The position numbers and the translations under genes were made by a program. A stretch of 62,268 bases of DNA from Psammoneis japonica. Lineage: Eukaryota. Position 1 is the first letter of the stretch, and each line of letters starts with the position of its first letter. Shown one piece after another: positions 1-62,268 of the stretch. The notes under the pieces are model-generated. The model saw nothing but the letters and a program-made list of their open reading frames with translations. It was not told where the DNA came from and ran no database searches. The stretch spans positions 1 to 62,268 of the forward strand of contig QPGO01000312.1 in assembly GCA_008632985.1 (NCBI GenBank), written 5' to 3'.

Positions 1-3000
1 CAAGGGGACGCTTCTACTCCGACCAGATGTTTTTGAAGGTTAAATGGACACACGGTGAGATGGGAGGAAGTGTTTTTACCAATGGAAGAGGGTGTGACAG
101 GTTCCATCCTTGGAAGAGGAAGCAGGACCACCCAGATGCCGTCATGTCGTTCACACATGATGTTGGCATACCTCAAATCCTTGTGTTGGATGGCACACCA
201 AAAATGGCGGAAGGCCAGACCAAGGACATTTGTAAGGAGGATGGGATGCATCAGGAAGTGTCCACCCCATGCAGCCCCTGGCAGAACCCAGCCGAGGCAT
301 CCATTCGTGAGCTGAAGAAGAGGGTCCGTGTGACCCCATGCTGGACTGGCGCTCACAGGCGACTTTGGTCCCATGATGCCAAATGGACATGTGCGACATC
401 TGACGCATGATTGCAACTGGCACATCGGACATGGGAGGACAAGTTCCAGAGGAGGAGGTGACAGGCTTGACACTTGATGTCTCATCTCTCTCTCTCTCTC
501 TTTTTGATTGGTGTCAACCTGTCTGCTGTCACATGCCCATGGTGGAGATCCCACATGAAAAGAAGTGCATTGGCCATTGGCTCGGAGCAGCCAATGGCTG
601 CACAGATGACATGGCATTTATTGTCCGGCCCGAATCAGGCAGACCCATCATTCGGAAGGATGTGTGGGCTGTGCCGGAGGATGATCTTAAAACTCTGGCG
701 ATCCAGACAGATCTTGCATCAGTCGATCACATGGAACCCAATGCTTCCAAACCAGAGGCTGATGAGTGCACCCCAGAGGGGCTTGACAAACACCTCACAG
801 CTCAAGTCATGTTGCCACGTGGAGGTGAACTAACCCATGCTAGGGTCATTGCACGCAAACGGGACAGTGACAGGGTTCCTGTTGGCACTGGGAACAATGA
901 CCCCATCCTGGACTCCAGAACATGTGATGTGGAATTCCCTGATGGATCCATGGACTCCTACACTGCTGATGTAATTGCAGAGAATCTATTCACTCACATA
1001 GACTCTGAAGGCAATGCCTGCCAAATCATGAAGGAGACAGTCAATCACCGAAGTGATGCTTGTGCCATAAAGGCTGATGATGGGCACATGACAACTAAGA
1101 CTGGTGGGCGTGCTCCTGGGATGACGACCACAGGCTGGGACCCACAAGTTGAATGGAAGGATGGGTGTACATCCTGGGTTCCTCTCAAGGATTTGAAGGA
1201 ATCCAACCCAGTCAAGGTTGCTGAGTATGCTGCAGCAAACAAAGTGGCCAGTGAACCAGCTTTTAACTGGTGGATCCGAGACGTCTTGTGTTGCAGGTCG
1301 AGGATCCTGAAGAAAGTCAAGTCGAGTTACTGGAAATGCACACATGAGCTCGGAATTGAACTCCCAAAATCTGTTAAGGAAGCCATGGAAATGGACAACA
1401 GAACGGGGACTGACTTCTGGTTCAAGGCTGTTGAGAAGGAAATGCGTAACATCATGCCTGCGTTCGAATTTCGCGATGACGACACTGTGCCGGTTGGGTG
1501 CGAACACATTGATTGTCATGTGATCTTTGACATCAAAAGCACCCTCCAATGTAAGGCGAGGTTCATGGCCAGAGGCCATCAGACCAATCCACCCAAGGAA
1601 TTGACTTGTTCCAGCATGGTTTTGTGTGACAGCATTAGGATGGCATTCACTGTGGCAGCTCTCAATGACCTGGAGGTCCTGAGTGCCGATGTTCAGAATG
1701 CCCACCTGAATGCACACACTGAGGAAAAGTGTTGTGCTGCTGCTGGCCTGGAATTTGGGAAGCACAACAAAGGAAGGCCAGTGTTTATTGTCCGAGCCTT
1801 GTGTTGTCTCAAATCTTCAGGTGCAAGGTTTGGGGAACACATGGCAGCTGCCTTGCGTGACGCTGGGTTCGAGTCTTGTAAGACTGACCCAGACGTTTGG
1901 ATGCAAGCTGCGGTTAAGCTGGATGGCTTCAAGTGCTGGGAGCATGCACTTGTCTACGTGGACAACTTGTTGAGCATCTCACATGAACCTCAGAAAGCCA
2001 TGGATTACATGAGCTCTGGGCACACACTCAAAGATGGAAGTGTCTGCGAGCCGGAAGAGCACTCGGGCGTCCAGATCAGAAAGCACCAGTTGTCTGACTT
2101 GGACAGTAAGACACACTGGGCTATGTCCTCTGACCTGTGTGTCAAAAAAGCATTAGCTGATGTTGAGTTGGAGCTTAAGAAAACTGACAGGCACCTTCCG
2201 ACAAAGGCATCGACGCCCTTGAGCTCGGGATGCAGGCCTGAACTGGACATAGTTCACCTGAGTTGAATGCCAAAACGGCCAGCTGCTGCCAAGGCCTTGT
2301 CGGTGTGCTCCGGTGGGCAGTTGAACTGGGGCGGGTGGACATTTTTGTTGCTGTCTCGCTCATGTCCTCCTGCTTGGTGGCACCAAGAGTTGGACACCTG
2401 GACGAGGTGCTCCATGTCTTCGCGCACTTGAAGGCTCATCCTAAGTCTGCTCTGGTGTTCGATGACACTGAGCCTGTCTTTGATGAGAGCCAATTTGCCA
2501 AGTGGGATTGGGAAGAATGCTGCCCTGGCATGGCTGAGCCGATGCCGCCAAACATGCCAGAGGCACGCGGGAATGGCGTGACTGCTGCTTGCTTTGTTGA
2601 CGCCGATCACGCCGGATGCTGTGTGATGTGCAGATCCCACACTGGGATCTTAATGTTCATCCAACAAGCACCCATCTTGTGCTGCTCTAAATGGCAGAAT
2701 GCCGTGGAGTCCTCTACTTTTGGGTCTGAGTTATTGGCAATGAAGACTGCAGTGGAGCAGATTGAGGCTTTGCATCACAAGCTTCGGAGGCTCGGAATCC
2801 CCATGGATGGGGCCACCAATGTCTTCTGCAACAATGAAGCTGTCTTCAAGAACTCCACTAAGCCCAAGTCTATGTTGAAGAAGAAGCACAATGCAATTGC
2901 CTGTCACAGAACTCGTGAGGCACAAGCCGCTGGAATGGTGCGCATTGCTTGGGAAGACAGACACACAAATCTAGTGGATGCACTAACCAAGTTGTTGCTT

Positions 3001-3377
3001 GGACCAAAGCTCCGGGAGATCACAAGTCACATCTTATGGTGAGTCCCAAAAGGGAACAAACCACACGGGTTTGCCATGCAGGTGCGGTTTTTCCCACCCC
3101 CAAAATGAAAATGCCACCCTGGAACAGGGCAGCATCAGGTTGCATTTGTCTGTCAATCTGGCCCAAGCAGAGCTAGTGTCAGTTCGAGGGGACTGAACAA
3201 ATGCTGACACACTGTCACGAACACAGGCAGTTTATGTGCTGTTGGCGATTGGTCCACTGTTGCTTGTTCAGTGGTCCCAGTGGTGTAACATCTCACAATT
3301 CTAGAACCTGTTGATGCTGTTCAACACTCTGTCTTGCATTGTGCCGAATTCTCAGCTGTCATGGGAGCATTTGTTCA
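1..3377 (+). mobile_element. Degenerate Ty1/Copia (CoDi-like) LTR retrotransposon, family A: integrase-RT-RNase H plus 3' LTR; 5' part lies outside the window
   Basis: Frameshifted ORFs 27-410 (integrase, PWQNPAE), 407-2266 (RT: ADVQNAHLNA, RALCCLKSSG, LVYVDN), 2263-3042 (RNase H: FVDADHAG, ESSTFGSE, NLVDALTK). PPT GAGGGGAC just before 3194. Confidence 0.93.
3194..3377 (+). repeat. 3' LTR of Copia family A (184 bp)
   Basis: Follows the PPT. Perfect 12-bp inverted termini TGAACAAATGCT (3194-3205) / AGCATTTGTTCA (3366-3377). Confidence 0.85.
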
Positions 3378-3393
3378 GATTTCTACTCTGAGC

Positions 3394-4017
3394 AGTTGAG
3401 GAATGAAGCCATGTGAATGAGCATTAAGTTCTACGTACGCGCATGAAGAGTAGAAAAAAACAGGGTTTACATGTCAGAAAGTGTGCTTTGGTGTTAAGTG
3501 GGAGGAAACCACGAAAGTGGCACCAGCTCCTACGGCATCACTGGTTTTGACCATGCTGATTTCTACTCTGAGTGGTTGTGAGCCTGTACCTTCCTTGCGG
3601 CCTTGGGTTCGAATTGCCCCCAATGCCTTCTGTCTGCTTCATGGCCAAAACTGGCGTGTGAGAACCACGTGCATGCCACGTTCACACAGGCAGACAGACA
3701 ACCCCAATGACCCGAACTCGATGGCAGCATTGCCCCCAATGTCTCCCCGGCCAACAGCCAACCCGGGTGTCCCCTCATTCACGTGATAATGAGGTCCGCC
3801 GCATGATTGAAATAATCACCATCGAGAGGGAGAGTTGAGGAATGAAGCTGCATGGATGATCGTTAAGTTCTATGTGTGTGCATGAAGAGTGAAAAAAAAC
3901 AGTGTTTGTGTGTCAGAAAGTGTGCTTTGGTGTTAAGTGGGAGGAAACCGCGAAAGCGGCACCAGCTCCCATGGCACCACTGGTTTTGACCATGCAGTGC
4001 TGATTTCTACTCTGAGT
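3394..4017 (+). mobile_element. TRIM-like miniature LTR element: ~180-bp direct repeats 3394-3573 and 3833-4017, ~260-bp internal part
   Basis: Direct repeats. GGTTGTGAGCC (3574-3584) is one change from the half-tRNA-Met PBS GGTTATGAGCC. PPT GAGAGGGAG at 3824-3832. Third repeat copy at 42224-42403. Confidence 0.6.
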
Positions 4018-5503
4018 GTTGCTGGAGTGCACAAGGTTGCAGCATGCATCAGCTGACAGGAGATGAGTGATGGAGGGGAAGGATCATTTGTGGAAGAGGG
4101 TGCTTTGTGTTTGCTTGTTGGCGAGGTGGGTGGTGAGATGGTGAAGGTCTGTGGCAAAAGAGGCAGCTTTGTTGTGTGGGAAGTTCATGGCAAAGGCGAA
4201 TGAGCCAATGGGTTGGCCGAGGAAGCAGATGCCGGTGGTGATTTTGGGCTTGATGTGTGAGTCATTGTTAGGATTAAGGAAGGTGATGGCTTCGGAGAGA
4301 GCATCGACATCGGCGGGTGGGATGCAGTTGATGGGAGAGGTGCCGGTGGTGGATGTGAGAATTTGTGTTTTGGAGGTGTTGAGGTTGATGCCAAATTGGG
4401 GGCGACAGGCAGAAGGTTGCTTGAGAAACCAAGAGAGCTGGGAAAAGGAGGGGGGGATGTGGGCATCATCAATCTATGATGAAGCAGCAGAATTGGATCG
4501 GGGAGGAAGCCGGTGATGCAACTCATCATTGATGGGGGTGAATGCATGGGTGAGGACCAGGCAGGAGAAGGCATGGCTGAGGGGACAGCCTTGGGCAAAT
4601 CCTTCAGGCTGAGAAAAGGAAGACCATTGCAGTTGATGGTCTTGACACCAGCAAGTGTTGGGGTCTTGGTAAAGTGGGTCAAAAAAGGCACGATGGCACG
4701 GTGTGTTTGTCAGAGGTTGTAAGGGTGTCACGGCAAGCATCCCGAGAGCATTCATTGAAGCAATTGGAAAGGTCAAGAAGGAGGAGAGCTTTTGTGGGTG
4801 TGGAGTCTAGCTGAAAGAAACATTTGATGTTGGTGCAAGTGGTGTCCACAAGGTGGTTGAGGCCGCCTTTGACACTGCCGACTCTGAATTGGCCAGAGAG
4901 AAGGAGGTTGGTGGCAAAGGTGGCAGCAAGGAGATGCATGACAAGGGGGTGCAGGAAATTCTCCACAGGGCTGTGCCAACACCAATTGGTCAAAGTTTGA
5001 AAAGGTTGGATGAATCCTTGTGTGGGGCAAGGAAACCATTGCATGAAAAAGCAGGTTTGATGGATGTAGGAATGTCTGCTGTGAGGATGAGGTCGAGCAG
5101 GCATTTGAAAGTGAGCAGGTGGGGGTGTGAGGAGGATGTTGGTGCAGAGCTGTGGTGAAGAGCACAGGCCTTGAAAAGGTCAGTGGACTCATCGAAGGCT
5201 CTGCACGCTTTGCCTGGTTGACATTTGGACAATGCTTTTTGAAGGTTGCCGGTGGTGAAATGCAGGGGGGGAAGCAGATTGGTGGTGTCGGGTGGATGGT
5301 GCAGTGGACAAGCAGGTGTTTGCATGGCAGGCAGAGCTGTTTGACAAGCTCCATGCTTTTGGGAGTGAGAGATGCAACAGGAAGGGAGGAGGTGACCCGG
5401 GCGTAAGCGGTGTGAAGGTTGTTGACATTTGCAGCGATTTGAGCAGAATGGACATAGGATGAGTGGTCAAAGTCAGGAGGTTCATCAGACATGCATGGCA
5501 TGG
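4018..5503 (-). pseudogene. CRE-like (RLE-class) non-LTR retrotransposon RT fragment
   Basis: Frameshifted minus-strand peptides GQFRVGSVKGG, ALLLLDLSNCFNECSR, EGFAQGCPLS and downstream xIDD match non-LTR RT motifs. Confidence 0.8.
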
Positions 5504-6704
5504 TGAAAAGAAATTGAAGATGACTGGTTGGAAGAAAACAACAACTCCTTGCTGCTGTCTAAATGGCAGATGAGTCTCCATGCAGAGACTGTTACAGGAG
5601 CCAAAAGACTGGTGTTGTTGACATCGGTGCTGCTGTCATTGTTCTTGTGAGCCATGTGGCTCGAAAGCAAACTGCATCATGTGTGGCGCGTGGAACTAAG
5701 AGCACACATAATTGTGTGTGACAAACTAGAATCTTGTTCAAATCCTGTCCTTCCCCAGTTTGCTTGAGGGGTCAACAGCAATAGATTTGAGGTCAGATTG
5801 GTTGAAAGCCTTGGGATCAAAGTTCCAAAACATTAGAGGACAAAGGAGGTTCCATACCTGGGAGTGACCCCAGTGCTTGCTGAGGATGTCAGCTGGGTTG
5901 TGGGAACCTTCGATGAAATGAAACTCAAGGAAACCACAGGCAATTGCCTCCCGCACACGATGGAACAAGAGGGCGGCATGTTGCTTGTGTAACTTGGAGT
6001 GCGGGATGCTGGCACTGTCCACAACCAACTTGTTGTCCCCGAACATGTAACATGTTTCACGAATGGGGCTGCCAAGGTAATGTAAAGTGATGTGCAGATC
6101 AATGATCTGCTCAATGCATGTCCTTGCGGCAACAAACTCAGATCCATGCGTGGCAGGCTTGACTGTTGCTTGTTTTCTTGGAGAACCAATCAGCCGGAAA
6201 CTCATTGAGGAAATGAAGGATGCCGGTGACAGAGCATCCGGTGAGCATGCAATGGAACAAGTTTGCATCAACATAGTGTGTCGTGGTGACAAACTTGCCA
6301 AGTGGCTCAGGTGCATCTTGCAGGAGCAGCTCTTCTACCTCCCCATACACAGATTGGGCCCCCAGTCATTCACGAGCTTGGGAAGGTCCGAATAGTCGGG
6401 CTCCTCAGTGCGGACTCAGAGGGCACCATGGCGCATCTTGGAGAGGAAACCGCAGATACGTTTGGCATGGTCTAGGTGGCCTTGACGGGGTGCTGCATGG
6501 AAGCTGGACAGGGACATGACAGCCACAGTGATGTCAATGTGACCAAGGGATGCAGCCCATTGCAGAGAGCCAATCAAGGACTGGAATTGGTGGATGCCAT
6601 CCGGTGGGAGTGGTTTGGAGGTGTCAAGCTCAGGGTGGTCTCCCTTGTCAAGAGGTGAAAGCACATCAGTTTGAGGCTTGCTTCTCCCCAAAGAGACGTG
6701 CACA

Positions 6705-7742
6705 AAACAAAACCCAACATCTACATTTAAGGTGCCATTGCGCTTCCACCCAGCAACTCTGGCAACAAGCTAACCCACCCCCCTGGTGCACATATATGCG
6801 GCAGGGGCATGTAGCGATCAGCCTGGACCGGCATCACAGTCAGGTGATGCCGCACCAGTCAGGTGATGCCGCACCGAAACAACTAGCGATTGTGTGAGTG
6901 CCCCTCACTGCTGTCCTCTTTGCCTCCTTAATGCTGGATTTGAAGATGGTTCTTGCCATTTCCAACCAATTTTGTAGTCTATGAGTTGAATGAGTTAGGT
7001 GTTCATCCACCAAGTCACATAATGCGGACCTGTCCTTTGCCAGGTAGTCATTCGATCTGGAATGTATGGCCTTGACTTCCGCCTCTGCATCTCTCCTTTG
7101 AGCCGATTTCCTCATTTCTGCATCATGACCATGCACTGGGTCGTTATGGTGATCCCACAGATCCCACCATTGAGACCAGATGAAACTTCCTATAGTGGCC
7201 AACCAATCCAATCTCTGGATATTCTCTTCAGCGTCGGGAGGAAGGTCTATGCCACCGAGATGCGCACAGTGCGCTTCGTTCCATTGAACGGCAAATCTGC
7301 CATTGAACAGCTGCCTCCATCCAATCTGGTCTTGAGAATAAAACACCACTATAACACTGTGGTGCAGGTCCTCCGGATACACAATCGTGTCGCGAAACCA
7401 AGCTTTGAGGGCTTCCAAGAGAAGATCACGAATGGGGGGGGGGTGCATGAATGTCACCGCATTTCTTGCGTAGGCCTTGTAGGAAGGTACGGCGCCATGT
7501 CTCGTTGTGGGGACATTTTAAGATATGATCCCTGTCCTCCATTGAATGGGAGCAATGCATGCAAGCGTCTGGACGATTGGGGTTGCACCGATGTGCTATC
7601 TTGTTTGTGGGTAACAAGTCTTGGACCAACTTGATGGTGCTGACTTTATGCCTGATGTTCCTTGACATGAGTTTAGAATGAGACGACCAATCTATGGACT
7701 GAAGCACTTCATCTGTTCAAGAGCATTTCTCCTTCATATGTT
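6705..7742 (-). mobile_element. 5'-truncated Ambal-like LINE (ORF2 C-terminus plus 3' UTR)
   Basis: C-terminal zinc knuckle CMHC..EDRDHILKC, IGWRQLFNGR, WDLWDHHNDPVHG. GTTTT-type tail. 15-bp TSD AAAGAGACGTGCACA at 6690-6704 and 7743-7757. Confidence 0.85.
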
Positions 7743-10140
7743 AAAGAGACGTGCACAGTTGTCAACCATGGGCTCGATGTGCTTGCAAGGAGCAAGGCAC
7801 AGGGTGCCGTCTGGATCACGGGTGAAGTCGCAACCAAGATGGAACTCCAGTGGTCCAGTGCCCTTGAGCTTGAACTTGCACTTCTCCATGAGAGTGTCTC
7901 TACAAAAGCCTGGGGATTCTTCATGGCAAAGGCCAGCAGGTCATCCACATACACTGCCACACACTTGCAGTGGTGCGAGTGGTCACCATTCCCACACAGC
8001 CAGATGTTGGGTTCAGCTTTGCACGGGAAGAAACCTTTGGCATGCAAGCAACCGGCAAAGCCTTCATGCCACCTGATGCCGGAGCTGCGGAGTCCGCACA
8101 AGGCCCTGTGGATGACAAGGATGTGTCCTTCTTCTAGCTTGCCAAATTTGGGACCTGCAATGATGTACAGTTTCTCCTTGGTCGCAGCTTTGAGCAAGGC
8201 ATTCCCAATGTTGGTTGCCCAAGTCTCTAGGTCGTTGAGTTCTGCCAGAAAGATCATCATTCGCAGGCCACAAAGAGACACTACTCCGGAGTAAACACTG
8301 TGGACAGGTACGTCTTTGAGGTGTCCATCGGCAACAAGCCCCTTGCTTTGTGCTGTCCATCATGTTTGACATAGACAAGATGCACCCAGATCTTCTTGTG
8401 TCCTGATGGGGTGCTGGAATCCTTGTAATGTCCGCAGTCGTGGAAGACCTCATACTCATCGAGCTGAGTCATCTCGAGGTCCATTGCATCTCCCCACTTG
8501 CAGTTGCAATTGCGCTCATTGAGGGCCAAGGCGTGCTTATAGTCCCAGGGCACTCCAAACAGCAGTGCAAAAGGAGCACAACTTGGCTTGATTGGCCATG
8601 TAGAATAGCTTCTTCTGGCACAGAGCTGCAGTCCGGAAGCATTTCTAGCCCTTGGTCTTGAGCAAACCGTGTTTGCATGCGTAAATGGCACAGGTGATGG
8701 GGTCATCCTTGGCAACAAAGATGGCAAGGGTTTCAGACCCAATCTCCCCATTCTCCCATTCAAGCATGATGTTGTAGCTTGAGCCTTTCCAAGAGGGATC
8801 ATGGGGTCGCAATGGTCCTTCATGCAACACGATATGTCAGAATTTCCAGAGGGTGGTGTCCTCGTCTTCTTGCTCGATGTGGTGCATGATGTCATTGTAG
8901 GCAGGGACTTCCTTGCATTCATTGCTGTTGATGGAGCAAATGAACTTGACCAGTTCAGGGTTGTCTCCAATTTTCCAGTCATGGTCTTCAACGGCTTTGA
9001 CGATGCAGGCTCTGTGGTGTTGTCTGTCCTCTTGTGGCTTCATGAGGAAGGTGCGTCCAATGACGTCCTTGGGGTCAAAGACCGGCATTTTGGGCATCTT
9101 GATTGCCTCCCCATCTGGTGGCTGAATCCGGTGAATCCTCAGAGTTGTGTCGGGATTTGATGACGGGTTCAGCAGATTCCTTGTCAGGAGGATCATGACG
9201 CAGGTTGGGAGCAGACGGATCATGGGCGGAATGTATGTTGGAGCGGTGGAGAATCTTCTGAGTGTTGTCAGAAATAATCTTGAACATCATGTGATGACCC
9301 ACGTGTTCGGCAATGCCAACGAAGCGGCCAAACAACTCACGGGATTTGGACAGCCAGTTGGAATCATCCAGGTGGCAGTGCATGGATTCCCACCATTGAA
9401 AGCAAAGGAGGAGCGGGTTGATGTCGGGGGTAGAGCCAGACAGCACTTTGGTGGGGGTGCACCAGTGGAGCTTGGCAGACGCCATGTGATTGAGCATGAA
9501 GCACACGCACATCAAGGTGGGCAGCCAGGTGTAGGCTGGAGATCTGAAGCGATCCATGATGGTGTTGGCTATGGTCTTCACAGTTTGGCAGTGGCATTCA
9601 GAAAAATTCTGGTGCTGTTGGTGGGGCTCGCTTTGCCAACTGGAGATGAAGAGTGCACACAGGACACCAAGGACCTTGTTGCTGATCTCAACCTGAGCAC
9701 GGTTGCTGATGAGCTTGGATGGGGCACCATGATTGCAGATGTTGTCTTTGAGCGTGTTGATGAATTCCTTGTCAGTTTTGGCTCTGTACACATCCGTGAC
9801 AAGAGATTCCGTGCCGACAAAGAGCTGGGTGCTGGTGCATCTGGAGTCAACGGCAGGGGTGTCAGAGTACAGTGTCTTTTGGGAGAAGCCAAAATAAGGG
9901 CAGAGAGACTCAAAGTCGGGATCCTTGGGATTGATCTCATGCTCATGGCATTTGTAGAAGAAATCGGACGTCGGGAGCAGGTGGTCATCAAGGATGGAGT
10001 CTGCAAGCATGGCATTGTTGATGACATGTTGGTGACGACAGTTTTCGAACTCATCAAATGGGTTGGTGGTGGGGTCATCTTGCAGGTCAGACATGGCATC
10101 ACACCACTTCTCATCGTCGATGAACTGGTGGTCATGGACA

Positions 10141-10465
10141 AAACACACAGTCCAATTTTAAGTGCTGCTGCGCTTCCACCCTGCAACTCCGGCAACAAGC
10201 TAACCCACACTCCCAGCACACTGTGTGCAACAGGAGCATGTATCAATTAGCCAAGATCAGCATCACCCTTGGGTGATGCCATGCCAAAGTAGCTTGCAAT
10301 GGTGCACGTGCCTCTAACTGCTGGACGTCAGGCTTCTCAGACACTCGTCTTGAACATCGGCCTTACCACAGCTAGCCAGTTTTGTATTCTGCGGGTAGAG
10401 TGAGTGAGATGCTCAACAACTGCTGAGTTAAACAACTGAGCTCGGTTGCAGGCTAAGTGCTCATC
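10141..10465 (-). mobile_element. Second 5'-truncated Ambal-like LINE 3' end
   Basis: Homologous to 6705-7000 (AVRGTCTIASYFGMASPKGDADLG*, same 3' UTR and T-rich tail). 5' boundary approximate. Confidence 0.78.
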
Positions 10466-10844
10466 AGCTTGTGTACGCCCTTTTCAGGTGCATGCTGGCG
10501 GGCATGTGGGTGTACTGTGTTGTGCAATCAAAAGTGCGGTAAACAGTGTCATTCGGGAGGAAGCCAAAATGAGGGCGGAGAGACTCATAGTCGGGATCCT
10601 TGGGGGGTTGATCTCGCGCTCATGGCATTTGTAAAAGAAATCAGACATCGGGAGGAGATGGTCATCTAGGACAGAGTCTGCAAGCATGGCGTTGTTGACA
10701 ACATGTCGGTGACAACAGTTGCCAAACTCATCAAAGAGGTTGGCAGTCAGAGATTGTCCTGCAGGTCAGACAGGGAGTCATGTGCCACTTCTCATCGTTG
10801 GTGAACTGGTGGTCAAGGACAGATGGGTCCCATGCATCATCGCC

Positions 10845-11090
10845 AGTGAGAACGAGTGTAGATACGAGGTAGTAGACTTGGCGTGCGTGTAGCAAGGCCA
10901 GAGTCAGACGATTTTATAGTGTGCACGTAAACGCGTGCGGATGGATTGGTCTGTCTGCCAACCAGGGCAGAATCCACTGTAGGGAATCCGGAATCTCGGA
11001 TGTCTGAGAGTTTGGGAATTCCTGACCAAACAAGCATCCGTTGAATAAATATATGCAACGACGGGAGGTGTTGGATAAATCCAAACGTCT
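10845..11090 (-). repeat. Fragment of Copia family B 5' UTR
   Basis: Close match to 35600-35830 (GGATGGATTGGTCTGTCTGCCAACC...GGAATCTCGGATGTCTGA). Confidence 0.75.
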
Positions 11091-11099
11091 GACGACGAT

Positions 11100-12320
11100 C
11101 CGAGACTAGCCCTATCTGCCCTCCCAATCAAATTTGCAGGACTATCCATCCCTCGTCGTCCAACGGAGTCTGCATCCCAAAACTATGAACTAAGTACTCT
11201 CAGCTCTCACGTGATAGACTCACTCTGTGGCCGCTCAGATTTCTCTTCAGCAGTCCACAAGGACACCATACATGAAGTGAAAGAAGAAGTAGCCAATAGG
11301 AAAGCCAAGACGCACAAGGAGACTATCGGTGTACCCATCGATCATAAATGGCACGGAACTCTCTTGCCTAGAATTCCGTGACGCGCTCCATCTACAATAT
11401 GGCAGCACCCCCCCAACCTCCCGGAGTACTGCGATGGATGCGCCTGCAAATTCTCCATTGCCCATGCCCTGCAGTGCAAAAAGGGTGGCCTAGTCATCTC
11501 ACAACACTACGATGTGCGTGATGACCTTGGTGACCTAATTGGAACGGCCTTCAAGCCCTCCTGCATACGCGACAAACCCCTCATTAACCCCATTGGTCAT
11601 ATCTCAGGAAGCCCAGGCTCCCCCAACAACTCCCAAGGCAACACAAACTCCAACATGTCCAAGGATGGCGATCGCGGAGACCTTTTGTCCAAAGGTTTTT
11701 GGGACAAAAGGACAGACACTGTCATGGATGTTCGTATTCCAGACACGGATGCAAAGTCACACCTATCCAAGACACCGGAAGAAGTTCTGGAACAACACAA
11801 ACGAGAGAGAAAGCATAAGCACCTCAAGCCCTGCCTTGAGCAATGCCGCCACTTCACTCCCTTTGTTGTATCATGCGATGGACTGTTTGGAAAGAAAGCC
11901 AAAGCAGTGCTACACAGAATCTCTGCAAAACTAGCTGAGAAATGGCAAAAACCATATTCAGAGGTATGCGGCTATGTTAACACGAGAATGAGTGTCACTT
12001 TGGTACGGGCGACTCACCGTTGCCTCAGGGGATCACGCATCCCTTTGTCCCAGATCAGCTCTAGACGTCCTCAATGGGAGGATGGTCTGGTCTATCCCTT
12101 TACAAGCATTAAGAGACCCTACTTGGGCCAGACCACTCATACGGAAAGATTGCCAACCTACTACTCACAGAGATCACCAACACCACACCGAGAAGACAAC
12201 AAAACCTAGCAACATACCGATTATGGCACCAGAATCGATTCGGATCTCACGCGCACAGCCCGCAAAAACTGCGCGCGACAACCACCCCTCATTCGTATGA
12301 CTGCATTAACTATAATATCC
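11100..12320 (+). pseudogene. 3' end of a CRE-like non-LTR retrotransposon: CCHC finger plus restriction-like endonuclease
   Basis: EFRDALHLQYG, CDGCACKFSIAHALQCKKGG, RGDLLSKGFW..MDVRIPDTDAKS, FTPFVVSCDGLFG, RATHRCLRGSR (ORF 11514-12209). Confidence 0.88.
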
Positions 12321-12329
12321 ATTTTCACA

Positions 12330-13515
12330 ATTCTACGGCAGCTACCCACCAAGAAACCCTACGTGTGTTTCTACGTACGCTCTCGCACTGATGTCACCCT
12401 TCTCAGACGGCATTTTGCTGGGTCTGCCACGACCATACTGGCCCTTTCTATCAATGGTGTGCCTTTATTTCAGCAAGTTAAGCAACGTTACTAAGTGGAA
12501 AACGAATGGCGTCGACTCCTTATGGGTCGTATGCATGTTGATTTTTTTCGTTATTTTCTGCAGATCGAAGAAATTTTCTACACGGATTTCGTTACAAATT
12601 CTACGCGCTTTGACAAATCCCAATGACGACTGTTTTGTCAAGTCTCCGAGCTTCTCATACCCATACCCTTCCGTTTCCAATGACTCTCTTTATTCCCATC
12701 AGCCAATCAAGTCCTTCACTACTTGTGGTGAAAGTACTACTTCTGTTGTGATCCTGACGAGCGTGAGTATGAGCCTCCCTTCGGCAACAAATGACTACCA
12801 TCAATTTGCTATGCGTATCGGCACTTCTACGCAAGACCCAGTACGGTTTCTACGTGTGAAAAATATCTTTCCTGACGACCGACTCGAATCATCAAGTGCT
12901 CCTATTTCTTATCTCCCAGTCTTGGACGAACCCTCCCTTACTTACTGGCAAACCAAGCTCTCTGTTACATACAGTGATCTTTCTATTGTTTCATTTCTTC
13001 GAGGTTTGAATGAGGTTTCCCACTTGATAAGTGACTACCATCAATTTGCTACGCGTGTTGGCATTTCTACGCAAGATCCGGTACGGTTTATACGTGAGAA
13101 AAATATTTTTCCCGACGACCGACTCGTCGAATCATCAAGTACTCCTATTTCTTATCTCCCAGTCCTGGACAAACTCTCCCTCACTTACTGGCAAATCAAG
13201 CTCTCTGTTGCATGCAGTGATCTGTCTATTGTTTCATTTCTTTGAGGTTTGAATGAGGTTTCCCACTTGATGAGCGACAGCCAGTGGTTCGGCACTCTTC
13301 CTTTGACTTCCTTTTGGCTTCCTTTATGGCTCTTATGTAAATTTTTCCCAAATGCAACTGTCCTCTGTGGTGGTGGTGTAACCAACGTGTGTGTCACCAG
13401 CAATGCCATAGTAAACTCCAAGTGTTATTGTGCTCTTCGCACCAACTATTTCTGTCAGGCGTCTCCTCAGGGAGACGCCGATTCAGGCTAATCGCATGTA
13501 CTTCTGCAGCATCTC
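12330..13515 (+). mobile_element. Non-autonomous retroelement with an Ambal-like LINE 3' tail, copy 1 (3' end cut off by Copia sequence)
   Basis: Paralog of 42422-43515. 13455-13512 aligns with the LINE ORF2 end/3' UTR, including the stem-loop. Confidence 0.7.
12391..13491 (+). pseudogene. Unknown-function ORF (366 codons with one internal CGA->TGA stop at 13243-13245), N-terminal hydrophobic segment
   Basis: ORFs 12391-13245 and 13249-13491 are in frame. The stop reads CGA in the first copy of the internal 240-nt repeat. Homologous to 42532-43452. Confidence 0.6.
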
Positions 13516-13884
13516 CAAGCGGGGTGTACTTGAAGTGTGGGTTATTTTCACATAGATTCAATCCAATGTTCAGCAGTGAAGAAGGCACGTATATACTTCC
13601 ACCGCCAATGGTGCGCGTCGTCGAAATTTTCCGATGACGATGATGAAAGCTCAATGGATGAAAATGAGCAAGACTGTTAATCTAACAGAAATTGATGATG
13701 ACTGGGTGGAAGAAAACAATGACTCCTTACTGCTGTCTAAACAGCAGATGAGTCTCCGTGCAGAGACTGTTACAGGAGCCGAAAGACTGGTGTCGTTGAC
13801 ATCGGTGCTCGCGCGTCACGCGTGGAACTAAGAGCACACATAAAATTATGTGTGATAAACTAAAATCTTGATCAAATCCTATCA
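13516..13884 (-). mobile_element. Truncated Copia family B 5' end (internally deleted LTR 13683-13884, PBS, part of UTR)
   Basis: Matches family B LTR termini and the GATTAACAGTC PBS; similar to 36100-36498. Confidence 0.8.
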
Positions 13885-15660
13885 CATGGGAACAGAACAA
13901 GACTTGTCGTAAAGGGCTTGGATGGAACCATTGCGGAAGAGGAAAAGGTGTTGTGTGACGAACGTTGGAATCCTTGGAGCGTGGGTAGAGGATGAGAGAT
14001 TCGAATAGGAAGAGGAGCTTGAAAAAGGGTTCCGAGGATGTTTGCCAGGGTGGAGGCGGGTTGTCCGTGAGATCGAAGGATTTAGAAGAGTTGATGGTCC
14101 ATTGGACAAGGTGATGACGCGTTCCAGCTCTAGGTGGGACCTCGTACTACTGCACTGTGACATCAAGAGTTTTTTGGATCGCGTGGTATGTCATGCACGT
14201 AGATTTCTACGTGTGATATTCTACGAAATTGTTTCATACTCCCCATTTTGCGAAGCCAAAGGCTTTCTATTTTCAGCATTTATGAGAATGAAAATACTTT
14301 GGGTATATTCTTTAATGTCTGAAGAACACACCCGGGCAAACTATTAATGATGTACTACAAGTGTGGAGGAGGAGATACGTTCGTAAAATTGCCTCTTTTT
14401 CTGTTGGCACGTTTGGGTTCGATGCAGCCGTGCAACTAGCCATACCCTGCAGGAAGAGCTGTTGGTTGCGCACGAGCAGAAGCAACAAAGCAAAGAACAC
14501 GGCGTGGGTCAAAACGTTGTAAAATGACGCAACAACAAGCGGCGAGAAGAAACCCAACTTGACCCATGAATACAGCGCATACATATTGTCCAACCACTTC
14601 AATAGTATCTCGTATTCCCAGCTTGTAGATGAGGGGACGGCGTTCGCGTTTCTCGCCATGGTGTTGTTGTGCGTTATCGTGTTGGTTTGCGCGCGAAGAC
14701 CACAAGATCTATTTATCCGATAGTCACTGTGTTTTGGTAATAGTAGATGTTTCACTATATCCAATCTGAAGTTATTTTGAGAAGCGCTTCGCGACAACTC
14801 TGTTCGCACCGTTAAATAGAAATTTTTTTATCCAGATTCCAGAGTTCTTTCGGGGTGTTCTGTAAGATTTTTGAATTGCGGTATATATATTTTAAAGAAA
14901 AAAGAAATTTTAATGATATGTAAAAGCATCGGAGATAAACATAAATTTATCTTCCAAGTAGACCACGTAGATTGTGTACCGGCGGAAAATCCACCGCATG
15001 TCAACTCACTCAGTAGTAATTCTACGTATATTCTACTTACACCTCACACACGTACGCACGCCTACACAGTCTAATAACCGCGCACACGTGCGCGAGATCA
15101 TTGCTTTATAAATTTACTACGGAGCTCGCACGTAGAATTCTACGGGCCCAATGTCACACGGAGTCCCACCTAGGACTGGAACCCGTCTGATGTAGGGTGA
15201 GGAGGACTTGAAGGCGAGAGGATGGGGGTAGTTTATGCCAAATAGAGGCACGGAAAGGTGGAGGCGACAAAGGCAATGAGTTGAGCCACTGAAGGGAGGC
15301 TGTCCAATTAGACAGCTCTTGGCGCGCGGGTGGGAGGACGCAACAAGCTGGATGCCAGCAGCCGTGCGGGGTTAACAATGAGCATTACAAACGTGAGCAT
15401 GTAAGTGCATGTCGTGAAGATATATTTTGGTAGTGCATTGGCAATATCGGCATGGGTGAAGATTATGGAGGTCGAAGAAGGAGTCGGGGATGGTCCGGAG
15501 GCTGCGATGTTTTTGGATGGAGCAAAGGTGGGCATGCAGGAGTTTGGGCACTTGATGTGAAGGAGTGTCGGGTGGAAGAGAGAAAGAGCAGCCCTCAAAG
15601 TGGCATGAACAATTGGTAACCCCTAGCGGGGTACGGGTGCCGATGGGTTCCATTGCTGGA
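13885..15660 (-). pseudogene. 5' part of a CRE-like non-LTR element with N-terminal C2H2-like zinc fingers, split by a TIR element
   Basis: CHFEGC..LHAHLCSIQKH and CRYC..KIY..LHAHVCNAH in 15372-15653; the Pro/Ser-rich reading continues across the 14116-15187 insertion. Family assignment is inference. Confidence 0.55.
14116..15187. mobile_element. Non-autonomous DNA transposon (1072 bp), TIR GACGCGTTCCAG..TAGGTGGGAC, 4-bp TSD TGAT
   Basis: Imperfect ~26-bp TIRs. TGAT at 14112-14115 and 15188-15191. Both ends homologous to 52162-52550. Confidence 0.9.
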
Positions 15661-15981
15661 GGGAGCGGCGAAGTGTGTTGGGATCTTGGTGTTAGACCAT
15701 GCGCAGCGCATGCTCCAAAATTCCACCGTCTTTCCGTGTCTCCTTGCTACGGTAGTCTACCTACAGTACCGGTACATACAGTACAGTTGCTGTGAAGCGT
15801 GGCGTGGTGGCAGCGAGGCAGCAGACAGGGAAGAATTATTCACATCATAGATCATGGTCATGGGGCTTACTTCTAGACTACGGTAGGGCCCTCTCTAGCT
15901 AGAAGTTACTGATTATTATTGCTGTGGCAAAAGTAATGCTGAGCTGTATTGCAGGTCATTTACGGGAAGAAGTCACTGGCA

Positions 15982-18912
15982 ATGGATTCCGCAACGTCTG
16001 AAGACAGGGAGGTCGCGGTCTCATCAACAACTGGGGGGGAATCATCGACAACACAAACTCCCGTGCTCCGTATCGACCCTGAATCTAACGTTGCGTTTGT
16101 CGGTCCGTCAGCCAATGAGGATGGAAACTATAGAGGTGTAAACAACATGATGCATCTCGATCGAGTCTCTGAACCTGTGTCCGAGCTAGCGTCAGCGCAG
16201 GAAGGGGTTGGAGAGGATGCCCAGGTTGACACGAGCTCGGGTACTGCTGTTTCATCCCAGGCGAATACATTGTCAAGCAACTTGACTCAACCCTCTAATT
16301 CAACGTCACCGTCGAAGAAGCTGGAGGAGTTCATCAATAGTCCCCGCGGCCAAAATGCGATCGTTGAAAGATCTCCTGGAGGGAGGTATGTTCGGTTTCT
16401 CGAGAGGCTTGGAAGTGGAGCGTCGAAGGATGTTTACCGTGCATACGATACGACCGAAGGAATCGAGGTAGCATGGAACGTGGTCAATCTATCAGGGGTG
16501 CCCAAGACAGAACGGAACCGCATCGTAAACGAGGTCAGGCTGCTTGAGCGGCTACATCACCAAAACATTATCAGCTTCCATGGGTCATGGGTCAACCGGG
16601 AGAGACAGGAGGTGAACTTCGTGACGGAGATCTTGTCTTCAGGAACGCTGAAGAGCTTTATTAACAAAGTGCAAGTAATTAGGTGGAAGATTGCGAAGCG
16701 CTGGGCTGTCCAGATTCTCAAGGGATTAGAATATCTACACTCGCAAGAACCACCTGTTATCCACCGCGACCTGAAGTGTGAGAATATATTCATCAATGGC
16801 ACCAGTGGGGATCTTCGCATCGGTGATCTAGGGTTAAGTACCGTACACCGAAATGGAAAGGTACTTAGTGTTCTGGGAACACCCGAATTCATGGCGCCTG
16901 ATCTTTACGAAGAAGCCGCGTACGATGAGAAAGTTGACATATATGCTTTTGGGATGTGTCTTCTTGAAATATTTACTAAAGAGATTCCGTATCGGGAATG
17001 TAGCAATCCTGCGCAAATATACAAGAAGGTCATGCGAAGCGAGCCACCCGAAAGCCTTGCTCGAGTGCGAAGTCGGGAAGCGCGTGATTTTATTATGCTG
17101 TGCCTTGGTAGGAAAGGTGACAACGGCGTTTACGTCAGACCGAGCGCCAGTGAGCTGTTGGGAAATGGCTTTCTTGCAAAGAGTGTTGACGATGACTCAG
17201 AAGTTGAGATAGACCCGCCATTGCAAGATCTAGTGATATCGGAAGTACCAGAAGAATCGTTCTCTAGTGATACCGTTGGTCGGCCTGCGACAGTGCTGGA
17301 GAGCCAAGAAGAGACAGTAAAAAATTATGCTTGTGCATCTGCTCGTGGGAACCCTTCACACGCTGCAGAAAACGGCGGCGAAGCAAACGCCGCGATGCCG
17401 CTTGCAAATCATGCTGGAGAGTGCCCAGACGAAGATGATTCGGACAAATTCAGTGAGATGCCAGATAGCGAGGTGAATATTAAGAAGGTGAAAGTTTTGA
17501 TGGGGCGAGGACAGGAACTTGAAGAAGCTACTGGTAGCGCTCCCACTTCGAGTCAACACGCTGGCGGCACTGTTCGGAGGACGATGGAAGTGCCGCCATT
17601 GACCCTGAGACATGAGAAGAGCAGTGTGGAAGGCGGTTCGTTGCCCCCCCCGCATTACCTTGTTGCAGTGGCTGTCATAGAGGAAGAAGCGCATGTATCC
17701 CGTCCATACCCAGATGATATGTTGAAGCTGATTGTCACACTCCCCGTCGAAGGACAAACACAAAACGTTCAATTTGACTTCCATCTGGTTCAAGATGACC
17801 CGATAAAAGTCGCAAAGGAAATGGTAATGGAGCTAAATATCCCGCAGGAAGCAGTACTCGAGATTAGCGAAATGATCAGCGGGCTCGCTTGTTCAGCAAG
17901 GATGAAGCAAGACAAGTACAACAGTCACCAGAAGCATTTGCTTGCTCAAAACCCTGCTTCGCCTACACAGAGTGGCACATCTCCTGAGGTTCAGGATCGA
18001 GCTTCAGAACAGGATCATGTTGAAGGTGAAAACAACAGGCAATCTGACGCGGTGAAGTCGGCTCCTTCTGGCATTGGAGCATCTGGCGTATCTTCTACGT
18101 CATCTCGCGTGCCCACGACGAAGAGCCATACACGGACCGGAACGGGATTTTTGACAGCAGGCGAACAACAGCAGGAACAGCTTCACTCACCATTTGCCAG
18201 ACAAGAGGAACACGTGCATTGCCAGCGAAGTAGCCCTAAAATCGACGCGTTTGCGTCCGAGCAGGAGGTGCAGGGAGATGCCATGCATGCGGTAGTTGGG
18301 CCTGTGCCACCGGCTTTGGGAACCGAGAACACGCAGCTTCTGAGTAATTCTATCGCATCTTCTGTGTCAAGGTCGTCAGACGTGTTGTTGGAAATGCGCG
18401 ATGTAACTCAGGAAGGAGTCGAAGATACCGAAACGGATAGCGAGGGCGATAATGAATTAACACAGAAGATAAGGGTCTTGGACGAGAACTACCAGAAGAA
18501 TCTGATGCGCGCGCAGAGAGTGTTCGATAGCAGGATGGATAGTCTTCATCGATCCAAGGAAGAGAGAGAGGCACAACATCTTAAAACTCTAGAAAAGCAT
18601 GAAAGGGAAAGAGCCGAGTTCGAGAAGCGCTTGGAGGCTGAAGCAAAGGAACAAAGCCGTAGGATGAAACAGCTTCAGCTTGAGTGGGACAGGCGACGGG
18701 AGTCGTTGGCGAAACAAAGAGATGCTAGTACAAAAAAGAAATATCCAGCAGACCCACTAGTCGGGTCACTAACCCCGCGCAGTGAGGATTTAGATGCGTT
18801 AGAAGCGGCAGCCGACGGAGCTGTAACTTTGTCATCAACGGTGGACCAGGTTCATAAAGCAAGCGTGAATCACGGCGGATCCTGTTCGACGGACATCGCG
18901 CGACAATCCTGA
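15982..18912 (+). CDS. WNK: WNK (with-no-lysine) family Ser/Thr protein kinase, 976 aa from the first ATG
   Basis: Intact ORF. GSGASKDVY (Lys in subdomain I), EVAWN in place of VAxK, HRDLKCENIFING, IGDLGL, GTPEFMAP. CCT-like QFDFHLVQDDPIKVAKEMV. C-terminal coiled coil. Confidence 0.96.
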   Translation: MDSATSEDREVAVSSTTGGESSTTQTPVLRIDPESNVAFVGPSANEDGNYRGVNNMMHLDRVSEPVSELASAQEGVGEDAQVDTSSGTAVSSQANTLSSNLTQPSNSTSPSKKLEEFINSPRGQNAIVERSPGGRYVRFLERLGSGASKDVYRAYDTTEGIEVAWNVVNLSGVPKTERNRIVNEVRLLERLHHQNIISFHGSWVNRERQEVNFVTEILSSGTLKSFINKVQVIRWKIAKRWAVQILKGLEYLHSQEPPVIHRDLKCENIFINGTSGDLRIGDLGLSTVHRNGKVLSVLGTPEFMAPDLYEEAAYDEKVDIYAFGMCLLEIFTKEIPYRECSNPAQIYKKVMRSEPPESLARVRSREARDFIMLCLGRKGDNGVYVRPSASELLGNGFLAKSVDDDSEVEIDPPLQDLVISEVPEESFSSDTVGRPATVLESQEETVKNYACASARGNPSHAAENGGEANAAMPLANHAGECPDEDDSDKFSEMPDSEVNIKKVKVLMGRGQELEEATGSAPTSSQHAGGTVRRTMEVPPLTLRHEKSSVEGGSLPPPHYLVAVAVIEEEAHVSRPYPDDMLKLIVTLPVEGQTQNVQFDFHLVQDDPIKVAKEMVMELNIPQEAVLEISEMISGLACSARMKQDKYNSHQKHLLAQNPASPTQSGTSPEVQDRASEQDHVEGENNRQSDAVKSAPSGIGASGVSSTSSRVPTTKSHTRTGTGFLTAGEQQQEQLHSPFARQEEHVHCQRSSPKIDAFASEQEVQGDAMHAVVGPVPPALGTENTQLLSNSIASSVSRSSDVLLEMRDVTQEGVEDTETDSEGDNELTQKIRVLDENYQKNLMRAQRVFDSRMDSLHRSKEEREAQHLKTLEKHERERAEFEKRLEAEAKEQSRRMKQLQLEWDRRRESLAKQRDASTKKKYPADPLVGSLTPRSEDLDALEAAADGAVTLSSTVDQVHKASVNHGGSCSTDIARQS

Positions 18913-19359
18913 GTAGACGAAACCTTTCAGTCGACAGAGCGGTTTTCATTGTGAAATTTTGAATCACAGACATCATACCTGTCGCTTGGGAAGAAGGCAA
19001 GATATGGCCTGAGTACTCGACATGTCATTGGTAGCGATAGCCGCCTTCCTTTGTTAAAGGCTGACACAGTCAGCAACTAAACCTCAATTATTAATGCATA
19101 TGAAGCGTTTGTAGCCAAATCATCTCACTTCCTCTCTGATCTCTACTACCTAGAGAGTACTCTCTAGAGAGTAGAGCTATTACATGCTTGTCGGTGACCT
19201 AGAGAGTTGACGTGTGTTATTCTACCGGTCTTGCATGCGCAATCAAGCGCGTTTTCAATTTCAAATTCCGCCTCCAAATCTCTGCTCGACACCCGCAGTT
19301 ATAATTTTCAGTCAACGCAGCTTTTGCAACAACAACAGCTTCTAGTTTACAACTTTGAG

Positions 19360-20870
19360 TTTCTGTTGAACCGGCAAGTCAATGCCACCAAAAGGAAATC
19401 CCATTGGATTTCCTGTGCCACTCGATGCACTTGCCTTGGTAAACTGTGATGGCTGTGGGTTGCCGAAGGCATCAATGTAAACTGTGACTTGTGCAACAAC
19501 AGGTGCCTGCTGATGCCAAATGATAAATTGTGTAAACCAAATGATTCACTTCAGTGAGTGAGATGAAAAACAAAGGTGAGAGATTGATGGTGAAACTTCT
19601 CTCGCAATGCAGTGAACCATGTCAGGAGTCAAATGTCTTTTCTTCAACCCATCTGAGTTTTTTTTTATTCTCGTGATGTTCTGGGTCTTCCATGCTCTGG
19701 TTCCAACACACTCCTGCTGTTCCCATTGATGCATTGTTGGAACATTTCATGTCATGGGCAAACTGATTCCTGTGGCACAGTGATCACAATGTCGCACCAG
19801 GCACATCAGTTGCCTCGGTGGCATCATCCTGCAAATCAAAAATGTTCAGGTGGGCATGCCATTCCTCATCAAAATAATCAACCATGTCATTGAATGAGCA
19901 TCATGTGGCACCTTGCACATGCTCCACAAAATTCTCTGTGTGAGTGCGACAAGTTGTCTCTCTTGCAATTGTGTGTGCAGACCAATGATCAGGTCCTCGG
20001 TGTCCAACCATTGACATCGTCTCAGGAGTCAAATCAAAGAACTCCATTCTGTGGCAAGTCCACCAACTCTTGGAACTTGCTTGATCAATGTCATGGTGGA
20101 AGAATGACACCAACTTCCTGGCATGACAAACAACACCATTGGTGCCTCTTGCAAGTCCACATTGACTCACTTCACCTTCAGGGAAGCAAGTGGTGTTGAG
20201 ATGCACAAGGGGACCACAAACCCTGAATGTGTCCATGCCACAGGTGGGATCACTAACTGTCAACAGTCTTTTTAAATCATTGACAGGAGCGCATCTGTAT
20301 GGGGCAAACTGCAGCTCATTGCCCAATGATCCTGTGATGACCTCTCCTTTGTCTGCATGCTCATCGTGATTGTTGTCAATAGCACATCTGTGTCATGCCT
20401 TGTCTCCAGGCTGAGCATCAAACATTTTGCCAAATTTTTTTGGTCTTGTGTGCTCCACACCATGCAATGTGATTTCAGATGATGGTTTGGATTGTCATTG
20501 AGGGAGAACAGAGGTGCAGTGGCAGACATGTGTTCAAGTGCTGCGGGGCTCAATGCTTTGATAATCTCATGTGCATCCCACACTGAGTGGCACCTCTTCA
20601 CATCCACAGGTTGTGCCATGCAGTTGTGAATGATGACAAATCTTCAGGTGAGTGCAGATGAATGCCTCCTTCTCTCTCAATGTCCAGCTTCAGCAGATGC
20701 ATGTTGGGGTCTTGAGCCAAATGACAACAACTCCTCTTGACACACCAATTCATCTCATCTGTTGCCGCACGGAAATCTTCATGTCTTGGACTTCTCATTT
20801 GTGCTCATTGTTGCTGGGCTCAGATATGTCTTGGACTTCTCATCTGTGCTCATTGTTGCTGGGCTCATTC
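19360..20870 (-). other. Unidentified, heavily mutated repeat-like coding remnant
   Basis: Very few TpA/CpG, Cys/His-rich broken ORFs 19901-20798, 45-bp tandem duplication at 20781-20867. No motif recognised. Confidence 0.35.
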
Positions 20871-20884
20871 ATGATCTGTGATGT

Positions 20885-21917
20885 CATGAAGCAGTCCAAT
20901 CATTGGAACGTGGTGCAGTATTGGTCAGACGTGCTTGACGACCATGAGAACAGTGACGAATTTGAAGAAGAGCTGTTGGGTGAGAGCTGCATGTTGGACG
21001 CCAAGCATGAAAAGGTCTCAACAGAGAAGGTGGCTCAAGCTCAGACTCATTTGACCCCTGAACAGTGTGATAAGTTACAAGCTGTGCTTGAAAAGGATGA
21101 GACTCTTTTTGACAGTACACTCGGTAAATGTCCGCATGAAACAGTTCATTTGGAACTTGATCCTAATGCCATTCCCTTTCACTCTAAAGCCCATGAAGTG
21201 TCTAAGAATGATGAAGTGGCCTGTTCAAAAAGGAATTAAAGCATCTTTGTGATGTTGGAGCATTGGAACCAGTGGGTCCAAATGAATGGGCAGCTGGAAC
21301 CTTTGTCACACCCAAGAAGGATGGACAAGTGTGATGGGCATCCAACTTTTAGTGCTTCCCAAATAAATCCAAGCAAGTGGATGGCATTGTTGTGCAAGTT
21401 TTTGATTCTCCCTGCAAATGTGACATGACATTGGGTCAAGATTTTCTTGCCAAGGCTGGAACAGTGCTCGATTTTTGATTTGGAGTTATCAAGTGGTTGG
21501 ATACATCGATCCCGATGAAGCAGTCCAATCATTGGAACGTGGTGCAGAATTGGTCAGACGTGCTTGACGACCACAAGGACAGTGACAAATTTGAAGAAGA
21601 GCTGTTGGGCAAGAGCTGCATGTTAGACGCTAAGCATGAAAAGGTCTCTCAACAGAGAAGGTGGCTCAAGCTGAGACTCATTTGACCCCTGAACAGTGTG
21701 ATAAGTTACAAGCCATGCTTGAAAAGGATGAGACTCTTTTTGACAGTACACTCGGTAAATGTCCGCATGAAACAGTTCATTTGGAACTTGATCCTAATGC
21801 TGTTCCCTTTCACTCTGAAGCCTATGAAGTGTCTAAGAATGATGAAGTGGCCTGTTCAAAAAATAATTAAAGCATCTTTGTGATGTTGGAGCATTGGAAC
21901 CAGTGGGTCCAAATGAA
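20885..21917 (+). pseudogene. Gypsy pol fragment (end of protease to start of RT) with a ~460-bp duplication; continues at 30254
   Basis: LDAKHEKV..QTHLTPEQ..LFDSTLGKCP..EWAAGTFVTPKKDG occurs twice (20885-21349 and 21514-21917). Confidence 0.85.
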
Positions 21918-22431
21918 CGTCTGGTGGGGCAACAATCTGACATCGTGTGCGGACTTGCGTGTGACATTCTTGCCCTTCATTTCTGAATTTTTTAAATTTA
22001 AATTTAAATTTTTTGCAGCCATTGTCAGAAATCTTACTTATGATGTAATTTTTCTTGTCATGTGTTGCAAGAAAATTTAAATATAATGTCCATACGGACA
22101 ACATTACTGACATTTTCAAGTGTAACACTCGACCACTTTTCACCATGCGACAATTTACCTTCGGATTAGTCCCCGATTCACATTGCTTTCAAACCATTCT
22201 TTAAATCTAATAAGCACACGGACAACATTCCCGACATTTTACAGTGCAACACTTGGACGCTTTTCACCGTGTGAAACATTTCTTTCCAGTAAATGGCCCG
22301 ACTCACATTCCATGATGTTGTAGCTGCCAAACTGAGTTGATTTTGTGGTTAATGCCTTTGCTGTCATCATTTTCTGCTACATGCTAGTAAACGTCACTGC
22401 CATGCCACCCACATGCTCATTGCATCCTCGC

Positions 22432-23620
22432 TCACTTCTGTGGGTTATTGTTTGCTCTGCCTCCTCGAGAACCCGTTTGTGTTGAAGTGCTGTTGTCAGT
22501 TGCTGCTGCTTCTGGAGTCTCTTCCTCTTTGCTCCCCTGTTCTTTGTTCCTTCCTGTGGCCTCCTCCTTGCTGTCACTCCAATCTGTTTTTGGAGCTGCC
22601 CATCCCCTCATGCTGTCCTTCTTTTTCTTCTTTCTTTTCTTGCTACGTGCACTCTCCAATTTTTTTATCTGCAGGTACTGTGCATCGACTCTGCCGTAAT
22701 CCGTTCTCTCCTTTGCCACCGCATCGTAGAGTTTGTTGTACTTGTTGATCCCATCCTGGTTCCATCCTTGATTTTGCTTTGTGCCTTTCCCCATGAAAGT
22801 GTACTTTGGGGCCATCAGCTGGGTTGGTTGTTGCACCCCTCATTTTGTTTGAATTGCTCTTTGATCTCTGCCACCGATGTGGCCGCATTGTAGTAGTTGT
22901 CATACATCAGCCTGGCAAAAGCTTCCATACTTGTTGTTAGCCAATCGCTGACACCTTGGCTGTCCACTGTTTTAAAGTGTTCCATCCTGCCGCTAGGGAG
23001 CAGCAATTTTCCAAGAACCAGAAGTGCATTTGAGGTGATGCCCTGCCCTTTTCGATGTCTTCAACGCTTGGTATTCCATTGTATCTAGCCATCTCTGAGC
23101 AAGAATCAATGGGTGAGAACACGCTCCATCTCATCCACGTGCAGCCCAAATAGTACTTACCAACCATCTTCTTTCTAAAAACTTCCTGCCTGTTGTTTCT
23201 TCTCCTGTTTAGTCTTTTCCTCACCTTCTCCTTGTTTTCTTCCCACCAAACTGCACAGTCACTCGCGTCCACGTTGAGGTGTTTGCAAACCATTTTCTGC
23301 ATTTTGCTCTCAAAAGCCAACTTGACCTCATCATGTATCACGAACATTGTCTTGGGGTGCACAGCCACCGTAACGCAGTCAGTTATCTGGCCGTCCATAA
23401 ACTTTCTCCTCGCCACCTCCAAGCTGATGACCAACATTCCCGCAATCTCCACGTTGTGTGATCCTGTCTCTGCTGTGTCATGGGTGCTAACTGCAATGAA
23501 GGACACAAGATGAGCGTAAGCTGGCCAACCCGTTTGTGCAATGTCGCCGCAACGCAAGTACCTGATGAATCGTTTCGTACCGACATGTTTGCTCACCCAC
23601 TCCAATGTGTTTTGTGTCAA
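22432..23620 (-). pseudogene. Accessory gene of the Plavaka-like element, with a GT-AG intron at 23095-23160
   Basis: TSMEAFARLMYDNYY...PKYT...QGWNQDGINKYNKLYDAVAKER resembles ORFs accompanying such transposases. Basic NLS-like tail. Intron GTAAGT...GCTCAG. Confidence 0.6.
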
Positions 23621-24149
23621 CGAAATTCCTCCCTTGGACCGAACCCAGTCCTGGAGTGCACGCCTGCCAGCACGCCTGTTTGTTATTCCTAAAAATACTC
23701 CCTCTCTTTGAATGCCAAAATTTTCAAATCACTCATTGTTAAACATCAATTGATGAATTTTACATTCCTTTTGAATGGCAGCTGTTGTTGTTTGCATCCT
23801 CACATTATCCATTCACCATATTTTGCATGTTCCGTGTGAAGAACAATGGCACTCCCAACTGTTGTTTGCTAGAATTTTCAAATCGCCATCTAATTTTTTT
23901 TTGCATAACTTTCATAGATGAAAGGGCTGTAGTCCGAACACTTCTTTTTGCATTTTTAGCTGGCCTGCAACATCTCGCTTTGCCGTCTGGGTCCCCATGC
24001 TCTTAGCCGTCCCCTGTTCGTCACCGGCAATGAACAGAGCATCATTTCACATAGTTCGCAACTGGCCAGTGCATTTAAAATTTTCATGTTTTGGTCGTCT
24101 AGTTCCAGTTAAAACTTTCTACTAGGAAATTAGGCTCATGTCTTTACCC

Positions 24150-25020
24150 TCACTCATCGTCCAGTCTTGCTCTCACCCTTCTGTCTTCCTCAATGACACC
24201 CACTTCTTCTCTTGTGGTTTCATAAGATTCGTACAGGCGCTCCACAATTTGGTGCAATCCACTGATGTGACCCTCTCTGGATGCATGCACTCCTGCACAG
24301 AATACCCTCATTCCCAAGAGTGCTTTCTGATACAATTCCAAGTCTCCGCTCACTAGAGGTGGGCAATGTCCCTCTGCGAAAGGCCAGGGGATGTCTGCAC
24401 TGGTGTCGTGTTCGTTAAGATAAACCACATCCAACACGGTGTCTTCTCTCATGGTTGCCGTATCCTCTCTGACAGGCGGCAGAGCACACATGATTTTTGG
24501 GAACCGGCACTCTATGTCATTTTTTTGGTAAGCCACCACGATCGCGCAAAGATTTTGCATCGAAAGGTCGACTGGCGTCTCCACTTCAAAGTGCAACAAA
24601 TCTAGCAACAAAGTCACTTTGTCCATGTATGTGTCACAACGGATTCTGGTGTTTTGTACCCACCCCTTCAAAAGTGGTTGCAAGCTGTACCTGCGCAACC
24701 TGTCACCACCCACACATCCTGCCACGACACAATAATTGAATGCCCAAGAGTCGACGTACGTTCTGCTTTTATCCAGTTCTTTATGCAAACTGAATGTCTG
24801 GAATGCTCCCTCAATGTGGTCTCTTCGCAAATGATGCAATGGCCTTGTAATCCGGTATCACCTCATCCTCACAGTGTATCTGGGATCACCCAAGTCGCGT
24901 CTCCGCATTTCCAATGTATTGTCTTGCTCCACTGTTTCTCGCAAAGCATTGAGCACGTGTGGCCTCAACAGTTTGTTAACAAAATCCATTTTTCAACATC
25001 ATTCTCCAGCTGAGGTAGGA
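24150..25020 (-). pseudogene. Unknown cargo ORF inside the Plavaka-like element
   Basis: 229-aa ORF 24150-24839 with a protein-like upstream continuation; no family recognised. Confidence 0.4.
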
Positions 25021-25676
25021 AAACATGCATTCCAGGATGCCCTTTGTCGATGCAACGCATCCACGGCTACCCAGCGTGTTGCAATGTTTGAAATTTGAAC
25101 ACAACATGTTCGATGTCAGCCCCGAGTATTTGTTGATGTTGTATTGCTGCTGCACAGATCGGGGATTGTGATGGGTTTGGCTGCTGCGTGGGCAGTTCTC
25201 TGCACAGTCACCAAATCTCGAAATTTCATAAGTGGGGCAACAGGCTGTGCATTCTCTCTCTTGGAAATTTTTAGCATCCTTAAATGAAATGATTAAAGAT
25301 TGTATCTTTTTGTGTGTCTTATATCGCTGAAAGAGAATACGAAATTTTAATGTTCTTTAGAAATGCTGTGGTATGGATTCCCCATATTTATGACACAACT
25401 CTAAACACTGTCGCCAAAATGGGTTTGACATCTTGTACAATTGCACAGATTTATGATACAATTTTTCACACTATCACCAAAATAGGTAAGACATTTTGTA
25501 CAATTCAATTTTCATTCCTGTGGACAATGGCACTAACTTGACATGTAGTCCCATGTGATGCTCCTCACACTAAAGCGCCGTGTCACAATGTAACACAGAA
25601 ATTTCACAACTGTGTCGTCGTGTGGTGTCGCCAGGTTATACCGTCACCTTGCCGCAACATCCACAATCACCTTCCA

Positions 25677-27568
25677 TGTCATTGTTGTGCTCCACCTTCC
25701 ACATTGCATCTCATCTCCCTCCAATTCCGACAGGACTCGATCGCAAAAACAACAAAATCTCTTGGCAACGTGTGTATTTCCAACCCAGTCAGCATGTGAG
25801 CAAGAGGACTTTGATGTGCAAGAAGGTCTCTTCTGTTGGATTGTCTCCCACACACATCAATCATTTATTCTGCACTCTCAACACGGATGGATTTCTCAAC
25901 ACACTTCCTGCTGGCCAAGCTTTGGTAATCTGGCCAAGAGCACTTTATGACTGTTCAACGGTTTACAACAACAAACATCTGTCCTCCGCATTGAGGGAGG
26001 TGGCAGAGGAATTGTCAGTGCAGACAGCAAGACAAAGAGATGCTGATGCTAGGAGAAAATCTCTTGCCCAGAAAAGAAAGTGCCAACACGATGCCAGTGT
26101 CCAGGAAAATAGCATATCCAACAACGGGATTGGCTGTGCTTCAGTTGGTTCCCATGTGGAGGGACTTTCGATCAAATCCCAGAAGGAAATGTCAGCAGAG
26201 TTTTGCTTGTACTTAAACAGATTCGGACAGTCAAAGTTGATCCATCCATCGTTGTTTGGCACTTCAGCCACCAAAGACCTGCAACTATCCAAGGACAGCA
26301 ACATTGCCACTTCCATTTAAAAAAACAGACGACACAAGTGATTGTGAAGCACCTGTTTCCGGCACCGTCAATGCCATCCAACAATTGCCAGAAGGAGCAG
26401 GTGTAGATGATTGTTGCGACAAGCCACTCTTTACCGACCAAGCGGAGTTGGACCACCACAGTTTTGGATTATGCGATGACTTAACAGAACCAGCTGAAAT
26501 CCCCACTACTGAGAACATTGCTGTCGACAATAACTCATTGGTTGTTGGCATTGTTTTTGGTGATGAGACCACCAACATCTCCGCCCAGGAATGCAGAGAT
26601 ACAACACGTTGTCGGGCACTAGTCAAAATCGGTTTCAATGTCCACACTGTGGACTATCGTGAGACAAACACTCCACATCCAAATCACATGAACGCCGATG
26701 TACGGGCACTTAGTTGATCCAAGAACTGGGCTGCCAAGGAATGCATCTACAACTCTATGTCATTGGATGTTGCATCTGTGACACAATCGTATTTCAACGA
26801 CAGGGTCTTGTCAGATTCTTTTTTCAGTCAATCCTTGACTCGCTTCCGTCAAAAGCTGTTGGACGTTGGCAATGTGTTTTTGCCTGTCGATTCGCAGACA
26901 GCCCAGTGTCTTTACAAAAACTGGGCTGTGGTTGGTAAAGTTTGGATTGTCAGGTACCTACGCCGGGATCAGTGGGATGAAATGCCTCTCTTCCATCCCA
27001 CTGTAATTGCATCACTAGTCTGTCACAGAAGGGAGGGAGACATGCATTCTCACAGTGAAGATTATGGAGTAAAGTTGTCAGAGGTACACGGTTCTTGGTG
27101 CTTTTTCGTACAGCTTGTTCCTCTTTGCTTGTACTCACTGCTTATCATTCGTCTGTTTCAAGATCAAGGGCTCTGTTTCCGACCAACATCATGAACTTGT
27201 TAGAACTTTCCCTGCCAACGTTGAGAGAATCAACTTCATTGTTCTTGCTCCACAAAGAAGCAACCGCATCACTACCGCTTTGTGAGGTTGCTAACTCTTT
27301 GATGGCAAGTGATGGTGTTGACGGCAAGGTTTGTGCAAGATGTTCCTTTGAATATCTAGAAAGCTGTGCAATCTGTCCCATGTGCTGTCAAATGCCACTA
27401 CGAAAGGCTTGGACTACCAAGTCTCTTGTCGACAGTGACCAAAAGCTCAATGAAGCGTTGGAGGTCATTGATGCCAACAACGGTCGCCTGGGTGGAAGGA
27501 GGAAGCAAAATACTACGGAAAAAAGCAAGGCGGACATTCTCAAGGGAAAAAATTCAATCATTGGGTAA
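25677..27568 (+). pseudogene. Degenerate cargo gene inside the Plavaka-like element, ending in a C4 zinc-ribbon-like motif
   Basis: Chain of overlapping ORFs (25580-26320, 26256-26717, 26757-27194, 27095-27568); CARC..CAICPMC near the end. Confidence 0.45.
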
Positions 27569-29986
27569 AACACTACCAACCGCTGGACACCCCAAATGGG
27601 CAAGACAACAAGCACTGGGGAACCACCTCCTTCTTCCCAAACGACGAGAAGAAGTCAGGAGCAGTTGTTCCCGGATTTTGATCTCACCAATTCGGAAAAG
27701 ATCAAAAATTCGTGGGACAGGCAGCTTTTGTTCGTGGAGAAAAAACGTGGCTGCATTGTCGACAGGGTCATCATGATCGTATTCTTCGTTTGCGTGGGGC
27801 TTGTTAACCGAGGATGCGGAGGCGTCCGTTTGATGATCCTCAGTAGATGCTTCCTCTTTGTCACTCTCTTCCTTGTCATCTTGTGGATTTGGTTGGTGTT
27901 CATCATAATCGCCTGCTGAATCATCGTTGTCGTTAAGCAAATCTTCGGGATTGTCAGCAACGTATTCACCCTCTTCGTATACATGAGCCTCATTGTCTTC
28001 TTCTTTGTAATCATAGTCCTCTTGTGGAGGCTGGTCGTCGAAATTTGAGGCTCGTTTTTTCTTTGTCTTGTCGAAATCTGGATGACAACGAAGACGGAGT
28101 ATGCTCCATCCCTCCGCAGTCTGACCTATTAGTGCTATCGCAAACAGCTTCCCCATCTTTTGGTCACAGGTCAAACCAGACAAGGTACAAAAGCCGTTTC
28201 GCAAGACAACTGGTGGAAACACTGATCTCTGACCGGGTCTGCACCACTGAGATCCAAATATGCGGTTGGCCAAATCATTCAGTTGGCCTTTGGCAGAGTC
28301 GGGCAAATCGTTGACAATGACGGAGAGCATCTGAGGGACCATGCCACCTTGGAATATGTGCATTGGATCAGGGGACACGAACCCAAACACACCCTGACGA
28401 TTGTCTCCCATCCGAAGAGGAAAGATTGAGTTGTCAACCGTGTGTTGGCCAAACACCTTATGAAGTATGGAGGAACAAACATTCATGTGCCGGACGACTG
28501 CACTACGTGCCTTGGATCGGATTAATTTGGCTTTAGCCTTGGACATCACTGTGGGTATTTGTGATTCAACAAATAGATGCCAAGGACTGTCAATTGAACC
28601 GGGTGGTGGTCCAAGAGCTGGGACAGTTAAATGCTCCATCACTTCCTGAGAAAAACACCTGCAGCAATGTAACAGTTCATCGCTGCACATCCAGGAGGTG
28701 TGACAAGCATGACTAATGTGGCAGGAATTTTTGTGGCTTGTGCGGCGTTAACAGCATCACCCAACAATGTTATGCTGTGAACAATAATGCACTTAAAACA
28801 ATGCTGGTTGCCAAGTCAGACATGGCAGACAGGAGGCGATTCTTGTGCTTGAATTACAGAAGCAAGAAGGACCGATAAAATGCAGTGATAATTCTGACAT
28901 TCAACCCAAAAATGGGGTTCTTTGTTTTGTAACCTGTGTATTTTGGAACAAATCTGAGAGGACGCCATGCTTCAAAACGATGACGGGCACATGCCTTGAT
29001 GAGAGTTATAGAGAGAAAACAAATAGCTCTATCAAATGAGGTGCTACCTGTCCTTTCCCAGTTTTGTTGGCACAGTACAAAACAAAGACATGAAAGGATC
29101 CGGAGACGGCGGGAACGTTGCTGCCATGAAAACAGTTGCTGTAAGTTTCAGCATCCTTCATTTCAGCATCATCACACAGCTTCCAGTCACCCTTCTCATC
29201 CAGCATGGGTTCACTGGAGAGCACCTGAGACCAACGTGTATCAGGAGAAACATCGAGATTTGAAAGATCAGCAAATAGGGGATCGTCGAACAGGTCCTGC
29301 AGTTTTGGAGGGAGAAGTCGTACACAGGAATGCCGGGAGACAGCTCCTGAGGCAGGTCATTCTTGAATTGGTTGACGATGGAAACGGACTCAAGGGGGAC
29401 TCGATGCAGAACAGGAGCGACAACGCTGGGCAACATTAACTTGAGCTTGGACATGAAAGTTCGAGAAGAGGGTATTTGTTGGGTGACAGACAACCCACCA
29501 TTGGAGAATTCCTCCTGCACAGTTCTCAGCAATTCATCTGTGACACTGATTGGGACGCCCTTGGAACGACACAAATTCAACATGCAGACCATGGATGTGG
29601 TTTTGCTGTTGTAAACTTTGGGAACCACGAGGTCCTCGTCTGCAGAGAGGTGTCCAACTTGATCGAGAACGGCAACAGGGCCAGATTCGGCTACAATGGT
29701 GGCAGGAACCTTGCATTTGGAAACAAATTCTTCGTGGTCAGGAAACTGGCACTCTGAAACATCATCGGCATGGGGAAGAACGGAATTGTTGTGGGGACAA
29801 CGCAGCTCTGGTGCAGATGAAAATGCATCAGATTGGCAGGAAGATGCGGCGCGAAGAAGGCTTTGAGAAAAGGACAGTTTGCGGGGAAGATAAGTTCTTA
29901 GGTGGTGTTGAAGACCAGTTGGGAGAAAACGTTTGCCACACATGGGACAATCATTGCCAATGGCAAAGGGGAGCGCCATTGTTCAT
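27554..29986 (-). pseudogene. Plavaka-like transposase, frameshifted and 3'-truncated
   Basis: N-terminal CPMCGKRF..LQHH finger, PVYDFSLQ, LYCANKTG, SPDPMHIFQGG, FPPVVLRNGFCTLSGLT; acidic insert. Confidence 0.75.
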
Positions 29987-30253
29987 TTTGTAAAAGCAAG
30001 TGATATGAAAATGAGTGGGACAAACCATGTGGTAAAAACGACACGTGGCAGGTGACAAGATTGTGTTGCATAAATCAACCTATGTGTGAGTGTGTAAGAT
30101 TGTAGCTTGGCTTCATGCACAACATCAGTTTTCTGCATGCCGGCATGCAGCTCTTGCATCACGTAATTAACAACATAAGACAATTCCGACATTCCGCAGT
30201 TACAGGAATTTTGTCATGCTGGTGCGCATCTCAGATTATTGCCCCACCAGACG

Positions 30254-31091
30254 AATGGGCAGCTGGAACCTTTGTCACACCCAAGAAGGATGGATGAGTG
30301 TGATGGGCATCCAACTTTCGAGAACTTAAAAAGGTCCTCAAATATTGCAAGGTTTGTCCCCTGCCTGTTGTTCAAGACGTGATTCATCAATGCTCAGGGC
30401 ACAAAATTTTTGACCAAGTTGGATCTCACTGTGTTTTACTGACATGTCGATCTCAATGAGAAGTGCAAGGACACATGCACTGTCATCACTCCCTTTGGAA
30501 AGATCGGCAAATGCTCTCAATGTTGAGGCCTGTGTTGATGATGTCGCTCAATTCGATGATTTATTTGATGCTCACATGCGCCATCTTGATGAGCTGTTGC
30601 TCAGGCTGGAAGAAAATGATGTCAAGGTCAACCCACTCAAGTGCAAGTGGTGCATCCAAGAGACTGATTTTCTAGGCCATTGGCTCATGCCGACACATTC
30701 CTTCATTGGTGCAGCAACCTGTTCATGTGGCCATGCCATTCTCATGTGCTTGCTCCATCTACGAAGCTCACAGGCAAGAGAAAATTGGAGTGGATGTCAG
30801 AGTGTCAGAAAGCTTTTGAAGACATGAAAACTCTTATATATGTTGAACAATGCCTTGTGGGCTTTTCCTGGTCATAACAAACCCTTCCACATTTGTGCCA
30901 ATTCCTCCAATTATCAGATGGGCACAGTGATTGTGCAAGAAGGAAAGCCGGTTACATGCTGGTCCCGGAAAAACAGTGCAGCACAGCAGAATTATTCTAC
31001 CAGGTGGTGACTCTTCTTGGAGGATTTCACACCTACGTTTGAGTGTGTTGACGGCAAGGACAATGTGTTGGATGATTGTTTTTCTCAATTC
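30254..31091 (+). pseudogene. Gypsy RT/RNase H remnant (continuation of 21917)
   Basis: TPKKDG, ACVDDVA, KVNPLKCKW..ETDFLGHW, CQKAFE; several deletions. Confidence 0.85.
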
Positions 31092-34000
31092 TGACAGAAA
31101 TTAAAGATGACTGGGTGGAAGAAAACAATGACTCCTTACTGCTGTCTAAATAGCAGATGAGTCTCCATGCAGAGACCGTCACAGGAGCTGAAAGACTGGT
31201 GTCATGATGTTGGCACTACTGTCACCATTCTTGTGAGCCAAGCGGCTCCAAAGCAAACTACATCGGGCGTCGCACGCGGAACTAAGAGCACACATAATTA
31301 TGTGTGATAAACTAAAATCTTCTTCAAATCCTGTCACTCCCCAGTTTGCTTGAGGGGTCAACAGCGATAGATTTGAGGTCAGATTGGTTGAAAGCCTTGG
31401 GATCAAAGCTCCAAAACATTAGAGGACAAAGGAGGTTCCAGACCTGGGAGTAGCCCCAGTGCTTGCTGAGGATGTCAGCTGGGTTGTGGGAACCGTTGAA
31501 ATGAAACTTGAGGAAACCGGAGGCTATCACCTCACGTACATGGTGGAACGAGAGGGCGGTGTGTCGCTTGTGTAATGTGGAGTGTGGGATGGTAGCACTT
31601 TCCACAACCCACTTGTTATCCCCGAACATGTAACATGTTTCACGAATGGGGATGCCAAGGTAATGTAAAGTGATGCACAGACTATCAAGGGGTGCATCTG
31701 TGAGGTGCCCATCAGCAACAAGTTGCTCCTAGTGCAATCCGTCACATCTGACATCATAGACAGAATGCACCCTAATCTTCTTGTGTCCTGTTGGGGCACT
31801 GGAGTCCTTGTAGTGTCTGCAGTCCTCATGGAAAACCTTGTGCTCACCCAGCTGAGTCATCTTGAGGTCTGTCACGTCTCCCCACTTGCGGTTGCCATTG
31901 CGCTCGCCAAGGGCCAAGGCGCACCTGCAATCTCTTGGCACTTCATGCCCGTACTTGCATCGTGGTGTAGTACGAAATGAGCACAGCTTGGCTTGGTTGG
32001 TAATGCAGAATAGCTTCTTCTGGCACAGAGCCAAAGTTCGGAAGCATTTCCAGCCTTCGGTTTCGAGCAGGCCGTGTTCGCGTGTGTAGATGATGACACA
32101 GGTGATGGAATTTTCCTTGGCAATGATGGCAAGGGGTTTGGATGTGATCTCCCTATTCTCCCATTCAAGCATGACATTGTAGCTTGGGCTGGATGGTCCT
32201 TCGTGCAAAACGATGCATCGGAACTTCCAAAGAGTAGAGTCCTTGTCTTCTTGTTTGATGTGGTATATGATGTCATTGTAGTCAAGGATTTCTTTGCATT
32301 CATCATTGTCAACAGAGCAAATGAATTTGACTAGTTCTGGGTTGTTGCCAATTTTCCAGTCATGGTCTTCAACAGCCTTGAAGATGCGGGCTTGGTGGCA
32401 ATGTTCATCCTCTTGTGGCTTCATGAGGAAGGTGCGTCCAACAATGTGCTCAGGGTTGAAGACTGGCATCTTGGGCATCCTGATCTCCTCCCCATCTGAT
32501 GAATCCAGTGAATCTTCAGATTTGTGGCTGGATTTGATGATAGGTGCAGCAGTCTCCCCACCAGGAGGATCAAGTAGCAAGTTACGCGTCGATGGCTCAC
32601 CGGCAGTGGAGCGTCCATTGGACCGGTAAAGAATCTTCTGGGTGTCATCAGAAAGAATCTTGAAGGTCATGTGATGGCCCACATGCTTGGCAATGCCGAC
32701 GAAGTGACCACGCAACTCACATGATTTGGATGGCCAGTCGGAGTCATCCAGATGGCAGCACACTGGTTCCCACCATTGAAAATGGAGAAGCAGGATGTGA
32801 TGTGGGCGGGGAGTGGATCCACTCAGCACTTTAGTGGGGGCACGCCAGTGTAACTTGGCAGAGGCAGTGCAGTTGAGTAGAAAGCACATGTACATGAGAG
32901 TGAGGAAGGGGGGGTTGTCAGGTGAGAGAAGACGTTGTAGATTGCCATGCAGAAGAGGCTTGTGCTTTGTGAGATGTGCCAGGATGAGGTTGTTGTCCAT
33001 GCTGTTGTGCGCATTGGCGGGTGGTGCAGTGGTCGAGGCAAGATGATGAGTGTTGGCATGCAAATCGATGTTGCCATTGCTTCTGATGTCAGTGTCGGCA
33101 TTGCAGAGAGTCAATGGGGATGACATATCCATCAATGGTGGTGATGCACTGCATGCCGTTGGGGACCTTGATGGACCGATCATTGACGTCGTGCTTGTAC
33201 CACTCAAGTTGACCGCAAGAGTGTATGGTCTTGCCCTTTCCAGTGTAGGCATGCTGGTGAAGAATGGTGATGATGGGGCTGCATTGTGTGTGGATGACAC
33301 CACCAGTGGTGACAATGGGAATGTTGACTAGTTGGTGATTGTCGATACCTTGGATGTCAACCTGGCGACCAGTGCAAGCAATGACACGAACATCATCACC
33401 GGTGATACCACCGTTCACACCACGATCCACGAGGGCACCTTTGCAAGTCGATTTGTGAGTCGATGCACAGTAGACGACATTGTGGTTGTTGACACGACGG
33501 CATTTATGACCGTTGATCTCGATGTCAGTGTCGTTGGGCTTCTCGACGGAGCGGACGGAAGACGTAGATCCGGGGATTTCTCTCCAGAACGGGTGGAAGG
33601 AGGCCGTTCAGGTGCCAGGAGACATTGCAAGTCGCCGGGTGGCAGAGGCTTGCGCCTGGTGAGATGAGCCAGAATGGGGTTAGCATCAGCTGCATCAGCT
33701 GCAGTGTCAGATTGTGCGAAGGCTGATGCAAGATCGTGAGTGTTGGCGGACAAGTTGACATCACCATCGCTGTCAATGTGGAGGTCGTGCAGGTTGACCG
33801 CCGTCAAGTCATGGCAGTTGCCGGTGTGGGTGGTGCTTGAGCCAAGGATGATGGCCTTGGTGGACTGAGGCAAGGTGTCCCAAATGCGCTGATGGTTCGG
33901 CGGGATGCAACACCATTGTTCCCTGGTGAGGGAGTTGCCGCGAGTCTGTGCAGCATAAGCTTGGATGACATCAACATCACTGTCGATGTCGAAGAACACA

Positions 34001-36498
34001 TCATCATCAGGGTCATCGGGGACCAGGTCATGTTCGTAGATGGCACAGCGCGGATCACGAGGAGCCATCTTGGGGGTGAACGTGCTGTTGTACTGTGCCG
34101 CTGCAGAAAGTAGGAGTCCACAGTGCTGCTCGTAAGAAAGGCCCTTGCCATTCTGCGTGTGGAACTGATTGGCCTGATTCTTTACCAAACAAAGTTCTTC
34201 GACAGGATGAACGGTGTTCTCAAGCATGACGCATTTCTGGCCAGCAGAGAAGTGGTCCATGCCCAGGATAAGAGCTTCACACTTGCGGAGCTGGTCCTGC
34301 CAGTGGAGCATGAAGGCATGAGTGGATCCTTTCCAGGTGCCATCACCGAGGCGAGCAGAGGTGAGGTACGTGAGAAGGGTCGAGGACTCCAGGGATGCGC
34401 GAGTAGAAGCAAGGGCGTATTTGGACAAGTCATGATGCACTGCTTGAGCATCAGAGGTGCCGACATGCTCACGAACAAGTGCCTTGCCTTTGTCATTCTG
34501 CAAGATAGGTTCGAATGCGGTGAACATGCACTTCTGTTGTTTGTCGAACAGGGCCTTGTCCTCGGCTGTAGAGGGATTGTATGTCGGATCAAGAATGCGG
34601 TCGACGTCCTGGGAATGGGCCTGTGCGATGATGGAGGTGTGCCACATGTGCCAATGTTTGTCGGACTTGAGAAGTGCGAAGGTAAGTGGGTCATGTTTGA
34701 TGCCTCATTTAAAGTCACGCATGGGATCACGTGGTTTGGGTGGCAACGAACCAGGAGTGGGAGCAGATGGTGCTGTACCCATGGAGAGGGACGCTACATA
34801 CTCAGGACTAAGATGACAGTTGGTGAACTCCTCGTGTGTGAACAATTGAGGGTCATTGCTAACATCCGCGCCGCCGCGCGCTTTTACAGTGTACAGGCTA
34901 ATCAGCGCAGCTATCTGTGCTTTGTAACCACGTGGCAAAGGCATTTGATTGGTGCCGTCGTTGTACACAAGGGCATCCAGTTGCGTCGGAGTAAAAGTGA
35001 AGAGGTCCTGATACGAGTCGGTTCCGTCAATGTTGAGGGTGGAGCGCAATGGACTGTCTGCCGCTTGATTCAGAACAGTGCCTAGAATTTGCTCGAGGCC
35101 ATCAATTTGTTGCTGCCTGGTGAGAACCATGTTGCAACTACGTGGGTGTCGGGACAAGCTGGAGTCGGAGGGTGAGCTTGAAATAACTTGAAACTTGACT
35201 TGAATCTTGACTTGAAGTCTTGAACTATCTTATAAGTCAGAAGCCGCTGGGCTATGATATCCCGTTTGTAGTTAAATGCTAAGCTTCCTATCCGGTCCGT
35301 AGAGTTGTGCCGGCTCGTCTGAACCCACAGCTGGTGACGCTTTGGGTTGCCTGAGAGCAGAGTAACGGGTAAAAAAAAAACCCTGCTGACAAGCTAACTA
35401 GAGGTGGACAAGACCTCCAAACCGTTCTTATTTTATATTGGTTGGATAACCCGATCAGGCCGGCCGAATTTGGTGCTGTGGAGGGACAAACAAACGTGGG
35501 AAATGCACCCTCGCCCCAACGTAGGCTGTAATCACGAACTGCTTCCTCTCACAGTTGTCCTCGTGGACCTTGTAGGACTGTAGAAGACCAGCAATCCAGT
35601 GTAGATATGAAGCGGTAGACTTGGCTTGCGTGGAGCAGGGCCAGAGTCAAGAGTTTATGTCGTGTGCGCGTGGACCCGAGCGGATGGATTGGTCTGTCTG
35701 CCAACCACGGTAGAATCCGCTATAAGGAATCCGGAATCTCGGATGTCTGATAGTTCGGGAATTCCTGACCAAACAAATATCCGTTGAATAAATATATCCA
35801 GCGATGGCAGGTATTGGATAAATCCAAACATAGATTCAATCCAGCATGCAGCAGTGAAGAAGGTAGATGTGTACTTCCAACGCCAACGGCGCGCGTCGTC
35901 GAAAAATTTCTCGATGACGATGATGAATGCTCAATGGATGATAAAGAGCAAGACTGTTAATCTGACAGAAAATGAAGATGACTGGGTGGAAGAAAACAAT
36001 AACTCCTAGAATCTGCTGTAGGGAATCCGGAATCTCGGATAACTGAGAATTCGGGAATTCCTGACCAAACAAATATCCGTTGAATAAATGTATACAATGA
36101 TGGGAGGTATTGGATGAATCCAAACGTATAGATTTAATCCAGTATCCAGCAGCGAAGAAGGTAGGTATATACTTCCACCGCCAACAGTGTGTGTCGTCGA
36201 AATTTTTCTTGATGACGATGATGAACGCTCAATGGGTAAGAATGAGCGAGACTGTTAATCTGACAGAAATTGAAGATGACTGGGTGGAAGAAAACAATAA
36301 CTCCTTACTGCTGTCTAAATAGCAGATGAGTATCCGTGCAGAGCCCGTTACAGGAGCCGAAAGACTGGTGTCGTGATGTCGGTACTACTGTCATTATTCT
36401 TGTGAGCCGTGTGGCTCGAAAGCAAACTACATCGTGCGAAGCACACGGAGCACACATAATTATGTGTGATAAACTAAAATCTTGTTCAAATCCTGTCA
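31092..36498 (-). mobile_element. Internally deleted Copia family B element with both LTRs (5' 36261-36498, 3' 31092-31336); gag ATG at 35130
   Basis: gag MVLTRQQQIDG, protease DRGVNGG, integrase and RNase H pieces. PPT GGGGAG, PBS GATTAACAGTC. ~300-bp tandem duplication at 35710-36305. No matching TSD. Confidence 0.92.
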
Positions 36499-39228
36499 TT
36501 GTCAGTGGCATTAGCTGCATCACTCGGTAGAGCAGTTTTGCCAGGGGGACTTTGTCAGCATGGATGTTGGTCGATTTGGAGTTTTACTTAGCCTGCTCTT
36601 GGATCCTGTTGGGCAAAGTAGCATGTGTAGAAGCAGCAGCAGGGTCGGGGGTGTTGTCATCAGGTGCAGGAATGTTTGCTTGGAAAGCACAAAAACTTTC
36701 ATCTTAATCACAGTCGCATGTTTTGCACAGAGCCTGAAGGGACTTGAAAGAGGGGGCAGAGCAAAAGACACTGACGTTGCCTTTGTTGAGGGGAACTGAC
36801 TGTGCATGTTTCCAGTCCATCCACTCAAGCACAATGTGGTTGTTTGCAGTTGTGGCATGAGTCCCTTCGTGAGTGTGCTCTTGTGGCTTGAGAGCTTGAG
36901 CCAGGTGTTGCAGAGACAGGAGCTGCATTGGCAGGTCAGGAACACAGCAGATGCCAGGGACATGCAAGGTGTGAGTCTTGCCTTTGTCATCTTGGATGTT
37001 CCAATGGACAGTTCTTTTGCAGGAGGTGATCACATTGCCAGATGGAAACAAAATCAGACTTGTTGTTGGTGAAACAATGTGAAGCATGATCATCAACACC
37101 AATGAGGAACGAGTCTGTGTCATAGCTGTGATCATTGTGGGAAGCAGGTTGCTTGGTGTAAGTGGTTGAGGAGCATCCAAGGACTGGGTCAAAGCAGACA
37201 CTGATGCACACAACCTTGTGCATGATGCACCCACCCTGTTTGTGACAAACACATTGGCGTCAACAAGTGGAACGGGTCTTACAGCAAGTCTGTTGTCCTC
37301 TGGCTAAAGGTTTGGGATTAAAGTCAGGACAACAAGGTTGGGCTAAGTCAGACAAGAAGCACAATAGATTGCATGCACTGTGGATCACGTTGACCGTGAT
37401 GGGAGTTACTTTCATCAACATTGATTCCAGAATCTCATTGGCACAGGCCAGGATCACAAAAAGCACAACAAGCAGTGTCATAAAGATCGACTCCAAACCT
37501 GACCACCACCTTCATTCACAGTCAGACTCATTGGACACATCGTTGATGCATGGGTTGGCCATGGAAGCAGACAACATTTTGGATGCAGGTGGCTTGTTGC
37601 CTGGAGGGCAGTTTTGGCTAGCCTTCTGTTTGGCACAGTAGTCCTTGGTTAGGTGCTGGCCCCAACAGCCAGCTCCCATTCCTCTCCCTCAAAGGTCTTG
37701 ACCTTGGACTCTCCTGGCTTCAGTTCAACAGTGCACCAAGCCCATTTTCCTTTGAAATTGGGTTTCTCGCCTTTCTTGCATTTGGTTGCATTTGACGACT
37801 TCCTGGCTTGGCCGGCGTCAGAAGGTTTCTGGTTAGAGGATGACCTTTTGGAAGTCATGCAAAGAGTGATGATCTGCTCGTGTTCCTTGGTTGGGACATT
37901 CCACTCTTTCTTGAGAACAAGGTCTTGGTGCTTCTTCTTGGAACCAATCATGAGTTGCTCATGGGTGATGTCAACTCCATCATCCAGTCATCATTGATTT
38001 TCTTGATGCACTTGGTGAAGTTTTTGTCCACACAGACAGCACCTCCCTTGAAAAGATTTGTGATGAGATCATTGGAGGTCTCACCTCAACTTGATGGGGA
38101 CTTGATCCTGTCCCTTGTGTGCTTGTTGAACACTTTAACATCATGTTTGGCAGTGTCCACCATCTGGGCATCCAGGGCAGCTAGCTCAGAGCGGATGTGA
38201 GAGGCCGCTGCAAGCGCATCAATCTCAGCCTTGGAAAGCAGGGTCTTGAGATACAGTGTGCTGCAATCCTTGTCACCAATGTGGTGCTGCTTGGATTCAT
38301 TGGCCAAAACTTGCTTGGCAGACTTGTCCACGGAGTTGTGCAGGCACAGACACAACTGATGGTTGTTCTGCAACCCACGGTTCTGCTCATTGACACAGGT
38401 GTTGGACACCGTGCGGATCTGTGCCAGTGTGATGTTACCATAGGACGCAAGCATGTTCCGGTTCTGAACTGCAGCTTCTGCAACTCCCTGATTGATGTTG
38501 ATTGTCAGGACATCATTCCAGCCAAAAGCTTTGGACCTTGCACATGGCTCACCAAGCAGCACTTGGACATTTGGCTTTGTGGTGCTGAAAGCAGCAGGTG
38601 GAGGCTCAGCAGCAGTCTTGAAGTCTTCTGCATCACCTTGGTGTCTGTGGTCAAGTAGGGCAGCACATGCTAGAGCAGGAGATCTGTTGAAGTTGCCTGC
38701 TGGAGGATCATTCTGAGCATCAATGAGAGGCTAGATTGCAGCAGGGATGGCAGCAGCAATCACAGCACCAGCAATTTGTTTGGTGTTCACAGTGTCATTT
38801 TGATGGGCATGACGTTGGGCTATGGCTTCTGCAACAATTTTGAACTGTGTCAAATCTCTATCACAGAGGAAGCATGTGGGTATGTGGAGTTTTAGGCCAT
38901 AGAGACTTAAAATGGCATTGACAGACAATCACGTAGTGTTTGGTTTTGCCAACTTCTAAATTGTGAGAAGTGCAATTACACTGCTCCACAATCAACAAGA
39001 ACAGTAAAGAAACAAGAAGTGACCAAAATATGGCTGCACCGAAGGTGACATAGATCATCAGGGGTCAAAGACTTAACACAAACAAGAAGTTTTTGTTAGC
39101 ATAAGAACTGGAACAAAGTGAGCTACATTCTTGATTTGAACCTTGAAATTCTTGATGGGGTTCACGTTGATCGATCTGTGAGTGGCTCAATCATTGATGG
39201 CGGTCACACTCGTCACAGTCATAAGTCA
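36499..39228 (-). mobile_element. Copia family C 5' half (probable LTR ~39069-39228, gag, protease)
   Basis: gag-like FGWNDVLTI..LASYGNITLAQIR; protease IGVDDHASHCFTN..WNIQDDKG..VPDLPMQLLSLQH. LTR bounds tentative (GACTTA/TAAGTC). Confidence 0.72.
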
Positions 39229-42108
39229 TTGTCCCATAGTTTGAGGTACACTGACACATGAATATATGCACAATGTCACAATGCTGTTCCGAGAATTCAT
39301 GAAGATACTTTCAAGAAAGAACTTCAGCATCTTGTTCAGATAAAGGTGTTGAGACCTTGTGGTCCTGCTCAATGGGCGTCTCCTTTGTTGATAATCATTC
39401 CTAAACAGGATCAATGAGTGCGATGGGTGTCCGATTTTTGCATGCTCAACAAGGAGCTAAAAGGTTGATCTATCCTTTGCCAAGGATTCAAGAGATTTTC
39501 AAGAAGAGAAAGGGACACATGCACTTCACCAAGTTGGACTTGTCTATGTTCTACTGTGCGTTGGAGTTGGATGAAGAAACTACGGAGCTGTGTGCTGTTG
39601 TTGATCCTCAAGGCAAATTCCAACATTGTCGGCTCGTGATGGGATTAAAACCGGCTCCAGATGTTGCTCAATTGGTTATTGAGGAAGTGCTAAATGAGTT
39701 GGACATAGATTGCTTTGTTGATGATGTTGGTCTCTTTTCAACCTCTTGGTCTGATCATTTGGCTGTGATCAATGCAGTGTTGCAATGGTGAGATGAGGAC
39801 TGTTCAAAAGTGAATCTGATCAAGTGCAAATGGGCCATTCAGGAAACCAATTTCCTCAGATGTTGGATGACTTCAGAAGGTGCCAAGCCTTAGAAGAAGA
39901 AGGGCAGAGGCAGTGCTTAAGCTTTCTCCTCCTAAGAACAACATGGAACTCAGATCTTTTATTGGAGCCGTCACTTGCTGTCATGACATATGGCCTCTAT
40001 GATTGCATGTTTTGGTGCCATTAATGGAATTGACAGCGAAGCAACATTTTGAATGGATGCCAGCTTGTCAAAAAGCTTTTGAAGAGATCAAGGCCATTGT
40101 GGTGGGTGACACATTACTTGCTTGCCCTGATCATAACCTTCCTTTTCAGATTTATGCAGATGCAAGTGATCATCAGCTTGGTGTGGTTATCACGCAGAAT
40201 GGCAAGCTGATCGCATGTTGGTCCCAAAAACTCAATGTGGCTCAGAAGAACTGTTCCTCTGTGGAAAAGAAAATGCTTGCTGCAGTTCTTTGCTTCAAAG
40301 AGTTCCAATCTATGTCATTGGGAGCTGACATAACAGTCCACATGGATCATAAGAATTTGACTTTCAAAATGCTTAATGCACAACAACTGCTTTGTTGTCA
40401 CCTTTTCCTTGGAGAATTTGGACCTAAATTTGAATGTGTTGAAGGCAAGGAGAACATTCTGGCTGATTTCTTTTCACGATTTCCTCGTGTGGAGAAAACC
40501 ATGGAAGGGAAGAGTTGTTCTAAAGTGGAGTGTAAAGGCACCATTGTTGCTTTCTCTCTTCCTTCAATTGCCAATGCTCCAGAAGACAAGTCGTTGGAAG
40601 AAGGTTTGGGTCCTGAGTTGAGCACTTTATTCTGCACCATTCAAGATCTAGAATTGGTGGATTGCTTTCTGAATTGTCCAAGTCTGGAAGAGATGCATCC
40701 TCTGAATTTTCCTGACATGCAAAGGCTTCAGTTTGAAGATCAAGAGCTGAATTAAGAGCGGCAAAGGAATCCGCTTATAGTTTTCCGACTCGATGCATTG
40801 GTGGAATTCCGTTGATTTGTTGGAGGCCTGAAATCAATGCACAAGAAAATGATTGGAAAATTGCTTTGCCAACCACTTTGTCAGCACCTGTTGTGAGGTG
40901 GTGACATCAAGTCTCAGGGCATTGTGGCACACAGAAGCTCTGCTGCACAATTTGCATGCATTGTCATCATCCGTCGCTGTGACAATTGGTCGAAAATAAT
41001 CATTGTGATACGTGCCAAAGGAGCAAGCTATGGGGAGCTGGATGTGGTCATTTGCCACCAAGAGAATCTCTGTTAGTTCCTTGGGATGAAGTTGCTGTTG
41101 ATTTAATTGGTCCTTGGAAAATGCAAGTACAAGGACAGGAAGTTGAGTTTAATGTGCACTAACTGCAATTGACACTGTTTCTAACCTTGTTGAATTGGTT
41201 TGCATTGTCAAAAAGAATTCAGATCACGTGCAGATGAAGTTTGCTAATTGCTGGCTAGCAAGATGTCCAAGACCAAACCGTTTCATTCATGACAAAGGCA
41301 GTGAATTTATTGGAGAACCATTTCAGATTCTGTTGGCGACAGTGGGAATCAAGGACGTGGAGACCACCACCGGAAATCTTCAAGCCAATGCCATTTGTGA
41401 GAGAATGCATCAAACTGCTGGCAACATTGTAAGAACAATGATTGGAGGACATCCTCCTCACAATATGATGAAAGCTCAGCAGATTGTTGACAATGCATTG
41501 GTCACTGCCATGCACAGTCTGTGATGCACTACATCAAGAGTTTTGGGAATTTCACCCGGAGCTCTAATCTACCAAAGAGACATGTTTCATGATTTACCTC
41601 TCATTGGAGATTTCATTGCCATTCAGAATCATTGACAAGTGTTGATTGATGATAACTTACATCAACAAAATCTCAAAAGACGCTTTTTCAACTATTGTGT
41701 CGGGCAACAAAATTTGATCAAGACAGATGATCCTGCTAAGTTGGAAGCCAGATCTTTTGGCCCTTTTCCTGTCACACAGATTCATGTGAATGGGAATGTC
41801 ACAATGCAAAGAGCACCTCATGTATTTGAATAGATTAACATTTCACGCATTTTGCCACATTGACTTTGGCATGATTAAGTGGATTGCGATTCAAAGCATT
41901 TGCATGAATCGCGGAAGGGAAGAGTGAAGTAAACTTCTGCATCATAATTACGTCAGCAGCTGCAAGATTTGGGAGATTCGAATGACCGGGATTGTTGACA
42001 CCTCGAAGAAATTCTGCGACAGAAACCCGAACACTGTGGCTGTAGTCAATCGTAGCTTTTCCCATAAATTTTAGAAAGTGCTCGTGGACAACTTATCAAG
42101 ACCGTTCA
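39229..42108 (+). mobile_element. Degenerate Gypsy element: RT, RNase H, integrase, PPT and 3' LTR 41925-42108
   Basis: FTKLDLSMFY, CFVDDVG, YADASDHQLG, ENILADFFSR, IHDKGSEF, QANAICERMH, GPFPV. PPT GGAAGGGAAGAG. LTR TGAA...TTCA. Confidence 0.9.
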
Positions 42109-42421
42109 CCGATGGCAGCATTGCCCCCAATGTCTCCCCGGACAATGGCCAACCCAGGTGTCCCCTCATTTACGTGATAATGAGGCCCACCGTGTGATTA
42201 AAATAATCTACGTCGAGAGGGAGAGTTGAGGAATGAAGCCATGTGAATGAGCATTAAGTTCTACGTACATGCATGAAGAGCAGAAAAAAACAGGGTTTGT
42301 GTGTCAGAAAGTGTGCTTTGGTGTTAAGTGGGAGGAAACCGCGAAAGTGGTACCAGCTCCTACGGCACCACTGGTTTTGACCATGCTGATTTCTACTCTG
42401 AGTGTTGCTGGAGTGTACAAG

Positions 42422-43515
42422 AAAAACCAGATCTATTTTTTTAGGTGCTGTCACTCCTTTGCCAGCTGGGCCGGCACCGGCTGACCCACACTCCCAGTAC
42501 ACAGTCAAGTGCGGCAGGAGCTTGCACGGGATCAGCCGGAATGGGCATCACCAGAAGATGACACCCCACCAAGACAACTCAAAAGGAATGATTCACACGA
42601 GGAATTTATTGCATGTTTGTTGATGACAGCCACAGAAGGCACACCACAACTGCAACGGACAATTGCATTCAGATAGGTTTTTAAAATAGTCCACAAAGGG
42701 AGCCTTGAAGGTGAGACGAGCAGGTCGTCGGAGAAAACATTCTTGACACGTAGAAACAATTCTGAGTCTTGCGTAGAAAAGCCGCTGAGAGCAGCAAACC
42801 GAAGACCATCAAATGGCACCACAGGACAACTTGCATTCTTGCTGAAAAGGGCCGCAAAAGAAGCAGCACATTCACCACAAAGAGTGAAGTACTTGATTGC
42901 ACGGCAGAGAAAAGAAGAGAGGTTGAAGACCGATTGGCAGGGATAAAAGTAGTCCAGAGAAGTGACACGTAGACAGTCAGAGGTAACACGTAGAAACAAT
43001 ACCAGATCTTGCGTAGAAAGACCGATGGGAGTAGCAAATCGACGACAATCAAATGACTCCGAAGGACAACCAATGTTCTTGCTGCAAAGGGCCGCAACAG
43101 AAGTGGCACTTGCACCATAAAGAGTGAAGGACTTGATTGCATGGTAAGGAAAAGAAGTAGGGTTGAGAACCGATTCGCAAGGATAAAAGTAGGCCGGGGA
43201 AGTGACATGTAGATCGTCAGCAGCATCTGCAGATCCGCGTAGAATTTGTACCAGAACCTGTGTAGAAAATTTTCTGAAACAACTGAAAATTACGAGAAAT
43301 AACAACCAGCTTACGAACCAAAAGGCCGGGACACTCGTCATTTTCCACTGATGAACTTTGCTCATCATGCTGTAATAAGGATGTACCATTGGTAAACATG
43401 GGCAGAATGGGCTTGTTGGAGCCAAATCAACACCATCTGAGAAGGGCGACATCAGTGCGAGAACTCGCGTAGAAACACATGTAGGAGGTTGCTAGTGGGA
43501 GCTTACGTAAAAGAG
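42422..43515 (-). mobile_element. Non-autonomous retroelement with an Ambal-like LINE 3' tail, copy 2 (complete, 1094 bp)
   Basis: ~16-bp TSD TGCTGGAGTG(TA/CC)CAAG at 42406-42421 and 43516-43531; empty site at 4020-4035. Last ~145 nt align with the LINE 3' end at 57373-57514. Confidence 0.85.
42532..43452 (-). CDS. Unknown-function 306-aa ORF with a hydrophobic segment, carried by the non-autonomous retroelement
   Basis: Open ATG-to-stop. Paralog of 12391-13491 (MSPFSDG..., W..ML/LLF.VIF..KFST, ..STQD...FLRVKN.F.DD, GDAxSG*). Confidence 0.55.
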   Translation of the reverse strand: MSPFSDGVDLAPTSPFCPCLPMVHPYYSMMSKVHQWKMTSVPAFWFVSWLLFLVIFSCFRKFSTQVLVQILRGSADAADDLHVTSPAYFYPCESVLNPTSFPYHAIKSFTLYGASATSVAALCSKNIGCPSESFDCRRFATPIGLSTQDLVLFLRVTSDCLRVTSLDYFYPCQSVFNLSSFLCRAIKYFTLCGECAASFAALFSKNASCPVVPFDGLRFAALSGFSTQDSELFLRVKNVFSDDLLVSPSRLPLWTILKTYLNAIVRCSCGVPSVAVINKHAINSSCESFLLSCLGGVSSSGDAHSG

Positions 43516-46470
43516 TGCTGGAGTGCCCAAGGTTGCAGCATGCATCAGCTGACTGGAGAGGAGTGATGGAGGGGAAAGATCCTTTGTGGAAGAGGGTGCT
43601 TTGTGTTTGCTTGTTGGTGAGGCGGGTGGTGAGACGGTGAAGGTCTGTGGCAAAAGCTGCGGCTTTGTTGTGTAGGAAGTTCATGGTAAAGGTGAATGAG
43701 CCAATGGGTTGGCCAAGGAAGCAGATGCTGAAGGTGATTTTGGGCTTGATGTGTGAGTCGTTGTTGGGAGGAAGGTGAGGGCTTCCAAGAGAGCCTCAGC
43801 ATTGGCGGGTGGGATGCGGTTGATGGGAGAGGTGCCGGTGGTGGATGTGAGAATTTGTGTCTTGGAGGTGTTGAGCTTGATGCAAAATTGGGGGCCACAG
43901 GCAGAAGGTCGCTTGAGAAACCAAGGGAGCTGGGAAAAGGGGAGGAAAATGTGGGCATCATCAATCTATGATGAAATAGCAGATTTGGATCGGGGAGGAA
44001 GCTGGTGAAGTAACTCATCATTAATGGGGGTGAATGTGCGGGCAAGGACGAGGCAGGAGAAGGCGGGGCTGAGGGGACAGCCTTGGGCAAATCCTTCAGG
44101 TTGAGAAAAGGAAGACCATTGCAGTTGATGGTCTTGACACCAGCAAGTGTTGGGGTCTTGGTAAAGTGGGTCAAAAAAAGGCACGATGGCACGGTGTGTT
44201 CATCAGAGGTTGTAAGGGTGTCACGGCAAGCATCCCGAGAGCATTCATTGAAGCAATTGGAAAGGTCAAGAAGGAGGAGAGCTTTTGTGGGTGTGGAGTC
44301 TGGCTGAAAGAAACGTTTGATGTTGGTGCAAGTGGTGTCCACAAGGTGGTTGAGGCCGCCTTTGACACTGCCGACTCTGAATTGGCCAGAGAGAAGGAGG
44401 TTGGTGGCAAAGGTGGCAGCAAGGAGATGCATGACAAGGGGGTGCAGGAAATTCTCCACAGGGCTGTGCCAACACCAATTGGTCAAAGTTTGAAAAGGTT
44501 GGATGAATCCTTGTGTGGGGCAAGGAAACCATTGCATGAAAAAGCAGGTTTGATGGATGTAGGAATGTCTGCTGTGAGGATGAGGTCGAGCAGGCATTTG
44601 AAAGTGAGCAGGTGGGGGTGTGAGGAGGATGTTGGTGCAGAGCTGTGGTGAAGAGCACAGGCCTTGAAAAGGTCAGTGGACTCATCGAAGGCTCTGCACG
44701 CTTTGCCTGGTTGACATTTGGACAATGCTTTTTGAAGGTTGCCGGTGGTGAAATGCAGGGGGGGGAAGCAGATTGGTGGTGTCGGGTGGATGGTGCAGTG
44801 GACAAGCAGGTGTTTGCATGGCAGGCAGAGCTGTTTGACAAGCTCCATGCATTTGGGAGTGAGAGATGCAACAGGAAGGGAGGAGGTGACCCGGGCGTAA
44901 GCGGTGTGAAGGTTGTTGACATTTGCAGCGATTTGAGCGGAATGGACATAGGATGAGTGGTCAAAGTCAGGAGGTTCATCAGACATGCATGGCACGGTGA
45001 AAAGAAATTGAAGATGACTGGTTGGAAGAAAACAACAACTCCTTGCTGCTGTCTAAATGGCAGATGAGTCTCCATGCAGAGACTGTTACAGGAGCCAAAA
45101 GACTGGTGTTGTTGACATCGGTGCTGCTGTCATTGTTCTTGTGAGCCATGTGGCTCGAAAGCAAACTGCATCATGTGTGGCGCATGGAACTAAGAGCACA
45201 CATAATTGAGTGTGACAAACTAAAATCTTGTTCAAATCCTGTCCTTCCCCAGTTTGCTTGAGGGGTCAACAGCAATAGATTTGAGGTCAGATTGGTTGAA
45301 AGCCTCGGGATCAAAGTTCCAAAACATTAGAGGACAAAGGAGGTTCCATGATTCCAAGACTGGACATTAAGTTGTGTCCCATAATCATGTTGTATCTTGA
45401 AGAAGTCATGGAGTCATCGACGCATGCTGTCTTCTCAATCAGTTTGTGTTTATCAAATTCAGGTGGTGAGAATTGACAGCAGGGTGTGCCAGAGGTGTGG
45501 GTTAGCTGGTGCCGGTGTTGCTGGGCAAAGGTGCAACAGCACTTTAAATTATGTTTGGTTTTATTTATCAGTCATAAAGAGACCACCCTTGGTTTCCCAA
45601 GTCTTGGTGATAGATTTTTTACTTCTCAGCTTCTGCTTAAATTTGCACAAAATTATGGTTGAAGATGTTCTGCCATCAGGAAGAACGCACAGTGGCTTAT
45701 TTTTCTCCTTTCTCAAAGAAGCACTCATATGAGCAATGACTGCTGGACTAGCATGGATTACTTTAGCCCTTTTTAGGCTTCCTAATGTCCAGCAATGCAC
45801 AAGACTCCTCAAGCAGAGCCAGTCATTCCTCAGAATCGCCATGCATCATTCTCTTGAATTGGCAGTTTTCCAAACTGAGGGCATCAGAGTCACATTCCTT
45901 GCTCTCATGCTTTGAATTCTTCGTGTTTGAACTTGACTTGATGAAATTGTTGACTGCCTGTTTGATCATGGTGTTCAATTCCTCTTTTGGAGTGGCACTT
46001 TTAGTGCCGCAAAGAGCCACGTGCATTTGCCATTAGTGTGCTGCCATTTCGAGTTGCACTCAGCATTCTCTTGGTGCTCTTTTGCCATTCGTTTGATGAC
46101 CCAGCAGCACAAATCTGTGTTGTGTGAGTGTTCTTCTCTTAACAATTGCACCACTCATCAAACTTAAACCGCTTGTTGCCGGACAGGCAACCTGACAGGA
46201 TTTGAACAGGATTTAGGTGCACGCGGAATGTCGCGCACTATTTAGTCTACCGCGCACAGTTTTGTGTGCTCTTTAGTTCCGTGCGTACGCGCGCGATGTA
46301 GTTTGCTTTCGAGCCACACGGCTCACAAGAATAATAACAGTAGCCCAATTATACCGACTTACACGTCTTTCGGCTCCTGTAATGGTCTCTGAGCGGAGAC
46401 TCATCTGCTATTTAGACAGCAGTAAGGAGTTATTGTTTGAATTCTTGCCATTTGCCTTCAATTTCTTTCA

Positions 46471-46481
46471 GATTAACAGTC
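46471..46481 (+). other. Putative primer-binding site complementary to a tRNA-Asn anticodon arm
   Basis: GATTAACAGTC abuts the 5' LTR; same at 59181-59191 and, on the minus strand, 36250-36260, 35952-35962 and 13672-13682. Confidence 0.65.
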
Positions 46482-47404
46482 TTGCTCATTGTCAACCCAT
46501 TGAGCAACCGCCATCGTCATTGTTGATTTACCGACAACGCTATTTCAATTCTGCGTGGACCTCCGTATATATTCTACGTGTACATCGGCAAGTCTACGCG
46601 CATTCAATACCAGGCATCGGCAGGAATTTAACGTCACCGTCAAGTCTCCTTACCGCTGGATATCTGGATTGATTATACTACCTTTTATCGCTGAAGACAT
46701 ACATTCAACGGTTATATCCAAGTCTATCCTTGATCCTCATCCCTTGATATACCCATTCAACGGTTAACGGTCAAGAACCCTACATATTCAAAGATCTTCG
46801 TCACTGAAGACATATATATATATCTTCACGGCCAAGAACTTGAACCCACTCTTTGGACTACGGCTTTGCTACCACTCTACAAGCACACCGAGTCTATTGT
46901 ACCTGATCTACCCCGGACTACTGGTGCTCTACAGTTCTACTAGGTCCACGAGAACAACTGTGAGAGCAAGTAGCCGTGATTACAGCCTACGTTGGGGCAA
47001 GGGTGTTTTCCCGCGTTTGTTCGTTCGTCCACAGCGCCTAACGCCTAAGTCAACTGGCCAGCCTGATCAGGAAATCCAACCGATATAAAATAAGAACGGT
47101 TCGGGGGTCTTGTCCACCTCTAGTCAGCTTACCTGCAGGGGTTTACAACCCGCTACTCCGCTCGTAAGCAACCCAAAGCGCCACCAGCTGCGGGTTCGGA
47201 CGTGCCGGCACAACTCTACGGACCGGACAGGAAGTTTAGCACTTAACAACGAATGGGATAGCACAGCCCGGCGACTTCTGATTTTAAGATAGTTCAAGAT
47301 TTCAAGTCAAGTCTATTTCAAGTCAAGTCCATTCCCACTCAAGTTTCAAGTCTACCTCCGCGTCCTGACAAGAATCGCTTGCCCTGACACCGTTTTTGTC
47401 TACC

Positions 47405-50400
47405 ATGGTTCTTACTCGTCAGCAACAAACCGATGGTTTTGAGCACGTTGTTGGAACCGTGCTTGCCCAAGGTGCTGGAAGCCTTCTTCGTTTGACTTTG
47501 ACCCATGACGGCACGGACTCGTACCAAGAAATGTTCACGTTCATACCTTCCCAAATCAACTCGCTTGAGTACGATAACGGCACTAATGTGATCCCATTGC
47601 CCCAAGGTCATAAGAACATGTTAGCAGCTCTAGTTAGTCTGTACATTGTCAAAGCACACAAAGGCCTTGATGTTGCCAATGATTGCTGGTTGTTCACGCA
47701 TGAGGAGTTCCTTGCCTGCCACCTCAGCCCCGACCACATGTCTTCTGTGTCTGTCGGCAGCTCACCTCTTGCACCTCCGCATGTCACCAACCCGACCAAG
47801 GCACGCGACCCGGTGCAAGACTTCAAGCGAGGCATCAAGCGTGACCCCACTGCTTTCACGGCTCTCAAATCCAACAAGCAGTGGCACACTTGGCACACCT
47901 CACTTGTGGCACAAGCCCGTGCCCAAGACGTCGAGTGCATTCTAGACTCGTCGTACAAACCGACCAGCCCCGAAGACAAACTGCTCTTTGCTGAACAGCA
48001 AAAGCACATGTTCGCCATCTTCGAACGCATCCTTCTCACCGACAAGGGCAAGGCTCTCATTCGTGAAAATGTGGGGTCTTCTGACGCCCAGACCGTCTAC
48101 CGCGCCTTGTCCGAGTGTGCGCTCGCCTCCACCCGCTCATCTATCGAGTCCTCCACCTTGCTCACGTACCTCACCACCACACGCCTTGGTGATGGTACTT
48201 GGAAAGGTCCGACTCACGGGTTCATCCTTCATTGGCAGGATCAGTTACGCAAGTACGAGGCACTCATCCCGGCCAGTGACCACTTCTCTGAAGGACAGAA
48301 GCGCGTCATGCTCGAGAATGCCGTACATCCTGTTGAGGAACTCCGCGCCGTCAAGAACCAAGCTGATCAACATCGCACGCAGAGTGGCAAGAGCCTCACA
48401 TACGATCAACATTGTGGCTTGCTCCTCTCCGCGGCGGCTCAATACGACAGCACGTTTCAACCCAAGACGACACCTCGAGCTCCCCGCTGCGCCATATACG
48501 CACACAACGCCTACTCCGAGGAACCATCCGATGATGTGTTCTGTGAAAACATCGACAGCGACATTGACGTCCTTCAGGCTAACGCTGCCTACACCCGCGG
48601 TCCCAGCCTCACCGGCGACCAATGGAAATGTCTCCCTCCCGACCACCAACAGATTTGGGATTCGTTGCCCAATTCCTCCAAGGCGATCATCCTTGAGCAT
48701 TCTCGTCCGCCTCCTCACAACCCACGAGTCGGCAACTGCCATGAGTCCATTGCGGTCAACCTTCATGACCAACGACTTGGGAGTGACGGTGACATCAACT
48801 TGTCCGCCATGACTCTTGCTGACTCTGGTGATCCCGCTCCAAATGTGGATGCCACTTCAGACAATCCCATTCTGGCTCATCTCACCAAGCGCAAGCCACT
48901 GCCACCCGGTGATCTGCAATGCCTATTGTCTCCTAACCAAGCCCCCAAAGCCAGTCGACCGGGCCCATCCGCCACTCCCTCTACCTCGCCTGCTCCTCCA
49001 GATGACATAGAACTTAACGGCCGCACTTACCGCCGCGTTAATAACCACAATGTCATTTACTCTGCCTCCGCTCATCGCTCCACACGCACTGGTGCTCTAG
49101 TCGATCGTGGAGTTAACGGCGGCATTGCTGGCGATGACGTTCGCATCATTGCACGCACCTCTTGCCAAGTCGACGTTCAGGGCATTGACGACCATCAATT
49201 GGTGGACATCCCCATTGTCACCGCTGGTGCCGTCATTGAGACACAGCATGGTCCCGTCATTGCCATCCTCCATCAGTGCGCATGCACGGGAAAGGGCAAG
49301 ACCATTCATTCCTGTGGCCAGCTCGAATGGCACAAACACGACATCAACGATCGCTCTGTCAAGGTGCCCAATGGCTTGCAGCGTATCGCCACCCCTGATG
49401 GCTATGTCATCCCAATTGACATCAAGGGTGGCCTGCCTTACATTGCCATGCGGCCCTGCACTGATGACGAATGGGACACCCTGTCACATGTCATCCTTGC
49501 CGGTGATGACACATGGGACCCTTCCGTCCTCGATCACTCTATCACTGACAACGACCAGTGGTACGACGCGATCTCTGACCTACAGGACGATCCCACTGCC
49601 AACCCATTTGACAAGTGCAGCAACTACCGTCACTGTGTCGTTGTCAACAAGGCCATCATGTCTGCCTCCTTGTCTGCCGATCACGCGTCTGCCCTCGATG
49701 ACCACCTCATTCCGAATGAAGACGTGTTCTATGAGTGTCATCTGTGCACGATTGACCCCAAGGACGACGACGTTCCGCCTCCGGAGCGCAATGTNGCAGC
49801 CCAAGGACCCCCCCTACGAGTCTCTTCGGCCCCACTTTGGTTTCCAACCTGCCGACATGGTTTGTCATACTTTCGACTGCACCACGCAATGCGCCCGCAT
49901 GCCCGCCGGTACACACCTTAAGAAGGCCTACAAATCGCCCAACCCCGCCCTTAATGTGCACCGCCACAACGAGCCTATCGCCACTGACACCGTTCATGCC
50001 GACACCCCGGCCGTCGACTCTGGTTGCACCAGTGCCCAACTGTTTGTTGGTGCCAAGTCTACCGTCACTGACGTCTATGGCACCAAAACCGACAAAGAGT
50101 TTGTCAACACACTCGAGGATCAGATCCGTGAGCGTGGTGCTCCATCCAAACTCATCAGTGACCGTGCTCAAGTTGAGATCAGCAACAAGGTGCTCAGGAT
50201 TCTACGAGCCCTCTTCATCTCCAGCTGGCAAAGCGAGCCTCACCAGCAACACCAAAACTTTGCCGAACACTGACACCAGACCGTGAAGTGCATGGCGAAC
50301 ACCATCATGGACCGTTTCGGTTCACCTGCCCACACATGGCTGCTGGCGCTCATGTACGTTTGCTTCATACTCAACCACACAGCGTCCCTACGTCTCCACT

Positions 50401-53400
50401 GGCGCATGCCCCTCGAGACTCTTACTGGCTCCACCCCGGACATCAGCCCATTGCTTCGCTTTCACTGGTGGGAACCCGTGTACTTCCACCTCGATGACTC
50501 CGATTGGCCATCCGAATCCTGTGAGTTGCGTGGACGCTTTGTTGGCATTGCTGAACACGTCGGCCACCAGATGACCTTTAAGATTCTTTCTGACGACACT
50601 CAGAAGATCCTCTGCCGGTCCAATGTATGACCCGCTACCACCGATCCTTCCGTTCGAAACCTGCGTCTTGATCCTCCTGATGGGGAGCCACCTGAACCCA
50701 TCATCAAATCTTGCCATGACGACAACCCCATCGATTCACCTGATGGGGAGATCAGGACACCCAAGATGCCAGTTTTTGATCCGCAAGACATCATCGGACG
50801 CACCTTCCTCATGCAGCCACAAGAGGACGGACAACGCCACAGAGCTCGCATCGTCAAGGCCGTTGAAGATCACGACTGGAAAGTGAACGGCAACCCCCAG
50901 CTCACTAAGTTCGTCTGCTCTGTCAACAACGATGAATACGAGGAAGTCCTGGCCTACAACGACATCATGAATCACATTGAGCAAGAAGACGAAGACACCA
51001 CTGTTTGGAAATTTCGACGTATTGTGTCACACGAAGGACCTCTGAAGCCTCATGACCCAACCTGGAAAGGCTCAAGCTACAACATCATGCTTGAATGGGA
51101 AAGTGGGGAGATCACGTCCGAGCCTCTTGCCATCATCGCCAAGGACGACCCTGTCACCTGCACCATCTATGCACGAGAGAACGGACATCTCGACACTGAT
51201 GGCTGGAAGCGGTTCCGCACCATTGCGAGGCGCCAGAAGAAGCCATTCGGCATGGCCAACCAAGCCAAGCTTCGCTCCTTCCGCACTGCACCTCGCTACA
51301 AGTACGGATGCGAAGTTCCCCGGAACTACAAACACGCCATGTCCCTAGACGAACGCAAAGGCAACCGCAAATGGGGAGACGCAACCAATCTCGAGATGGA
51401 CCAACTCAATGAATACGAAGTCTTTCATGACTGCGGGCCCTCCGAGTCTTCCACTCCTCCTGCAGGACACAAGAAGATCCGAGTGCACCTAGTGTACGAC
51501 GTGAAACACGACGGCCGCCACAAGGCACGACTCGTAGCCGATGGACACCTCACGGACGTACCCATCGATAGTGACTAATCTGGAGTAGTCTCCCTTCGTG
51601 GCCTTCGGCTGATGATTTTCTTGGCCGAACTCAACGAGTTGGAGACATGGGCCACCAACATTGGTAATGCCTACCTTGAAGCCACCACCAAGGAGAAGCT
51701 GTACATTGTAGCTGGACCCGAATTCGGCAAACTCGAAGGCCACATTCTTGTCATCTACAAGGCCCTGTATGGACTGCGCAGCTCCGGCCTCCGCTGGCAC
51801 GAGCGCTTCGCCGACTGCCTGCGAGCTGAAGGTTTCTTCCCCTGCCGCGCCGAACCCGACATTTGGATGCGCAGGAGCGGCGACCACTACGAACATGTTG
51901 CCGTTTATGTGGATGACCTCGCCATTGCCATGAAGGATCCTCAATCTTTCGTCAATACTCTCACGGAAAAGTACAAGTTCAAGCTCAAGGGCACGGGACC
52001 GATTGAGTTCCATCTAGGCTGCGACTTCTTCAGGGATCCTGACAGCACCTTCTGTCTATCTCCGCGCAAGTACATCGAACACATGGTTGACAGCTACACA
52101 CGATTGTTTGGGGAGTAACCTACCACCAACGTCCTGTCCCCTCTGGAAAAGGGTGACCACCGACGCGTTCCAGCCCTAGGTGGGACTCCGTGTGACATTT
52201 GGCCCGTAGAATTCTACGTGCGAGCTCCGTAGTACGAGAATTTAATTAATGGATATATTTATCTTCAACATCAAATAAACGGCCAAGTTTGTGGTACAAT
52301 TATGCCTCTTACCACTCGACGTTTTTGCAAATGCACCTGCCCTACGCGATTTTTAAGACATTATAGAATCGCGCTGTAACAAAAAATGTCAAAAGTTTTT
52401 GGACGGATCGCTCAATAAGTGTACCGTAAAATGACACAAAATATCAAAAAATCACGTAGAATTCTACGTGCGCGACATACGACGAGATTCAAAAAACTAT
52501 CGATGTCACAGTTCAGTAGTGCGAGGTCCCACCTAGACCTGGAACGCGTCCACCCCGAACTGGACACTTCCGAACTGCTGGGGCCCGATGGCATTCAACA
52601 GTTCCAGTCTCTTGTTGGTTCCCTCCAATGGGCAGTGTCTCTTGGTCGAATTGACATTACCACGGCCGTCATGTCACTCTCTGGCTTCTGAGCTGCGCCC
52701 CGTCAAGGCCACTTGGATCGTGCCAAACGCATCTGTGGGCACCTCTCCAAGATGCGACACAGCGCTCTCCGCGTTTACACGGAAGAGCCCGACTATTCAG
52801 ATCTCCCTGCACCGGCCTATGAATGGATGTATTCCGTGTACGGCGAAGCAGAGGAGATGATCCCGAAGGACGCTCCACCGCCCCTTGGCAAGTTTGTCAC
52901 TACCACCCACTACGTCGATGCAAACTTGTATCATTGCATGCTCACCGGACGCTCTGTCATGGGAATGCTCCACTTCCTCAACAAATTCCCGGCTGATTGG
53001 TTCTCTAAGAAGCAAGCCACCGTGGAGACTGCAACCTACGGGTCTGAATTTGTTGCCGCAAGGACTTGTGTCGAGCAGATTATCGACCTGCGCATTACCC
53101 TGCGTTACCTTGGCATCCCGATCCGTGACATTAGTTACATGTTCGGTGACAACAAGTCGGTTGTGGACAGTGCCACCATCCTGCACTCCAAGTTACACAA
53201 GCGACACACCGCTCTGTTGTTCCATCGTGTGCATGAGGCGATTGCCTCTGGTCACCTTGAGTTCCACTTCATCGAAGGCTCCCGCAACCCTGCTGACATT
53301 CTCAGCAAGCGCATTGGGTTACTCCCAAATCTGGGACCTTCTCCGTCCCCTCATGTTTTGGAACTTCATTCCATCCAAAGTCGAATCTGTTTCTGTGACT

Positions 53401-53432
53401 CCTCAAGCAAACTGGGGAGTGACAGGATTTGA
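47405..53432 (+). pseudogene. gag-pol polyprotein (gag, protease, integrase, RT, RNase H) with several stops and a MITE insertion
   Basis: ALVDRGVNGG, ISDRAQVE, WQSEPHQQHQN, YKALYGLRSSG, AVYVDD, TATYGSEF, NPADILSK. Confidence 0.95.
52162..52550. mobile_element. MITE (389 bp), same family as 14116-15187, 4-bp TSD CACC
   Basis: TIRs GACGCGTTCCAG(CC/GT)CTAGGTGGGAC. CACC at 52158-52161 and 52551-52554; removal restores the Copia codons GDHPEL. Confidence 0.95.
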
Positions 53433-54958
53433 ACAGGATTTAGGTGCACGCGAAATGTCGCGCGCTATTTAGTTTACTGCACACAGTTTTGTGTGCTCTT
53501 TAGTTCCGCGCGTGCGCGCGCGATGTAGTTTGCTTTCGAGCCACATGGCTCACAAGAATAATAACAGTAGCCCGATTATACTGACTTACACGTCTTTTGG
53601 CTCCTGTGACGGTCTCTGAGCGGAGACTCATCTGCCATTTAGACAGCAGTAAGGAGTTATAGTTTGAATTCTTGCCATTTGCCTTCAATTTCTGTCACAA
53701 CCATTTTTGGAACCATTTCTGGGACCACCTTGGTTTTGGAACCAGGCTTGCCTTTGCCATCATCTTTGATGTAGATTTGGTCAAATGTGTCCTCTGCAAC
53801 CTCCAGACGTTCCAAAAACTCAACCAACTCGTCAAAGGTATGATCCAAAATTTCAAAACCTTGCCGGGTTGACTGACGACCCACTTGCGAGGTGCAAGGT
53901 TGTGGATGACATCCTTGAGCTCATCATCTTCCAAACTGTGGTTTGATTCAAAGGGAGGATAGAACTTGAAGTCCTCATTGACCTCCTGAGCCCATGCGGC
54001 ATGGTTTGATTCAAAGGGAGGATAGAACTTGAAGTCCTCATTGACCTCCTGAGCCCATGCGGCAATTTCTCAAATCTTCATTGACTTGGGTCTCTTGAGA
54101 TCATGTTGTAGATGTTGTTTCTGAATCTGAAGTGCATTCTTCGGGAAGACATGGTTAGAGAGACAATACAGGCACTTTTCAAAGGCTCCTTCAGCATCTT
54201 CATCATCGGCATTCACTGCCTTGTTCTCAAAAACTTGTAGAGCGCCTCCCTGCAACAACATGTGCATCATCTGAAACTTATGGGCTTGCTTCTCGACATT
54301 CCATCCAATCAAGACTTTCTTGCAGTTATTGAGAAATTGTGTGTGCTCTTAGTTCCGTGCATTGTGTGTGAAATGTAGTTTGCTTTCAAGCCGCTCAGCT
54401 CATAAGAACAATGAAAGTAGCACCGACATCATGACACCAGTCTTTAGGCTCCTGCAACGGTGTCAGCACGGATCCTCATCTGCTAAGGACCAATCCATCT
54501 GCACATGCTCACGCACACAAGATGTGCTCATCTGACTCTGGCCCTGCTCCATGCATGCCAAGTCTGCTGCCATGTATCTGCCCCAGATTGCTGGTCTTCT
54601 ACAGTTCTACAAGGTCTCCACAAGGATGACTGTGAGAGGAAGCAGTTTGTGATTGCACCTGCCTTGGGGCGAGGGTGCCTTTCCCACATTTGTTCGTCCC
54701 TCCACAATGCTTGTTTGGCTGCCCTGATCAGGTTATCCAACCGATGCAAAATGAGAACGGTTTGGGGGTCCACCTCTGGTTGGTTTGTCAGCAGGGTTTT
54801 TTAACCTGTTACTCCACTCTCAAGCAACCCAAGGTGTCACCATCCATGGGTTCAGACGTGCGGGCACAACTCTGCAGACCAGATGGGAAGCTCAGCACTT
54901 AACTGCAAACAGGACAGCACAACCCGGCGGCTTCTGATTTGCAACATAGTTCAAGATT

Positions 54959-55131
54959 TCAAGTCAAGTCTCAAGTCAAGTCTCAAGTCAAGTCTCAAGT
55001 CAAGTCTCAAGTCAAGTCTCAAGTCAAGTCTCAAGTCAAGTCTCAAGTCAAGTCTCAAGTCAAGTCTCAAGTCAAGTCTCAAGTCAAGTCTCAAGTCAAG
55101 TCTCAAGTCAAGTCTCAAGTCAAGTCTCAAG
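54959..55131 (+). repeat. Perfect tandem repeat (TCAAGTCAAGTC)x14 plus a partial unit, in the Copia 5' UTR
   Basis: Read directly from the sequence. Confidence 0.97.
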
Positions 55132-57345
55132 CCAATTCAAGTTTAACCTCTTGTCCAAGTTCTGACACCCTCCTCAGTTGCACCATGGTCCTCACCTGAC
55201 AGCAACAAACTGATGGCTTTGAGCACATCTCAGGCACTGTTCTGAACCAAGCTGCAGACAGTCCTTTGTGCTCTTCCCTCAACATCAATGGAACCAACTC
55301 CCACCAGGATCTCTTCATGTTTGCTCCAGCCCAACTCAATGCCTTAGTTTGCAATGATGGCACCAACCAACTCCCGTTGCCATGAGGATGCAAAGCACTC
55401 ATGGTGGTGTTGATAAGTTTTTACACTGTAACCTAGTGCGCTTGCATGCCTGCCAGTGTGCAAGTCACCCAACCTGGCTCTCAACAACTGTCACCACAAC
55501 AAACCTGTTACCACTGACACGGTGCACTCCGACACTGCCTCTGTCAACTCTGGATGCATCAGCGCACAGCTCTTTGTTGGTGTGGAATCCCTCGTCACCC
55601 ATGTGTGTGGCACCAAGATGGACAAGGAATTTGTCAACACCCTCAAAGACAACATTCACAACCATGGTGCTCCATCCAAGCTCATCAGCAATCGCACCCA
55701 AGTTGAGATCAGCAACAAGGTCCTTGGCATCCTCCATGCCCTCTTCATCTACAGTTGGCAAAGCGAGCCCCACCAACAGCACCAGAATTTTGCTGAACAC
55801 CACTGCCAAACTATGAAGAACATGGCCAACACCATCATGGATTGCTTCGGATCTCCGGCCCACACCTGGATCCTCGCTCTTATGTGCATGTGCTTTGTGC
55901 TCAACCACACAGCCTCTGCCAAGCTCCACTGGTGCACCCCCACCAAAGTGCTGTCTGGATCCACTCCTGCTGACATTAGCTCCCTCCTCTGTTTTCAATG
56001 GTGGGAACCTGTGCACTGCCACCTGGATGATTCGGACTGGCCATCTAAATCCTGTGAGTTGCATGGTCACTTTGTTGGCATTGCCGAACACGTGGGTCAT
56101 CACATGATGTTCAAGATTCTTTCTGACAACACTCAGAAGATTCTTTACCAGTGTGACATCTGCTCTGCCGCCGGTGACCCGTCGATGCACAATTTGCATC
56201 TTGATCCTCCTGATGGGGAGTTTGCTACACCCATCATCATCAAATCCCCTCATGACTCAGAGGATTTGCCAGATTTGTCAGATGGGGAGGAGATCAGGAT
56301 GCCCAAGATGCCAGTCTTTGACCCCAAGCACATTGTTGGATGTGCCTTTCTCATGAAGCCACAAGAGGATGGACAGCGCTGCAGGGCCCGTGTCATGAGG
56401 CTGTTGAGGACCATGACTGGGAGATCGGTGACAACCCAGAACTCATCAAGTTCATTTGTTCAGTTGACAATGATGAATGTAAGGAAATCCTTGCCTGCAA
56501 CAACATCATCCATCACACAGAGCAAGACAATGACAACACAACCATCTGGAAATTCTGATGTGTTGTGTCACACGAAGGACCGTTGAGGCCCCACGACCCC
56601 TCTTGGAAAGGCTCAAGCTACAACATCATGCTTGAATGGGAAAGCAGGAAGATCATGTCTGAACCCCTTGCCATCATTGCCAAGGATGCTCCCATCCCCT
56701 GTGCCACATGCGAACGTAAGCATGGCCTCCTCATAACTGAAGGATGGAAGTGCTTTTGCAAAATAGCTTTGCACCAGAAGAAGCTGTTCCACATGGCCAA
56801 CCAAGCCAAGCTGTGCTCATTTTGCACTGCCCCATGCTACAAGTGCGGGTGTGAAGTACCGCATGACTACAAGCACCCTTGGCCCTCAAAGAGCACAATG
56901 GCAACTGCAAGTGGGGAGATGCAATGAACCTCGAGATGACTCAACTCAGCGAGTGTGAGGTCTTAAATGATTGTGGACACTACAAGGACTCTAGTGCCCC
57001 AGCAGGACACAAGAAGATTTGCATGCACCTGGTCTGTGATGTCAAACATGACGGCAGGCACAAAGCATGACTTGTTGCTGATGGACAACTCACTGACATG
57101 CCCATCAACAGCATCTGTTCTGGTGTAGTGTCCCTCCATGGTCTCCAATTGATGATCTTCCTAGCTGAACTCAACAAGCTGAAGACATGTGGGTGACCTA
57201 CATTGGCAATGCCCACCCAGAAGCCATGACCCCAAGGAGAAACTGTACATCATTGCAGGTCCCAAATTTGGAGATTTGGAAGGACACATCCTTGTCATCC
57301 ACAAGGGTCTGTATGGCCTCCGCAGCTCCGGTCTCAGGTGGCACA

Positions 57346-57515
57346 TCGTACTGTCACTAGTTACTTCGGTGCGGCATGAGGGTGATGCCGGTACAGGCTG
57401 ATCGCTATATGCCCCTGCCGCACACATGTGCACTGGGGTGTGGGTTAGCTTGTTGCCGGAGTTGCTGGGCAGAAGCGTAATAGCACCTTAAAAATAGATG
57501 TCATGTTTTGTTTCA
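57346..57515 (+). mobile_element. Third, ~170-bp 5'-truncated Ambal-like LINE 3' end
   Basis: Reverse complement of the 6705-6890 region. TSD GTCTCAGGTGGCACA at 57331-57345 and 57516-57530. Confidence 0.87.
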
Positions 57516-58931
57516 GTCTCAGGTGGCACATATGAGTGCTTTGCCGATTGTTTGCAAGCTGGAGGATTCTTCCCATGCTGCGCCTAACCTGACATCTGGT
57601 TATGCTGGAATGGTGACCATCATGGACACGTGGCAGTGTATGTGGATGACCTGGCCTTTGCGATGAAAGATCCCCAGGCCTTCGTCCACTGTCACAGAGA
57701 AGCACAAGTTCAAACTCAAGGGCACTGGACCTCTGGAATTTCACCTTGGTTGCACCTTCTCTCATGACTCCGATGACACGCTGTGCCTGGCTCCTTACAA
57801 GAAGTGCATTGAGCGCATGGTCAAGAATTGCTCACGCCTTTTTGGGGAGAAGCCTCACACCAACACTCAGATGCATTGAAATCACTACATCCATCGTGTC
57901 CCTCTCCAGCTTCCATGCTGCACCCCGTCAAGGCCATTTGGACTGCGCCAAACCTGTCTGCGGATTCTTGTCCAAGATGTGACATGGTGCCCTACGAGTG
58001 TGCACTGAGGAACCCGACTATTCAGATCTTCCCAAGCCTGTGCATGACTGGGCTCAAACCACACATGGTGATGTGAAGGAACTGATTCCTGAAGATGCAC
58101 CTGAGCCTCTTGGTAAGCTCATCACCACGACCCACCATGTTGATGCAAACTTGCTCCACTGCATGCTCACTGGATGCTCCGTCACAGGCATCCTTCACTT
58201 CCTTAACAAGTTTCCAGCTGATTGGTTCTCCAAGAAACAAGCTGCAGTCGAGACTGCAACTTGTGGATCTGAGTTTGTTGCCACTGAGACATGTGTAGAA
58301 CAGATTGTTGATCTGCACACCACATTGCATCACCTCAGAGTCCCGATCCGTGACACATGTTACATGTTTGGGGACTGCAAGTCAGTTGTGGACAGTGCCA
58401 CCATCCCGCACTCCAAGTTACACAAGCGAAACACTGCCCTCTTGCTCCATCATGTACATGAGGCAATTGCCTCCAGTTTCTTCAAGGTCCACTTTATCGA
58501 AGGTTCCTGCAACCCTGCTGACATCCTCAGCAAACACTGGGGTTACTCCCAGGCTTGGAACCTCCTCCATCCTCTCATGTTTTGGAATTTTGATCCTGAG
58601 GCCTTTGGTCAATCCGACTTCAAATCCATTGCTGTGGACTCCTCAAGCAAACTGGGGAGTGACAGGATTTGAACAAGTTTTTAGTTTATAGCACATAATT
58701 GTGTGTGCTTTCCATGCGTAACATGCGTGCGTGCGTGACATAGGGCCGTGGTAGTTTGCTTTTGAGCCACTCTCGGCTCACAAGAACAATGACAGCAGCA
58801 CCGATATCATGACACCAGTCTTTCGGCTCCTGTAATGGTGTCTGCACGGATGCTAATCTGCTGTTTAGACAGCAGTAAGGAGTTGTTGTTTTCTTCCACC
58901 CAGTCATCTTCATTTTCTGTCAGGTTGACGT

Positions 58932-59429
58932 TGACAGGATTTGAACAAGATTTTAGTTTATCACACATAATTATGTGTGCTCTTAGTTCCGCGCGCGATG
59001 CACCATGTAGTTTGCTTTCGAGCCACTCGGCTCACAAGAATAACAACAGTAGCACCGATGTCAACAACACCAATCTTTCGGCTCTTGTAACAGTCTCTGC
59101 ACGGAGACTCATCTGCTATTTAGACAGCAGTAAGGAGTTATTCTTGTTGTCTTCCACCCAGTCATCTTCAATTTCTGTCAGATTAACAGTCTTGCTCATT
59201 TTCATCCATTGAACGTTCATCATCATCATCGAGAAAAGTTTCTACGACACGCACCGTTGGCGGTGGAAGCACATACCTGCCTTCTTCACTGCTGCATGAT
59301 GGATTGAATCTATGCGTTTGAATCTATCCAATACTTCGCATCGCTGGATATATGTATTCAATGGATTTTTGTTCGGTCAGGAATTCCCGAACTCTCAGAC
59401 ATCTGAGATTCTGGATTCCCTACAGCAGA
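58932..59429 (+). mobile_element. Further Copia family B 5' LTR (58932-59180), PBS and partial UTR, interrupted by the YR element
   Basis: LTR termini and GATTAACAGTC; UTR matches the reverse complement of 36009-36260. Confidence 0.88.
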
Positions 59430-61782
59430 ATCGCAAAATCCCTGCCACCGCCTCGGCTTGGCTACAACCCCGATGACATGACACAGTGCAAGCTACCAAA
59501 TGGACGCAACAATCAATACACGAATATATCTAGTGTATAGTATATATACACATTCGTGTGGTGCTGCTGAGATAGTAGCTAGAAATCAGGGAACAAATCT
59601 ACGGATCTGGTTCCGTCCATTTTGTTCCCCAACACTGTGTGAACAGAGGGCTGGGTTGGGTGGGAATTTTCAGCATTGTCGGCCCATATCGGGTCGACGC
59701 AACTGATCCCATCGTCACCAGTAGTCCGCCAAACACAATGAGGGGAACTGGGGCGGCCTCTCATCATCATCCGTCTGTCTGTCTGTCTGCCTTCTACTGC
59801 GCGCTACTATCGCGCGGTGACTCCTCCAAGAGCTCAGCCGCCCACAAGGTATCCTCTCCTTGTGCTGGGCCTACCATCTTGGCTCCGAGAATCGCAGATT
59901 CCCTGCCACCGCCTCATCTTGGCTACAACCCCGATGACATGACACAGTGCAAGCTACCGAATGGACGCAACAATCAATACACGAATGTATCTAGTGTATA
60001 GCATGTGTATATTCGTGTGGTGCTGCTGAGACAGTAGCTAGAAAACAGGGAACAAATCTACGGATCTAGTTCCGTCAATTTTGTTCCCCAACACTGTGTG
60101 AACAGACCATATGGCTGTCGACGCATTGTATGAAGTGCAATGTACGCGCCCATGTCATCGGAGGCAACATAGCCAGCCGAAAAAAAGAAAAAAACGGGAT
60201 CAAAACCGATGAGCCGTCACCCTCATGTGGGTGGGCGGTCAAAATTTACATGGATGCAAGTTAGGAAACCATGCTGTATGGGATAAAATTATCCGAAAGA
60301 AATTGGCACAGTGAAAACCGATGTAAAGTTCAGCATCAGAAAAACAACACAATCAAAACCAGATTGGATTTATACAAGGATATACAAAGCAAGAAAGAAA
60401 ATATACCATGTACGGCAGATAAAATAAAATATTTCAAAAATTTGAAATTTTCAAATATTTACAAGATGTGAGGCATGGCCGCGGAGCGGTCAAGAGCTCT
60501 GCATTGGTGGTCAGCCAATAGAGTAGAGTTCCTAAGGTACACCATGAATGCCATGGACCTCCATCGCAGCAGCCATTGGATAGACTGCGCACTAAAGTTC
60601 ATCTGGTGGAGCATCATGCAGGCGCCAACACGGAGAGAGTGGGCCGACCAGCGTGAGAGCGCTTCTGCATCCTTGACGGGGTCAAGACGATAGACTTTTG
60701 AGGTGATTTCTCGCACATCAGTCTCGATTTCTGCAGAGGTGATCAGCTTCACCTTATTGCCTGTGCCCTTGTAAATGGACAGAGGAGTAGTGGTGTCATT
60801 TCTGCCACGGATACGGACAAACCGCTCAATGATACGGTACATGGGTTTAACCAAGAAGTCAAGCCCACCTTGTTGGAGGTTCAGATTGAAAATTTTCTCT
60901 TTGCCGTTGTCCTCGTTTTTCTGGGTTCGCCACATGACCCACATCTTGGAGATAGAAGAGACGGGTACTGACAAAATGTCAGCACCCTTGAGGCTTTGGT
61001 GGTTATTAGTTTCGATCCTGATGTCATTAAGACACCAAGCACCAGTGCCACCTAAGACATCAATCGCAGGGTGAGCCGGATCAGACCTGCCCTTTGTCTG
61101 TGCCCACTCTTGGAGATGGGCACCACAGAATAGGCACACTTGGCACCAGTCAGCAATACAACAGAGCAGCCCGTCCGGATCAGCAGCGCGAACCGCATCA
61201 GCCCGTGCCTTGGCTTCATGGAGCATCTCGGCGCTAAAACCTTCGCGATGCTTGGGATCTTCATCATGTTGCTGGAGTTTCTTCTTGATGTCCTGGAACA
61301 ACTGACCCAGCTTAGTATCCGTTGGGTGGTCATACCGACAGTCACGGCAGCGTCCAAAGAAAAAATGCGACATCCTTTACATGAGCAAATATAGTGTCGT
61401 CTGTCGGCCTTAAGTTGCTCACAAAAAATAGAGTTACCCTCTGCAACATGCATGGCATACATAGCCAGTTGCAGTTGGCGATGACGCTCTGGGAGCTTTT
61501 CCATAAGCATCTCCGGATCACAAGCATCCCACTTCATATCCTTGGCGAATTTGAAATAGTGGATGCATCTTGTACGAGCTGTCCTAAGCGCTGCAGGGTC
61601 TCGACAGGGACCGGCGGCAGTTCGGAGAACAGATGAGATTAGAGTAGTTGTAGCAGCTCTTGACTTGGGAGGAAAAAGGTCCAAGTCCTCAGAAAAGGAT
61701 ACTTCTGATACAGCTGAGCAACACGAACAGAATGAGGTAGGTGAGGGTCAGACGGTTACGGACTAGCGGTATCGGGACAATC
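59427..61782 (-). mobile_element. 3' part of a tyrosine-recombinase retrotransposon (DIRS order, Ngaro/PAT-like split direct repeats)
   Basis: Direct repeats 59427-59647 and 59888-60106 downstream of a YR ORF. QKYPFLRTWTFFLPSQELL upstream resembles the end of the RT/RNase H ORF. Confidence 0.8.
60459..61684 (-). pseudogene. Tyrosine recombinase (frameshifted near 61370)
   Basis: HSLRVGA (HxxR), LRWRSMAFMVYLR (W and catalytic Y); first Arg position reads His in FCGAHLQEW. Confidence 0.9.
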
Positions 61783-62268
61783 TAACAGATATCTAGGACA
61801 GATGATAATCGTGTACTAGATGAGAAAGTGAGCAAAGGAGAGATCATCGGATCTCTCCATGCTGTCTATGCTAGTCTGTCTGACAGAAGGGAGTGTACTC
61901 CCCGTCTCGGATGTCTGTCACCCTCCCCTGATGAGCAATGCAATGCTCAACAAGAAAGAAAGAGACGATCCGAATAAAAAGAGAGGACCAGAATAGCAAA
62001 GAACAAAACAAATAAAACAGAGACACACCCAAGACTCAATCCACAACAAACCCGATAACAATCAAAGGTAGTGTCCCATCAAGCGGCGGGCATGGCGGGA
62101 ATGGAGCATCCAACCCACGGCCTTGGTCAGCACATCAGCAGGGTTAATGACACCCGGGACATGTCGAGTGACAATCTTGCCTGCGTCACGCCAGTCTTGG
62201 ATAGCAAAATGTTGAATGTCAATGTGACGAGATCGCTCCATAGGCACCTTGTCATTGATCATCTGGAT
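61783..62268 (-). mobile_element. 3' end of another Copia element (RNase H end, PPT, ~138-bp LTR 61783-61920) inserted in the YR element
   Basis: RSRHIDIQHFAIQDW..INPADVLTKAVGW. PPT CAGGGGAGGG. LTR TGACAGACATC...GATATCTGTTA. Confidence 0.87.

Follow-up and report, generated by a model that had tools for sequence, protein, structure and literature searches.

TpA dinucleotides are lost by context-specific transitions, alongside CpG decay, from transposon copies in a Psammoneis japonica chromosome region

The window analyzed here, a stretch of 62,268 nucleotides of Psammoneis japonica contig QPGO01000312.1, is a diatom chromosome region crowded with LTR retrotransposons (Table 1). Its four diverged Copia copies, A to D, are 68-76% identical and are separated from one another in the alignment by frameshifts and 24-32% substitutions. 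Copy C retains TG..CA termini and a perfect 5-bp target-site duplication (TSD). The segmental duplicate consists of a solo or 3' LTR and a 1.5-kb G-rich repeat, and the kinase of the unique region has WNK homologues in diatoms with up to 85% identity. An earlier sequence-only reading of this DNA had pointed to a mismatch between the terminal inverted repeats (TIRs) of a Plavaka element; the mismatch is there (CAACAAT/CAATAAT in the pair 21918-21943 / 30228-30253), but the label finds no backing, the element having no Pfam match and its 397-aa ORF no homologues. None of the 73 ORFs from unannotated regions, this element included, that were put to Pfam (those of about 85 aa or longer, out of 147 ORFs of at least 70 aa) gave a match at E<=0.05, and the Pfam search of the window's ORFs revealed no deaminase gene.

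Table 1. Features of the window, with observed/expected (O/E) ratios of TpA and CpG
Feature	Positions	Strand	Evidence and remarks	TpA O/E	CpG O/E
Copia family E fragment (second Copia family)	1-3300	+	RVT_2 (Pfam), ORF 404-2263; heavily decayed	0.24	0.41
Segmental duplicate	4020-5855		Self-BLAST; partner 43516-45349, 96% identical	0.10 (unit 4020-5508)	
Copia copy A (old)	5509-10900	-	RVT_2 at 7712-8359(-), Pfam	0.32	0.44
Unique control region with WNK-type kinase ORF 15943-18909	13900-19000	+	Pkinase 1.7e-49 (Pfam)	0.69	0.98
8.3-kb element between 26-nt inverted repeats	21918-30253		Repeat pair I1, 92% complementary	0.40	0.60
Copia copy B, internally deleted	31089-36000	-	Self-BLAST and alignment	0.44	0.65
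Gypsy element: RVT_1, RNase H, integrase remnants	36500-42000	+	Pfam	0.27	0.27
Copia copy C, complete young insertion	46193-53697	+	LTRs 46193-46470 / 53420-53697; TSD CAACC		
Copia copy D, old, most decayed copy	54300-58923	+	TpA/CpG retention, polarised A>G		
Strand-coordinated tract within copy D	55322-57116	+	15 successive TpA losses, all TA>TG		

In the transposon-rich DNA, O/E is 0.10-0.44 for TpA, 0.27-0.65 for CpG and 1.4-2.1 for TpG/CpA (in Copia E, TpG 1.71 and CpA 1.52), as against 0.69, 0.98 and about 1.1 (TpG 1.11, CpA 1.14) in the unique kinase region. In the old copies TpA is 40-90% below the level that base composition predicts, their conserved Tyr codons have become Cys or His, and the erasure of TAA and TAG has left long spurious ORFs on both strands. 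Along 62 one-kb bins, TpA O/E follows CpG O/E (Spearman 0.78, p=1e-13) and runs against TpG+CpA (Spearman -0.83), with no correlation to ApT or GpC. Recounting gave exactly the TpA numbers obtained by eye in the sequence-only reading (4 in 38161-38460 vs 17 in 16861-17160), and the CpG->TpG/CpA decay said to accompany TpA loss is found in the same copies. The process had also been called repeat-restricted: the unique gene region appears to be spared, the control being one region of about 5.1 kb, partly coding, in a single window and compared by composition rather than by a polarised spectrum. Fungal RIP turns C to T at CpA and raises TpA. The changes seen here resemble RIP in being repeat-directed, dinucleotide-specific transitions that wreck the coding capacity of transposons and skew dinucleotide indices; unlike in RIP, A:T bases are hit, and the indices of the old elements (TpA/ApT 0.24-0.31; (CpA+TpG)/(ApC+GpT) 1.65-1.82) are the mirror image of a RIP signature, in which the first rises and the second falls.

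All counts refer to the single 62-kb window, and the substitutions to its four Copia copies polarised by majority rule. In copies A, B and D together, A>G changes are found at 52/291 TpA sites (0.179) and at 159/3422 sites (0.046) where the adenine follows A, C or G (p=7e-15), so that the comparison named in the sequence-only reading as a test of its proposal came out in its favor. The excess is strongest in copy D (31/118 at TpA vs 53/1335 elsewhere, p=1e-14), smaller in copy A (15/90 vs 69/1254, p=3e-4) and not significant in the young copy C (8/117 vs 117/1336); strict four-copy columns agree (copy D, 10/54 vs 16/675). By 5' base, the copy D rate is 0.042 after A (15/359), 0.043 after C, 0.034 after G and 0.263 after T, while the 3' base alone has no effect on A>G in the polarised copies, and ApT is therefore not raised. 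Transversions at TpA are not raised either (5/291 in copies A, B and D; one, beside 31 transitions, at ancestral TpA in copy D). Both strands are affected, as had been claimed: among 67 inferred ancestral TpA sites of copy D, 31 are kept, 22 became TG and 11 CA, and the products in copy A are 6 TG and 10 CA. Of 100 inferred ancestral CpG sites in copy D, 38 are kept, and TpA loss parallels CpG loss copy by copy, the kept fractions of TA and CG being 0.46 and 0.38 in D, 0.59 and 0.58 in A, 0.77 and 0.73 in B, and 0.83 and 0.81 in C. The TpA changes are nearly all transitions; their per-site rate exceeds background several-fold to about 20-fold and reaches about 0.4-0.9 of that at CpG. In a non-coding set of LTRs from nine copies, in which the counts take in changes shared by descent, CG is kept at 0.61, TA at 0.72 and the other dinucleotides at 0.76-0.98.

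The protein-level footprint is visible in several element families. All seven peptides quoted in the sequence-only reading lie where it placed them, with the codons it gave: YKALYGL (51756-51776, TAC..TAT) vs HRALCGL (8090-8110, minus strand), TATYGSEF (53028) vs TATCGSEF (58253) and PATHGSEF (6134, minus strand), and, in what it called family A, NAHLNA (1697) and RALCCL (1793). Of eight positions at which 120 outside homologues conserve Tyr, Copia E has kept one and shows three Cys, three His and one Trp at the others. In the Gypsy RNase H ORF (40003-40752), Tyr makes up 0.4% and Cys 5.2% of residues, compared with 4.3% and 1.5% in 150 homologues, and its seven Tyr-consensus columns hold one Tyr, four Cys, one His and one Trp. 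Copia A and Copia E as well as the Gypsy element have had conserved Tyr converted to Cys or His; of the claim that Copia, Gypsy and DNA transposons are all affected, two Copia families and one Gypsy element stand, and the supposed DNA transposon is an element recognized by its TIRs.

The change at TpA arises at least partly on chromosomal DNA after insertion, since the LTR pair flanked by a TSD, the segmental duplicate and the tandem copies all differ at TpA, on both strands. The LTRs of copy C, 94% identical, differ at 16 sites, of which nine are of the CpG type, four are other changes and three are TpA<->TpG/CpA, as the sequence-only reading had counted. Among the 66 mismatches of the segmental pair are four TA|TG and three TA|CA (13 TA kept), 11 CG|TG and nine CG|CA (21 CG kept). 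When these two pairs and four tandem pairs are pooled, TA|TG (24) and TA|CA (12) stand against 66 TA kept and 49 CG-type differences against 63 CG kept, with A<->G mismatches at 9/510 sites preceded by A and 9/533 preceded by G. Copy C, however, has a CpG O/E of 0.93 and yet a TpA O/E of 0.24-0.33 at silent codon boundaries (0.75 in the kinase gene, where CpG at codon 3|1 boundaries is 1.10), and part of the TpA depletion has thus been inherited along the active lineage; this part could have originated at the RNA or cDNA stage. With copy C already TpA-poor at that CpG level, the earlier suggestion that DNA methylation triggers the process is not established.

An outside control was provided by 80 related Copia loci from metagenomes, presumably from other hosts. 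TpA is retained in 78 of the 80, even where CpG is gone (median TA 0.66; TA-CG rho -0.16, no correlation), and of the 13 loci with CpG O/E <0.35, all but one keep TA at 0.59-0.83 with CpG down to 0.08. Judging by these sequences, TpA loss would not be inherent to this lineage of Copia elements when it resides in other hosts. At positions where the relatives from metagenomes concur on TA, copy D has kept 5/41 sites, copy A 10/43 and copy C 23/45; reverse TA gains in the same polarisation number 2-6 of about 225. Methyl-CpG deamination, which is present in the same window copies with a similar per-site magnitude, accounts only for CpG>TpG/CpA, as the 12 low-CpG relatives that keep TA illustrate.

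A real transposon-directed TpA process acting on DNA appears very likely. The account that we favor, with a probability of about 0.6, is that CpG>TpG/CpA decay and a separate TpA-specific process hit the same transposon copies, the second being an enzyme-driven base modification directed at mobile or foreign DNA, of the kind described in Bigelowiella natans. Most likely, the adenine of 5'-TA-3' would be deaminated to inosine and the inosine read as G at the following replication; TpA being palindromic, a hit on either strand would leave TpG or CpA. From the earlier proposal of a second process besides CpG decay, the context-specific A:T>G:C change at TpA is retained, and the coupling to methylation and the Pol eta route are not.

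In B. natans, giant-virus and virophage DNA integrated in the genome undergoes TpA hypermutation, which was seen directly in mutation-accumulation lines: 230/231 mutations in viral inserts are A>G or T>C and every one of these lies at TpA, only some of the lines showed de novo events, with rates of about 1e-7 to 1e-6 per site and generation, and low-TpA coding sequences are enriched in RT and DDE domains (bioRxiv 10.64898/2026.01.13.699255). The transposons of the window fit the cluster cut-offs given there (Rho TpA <=0.43, CpA+TpG >=1.52), and the two systems appear to share A:T>G:C transitions confined to TpA, and TpG or CpA products depending on the strand. In B. natans, foreign or silent DNA is the target and the rest of the genome has an ordinary spectrum, which may hold here too. 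The near-exclusive A>G / T>C spectrum and the TpA confinement recur here as 52 transitions vs 5 transversions and as 0.179 after T vs 0.046 otherwise. By this analogy, the process is probably the same in kind. In contrast to B. natans, the host is a diatom and not a chlorarachniophyte, the mutations are deduced from diverged copies and not observed de novo, the targets are high-copy LTR retrotransposons, and strong CpG decay, which the text of the preprint does not discuss, runs alongside. The sequence-only reading knew of no description in diatoms; the literature searches turned up no diatom report, and the chlorarachniophyte preprint is a precedent.

As to the responsible enzyme, an adenine deaminase is a candidate to which we give slightly less than even odds. 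Deamination chemistry is common to ADAR, ADAT (TadA) and APOBEC, and the ADAT/TadA tRNA substrate U33-A34 has U directly 5' of the edited A, matching TpA. The natural substrates known to us are RNA for ADAR and ADAT (TadA) and cDNA for APOBEC, unlike here, where part of the change is in chromosomal DNA and on both strands. Editing of the ADAR type restricted to the transcript strand before integration does not fit, as duplicates differ at TpA and TG and CA products both occur.

An alternative that we hold to be improbable is that a TET/JBP-type dioxygenase oxidizes T in repeat TpA to 5hmU or 5fU, which pairs with G and yields T>C, hence CpA/TpG; in duplex DNA the outcome equals that of adenine deamination and the two are inseparable by sequence. 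Excision of oxidized T is expected to yield transversions too, but the TpA changes are nearly all transitions, and TpC shows no visible effect. Dinoflagellates, also algae of the SAR clade, offer a parallel in 5hmU, an A:T-pair modification made by TET/JBP homologues, enriched in repeats, silencing transposons and, per older work cited there, found mainly in TA and TC; 5hmU acts there as an epigenetic mark for which a mutational footprint is not reported, and it is not known from diatoms (PMC11572971). This diatom is not known to have a TET/JBP gene or 5hmU, and there was no diatom paper among the listed matches to a JBP/5hmU literature search.

Somewhat less probable still is editing of retroelement RNA or cDNA (ADAR- or ADAT-like A>I) fixed by reverse transcription, with no chromosomal mutagenesis. 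It would suit the TpA-poor silent sites of the active, CpG-rich lineage of copy C, the 1.8-kb tract of copy D with 15 one-strand TA>TG changes, and the comparison of the high-copy family with the window copy, where 8 of the 40 best-supported differences listed are TA in the window and TG/CA in the family. LTRs that were identical at insertion nevertheless now differ at three TpA sites, as do the segmental and tandem duplicates at others; both strands are hit in copies D and A, the TIR-bounded element is depleted as well (TA 0.40), and the 3'-G preference typical of ADAR is not seen at TpA sites. Such editing could contribute but cannot be the sole cause.

Explanations with no special mutagenesis are very improbable, whether a composition or codon usage that the elements inherited, gene conversion biased towards GC, or an artefact of assembly or base calling where bases are modified. 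The family ancestor was already TpA-poor, gene conversion of this type favors A/T>G/C, and some long-read base callers can err systematically at modified bases; against this, the polarised TpA losses are copy-specific, down to the LTRs of one element, other A/T contexts are not raised, CpG shifts GC in the opposite direction, and the related metagenomic elements, presumably from other hosts, retain TpA. An artefact is further opposed by the frameshifts and substitutions separating the copies, and by contigs of run X1, all from one sample that is possibly the assembly's own, which agree without a single difference with the decayed sequence at 54035-54562 and 54665-54900. Error-prone patch repair of the Pol eta type (WA>WG) was a candidate in the sequence-only reading; in the form considered here, T:G mismatches left by deamination of methyl-CpG would draw it in. 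It agrees with TpA loss following CpG loss per copy and per bin, but is contradicted by the data and the least probable of all, since its signature hits TA and AA alike with many A:T transversions, and here ApA is not raised, TpA transversions are rare, relatives often show CpG decay with TpA intact, and copy C shows the reverse.

To our knowledge, directed mutagenesis of mobile DNA has been known for C:G pairs, in the form of RIP, APOBEC and methyl-CpG decay. For A:T pairs there was no precedent before the 2026 preprint on one rhizarian alga, and a footprint in diatom retrotransposons suggests that the TpA process may occur widely across the SAR clade. The search for the enzyme could profit from diatoms, which are tractable and dominant in ecological terms, and from comparing hosts that carry the footprint with hosts that lack it. 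The process would account for the long false ORFs and the Tyr-poor, Cys/His-rich pseudo-proteins of transposon-rich diatom DNA, and TpA decay bears on annotation and on the dating of transposons by LTR divergence; if the account is true, base-editing work would also have an interest in a naturally occurring DNA adenine editor specific for TpA. A bolder version, which we regard as unlikely, would credit this lineage, if not diatoms as a whole, with an enzymatic defense of the genome that deaminates the adenine of TA in transposon DNA, in strand-coordinated tracts and independently of CpG methylation. Homologous to the Bigelowiella process, it would be a mirror image of RIP with an ancient origin in the SAR clade and the first defense known to use a natural DNA adenine deaminase, and active transposon lineages would show its footprint as TpA avoidance.

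Two further features of the TpA sites are not reported in the text of the B. natans preprint. A possible preference for a 3' pyrimidine appears in the family-polarised sets (47/219 vs 17/231, p=2e-5) and in tetranucleotide composition, and is absent among the 30 events in young duplicates (15/92 vs 15/94). The one-strand tract of copy D gave p=0.002 in a longest-run permutation and p=0.05 in a runs test, this strand-coordination test having been chosen after the data were seen; CpG losses in copy D show no such coordination (p=0.28). The 15-event tract is also compatible with a single-strand or RNA-level event.

An ORF encoding a WNK-type protein kinase (15943-18909; Pkinase, Pfam, 1.7e-49) is the one clear host gene in the window. 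Its closest matches, with identities of up to 85%, are proteins of raphid pennate diatoms, Bacillariaceae, Epithemia, Fistulifera and Seminavis among others, and the earlier labelling of the source as a diatom therefore holds. The rest of the 62,268-bp window consists for the most part of transposons, including four copies of one Copia family (A to D, pairwise identity 68-76%), a second Copia family (E) and a Gypsy element, and contains several tandem duplicates.

Features of the window and the two doubly depleted metagenome loci, with observed/expected (O/E) ratios of TA and CG
Feature	Coordinates	Strand	O/E TA	O/E CG
Copia E (second family)	1-3300		0.24	0.41
Copia copy A	~5509-10900	-	0.32	0.44
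Copia copy B	~31089-36000	-	0.44	0.65
Copia copy C (young)	46193-53697	+	0.57	0.93
Copia copy D	~54300-58923	+	0.29	0.31
Gypsy element	~36500-42000		0.27	0.27
Segmental duplicate, 96% identical	4020-5855 / 43516-45349		0.10-0.13 (units)	0.34-0.38 (units)
TIR element, 8.3 kb, 26-nt inverted repeats	ends 21918 and 30253		0.40	0.60
Unique gene region			0.69	0.98
L078, metagenome Copia relative	1-1765		0.25	0.13
L079, metagenome Copia relative	1-5208		0.45	0.60

The O/E ratios of TG and CA reach 1.4-2.1 in the old elements, compared with 1.1 in the gene region. Across 62 one-kb bins, TA O/E follows CG O/E (Spearman 0.78), runs against TG+CA (-0.83) and is uncorrelated with ApT or GpC; in the same bins TA and CG are each independent predictors of the TG+CA excess (R2 0.83). 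From tyrosine codons turned to cysteine or histidine, the sequence-only reading had proposed that a second mutagenic process, acting on A:T pairs, targets the transposons beside the decay of CpG to TpG/CpA. All seven peptides it quoted, with their codons, were reproduced in the window, as were its TpA counts in two 300-bp samples (4 and 17) and a mismatch in the inverted-repeat pair of the TIR element (CAACAAT/CAATAAT), and the core of the proposal is supported by polarised, duplicate-pair and homologue comparisons.

With the four Copia copies aligned and the majority state taken as ancestral, A>G changes after T were found at 31/118 positions in copy D, 15/90 in A, 6/83 in B and 8/117 in C, and after A, C or G at 53/1335 in D, 69/1254 in A and 117/1336 in C. 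Pooled over A, B and D, the change affected 52/291 TpA positions versus 159/3422 elsewhere (odds ratio 4.5, p=7e-15), and columns represented in all four copies gave the same picture (D, 10/54 at TpA versus 16/675). The base 3' of the A alone had no effect on A>G in the Copia copies, so ApT is not involved. Copy D has kept 31 of 67 ancestral TA, with 22 converted to TG and 11 to CA, and 38 of 100 ancestral CG; the fractions of TA/CG kept are 0.59/0.58 in A, 0.77/0.73 in B and 0.83/0.81 in C. Few TA were gained from TG/CA (12/613 in D). The 8-12 "double" TG<->CA differences per copy are as expected if a single ancestral CG or TA had decayed in parallel but with different outcomes, so that the majority rule underestimates the losses. 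Among nine non-coding LTR copies, for which the counts include changes common by descent, the fraction kept was 0.61 for CG, 0.72 for TA and 0.76-0.98 for other dinucleotides.

Copy C has LTRs with TG..CA termini and is bounded by a perfect target-site duplication of 5 bp (CAACC), and its two LTRs were thus identical at insertion; they now differ by 9 CpG-type, 3 TpA-type and 4 other changes, in line with the 3 of 16 mismatches counted earlier. In a pool comprising this LTR pair, the segmental duplicate and four tandem pairs, 36/102 TA-bearing positions differ (24 TG, 12 CA), together with 49/112 CG-bearing ones, and A<->G differences amount to 9/510 after A and 9/533 after G. The differences within LTR, segmental and tandem pairs show that the process acts in part on chromosomal DNA and on both strands. 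At codon 3|1 boundaries, TA O/E is 0.24-0.33 in the young copy C versus 0.75 in the kinase gene, and CG O/E 0.73-0.87 versus 1.10; the active Copia lineage has lost TpA without CpG loss, which leaves the earlier suggestion of a methylation trigger unsupported. Copy D carries a tract (55322-57116) of 15 consecutive TpA losses, every one of them TA>TG (longest-run p=0.002, in a test chosen post hoc); no strand coordination was found for the CpG losses in this copy. The codon boundaries of copy C and the tract in copy D suggest a further component, either earlier or confined to a single strand.

When metagenome contigs were scanned with an RT alignment, 80 loci encoding Copia relatives (RT identity 53-76%) were recovered, six of which could be aligned to the window copies at the DNA level. 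Where these six agree on TA, it is kept at 5/41 positions in D, 10/43 in A, 23/45 in C and 7/19 in B, and reverse changes number 2-6 of ~225 (binomial p=1e-4 for A and 1.5e-3 for D). In the outgroup trinucleotide spectrum, which is noisy at ~35% divergence, TpA ranks first among the contexts in A (0.25) and D (0.29), without clean separation from CpA>CpG. At the protein level, tyrosine makes up 5.2% of residues in 120 RT homologues, 5.0% in C, 2.1% in A and 1.3% in E; of eight tyrosine columns conserved among these homologues, E keeps one and has cysteine in three and histidine in three. The Gypsy RNase H ORF, compared with 150 homologues, contains 0.4% versus 4.3% tyrosine and 5.2% versus 1.5% cysteine, and its seven tyrosine-consensus columns comprise one kept, four cysteines and one histidine, beside CpG-type replacements (R>Q/C/H, T>M, A>V). 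Loss of TpA has therefore affected two Copia families and, in addition, a Gypsy element. A protein-database search for the source organism's own Copia copies returned none above 74% identity.

Over the 80 metagenome loci, the median O/E is 0.66 for TA and 0.81 for CG, and the two ratios are uncorrelated (rho -0.16). Thirteen have a CpG O/E below 0.35, of which twelve (0.08-0.32) keep a TA O/E of 0.59-0.83, the other being L078; only L078 and L079 display double depletion similar to that of the window. As CpG-poor loci keep TpA, its loss does not follow from the decay of CpG and is not inherent in this Copia lineage, and the process seems confined to the Psammoneis host and a few others, the putative hosts of metagenome contigs.

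Contigs of sequencing run X1, which may stem from the sample used for the assembly, showed no differences from the window at 46000-46218, 54035-54562 and 54665-54900, which cover flanks and decayed stretches. The Copia family of copy C is very abundant, with a summed word depth of ~35,000-209,000 versus ~33 for single-copy sequence and 15,340 matched contigs, of which 2,260 are at least 99% alike. At places that depart from the window in at least 10% of the depth, the changes are 198 A>G, 205 T>C, 87 C>T and 72 G>A; in this family-wide excess of A>G/T>C (403 versus 159 G>A/C>T), CpG decay of the window copy and loss of TpA are counted together. The best 40 of 657 places include 11 with TG/CA in the window and CG in the family, and 8 with TA in the window and TG/CA in the family.

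A preference for a pyrimidine 3' of the affected A (TAY) is tentative. In the family-polarised sets, A was changed more often before a pyrimidine (47/219 versus 17/231, p=2e-5), also in the LTR set alone (15/69 versus 6/121), and among tetranucleotide classes in transposon-like DNA depletion is strongest for RTAY (O/E 0.20 versus 0.74 in CpG-rich DNA) and weakest for YTAR (0.33 versus 0.41). The preference was not replicated in 30 events from young duplicates (15/92 versus 15/94).

Changes that are almost purely transitions, strictly in the TpA context, on both strands of DNA, targeted to transposons and at a rate comparable to that of methyl-CpG decay, fit an enzyme-directed base modification. 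The favoured chemistry is deamination of adenine to inosine, which would yield A>G only; in the tRNA substrate of ADAT/TadA enzymes an invariant U lies 5' of the edited A. The alternative is that a TET/JBP-type enzyme oxidises the thymine of TpA, and 5hmU has been described as marking repeats in dinoflagellates, with a reported TA/TC preference (PMC11572971). The two chemistries are inseparable by sequence alone, and adenine deamination is favoured. Pol eta-type repair, put forward earlier as a candidate, is contradicted by the absence of an effect at ApA and by the scarcity of transversions at TpA (5/291 in copies A, B and D). Biased repair by a T:G glycosylase (MBD4/TDG or VSP-like) was rejected by reasoning from its known context, in which it would make CpG from TpG and not destroy TpA. 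Changes that are copy-specific and context-specific and that also separate LTR pairs are at odds with GC-biased gene conversion, selection and inherited composition.

The closest case is that of Bigelowiella natans. Of the 302 nuclear mutations in its mutation-accumulation lines, 231 mapped to two integrated viral regions, and 230 of the latter consisted of A>G or T>C changes, without exception at TpA, at rates of ~6e-7 per site per generation and in some lines only (bioRxiv 10.64898/2026.01.13.699255). The same preprint describes TpA-poor, CpA+TpG-rich clusters genome-wide and an enrichment of RT and DDE domains among low-TpA CDS, and the enzyme put forward by its authors is an ADAT2-like DNA adenine deaminase; its main text mentions neither diatoms nor CpG. 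Psammoneis represents another SAR lineage, and the targets here are endogenous high-copy retrotransposons. To the B. natans picture are added TpA loss beside but not tied to CpG decay, the one-strand tract in copy D and, possibly, the TAY preference. In Phaeodactylum, the mutation-accumulation spectrum is biased towards GC>AT, the mutagenic dinucleotides being CG, CC and TG, and the available part of that paper does not mention TpA (PMC6604790). Our literature search found no description of the TpA process in diatoms.

Loss of TpA creates long false ORFs, a trap for gene callers: the O/E of stop triplets in transposon-like DNA is 0.37 for TAA, 0.31 for TAG and 1.52 for TGA. The window holds 43 stop-to-stop ORFs of at least 200 aa, many of which overlap on both strands and lack a Pfam match (for example, 4087-5635, 8284-10247 and 42535-45129). 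None of the 73 unannotated ORFs searched against Pfam, including those of the TIR element, matched at E<=0.05, and the 397-aa ORF at 27557-28747(-) had no homologue at E<=0.001; the name Plavaka, previously given to the TIR element, is thus unsupported. No clear target-site duplication was found at its ends.

Several further features were noted. A duplicated 1.5-kb G-rich unit adjoins an LTR (strong GC skew, +0.39 at 4001-6000 and +0.27 at 44001-46000), and the segmental-duplicate pair has 216 conserved TG versus 120 CA. In Copia C, an 850-aa ORF (47369-49918) lies upstream of RT, where gag, protease and integrase are expected in Copia elements, and has no Pfam match at E<=0.001; the window's sole N is at 49795, where seven run X1 contigs omit one base. 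The 5' part of Copia D includes a 12-bp tandem array, TCAAGTCAAGTC, at 54959-55135 (14.8 copies, 99% matches). A 305-aa ORF at 60462-61376(-), with a weak, below cut-off Phage_integrase match (E=0.027), may be a remnant of a tyrosine-recombinase element. Finally, a 309-aa ORF at 12316-13283 without a Pfam match, distantly related (64%) to 42704-43517, contains an internal tandem duplication (12789-13040 / 13029-13283, 89% identical) with 25 mismatches, 6 TpA-type and 7 CpG-type, in a CpG-rich region.

Follow-up and report, generated by a model that had tools for sequence, protein, structure and literature searches.

The window analyzed here, a 62,268-nt stretch of DNA from Psammoneis japonica, contains a short insertion with the 3' end of a LINE (element A), a diverged second copy of the same kind (paralog P) and several resident LINE copies. 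The coordinates of these elements, and of the ORF, sequence modules and predicted RNA structures discussed below, are compiled in Table 1.

Table 1. Features of element A, paralog P and the resident LINE copies (positions in the window; a dot marks features without strand).
Feature	Position	Strand	Remarks
Element A, complete non-autonomous retroposon copy	42422..43512	-	1,091 bp; missing from paralogous site 4013-4035
Target-site duplication, 3' side of element A	42407..42421	.	gctggagtgtacaag; present once in empty site
Target-site duplication, 5' side of element A	43517..43531	.	gctggagtgcccaag
Paralogous empty site for element A	4013..4035	.	flank alignment and single copy of duplication sequence
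Conserved 5' module, first ~90 nt of element A	43423..43512	-	ungapped A/P alignment
ORF, 306 codons, MSPFSDG... to stop in common with LINE	42532..43452	-	codons 42535-43452; stop 42532-42534
Tandem units in element A, 2 x 240 bp (80 codons)	42746..43220	-	80% identical; TTCTACG pair in each
LINE-derived 3' module of element A	42422..42578	-	last ~13-15 LINE ORF2 codons, stop, ~110-nt 3' UTR, T-rich end GGTTTTT
Tail hairpin 1, within last ORF codons	42543..42566	-	alignment columns 16-24 pair with 31-39
Long composite stem-loop (helices 2-4), begins at stop codon	42480..42536	-	hand-converted from alignment columns
Distal tail hairpin (helix 5)	42446..42467	-	hand-converted from alignment columns
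Paralog P, second-subfamily copy	12331..13545	+	tail interrupted by another repeat at ~13550
5'-truncated LINE copy, 1,039 bp	6704..7742	-	ORF2 C-terminus with Cys-His zinc motif, and tail
5'-truncated LINE copy (~400 bp)	10141..10542	-	ends ...ASPKGDADLG*, then tail; 5' limit uncertain
5'-truncated LINE copy, 169 bp, inside copia pol gene	57347..57515	+	target-site duplication gtctcaggtggcacat; 84% to tail 6705-6856
LINE tail fragment, ~83 bp	45484..45566	+	of tails outside the element, nearest to element A tail

Insertion and ends of element A

Comparison of the filled site with a paralogous empty site in the same window shows that the two differ by 42422-43512. The flanks of element A align to 3719-4035 at 88.0% identity and to 4020-5855 at 96.1%. 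The two copies of the target-site duplication are 15 nt long and differ by two mismatches (19–22 nt are possible if a 3-nt gap is allowed), and the 4 nt at 43513-43516 may be either duplication bases or additional junction bases. The insertion, with its duplication at both ends and its empty site, thus stands as it had been described in the initial annotation, whereas the end at 43515 given there was about 3 nt too far, and the element has minus-strand orientation. It is extremely improbable that element A is no insertion at all and that the "empty site" reflects either exact loss of the sequence from the paralogous segment or faulty assembly. There is a single empty site and the flanks are themselves repeated, as such a reading would have it, but the target-site duplication lies exactly at both ends of element A, its 3' end is a LINE 3' end, paralog P begins at the same base in an unrelated context, and hundreds of contig pieces match the body without the flanks. 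One contig of a public DNA run (X1) joins 42405 to 43516; it is indistinguishable from the paralogous site.

A second subfamily and many copies

Within the window, the body of element A matches only paralog P. The two copies are 66–68% identical overall (68.3% across the first 527 nt) and have both the 5' start base and the body/tail junction in common. A diverged second copy therefore exists, as had been proposed for 12330-13515; its 5' point (12331) agrees with that proposal, whereas its end does not, lying at ~13545 inside the tail, which is incomplete in this copy. At its terminus, the common 5' module reads TTTTACG/TTCTACG; a TTCTACG motif follows at nt 39, and the ATG lies in the context CTCGCACTGATGTC. 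Long identical runs surround both the motif and the ATG. Throughout the A/P alignment, runs of at least 11 identical bases are over-represented: there are eight of them, a level reached in 0 of 5000 shuffles.

Both copies also carry a tandem duplication, in each case of exactly 240 bp, that is, 80 codons. Paralog P has its own duplication (12789-13035 and 13029-13278), and the X1 contigs of the family include copy-number variants of the tandem region (for example, one noted as 'goes back 229'). The TTCTACG motif occurs at identical sense positions in element A and paralog P (39, 269, 495, 518 and 735), and together the two copies hold 12 of the 27 TTCTACG sites of the window. The same motif was also seen outside the family, in other repeats and in an intergenic part of the host sequence. 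The conserved array is a candidate promoter element, which would then be common to the family, to other repeats and to a host intergenic region.

The initial annotation had suggested that copies of body and tail be counted. Among the contigs of run X1, 801 pieces, from body and tail, lie on the stretch at a likeness of at least 80%; the family is thus multi-copy. The summed X1 depth was 1,500–8,400 inside element A vs. 300–640 in the flanks, values that are sums over contigs and do not represent copy number. No pieces were matched in the contigs of two sister runs (X2 and X3), and scans of metagenomes with a tail pattern and a 5'-module pattern found 0 loci each. As to the mode of transcription, the family has no classical SINE Pol III head. 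ARAGORN found 0 tRNA genes in the whole window and Rfam 0 matches at E ≤ 1 on 42300-43650, in agreement with the earlier impression that a tRNA-like head is missing, and sense-strand runs of at least four T are present 15 times in element A and eight times in paralog P.

Resident LINE copies

Each of the four LINE copies of the window lacks its 5' part, and target-site duplications, of 14 and 16 bp, were mapped for two of them. The copy at 6704-7742 is flanked by gtgcacgtctcttt (7743-7756 and 6690-6703; 14 bp), with an empty site at ~57835-57850, and the copy inside the copia pol gene by its 16-bp duplication at 57331-57346 and 57516-57531. The tail of the latter (57368-57513) was grouped with the others via its identity to the copy at 6705-6856. 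The segment 57373-57514, previously taken for the LINE 3' end, is indeed LINE-derived, but it is really part of this 169-bp truncated copy.

LINE ORF2 is represented in the window by its C-terminal ~330 residues only, the RT part being absent. Pfam detected no LINE RT or endonuclease among 113 of the 116 window ORFs of at least 120 codons (the other three, outside the scan, overlap the kinase gene in other frames). The matches in window ORFs were copia RVT_2, gypsy-type RVT_1/RNase H/integrase and one weak RVT_1 (30414-30824). The ORF2 C-terminus of the copy at 6704-7742 matches a JGI protein of 1,555 aa (P0001) with an E value of 1e-17 (tblastn, 6e-32). This protein, the N-terminus of which is cut, is 32% identical to the window LINE; Pfam found zf-RVT only, below the Pfam cut-off, a sequence comparison with PDB gave no match at E ≤ 1, and no relative was found among viral contigs. 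The initial annotation had called the LINE tail Ambal-like. Ambal is a LINE clade of Repbase, and for a diatom genome, a relatively high abundance of 'LINE/Ambal' is reported (PMC5753468, PMC4455052, PMC12803021). Membership in this clade is defined by RT phylogeny, and the partner LINE is known here from its ORF2 C-terminus only.

The LINE-derived tail and its RNA structure

The last ~155 nt of element A align with the LINE tails at 6705-6857, 10156-10267 and 45484-45562 over 116–156 nt at 65–72% identity, with E values of 1e-8 to 1e-10 in a search within the window. The tail is therefore homologous to a LINE 3' end, and the significance of this alignment, on which the initial annotation had made its proposal depend, is evident. 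The closest relative is the fragment at 45484-45566, with 72–74% identity vs. 65–67% for the other LINE tails (~65% for the copy at 6704-7742); it has AGC-YGGTGCCGG and GGCAAAGG in common with element A. Because the element A tail reaches just 65–72% identity to the LINE tails of the window, the true partner subfamily may be absent among them. In element A as well as in paralog P, the LINE homology begins 40–47 nt upstream of the ORF2 stop codon. The encoded C-termini, ASPKGDADLG* in the LINE copy at 10141, ASPQGDADSG* in paralog P and SSSGDAHSG* in element A, are all three as originally given.

An alignment of the tails supports a common RNA structure of 36 pairs, in which 94.4% of the cells are paired vs. 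28–46% with slid partners. Seven pairs are altered on both sides, that is, compensatorily, a level reached in 0 of 500 shuffles. In hairpin 1, the LINE form GGCATCACC/GGTGATGCC and the form of paralog P, GGCGTCTCC/GGAGACGCC, are two compensatory changes apart. We considered whether the conserved peptide ...ASP.GDA..G* merely reflects this hairpin; the compensatory changes in paralog P are also synonymous, and thus constraint on the RNA and constraint on the peptide are inseparable for this segment. Taken together, element A and paralog P are very probably copies from two subfamilies of a many-copy, LINE-tailed non-autonomous non-LTR retroposon of 1.1–1.2 kb.

An ORF kept open

The ORF of element A comprises 319 codons from stop to stop and 306 codons from the ATG, and it has its frame and stop codon in common with the LINE, so that the 306-aa ORF originally described as ending in frame with the last LINE ORF2 codons was recovered unchanged. 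After codon 7, element A has 0 stops in this frame, whereas its two other sense frames have 11 and 8; the same frame of paralog P, from the ATG at 12391 to a LINE-type stop at 13489-13491, contains one in-frame TGA (13243-13245), compared with 19 and 13 stops in its other two. Both the ORF length and the number of stops outside the ORF frame are inflated by the tandem duplications. The ORF exceeds the length expected by chance: for each copy, its length was reached in 0 of 2000 dinucleotide shuffles (shuffle maxima of 283 and 243 codons), and in simulations of neutral drift with 16% change per lineage, 306 codons stayed open in 0.7–3.3% of 3000 cases. The ORF is probably selected for openness, as judged from two copies read base by base, one of which, paralog P, has the one in-frame stop.

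Lack of indels had been a candidate argument for coding. The BLAST alignment of A and P has five small gaps, or 3.1 per 100 mismatches, which is near the values of other repeat pairs of the window, coding or not. Indel absence therefore provides no independent argument for coding, and it was dropped.

It is very unlikely that the ORF is a by-product of base composition, generated by an A-poor sense strand and the duplication of an open unit in an otherwise ordinary non-coding LINE-tailed retroposon. The composition of the sense strand (19% A, 34% T), a second frame with a 202-codon open stretch spanning the repeats, the absence of amino-acid constraint and a codon-position composition that is nearly flat, unlike that of the kinase gene, are what this explanation would predict. 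Yet the shuffles, which preserve dinucleotides, never attain the ORF length for either copy, and the scarcity of stops is confined to one frame, which is the same in A and P and ends at the LINE stop.

Constraint on the encoded protein

The initial annotation had called the element protein-coding, which, in the usual sense of the term, is not borne out. The differences between A and P are spread evenly over the codon positions (53/59/59 and 50/52/55), with an omega of 0.63–0.69; the shifted frames gave 0.65 and 1.0. Four pairs of copia ORFs from the same window, at 68–80% nucleotide identity, had 26/8/57, 23/14/45, 46/32/70 and 83/61/195 differences, and omega was 0.10–0.24 in three of them, the fourth being saturated at synonymous sites. 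An omega of ~0.63 is also compatible with a real, fast-evolving or disordered protein, and conserved nucleotide blocks that restrain synonymous change would push it upward. Of the family variants within the ORF, the 32 with the best support fall on codon positions 1/2/3 as 11/13/8; seven are synonymous, 25 are not, and none creates a stop.

Protein relatives were not found either. For the ORFs of element A and paralog P, Pfam reported no family at E ≤ 0.01, in line with the earlier statement that the element has neither RT nor endonuclease. The 319-aa ORF had 0 matches among 2,455 scored candidates (175–559 residues) and 0 among 1.84 billion representative proteins, and a profile of A and P had no match in PDB at E ≤ 10. 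Domains of the ORF1/Gag type (RRM, CTD, zinc knuckle, esterase) were detected neither by Pfam nor with the A+P profile in PDB. An AlphaFold2 prediction from a three-row alignment, too shallow to be informative, was unconfident (mean pLDDT 30, pTM 0.17).

These results bear on the rather unlikely alternative that the ORF encodes a working, fast-evolving accessory protein, in which case the family, in the manner of HAL1 or HeT-A, would be an ORF1-only LINE partner, providing or requiring an RNA-binding or targeting protein of its own. The frame is open in two subfamilies with a conserved start codon, A and P have 37–40% amino-acid identity over ~255 and 57 residues, and a hydrophobic segment at residues ~41–59, with a helix predicted at 43–59, is kept in both; moreover, at eight of the 32 variant sites (hand count), the alternative is Cys for a Tyr or Ser of element A, which hints at a Cys-rich consensus. 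All this would fit an accessory protein, but third-position bias is lacking, omega is far from that of the copia genes, and the searches of Pfam, the candidates, the representatives and PDB were negative. In addition, conservation takes the form of nucleotide blocks that include the third positions. Known ORF1 proteins are basic nucleic-acid chaperones, whereas the predicted product is hydrophobic and near neutral (pI 7.8). Selection for an open frame rather than for a protein sequence is the reading that we retain.

Origin of the body

A question separate from the function of the ORF is where the body came from. By analogy with SIDE, RIME/NARTc and HAL1 elements, which arose in this way, it is possible, though we lean against it, that the body represents the 5' UTR plus the beginning of ORF sequence from the partner LINE (its first ORF), fused in frame to the last ~14 ORF2 codons by one old internal deletion. 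Both readings of the ORF would allow such an origin. It would account for an ORF that begins ~63 nt from the 5' end and is fused in frame to the terminal LINE codons, and also for the first ~90 nt being among the better-kept stretches (39/60 and 42/60 identical), as an internal LINE promoter would be. Deletions of the same kind are documented for R2, ingi/L1Tc and L1 (PMC3414825, PMC1874656, PMC5753468). On the other hand, the body matches nothing in the window beyond A and P, a weak argument given that the LINE copies are all 5'-truncated, and it matches no part of P0001, the one LINE relative found, itself only 32% identical to the window LINE and with its N-terminus cut. The initial annotation had also allowed for a body that is just the LINE 5' end, joined to the tail by one-off deletions. 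Since A and P have one junction in common and then diverged by 32%, recurrent deletions of this type are excluded.

Discussion

On balance, we favor the view that the family is a LINE-mobilized non-autonomous retroposon, the ORF of which is selected for openness and not for sequence. In such a life cycle, Pol II transcription would be driven by the 5' module of the element itself and by the spaced TTCTACG array. The RT/endonuclease of a LINE would then bind, in trans, the 3' stem-loops common to LINE and element, and target-primed reverse transcription at the nicked target would produce the duplications of 14–16 bp (perhaps up to ~20 bp) without poly(A). In the ORF, from the conserved ATG to the LINE stop, selection would remove stops and frameshifts, the duplications would remain in frame, and the amino acids would be almost unconstrained.

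It may well be, although we hold this tentatively, that what matters for the ORF is translation itself rather than the protein. A ribosome that reaches the natural LINE stop, ~110 nt from the 3' end, could shield the RNA, for instance against nonsense-mediated decay. Alternatively, a ribosome at the LINE stop could mimic the state of the LINE mRNA beside the RT-binding structure. A more specific version, which we consider doubtful, is that, in this LINE clade, capture of the RNA by the RT is coupled to the ribosome terminating at the LINE stop, between hairpin 1 and the long stem, the peptide being irrelevant. The element would then keep a 'dummy' ORF together with the last ~13–15 LINE codons in frame. 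If true, this coupling would be a new route by which a non-autonomous element exploits the preference of a LINE for its own mRNA, and would exemplify, in nature, selection that acts on the openness of a frame but not on its protein.

Non-autonomous partners of LINEs are usually non-coding (SINEs and deletion derivatives) or carry a recognizable LINE gene (HAL1 and HeT-A). In the family described here, the frame is open despite 32% divergence and in-frame 240-bp duplications, and the codons drift like non-coding DNA, a pattern in which "being translated" and "making a protein" come apart. If copies throughout the genome confirm this pattern, the family would provide a natural test of whether translation, mRNA surveillance or ribosome position selects RNAs for a LINE with a structured tail, and also of how the preference of a LINE for its own mRNA arises. 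In addition, it would contribute a family of transposable elements for which we found no description to a poorly annotated genome.

Among the known systems, HAL1 is reported to encode ORF1p only and to have had several independent origins (PMC5753468). It resembles element A as a non-autonomous LINE derivative that has an ORF without RT, needs the ORF2 protein of the LINE and constitutes separate families. However, the ORF of HAL1 is recognizably L1 ORF1, whereas that of element A matches nothing and is free of amino-acid constraint; the 3' end of element A, unlike that of HAL1, is a structured, T-rich LINE tail without poly(A). A second comparison is offered by HeT-A of the Drosophila telomeres, a non-LTR element without RT that uses the RT of another element and whose single ORF evolves fast and changes in length while staying in frame. 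Element A likewise has a single ORF with in-frame length changes and no RT. HeT-A encodes a recognizable Gag with zinc knuckles and targets telomeres, whereas the ORF of element A has no zinc-knuckle motifs and the insertions are dispersed inside other transposons.

The R2 SIDEs and the RIME/ingi and NARTc/L1Tc pairs of trypanosomes are described as retaining the RT-binding 3' end of the partner as well as its 5' end or promoter (PMC3414825, PMC1874656). SIDE, RIME and NARTc are like element A in being short and trans-mobilized, which for element A is the presumed route, and in retaining the 3' end of a partner LINE. SIDE, RIME and NARTc elements are not known to be coding, whereas element A and paralog P keep a frame of ~300–370 codons open. 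In SINEs of 'stringent' LINEs, such as UnaSINE1 of the eel and its partner UnaL2, a borrowed LINE 3' stem-loop serves as the handle for the RT. With these tail-sharing SINEs, element A has in common the LINE 3' stem-loop, the target-site duplications and a defined 5' end; it differs from them in its length of 1.1 kb, in the lack of a tRNA, 5S or 7SL head, in T runs that would stop Pol III and in the presence of an ORF. Moreover, in contrast to the tail-sharing SINEs, the part that element A has borrowed from the LINE starts inside the coding region, and it does so in frame.

Element A and its genomic setting

The window is eukaryotic and crowded with transposons. Pfam analysis covered 113 of its 116 ORFs of at least 120 codons (see the table); the protein kinase ORF is the sole clear host gene. 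A direct repeat of about 400 bp is also present (20886–21286 and 21515–21917, 95% identity, about 630 bp apart).

The filled site of element A, a non-autonomous retroposon copy, differs from a paralogous empty site by 42422–43512. One flank (42110–42421) is 88.0% identical to the empty-site segment 3719–4035, and the other (43516–45349) is 96.1% identical to 4020–5855. The element is bracketed by a 15-nt duplication with two mismatches (42407–42421 and 43517–43531), which could extend to 19–22 nt with a 3-nt gap. Thus, the initial annotation was right to describe an insertion with a target-site duplication and an empty site. In the sense direction, A begins with TTTTACGTAAGCT and ends with ...AGCACCTAAAAAAATAGATCTGGTTTTT.

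Features of the window discussed in the text
Feature	Coordinates	Strand	Length	Remarks
Element A	42422–43512	−	1,091 bp	
P, diverged paralog of A	12331–13545	+		second-subfamily copy
LINE copy	6704–7742	−	1,039 bp	14-bp target-site duplication
LINE copy	10141–~10542	−	~400 bp	
LINE copy	57347–57515	+	169 bp	16-bp target-site duplication
LINE tail fragment	45484–45566	+	~83 bp	
Copia-type RT	404–2263; 7712–8359; 51579–52115			Pfam
Gypsy-type pol	39405–41521			Pfam
Protein kinase ORF	15943–18909		989 codons	uninterrupted; Pfam E 1.7e-49

The 3′ end is shared with a divergent LINE

The 3′ end of A recurs at four other places in the window. These LINE copies are variably truncated at the 5′ end and lack poly(A), terminating instead in runs resembling GTTTTGTTTT, as expected for remnants of target-primed reverse transcription. 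The longest preserves the C-terminus of an ORF2 (~330 residues) with its Cys-His zinc motif; the frame is shifted once, at a C run near 7434–7442. Its 225-aa ORF matches a single JGI protein of 1,555 aa (P0001; E 1e-17), which in a tblastn search back to the window matched only this copy and the one at 10141. P0001 contains, as judged by eye, motifs resembling those of RTs and a stretch reminiscent of RNase H; Pfam gave zf-RVT alone, with a score under the cut-off, and a sequence search of PDB found no relative. On these grounds, the LINE is real but divergent. The initial label "Ambal-like" is a putative one for it: two sources list Ambal simply as a clade in Repbase (PMC5753468, PMC4455052), and a third reports LINE/Ambal from a diatom genome (PMC12803021). 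A weak RVT_1 match at 30414–30824 (E 1.9e-4, under the Pfam cut-off) does not match P0001.

The LINE fragment at 10141 lies between 272-bp copia direct repeats (9869–10140 and 10543–10821, 82.8% identity). These are far too long and too diverged to be its target-site duplication and may represent a local duplication or a joined pair of copia copies. The fragment at 45484–45566 is 72–74% identical to the tail of A, compared with 65–67% for the other LINE tails, and could be a truncated member of the retroposon family or a trace of the true partner LINE subfamily.

The alignment of the 3′ end of A with LINE 3′ ends, noted initially, was substantiated: within the window, the final ~155 nt are 65–72% identical to the LINE tails (E 1e-8 to 1e-10). 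Across the six tails, a common secondary structure with 36 pairs (five helices) is supported: 94.4% of the cells pair, compared with 28–46% when the partners are slid, and seven pairs changed on both sides. None of 500 shuffles matched this level; the data comprise only six sequences, and the structure was drawn from the very alignment on which it is scored. The first helix, hairpin 1, lies within the last ORF2 codons (GGCATCACC/GGTGATGCC in the LINE, GGCGTCTCC/GGAGACGCC in P), and the long stem starts at the stop codon. In the 6704–7742 copy, a 19-nt tandem duplication (ggtgcggcatcacctgact twice; 6838–6875, minus strand) spans hairpin 1 just upstream of the ORF2 stop.

An old, many-copy family

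The first bases of the paralog P and of A coincide, which bears out the roughly common 5′ point described initially; P is 68.3% identical to A over the first 527 nt (65.9% over 540 nt ungapped) and is cut short in its tail by another repeat. LINE similarity extends only 40–47 nt upstream of the stop in both elements, whereas the alignment between A and P continues beyond 170 nt upstream; therefore, they have one old body/tail junction in common.

In one sequencing run, 801 Logan contig pieces matched 42300–43650 at 80% likeness or more (99 at ≥99% identity, 170 at 95–99%, 275 at 90–95% and 257 below 90%). Summed contig depth was 1,500–8,400 within A compared with 300–640 in the flanks, which is evidence of many copies, not a copy number. 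Contig joints reveal variants in internal repeat number. Among the 247 listed variant sites, counting both directions, there are 209 transitions and 38 transversions, a strong bias such as could arise if methylated cytosines were deaminated in silenced repeats. Searches of JGI metagenome contigs with the tail and 5′ patterns found no relative. Altogether, A and P securely belong to an old, many-copy family of non-autonomous retroposons carrying the 3′ recognition module of the LINE, and the LINE's RT presumably copies the family in trans.

The reading frame is open, with little protein-level conservation

Past codon 7, A has no stop in the frame that runs into the LINE stop (the ORF2 stop codon common to LINE and elements), compared with 11 and 8 stops in the other sense frames. 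In P, the same frame contains one TGA between the 5′ end and the LINE-type stop, compared with 19 and 13. Some 63 nt from their 5′ ends, A and P have the same start context, CTCGCACTGATGTC (MSPFSDG). That the frame is open by chance is unlikely: none of 2,000 dinucleotide-preserving shuffles per copy reached the observed length (maxima 283 and 243 codons), and when each lineage was left to drift neutrally by 16% in simulations, 306 codons stayed open in 0.7–3.3% of 3,000 trials, figures that come from two copies and are inflated by tandem duplications. These duplications are separate in A and P, each exactly 240 bp with differing units; a 3-nt indel distinguishes the units of P from each other.

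The protein sequence itself is poorly constrained. A and P differ at 53/59/59 sites by codon position over 172 codons (omega 0.69), and shifted frames of the same alignment gave 1.0 and 0.65. Four copia ORF pairs from the window (68–80% nucleotide identity), treated identically, gave 26/8/57, 23/14/45, 46/32/70 and 83/61/195, with omega values of 0.10, 0.24 and 0.15 for three pairs and saturation in the fourth, whereas A and P processed in this way gave 50/52/55 and 0.63. The 32 best-supported family variants in the ORF, from 40 of the 247 listed sites, are distributed 11/13/8 (7 synonymous, 25 non-synonymous, none creating a stop). Conservation between A and P takes the form of nucleotide blocks, with eight identical runs of at least 11 nt, which none of 5,000 shuffles reached. 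Neither two very large protein searches nor the PDB yielded a relative, and the ORF belongs to no Pfam family; within the window, the two ORFs match each other alone. An AlphaFold2 model, from a three-row alignment too shallow to inform on the fold, had a mean pLDDT of 30. A real, fast-evolving protein is a possible but less likely explanation of the open frame. The original reading is supported in part: the old, LINE-tailed, non-autonomous family and an ORF that ends in frame at the LINE stop stand; "protein-coding" in the usual sense is not supported.

The unusual feature is that the ORF behaves as if openness alone were selected, and we tentatively favor translation itself as the selected feature. 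The natural LINE stop lies about 110 nt from the 3′ end. A ribosome reaching it would shield the RNA from premature-stop surveillance; alternatively, translation to this stop would put the RNA in a LINE-mRNA-like state beside the RT-binding structure.

Transcription and comparison with known elements

TTCTACG occurs at identical sense positions in A and P (39, 269, 495, 518 and 735), and also at nt 1 of P. These sites account for 12 of the 27 in the window, where about four per strand are expected. Mouse L1 carries tandem promoter monomers, and the ~230–240-nt spacing of TTCTACG together with the independent 240-bp duplications seems to resemble these. TTCTACG is also present in a host intergenic stretch (14205–15140) and in the palindrome CGTAGAATTCTACG at 15131, 52205 and 52455 (52455–52468); the first two sites have nearly identical contexts of ~50 nt (15120–15170, 52195–52245). 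Because of these occurrences, TTCTACG is probably a host factor site used by several elements, and the palindrome, which contains the motif, may be a common regulatory site. The TTCTACG-rich stretch ends about 800 bp upstream of the kinase ORF.

No tRNA gene or Rfam family was found, in agreement with the tRNA-like head being absent, as first noted. Since, in addition, the sense strand has 15 runs of at least four T in A and 8 in P, Pol III transcription is unlikely, and we infer Pol II.

The body, the part upstream of the tail, may derive from the 5′ part of the LINE, a possibility to which we give less than even weight; if true, it would alter the origin story and leave the mechanism unaffected. 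Such a descent is described for HAL1 (PMC5753468), R2 SIDEs and RIME/NARTc (PMC3414825, PMC1874656).

Follow-up and report, generated by a model that had tools for sequence, protein, structure and literature searches.

Minus-strand synthesis in a Ty1/copia-type lineage of diatom retrotransposons is probably primed by a 5' fragment of the cytoplasmic tRNA-Asn(GUU). The putative primer binding site, the 11-mer GATTAACAGTC, directly adjoins the LTR and recurs unchanged in distant relatives. Its complement has the exact form of an anticodon arm, and a self-primer is absent from the element's own 5' LTR and from the related junctions. The site was recognized in the window, which is the whole stretch of 62,268 nucleotides of Psammoneis japonica DNA that was analyzed.

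Retroelements and other features of the window

The window is a transposon-rich stretch of a diatom genome. The sole clear host gene among those examined is a WNK-type protein kinase, encoded by an intron-free frame of 989 codons at 15943-18912 on the plus strand and 70-85% identical to proteins of Bacillariaceae, Fistulifera, Pseudo-nitzschia, Seminavis, and other (raphid) diatoms. The copia elements analyzed here, referred to as family B, are present in at least six copies, including a solo LTR. The copies and the main features of their structure are as follows.

About 13787 to 5507, minus strand: copy A
36498 to 31092, minus strand: copy B
About 45001-45284, minus strand: solo LTR
46193-53697, plus strand: copy C, the clearest and most complete copy
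54337-58922, plus strand: copy D, with its 5' junction lost
From 58932, plus strand: copy E
46193-46470, plus strand: 5' LTR of copy C (TGACAGG...CTTTCA), 94% identical to its own 3' LTR; CAACC flanks the element
47369-49921, plus strand: open frame with predicted gag (capsid) and protease-like beta region; no Pfam family matched
51579-52118, plus strand: copia-type reverse transcriptase fragment (RVT_2), E = 2.4e-20
53408-53419, plus strand: polypurine tract region CAAACTGGGGAG; the identical 12-mer precedes three of three 3' LTRs
53420-53697, plus strand: 3' LTR of copy C; the target duplication CAACC comes next, at 53698-53702 (partner at 46188-46192)
58932-59180, plus strand: 5' LTR of copy E
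36261-36498, minus strand: 5' LTR of copy B; its 3' LTR lies at 31092-31336 and the pair is 89% identical

The LTRs of copy C measure 278 nt each. The termini of the family are TGACAG...CTGTCA (TG..CA type), and a 5-bp duplication, CAACC, stands on both sides of copy C. Besides copy C, RVT_2 was recognized in copy A (7709-8359, E = 4.5e-10) and in the relative P0134.

Sequence searches of the 850-codon frame at 47369-49921 against Pfam and PDB profiles gave zero matches. The predicted model of this frame reached a pLDDT of 80-90 over residues ~15-365, which make up N-terminal helical domains, and its best Foldseek match was the Drosophila Copia capsid (8vvw_A; TM 0.47 on the target, probability 1.00, but a weak E-value of 8.7e-3), with the PNMA2 and Arc capsids next in rank. 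The model points to a retroelement capsid fold in this frame, at the weak E-value given. Protease and integrase were without a Pfam or PDB sequence match in the element frames. As for the copia order of protease, integrase, and reverse transcriptase, possible motifs were recognized by eye only, in the A2 alignment consensus, and the model has a beta region at residues 590-710, with low confidence in its remainder.

RVT_2, the copia-like capsid fold, TG..CA LTRs, the 5-bp duplication, and the polypurine tract identify the elements as Ty1/copia (Pseudoviridae) type. With broken frames, 70-75% internal identity between copies, and 89-94% identity within LTR pairs, the copies of family B are old and decayed. 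In the protein collection, the gag-protease frame had 53 relatives from metagenomes and assemblies, only one of which carried a Pfam domain (RVT_2). Standard domain-based annotation would miss most elements of this lineage, as the gag-protease(-integrase) part escapes Pfam and PDB despite these relatives.

Other repeats and element remnants were also observed in the window. An RT_RNaseH_2/RT_RNaseH fragment at 40003-40755 (plus strand, E = 1.7e-23) is the remnant of a Ty3/gypsy-type element. A frame of 620 codons at 404-2266 (plus strand) matched RVT_2 below the threshold (25.5 bits, where 31.6 are required) and may represent a second, more divergent copia family; a primer site of this element was not found. 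Two stretches of ~1.5 kb at 4020-5564 and 43516-45058, 39.5 kb apart on the same strand, are 89-99% identical and hold minus-strand open frames without a Pfam match. They may belong to a further element family or stem from a segmental duplication adjoining family B LTR fragments. Furthermore, tandem direct repeats of ~630 nt with 93-97% identity occur at 21016-21917 and 20886-21648.

The putative primer binding site in the window

The 11-mer GATTAACAGTC occurs exactly five times in the window, at 13672, 35952, and 36250 on the minus strand and at 46471 and 59181 on the plus strand. With up to one mismatch allowed, shuffled sequences gave a mean of 1.0 occurrences and none of 100 shuffles reached five, although the window copies are homologous and the five occurrences are therefore not five independent events.

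46471-46481, plus strand: putative primer binding site GATTAACAGTC of copy C, complementary to tRNA-Asn(GUU) positions 30-40
59181-59191, plus strand: putative primer binding site of copy E
36250-36260, minus strand: putative primer binding site of copy B, then a hairpin at 36225-36249 (CGCTCA/TGAGCG)
35952-35962, minus strand: putative primer binding site in a partial tandem duplicate of the copy B LTR end and leader
13672-13682, minus strand: putative primer binding site of copy A, next to an LTR end decayed to TGTTA (13683)

Each of the five sites lies directly 3' of an LTR end, ...TTTCTGTCA (...TCTGTCA), or of a decayed form of it, namely TGTTA at 13683 and TTTCA at 46470. The original prediction had described five 5'-LTR ends followed at once by the motif and lacking TGG, and this was confirmed at all five, none of which is followed by TGG. 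The bases after the 11-mer agreed with it as well, being TTGCTC in four copies and TCGCTC in one. At the 3'-LTR ends (53697, 58922, and 31092) unrelated sequence comes next, and the 11-mer was found at none of the three. As it follows 5'-LTR but not 3'-LTR ends, the 11-mer is the first internal sequence of the element rather than part of the LTR, which is the position required of a primer binding site.

Short motifs for other primer types, i.e., the iMet half, the iMet 3' end, and the Lys half, gave no match adjoining an LTR end in the window. Copy B has two primer sites in one element through a tandem duplication of LTR end, site, and leader. The duplicated segments, 35830-36007 and 36128-36305 (minus strand), lie 298 nt apart and are 88% identical.

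Conservation of the site in metagenomic relatives

An alignment of the relatives was scanned over metagenome contigs, which gave 239 confirmed stretches, and the best 80 of these were kept as 79 loci. The best-segment identity of these 79 loci (best 80 of 239 stretches) ranged from 31 to 61%, and the gag-protease relatives encoded by them share 32-50% protein identity. In 34 of the 79 loci (again among the best 80 of 239 stretches), the exact 11-mer was found, at 36 sites in total and always on the element strand; the opposite strand had no match in any of the 79. The 11-mer was located upstream of gag in 27 loci and 5.5-7 kb downstream of it in nine. No relatives of the family were found in viral contigs.

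Of the 25 loci that extend 1000 nt or more beyond the projected gag start on its upstream side, 20 carried the exact 11-mer and one (L177) a form with two mismatches. In the other four, no such site was found, and LTR ends were not located there. The site is preceded by CA in 35 of 39 distinct junctions and by TGTCA in 25. Beyond the site, information content amounted to 0.4-1.0 bit at +12 to +15 and mostly to 0.3 bit or less further on, and the bases following the 11-mer vary by sub-lineage (GTAG, GCAG, ACAG, TCGG, TTGG, and others). Since the exact motif served to locate the junctions, bases 1-11 are invariant partly through this selection of the data, and the unbiased figure is the 20 of 25. 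This figure and the sharp edge of conservation at base 11 are free of that selection. That the site stayed the same despite such divergence of LTRs, leaders, and proteins suggests that it pairs with a host molecule that does not vary.

Variant sites were observed at three loci. In L177 (1231-1241), GATTGACAATC follows TAATCA at the expected place and differs from the usual site by two transitions. The flanks of its complement are still paired and it would read the anticodon GUC; by its sequence, this variant may be either a decayed copy or a primer switch. The variants GATTAACAGAT in L170 (537-547) and GATTAACAGTT in L195 (175-185) follow an LTR-like end and are changed only at the last one or two bases, on the side of tRNA positions 30-31.

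The loci with an LTR and site junction 5.5-7 kb downstream of gag were L123, L124, L125, L135, L139, L142, L161, L184, and L188, with the junction on both sides of gag in L139 and L184. These downstream junctions probably represent tandem element arrays or the wrap-around assembly of multi-copy elements.

Match of the site to the tRNA-Asn anticodon arm

The complement of the site, GACUGUUAAUC, takes the form of an anticodon arm with two stem pairs, C32, U33, GUU, A37, and A38, ending at C40. It covers canonical tRNA positions 30-40 in a register that was checked on the ARAGORN-called tRNA-Asn gene of the viral contig L027, and the 7-nt loop with GTT ending at tRNA position 40, as originally predicted, proved to be in the right register. 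From its sequence, the site adjoining the 5' LTR would complement the anticodon loop and stem of a tRNA and not a CCA end.

When a loose pattern for an anticodon arm preceded by CA was searched for in 377,889 nt of related loci, it returned the 11-mer 33 times and 38 other matches, none of which was seen more than twice. By chance, the loose form occurs at ~1e-4 per position, or in ~0.2% of cases for an arbitrary conserved 11-mer.

The search string GACTGTTAATC followed by a T-loop, scanned over viral contigs, gave at least 119 matches in at least 118 loci, and ARAGORN called tRNA-Asn(gtt) in all six of the loci that were checked. Clusters of tRNA genes (Leu, Asn, Gln, Tyr, Lys, and Glu) are present on the viral contigs L027, L107, and L116, the first of which comes from a contig labelled as a giant-virus MAG. 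The tRNA-Asn genes of these three have a eukaryote-like body and no encoded CCA. The G30-A31/U39-C40 arm is known here only from phage, bacterial-type, and giant-virus tRNA-Asn genes, and tRNA-Asn of some eukaryotes has G31-C39 instead. ARAGORN detected no tRNA genes in the window or in the 79 related metagenome loci, and Rfam found no RNA family in the window.

The short duplex of 11 pairs counts against a tRNA-Asn primer. In addition, A37 of ANN-reading tRNAs is normally t6A, which pairs poorly; this weighs equally on the half primers already accepted, namely those of iMet, Ile, Lys, and Arg.

Contigs from three DNA runs of one sample, two of which contain the kinase gene, were compared with the tRNA-Asn gene region L027:185-261 at 80% likeness. 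Four tRNA-like records matched, with 7-8 differing letters (not displayed) over 42-56 nt. Their loose ends suggest acceptor stems bearing discriminator A, a feature that we take to be unlike tRNA-Asn. In Phaeodactylum, a small-RNA table lists reads for Asn-GTT and no flagged fragment class for it (PMC4247016, supplementary file 9).

The hairpin adjoining the site

In copy C, the site is directly followed by a hairpin.

46482-46507, plus strand: hairpin TTGCTCA/TGAGCAA of copy C

Folding of the 32 nt after the site gave a mean z of -1.9 against shuffles, with 25 of 40 distinct junctions below -1 (Wilcoxon p = 7e-6), and the control segment from +19 to +50 a mean z of 0.09. Within the 7-bp stem, 88.9% of cells were paired over nine alignable sequences, compared to 78% in shuffles, and none of 500 shuffles reached 88.9%. 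With the partner strand slid, only 14-42% were paired. Three pairs of the stem are changed on both sides, in a small sample of related sequences.

The GCTCA/TGAGC stem of the window copies is one version of a hairpin that is conserved in position, and sub-lineages with an identical site carry unrelated hairpins. Site and stem are separated by 2 nt in the copies of the window and by 7 nt in the loci L142, L158, and L166, compared to 4 nt in tRNA, and the loop of the element hairpin is 11-13 nt long. The matching D-arm string, GCTCAATGG, was present in one of the 119 tRNA-Asn genes among the matches listed, or in seven of the 119 when wobble pairs were allowed.

The original prediction had further read this stretch as a D-arm-like extension of the tRNA match. 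GCTCA...TGAGC is indeed present next to the site, but as the stem covaries and its spacing varies, it is the element's own hairpin and not a complement of tRNA. Complementarity to the D arm was rejected for the rarity of GCTCAATGG, the misfit of spacing and loop, the other hairpins carried by relatives, and the intramolecular covariation. The hairpin may instead stack on, stabilize, or limit the 11-bp primer duplex.

Proposed priming mechanism

In the proposed mechanism, tRNA-Asn(GUU) would be cut in the 3' strand of its anticodon stem after C40, and the last 11 nt of the resulting fragment (G30 A31, C32 U33 G34 U35 U36 A37 A38, U39 C40) would pair with GAUUAACAGUC. The primer would be this 5' tRNA fragment and not the CCA end of a whole tRNA. 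As the site abuts U5, the first base copied would be the A of the LTR-terminal CA. The hairpin of the element RNA, which starts 0-2 nt after the site, probably limits or stabilizes the short primer duplex. We infer that the host tRNA-Asn has the G30-A31/U39-C40 arm and is cut, and likewise any role of the hairpin.

Priming by a tRNA-Asn half, as originally predicted from the window, remains the best reading and is now backed by comparative evidence, since the 11-mer follows the LTR in 34 of 79 distant loci and conservation ends at base 11. The comparison supports the site and its form, from which the identity of the primer is deduced; the D-arm part of the prediction did not survive.

A primer of another origin was also considered. 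Another host RNA ending in GACUGUUAAUC, i.e., an organellar tRNA-Asn fragment, an snRNA or snoRNA, or another tRNA-derived fragment, is an unlikely source. Bacterial-type tRNA-Asn genes, the kind found in organelles, commonly carry the exact arm, as the matches in viral contigs (at least 119) illustrate. However, the anticodon-arm form is complete, with U33, paired flanks, and a purine at 37, which would be unexpected of a chance RNA end, and the Rfam search of the window speaks against this origin as well. Copia reverse transcription takes place in cytoplasmic particles (PMC8515867), in which organellar tRNAs would also be unexpected.

It is improbable that the 11-mer and hairpin form some other cis-element, active in packaging, dimerization, or integrase recognition, with a mere likeness to an anticodon arm and with priming elsewhere or by other means. 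In its favor, the hairpin is conserved in position here. Fungal GalEa, placed with the CoDi-like clades of diatoms in one major branch of copia elements, lacks a classical site and has a conserved hairpin in its place (PMC5445492), and priming in such another way has been proposed for it. Against such a cis-element, no alternative site was found in the elements, as TGG is absent and no other recurrent motif resembling an anticodon or a CCA end was detected. The motif begins right where the LTR ends, as is required of a primer site, and is one base away from the FunCo1 site assigned to tRNA-Lys (PMC5445492).

In self-priming as in Tf1, the 5' end of the transcript folds onto the site, is cut, and primes in place of a tRNA; some copia lineages, TAR among them, are predicted to do so (PMC6317226). 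Self-priming would be in keeping with a hairpin adjoining the site and with the pairing of at least six site bases in the minimum-energy fold of -12 to +51 in 24 of 40 junctions, but is very improbable here. A self-primer would let site and partner drift together, yet the 11-mer is the same across lineages with unalignable LTRs and leaders. A search for pairing with the element's own 5' end, which had been named as a possible objection to the original prediction, found no complement of 6 nt or more in the 5' LTR of copy C to the 25 nt starting at the site. Among 32 metagenome junctions that reach 150 nt or more upstream, none had a complement to the 11-mer within 1000 nt at up to two mismatches.

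Implications for half-tRNA priming

Priming by a tRNA-Asn half would extend half-tRNA priming to a fifth tRNA and to diatoms. The tRNAs iMet, Ile, Lys, Arg-UCU, and Asn all read ANN codons, from which we infer that U36-A37-A38 is common to them; position 37 is t6A in ANN-reading tRNAs. At the level of the sites, TTA at bases 3-5 is common to those of the named half-tRNA primers and to the diatom site. It is tempting, though speculative and rather doubtful at present, to regard half-tRNA priming as a general strategy limited to ANN readers, in which the tRNAs are picked or cut (after 39/40) via U36-t6A37-A38 by one conserved activity of host or element. Under this generalization, Asn would be one more member of the set, a single base change in the site would switch the primer from Lys-CUU to Asn-GUU, and a dedicated hairpin would aid the 11-bp duplex.

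To our knowledge, the production of the primer fragment is an open point even for copia itself, and the restriction to ANN decoders offers a testable lead on how it is made. If the generalization holds, the hairpin beside the site would be a kind of cis-element new to copia priming. Diatom transposons are dominated by copia-like elements, whose priming was previously undescribed. Given the invariance of the site throughout a deep, widespread lineage, the 16 bases of TGTCA and the 11-mer can serve as a tag for annotating such elements. For biology in general, the result is incremental.

Comparison with known systems

The closest parallels to the diatom site are the hemivirus-type primer sites of copia elements. 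The register of the half tRNA-iMet in Drosophila copia and yeast Ty5 reportedly agrees with that of the diatom site within about one nucleotide. The sites of Drosophila copia, Ty5, and several plant lineages likewise abut the 5' LTR, lack TGG, and complement the anticodon loop with part of the stem, so that the primer must be a 5' tRNA piece cut there (PMC6317226, PMC8515867). The diatom family differs from them in the use of Asn(GUU) instead of initiator Met, in its diatom hosts, in a site of only 11 nt, and in the hairpin directly after it.

Half-tRNA priming beyond iMet is shared with plant and Candida elements. In PMC6317226, the plant copia lineages Osser, Bryco, and Gymco-II are described as using a half-molecule of tRNA-Met cut in the anticodon stem, and Bianca a half tRNA-Ile cut likewise. 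For Candida albicans, PMC4139406 reports complementarity to internal regions of tRNA-Arg(UCU) (gamma/Tca2 and whio) or tRNA-iMet; the "extensive region" of homology given there for gamma compares to 11 nt in the diatom family.

The site of FunCo1 in Pezizomycotina, ATTAAGAGTCT, differs from the diatom site by a single base and is described in PMC5445492 as an 11-nt site complementary to an internal tRNA-Lys region. Both sites lie right after the LTR. Aligned as ATTAAGAGTC against ATTAACAGTC, they share ten positions, with the sole difference opposite tRNA position 34, and one substitution would therefore switch between the Lys(CUU) and Asn(GUU) arms. The comparison is one of site sequence; the tRNA and the host kingdom are different.

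GalEa of fungi, a member of the same major copia branch, resembles the diatom family in a conserved hairpin at or adjoining the place of the primer site. GalEa has a "conserved hairpin site" and no recognizable tRNA site (PMC5445492), whereas the diatom family has a clear anticodon-arm site before the hairpin. The host group and the copia superfamily are shared with CoDi, the abundant and diverse copia-like elements of diatoms (Maumus et al. 2009, PMC2806351). In the main text of that paper, "tRNA" and "polypurine" are absent and the sole "PBS" is a buffer, so that priming is not described there.

The original prediction had also supposed the use of tRNA-Asn in this mechanism to be undescribed. 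This agrees with the literature searched, in which few subscription journals were covered and which held no report of a tRNA-Asn half primer or of the 11-mer as a primer site, but priming beyond iMet was already described for Ile, Lys, and Arg. Half-tRNA priming in copia elements is known with iMet, Ile, Lys, and Arg, and it is the choice of tRNA-Asn that appears to be new in the diatom family.
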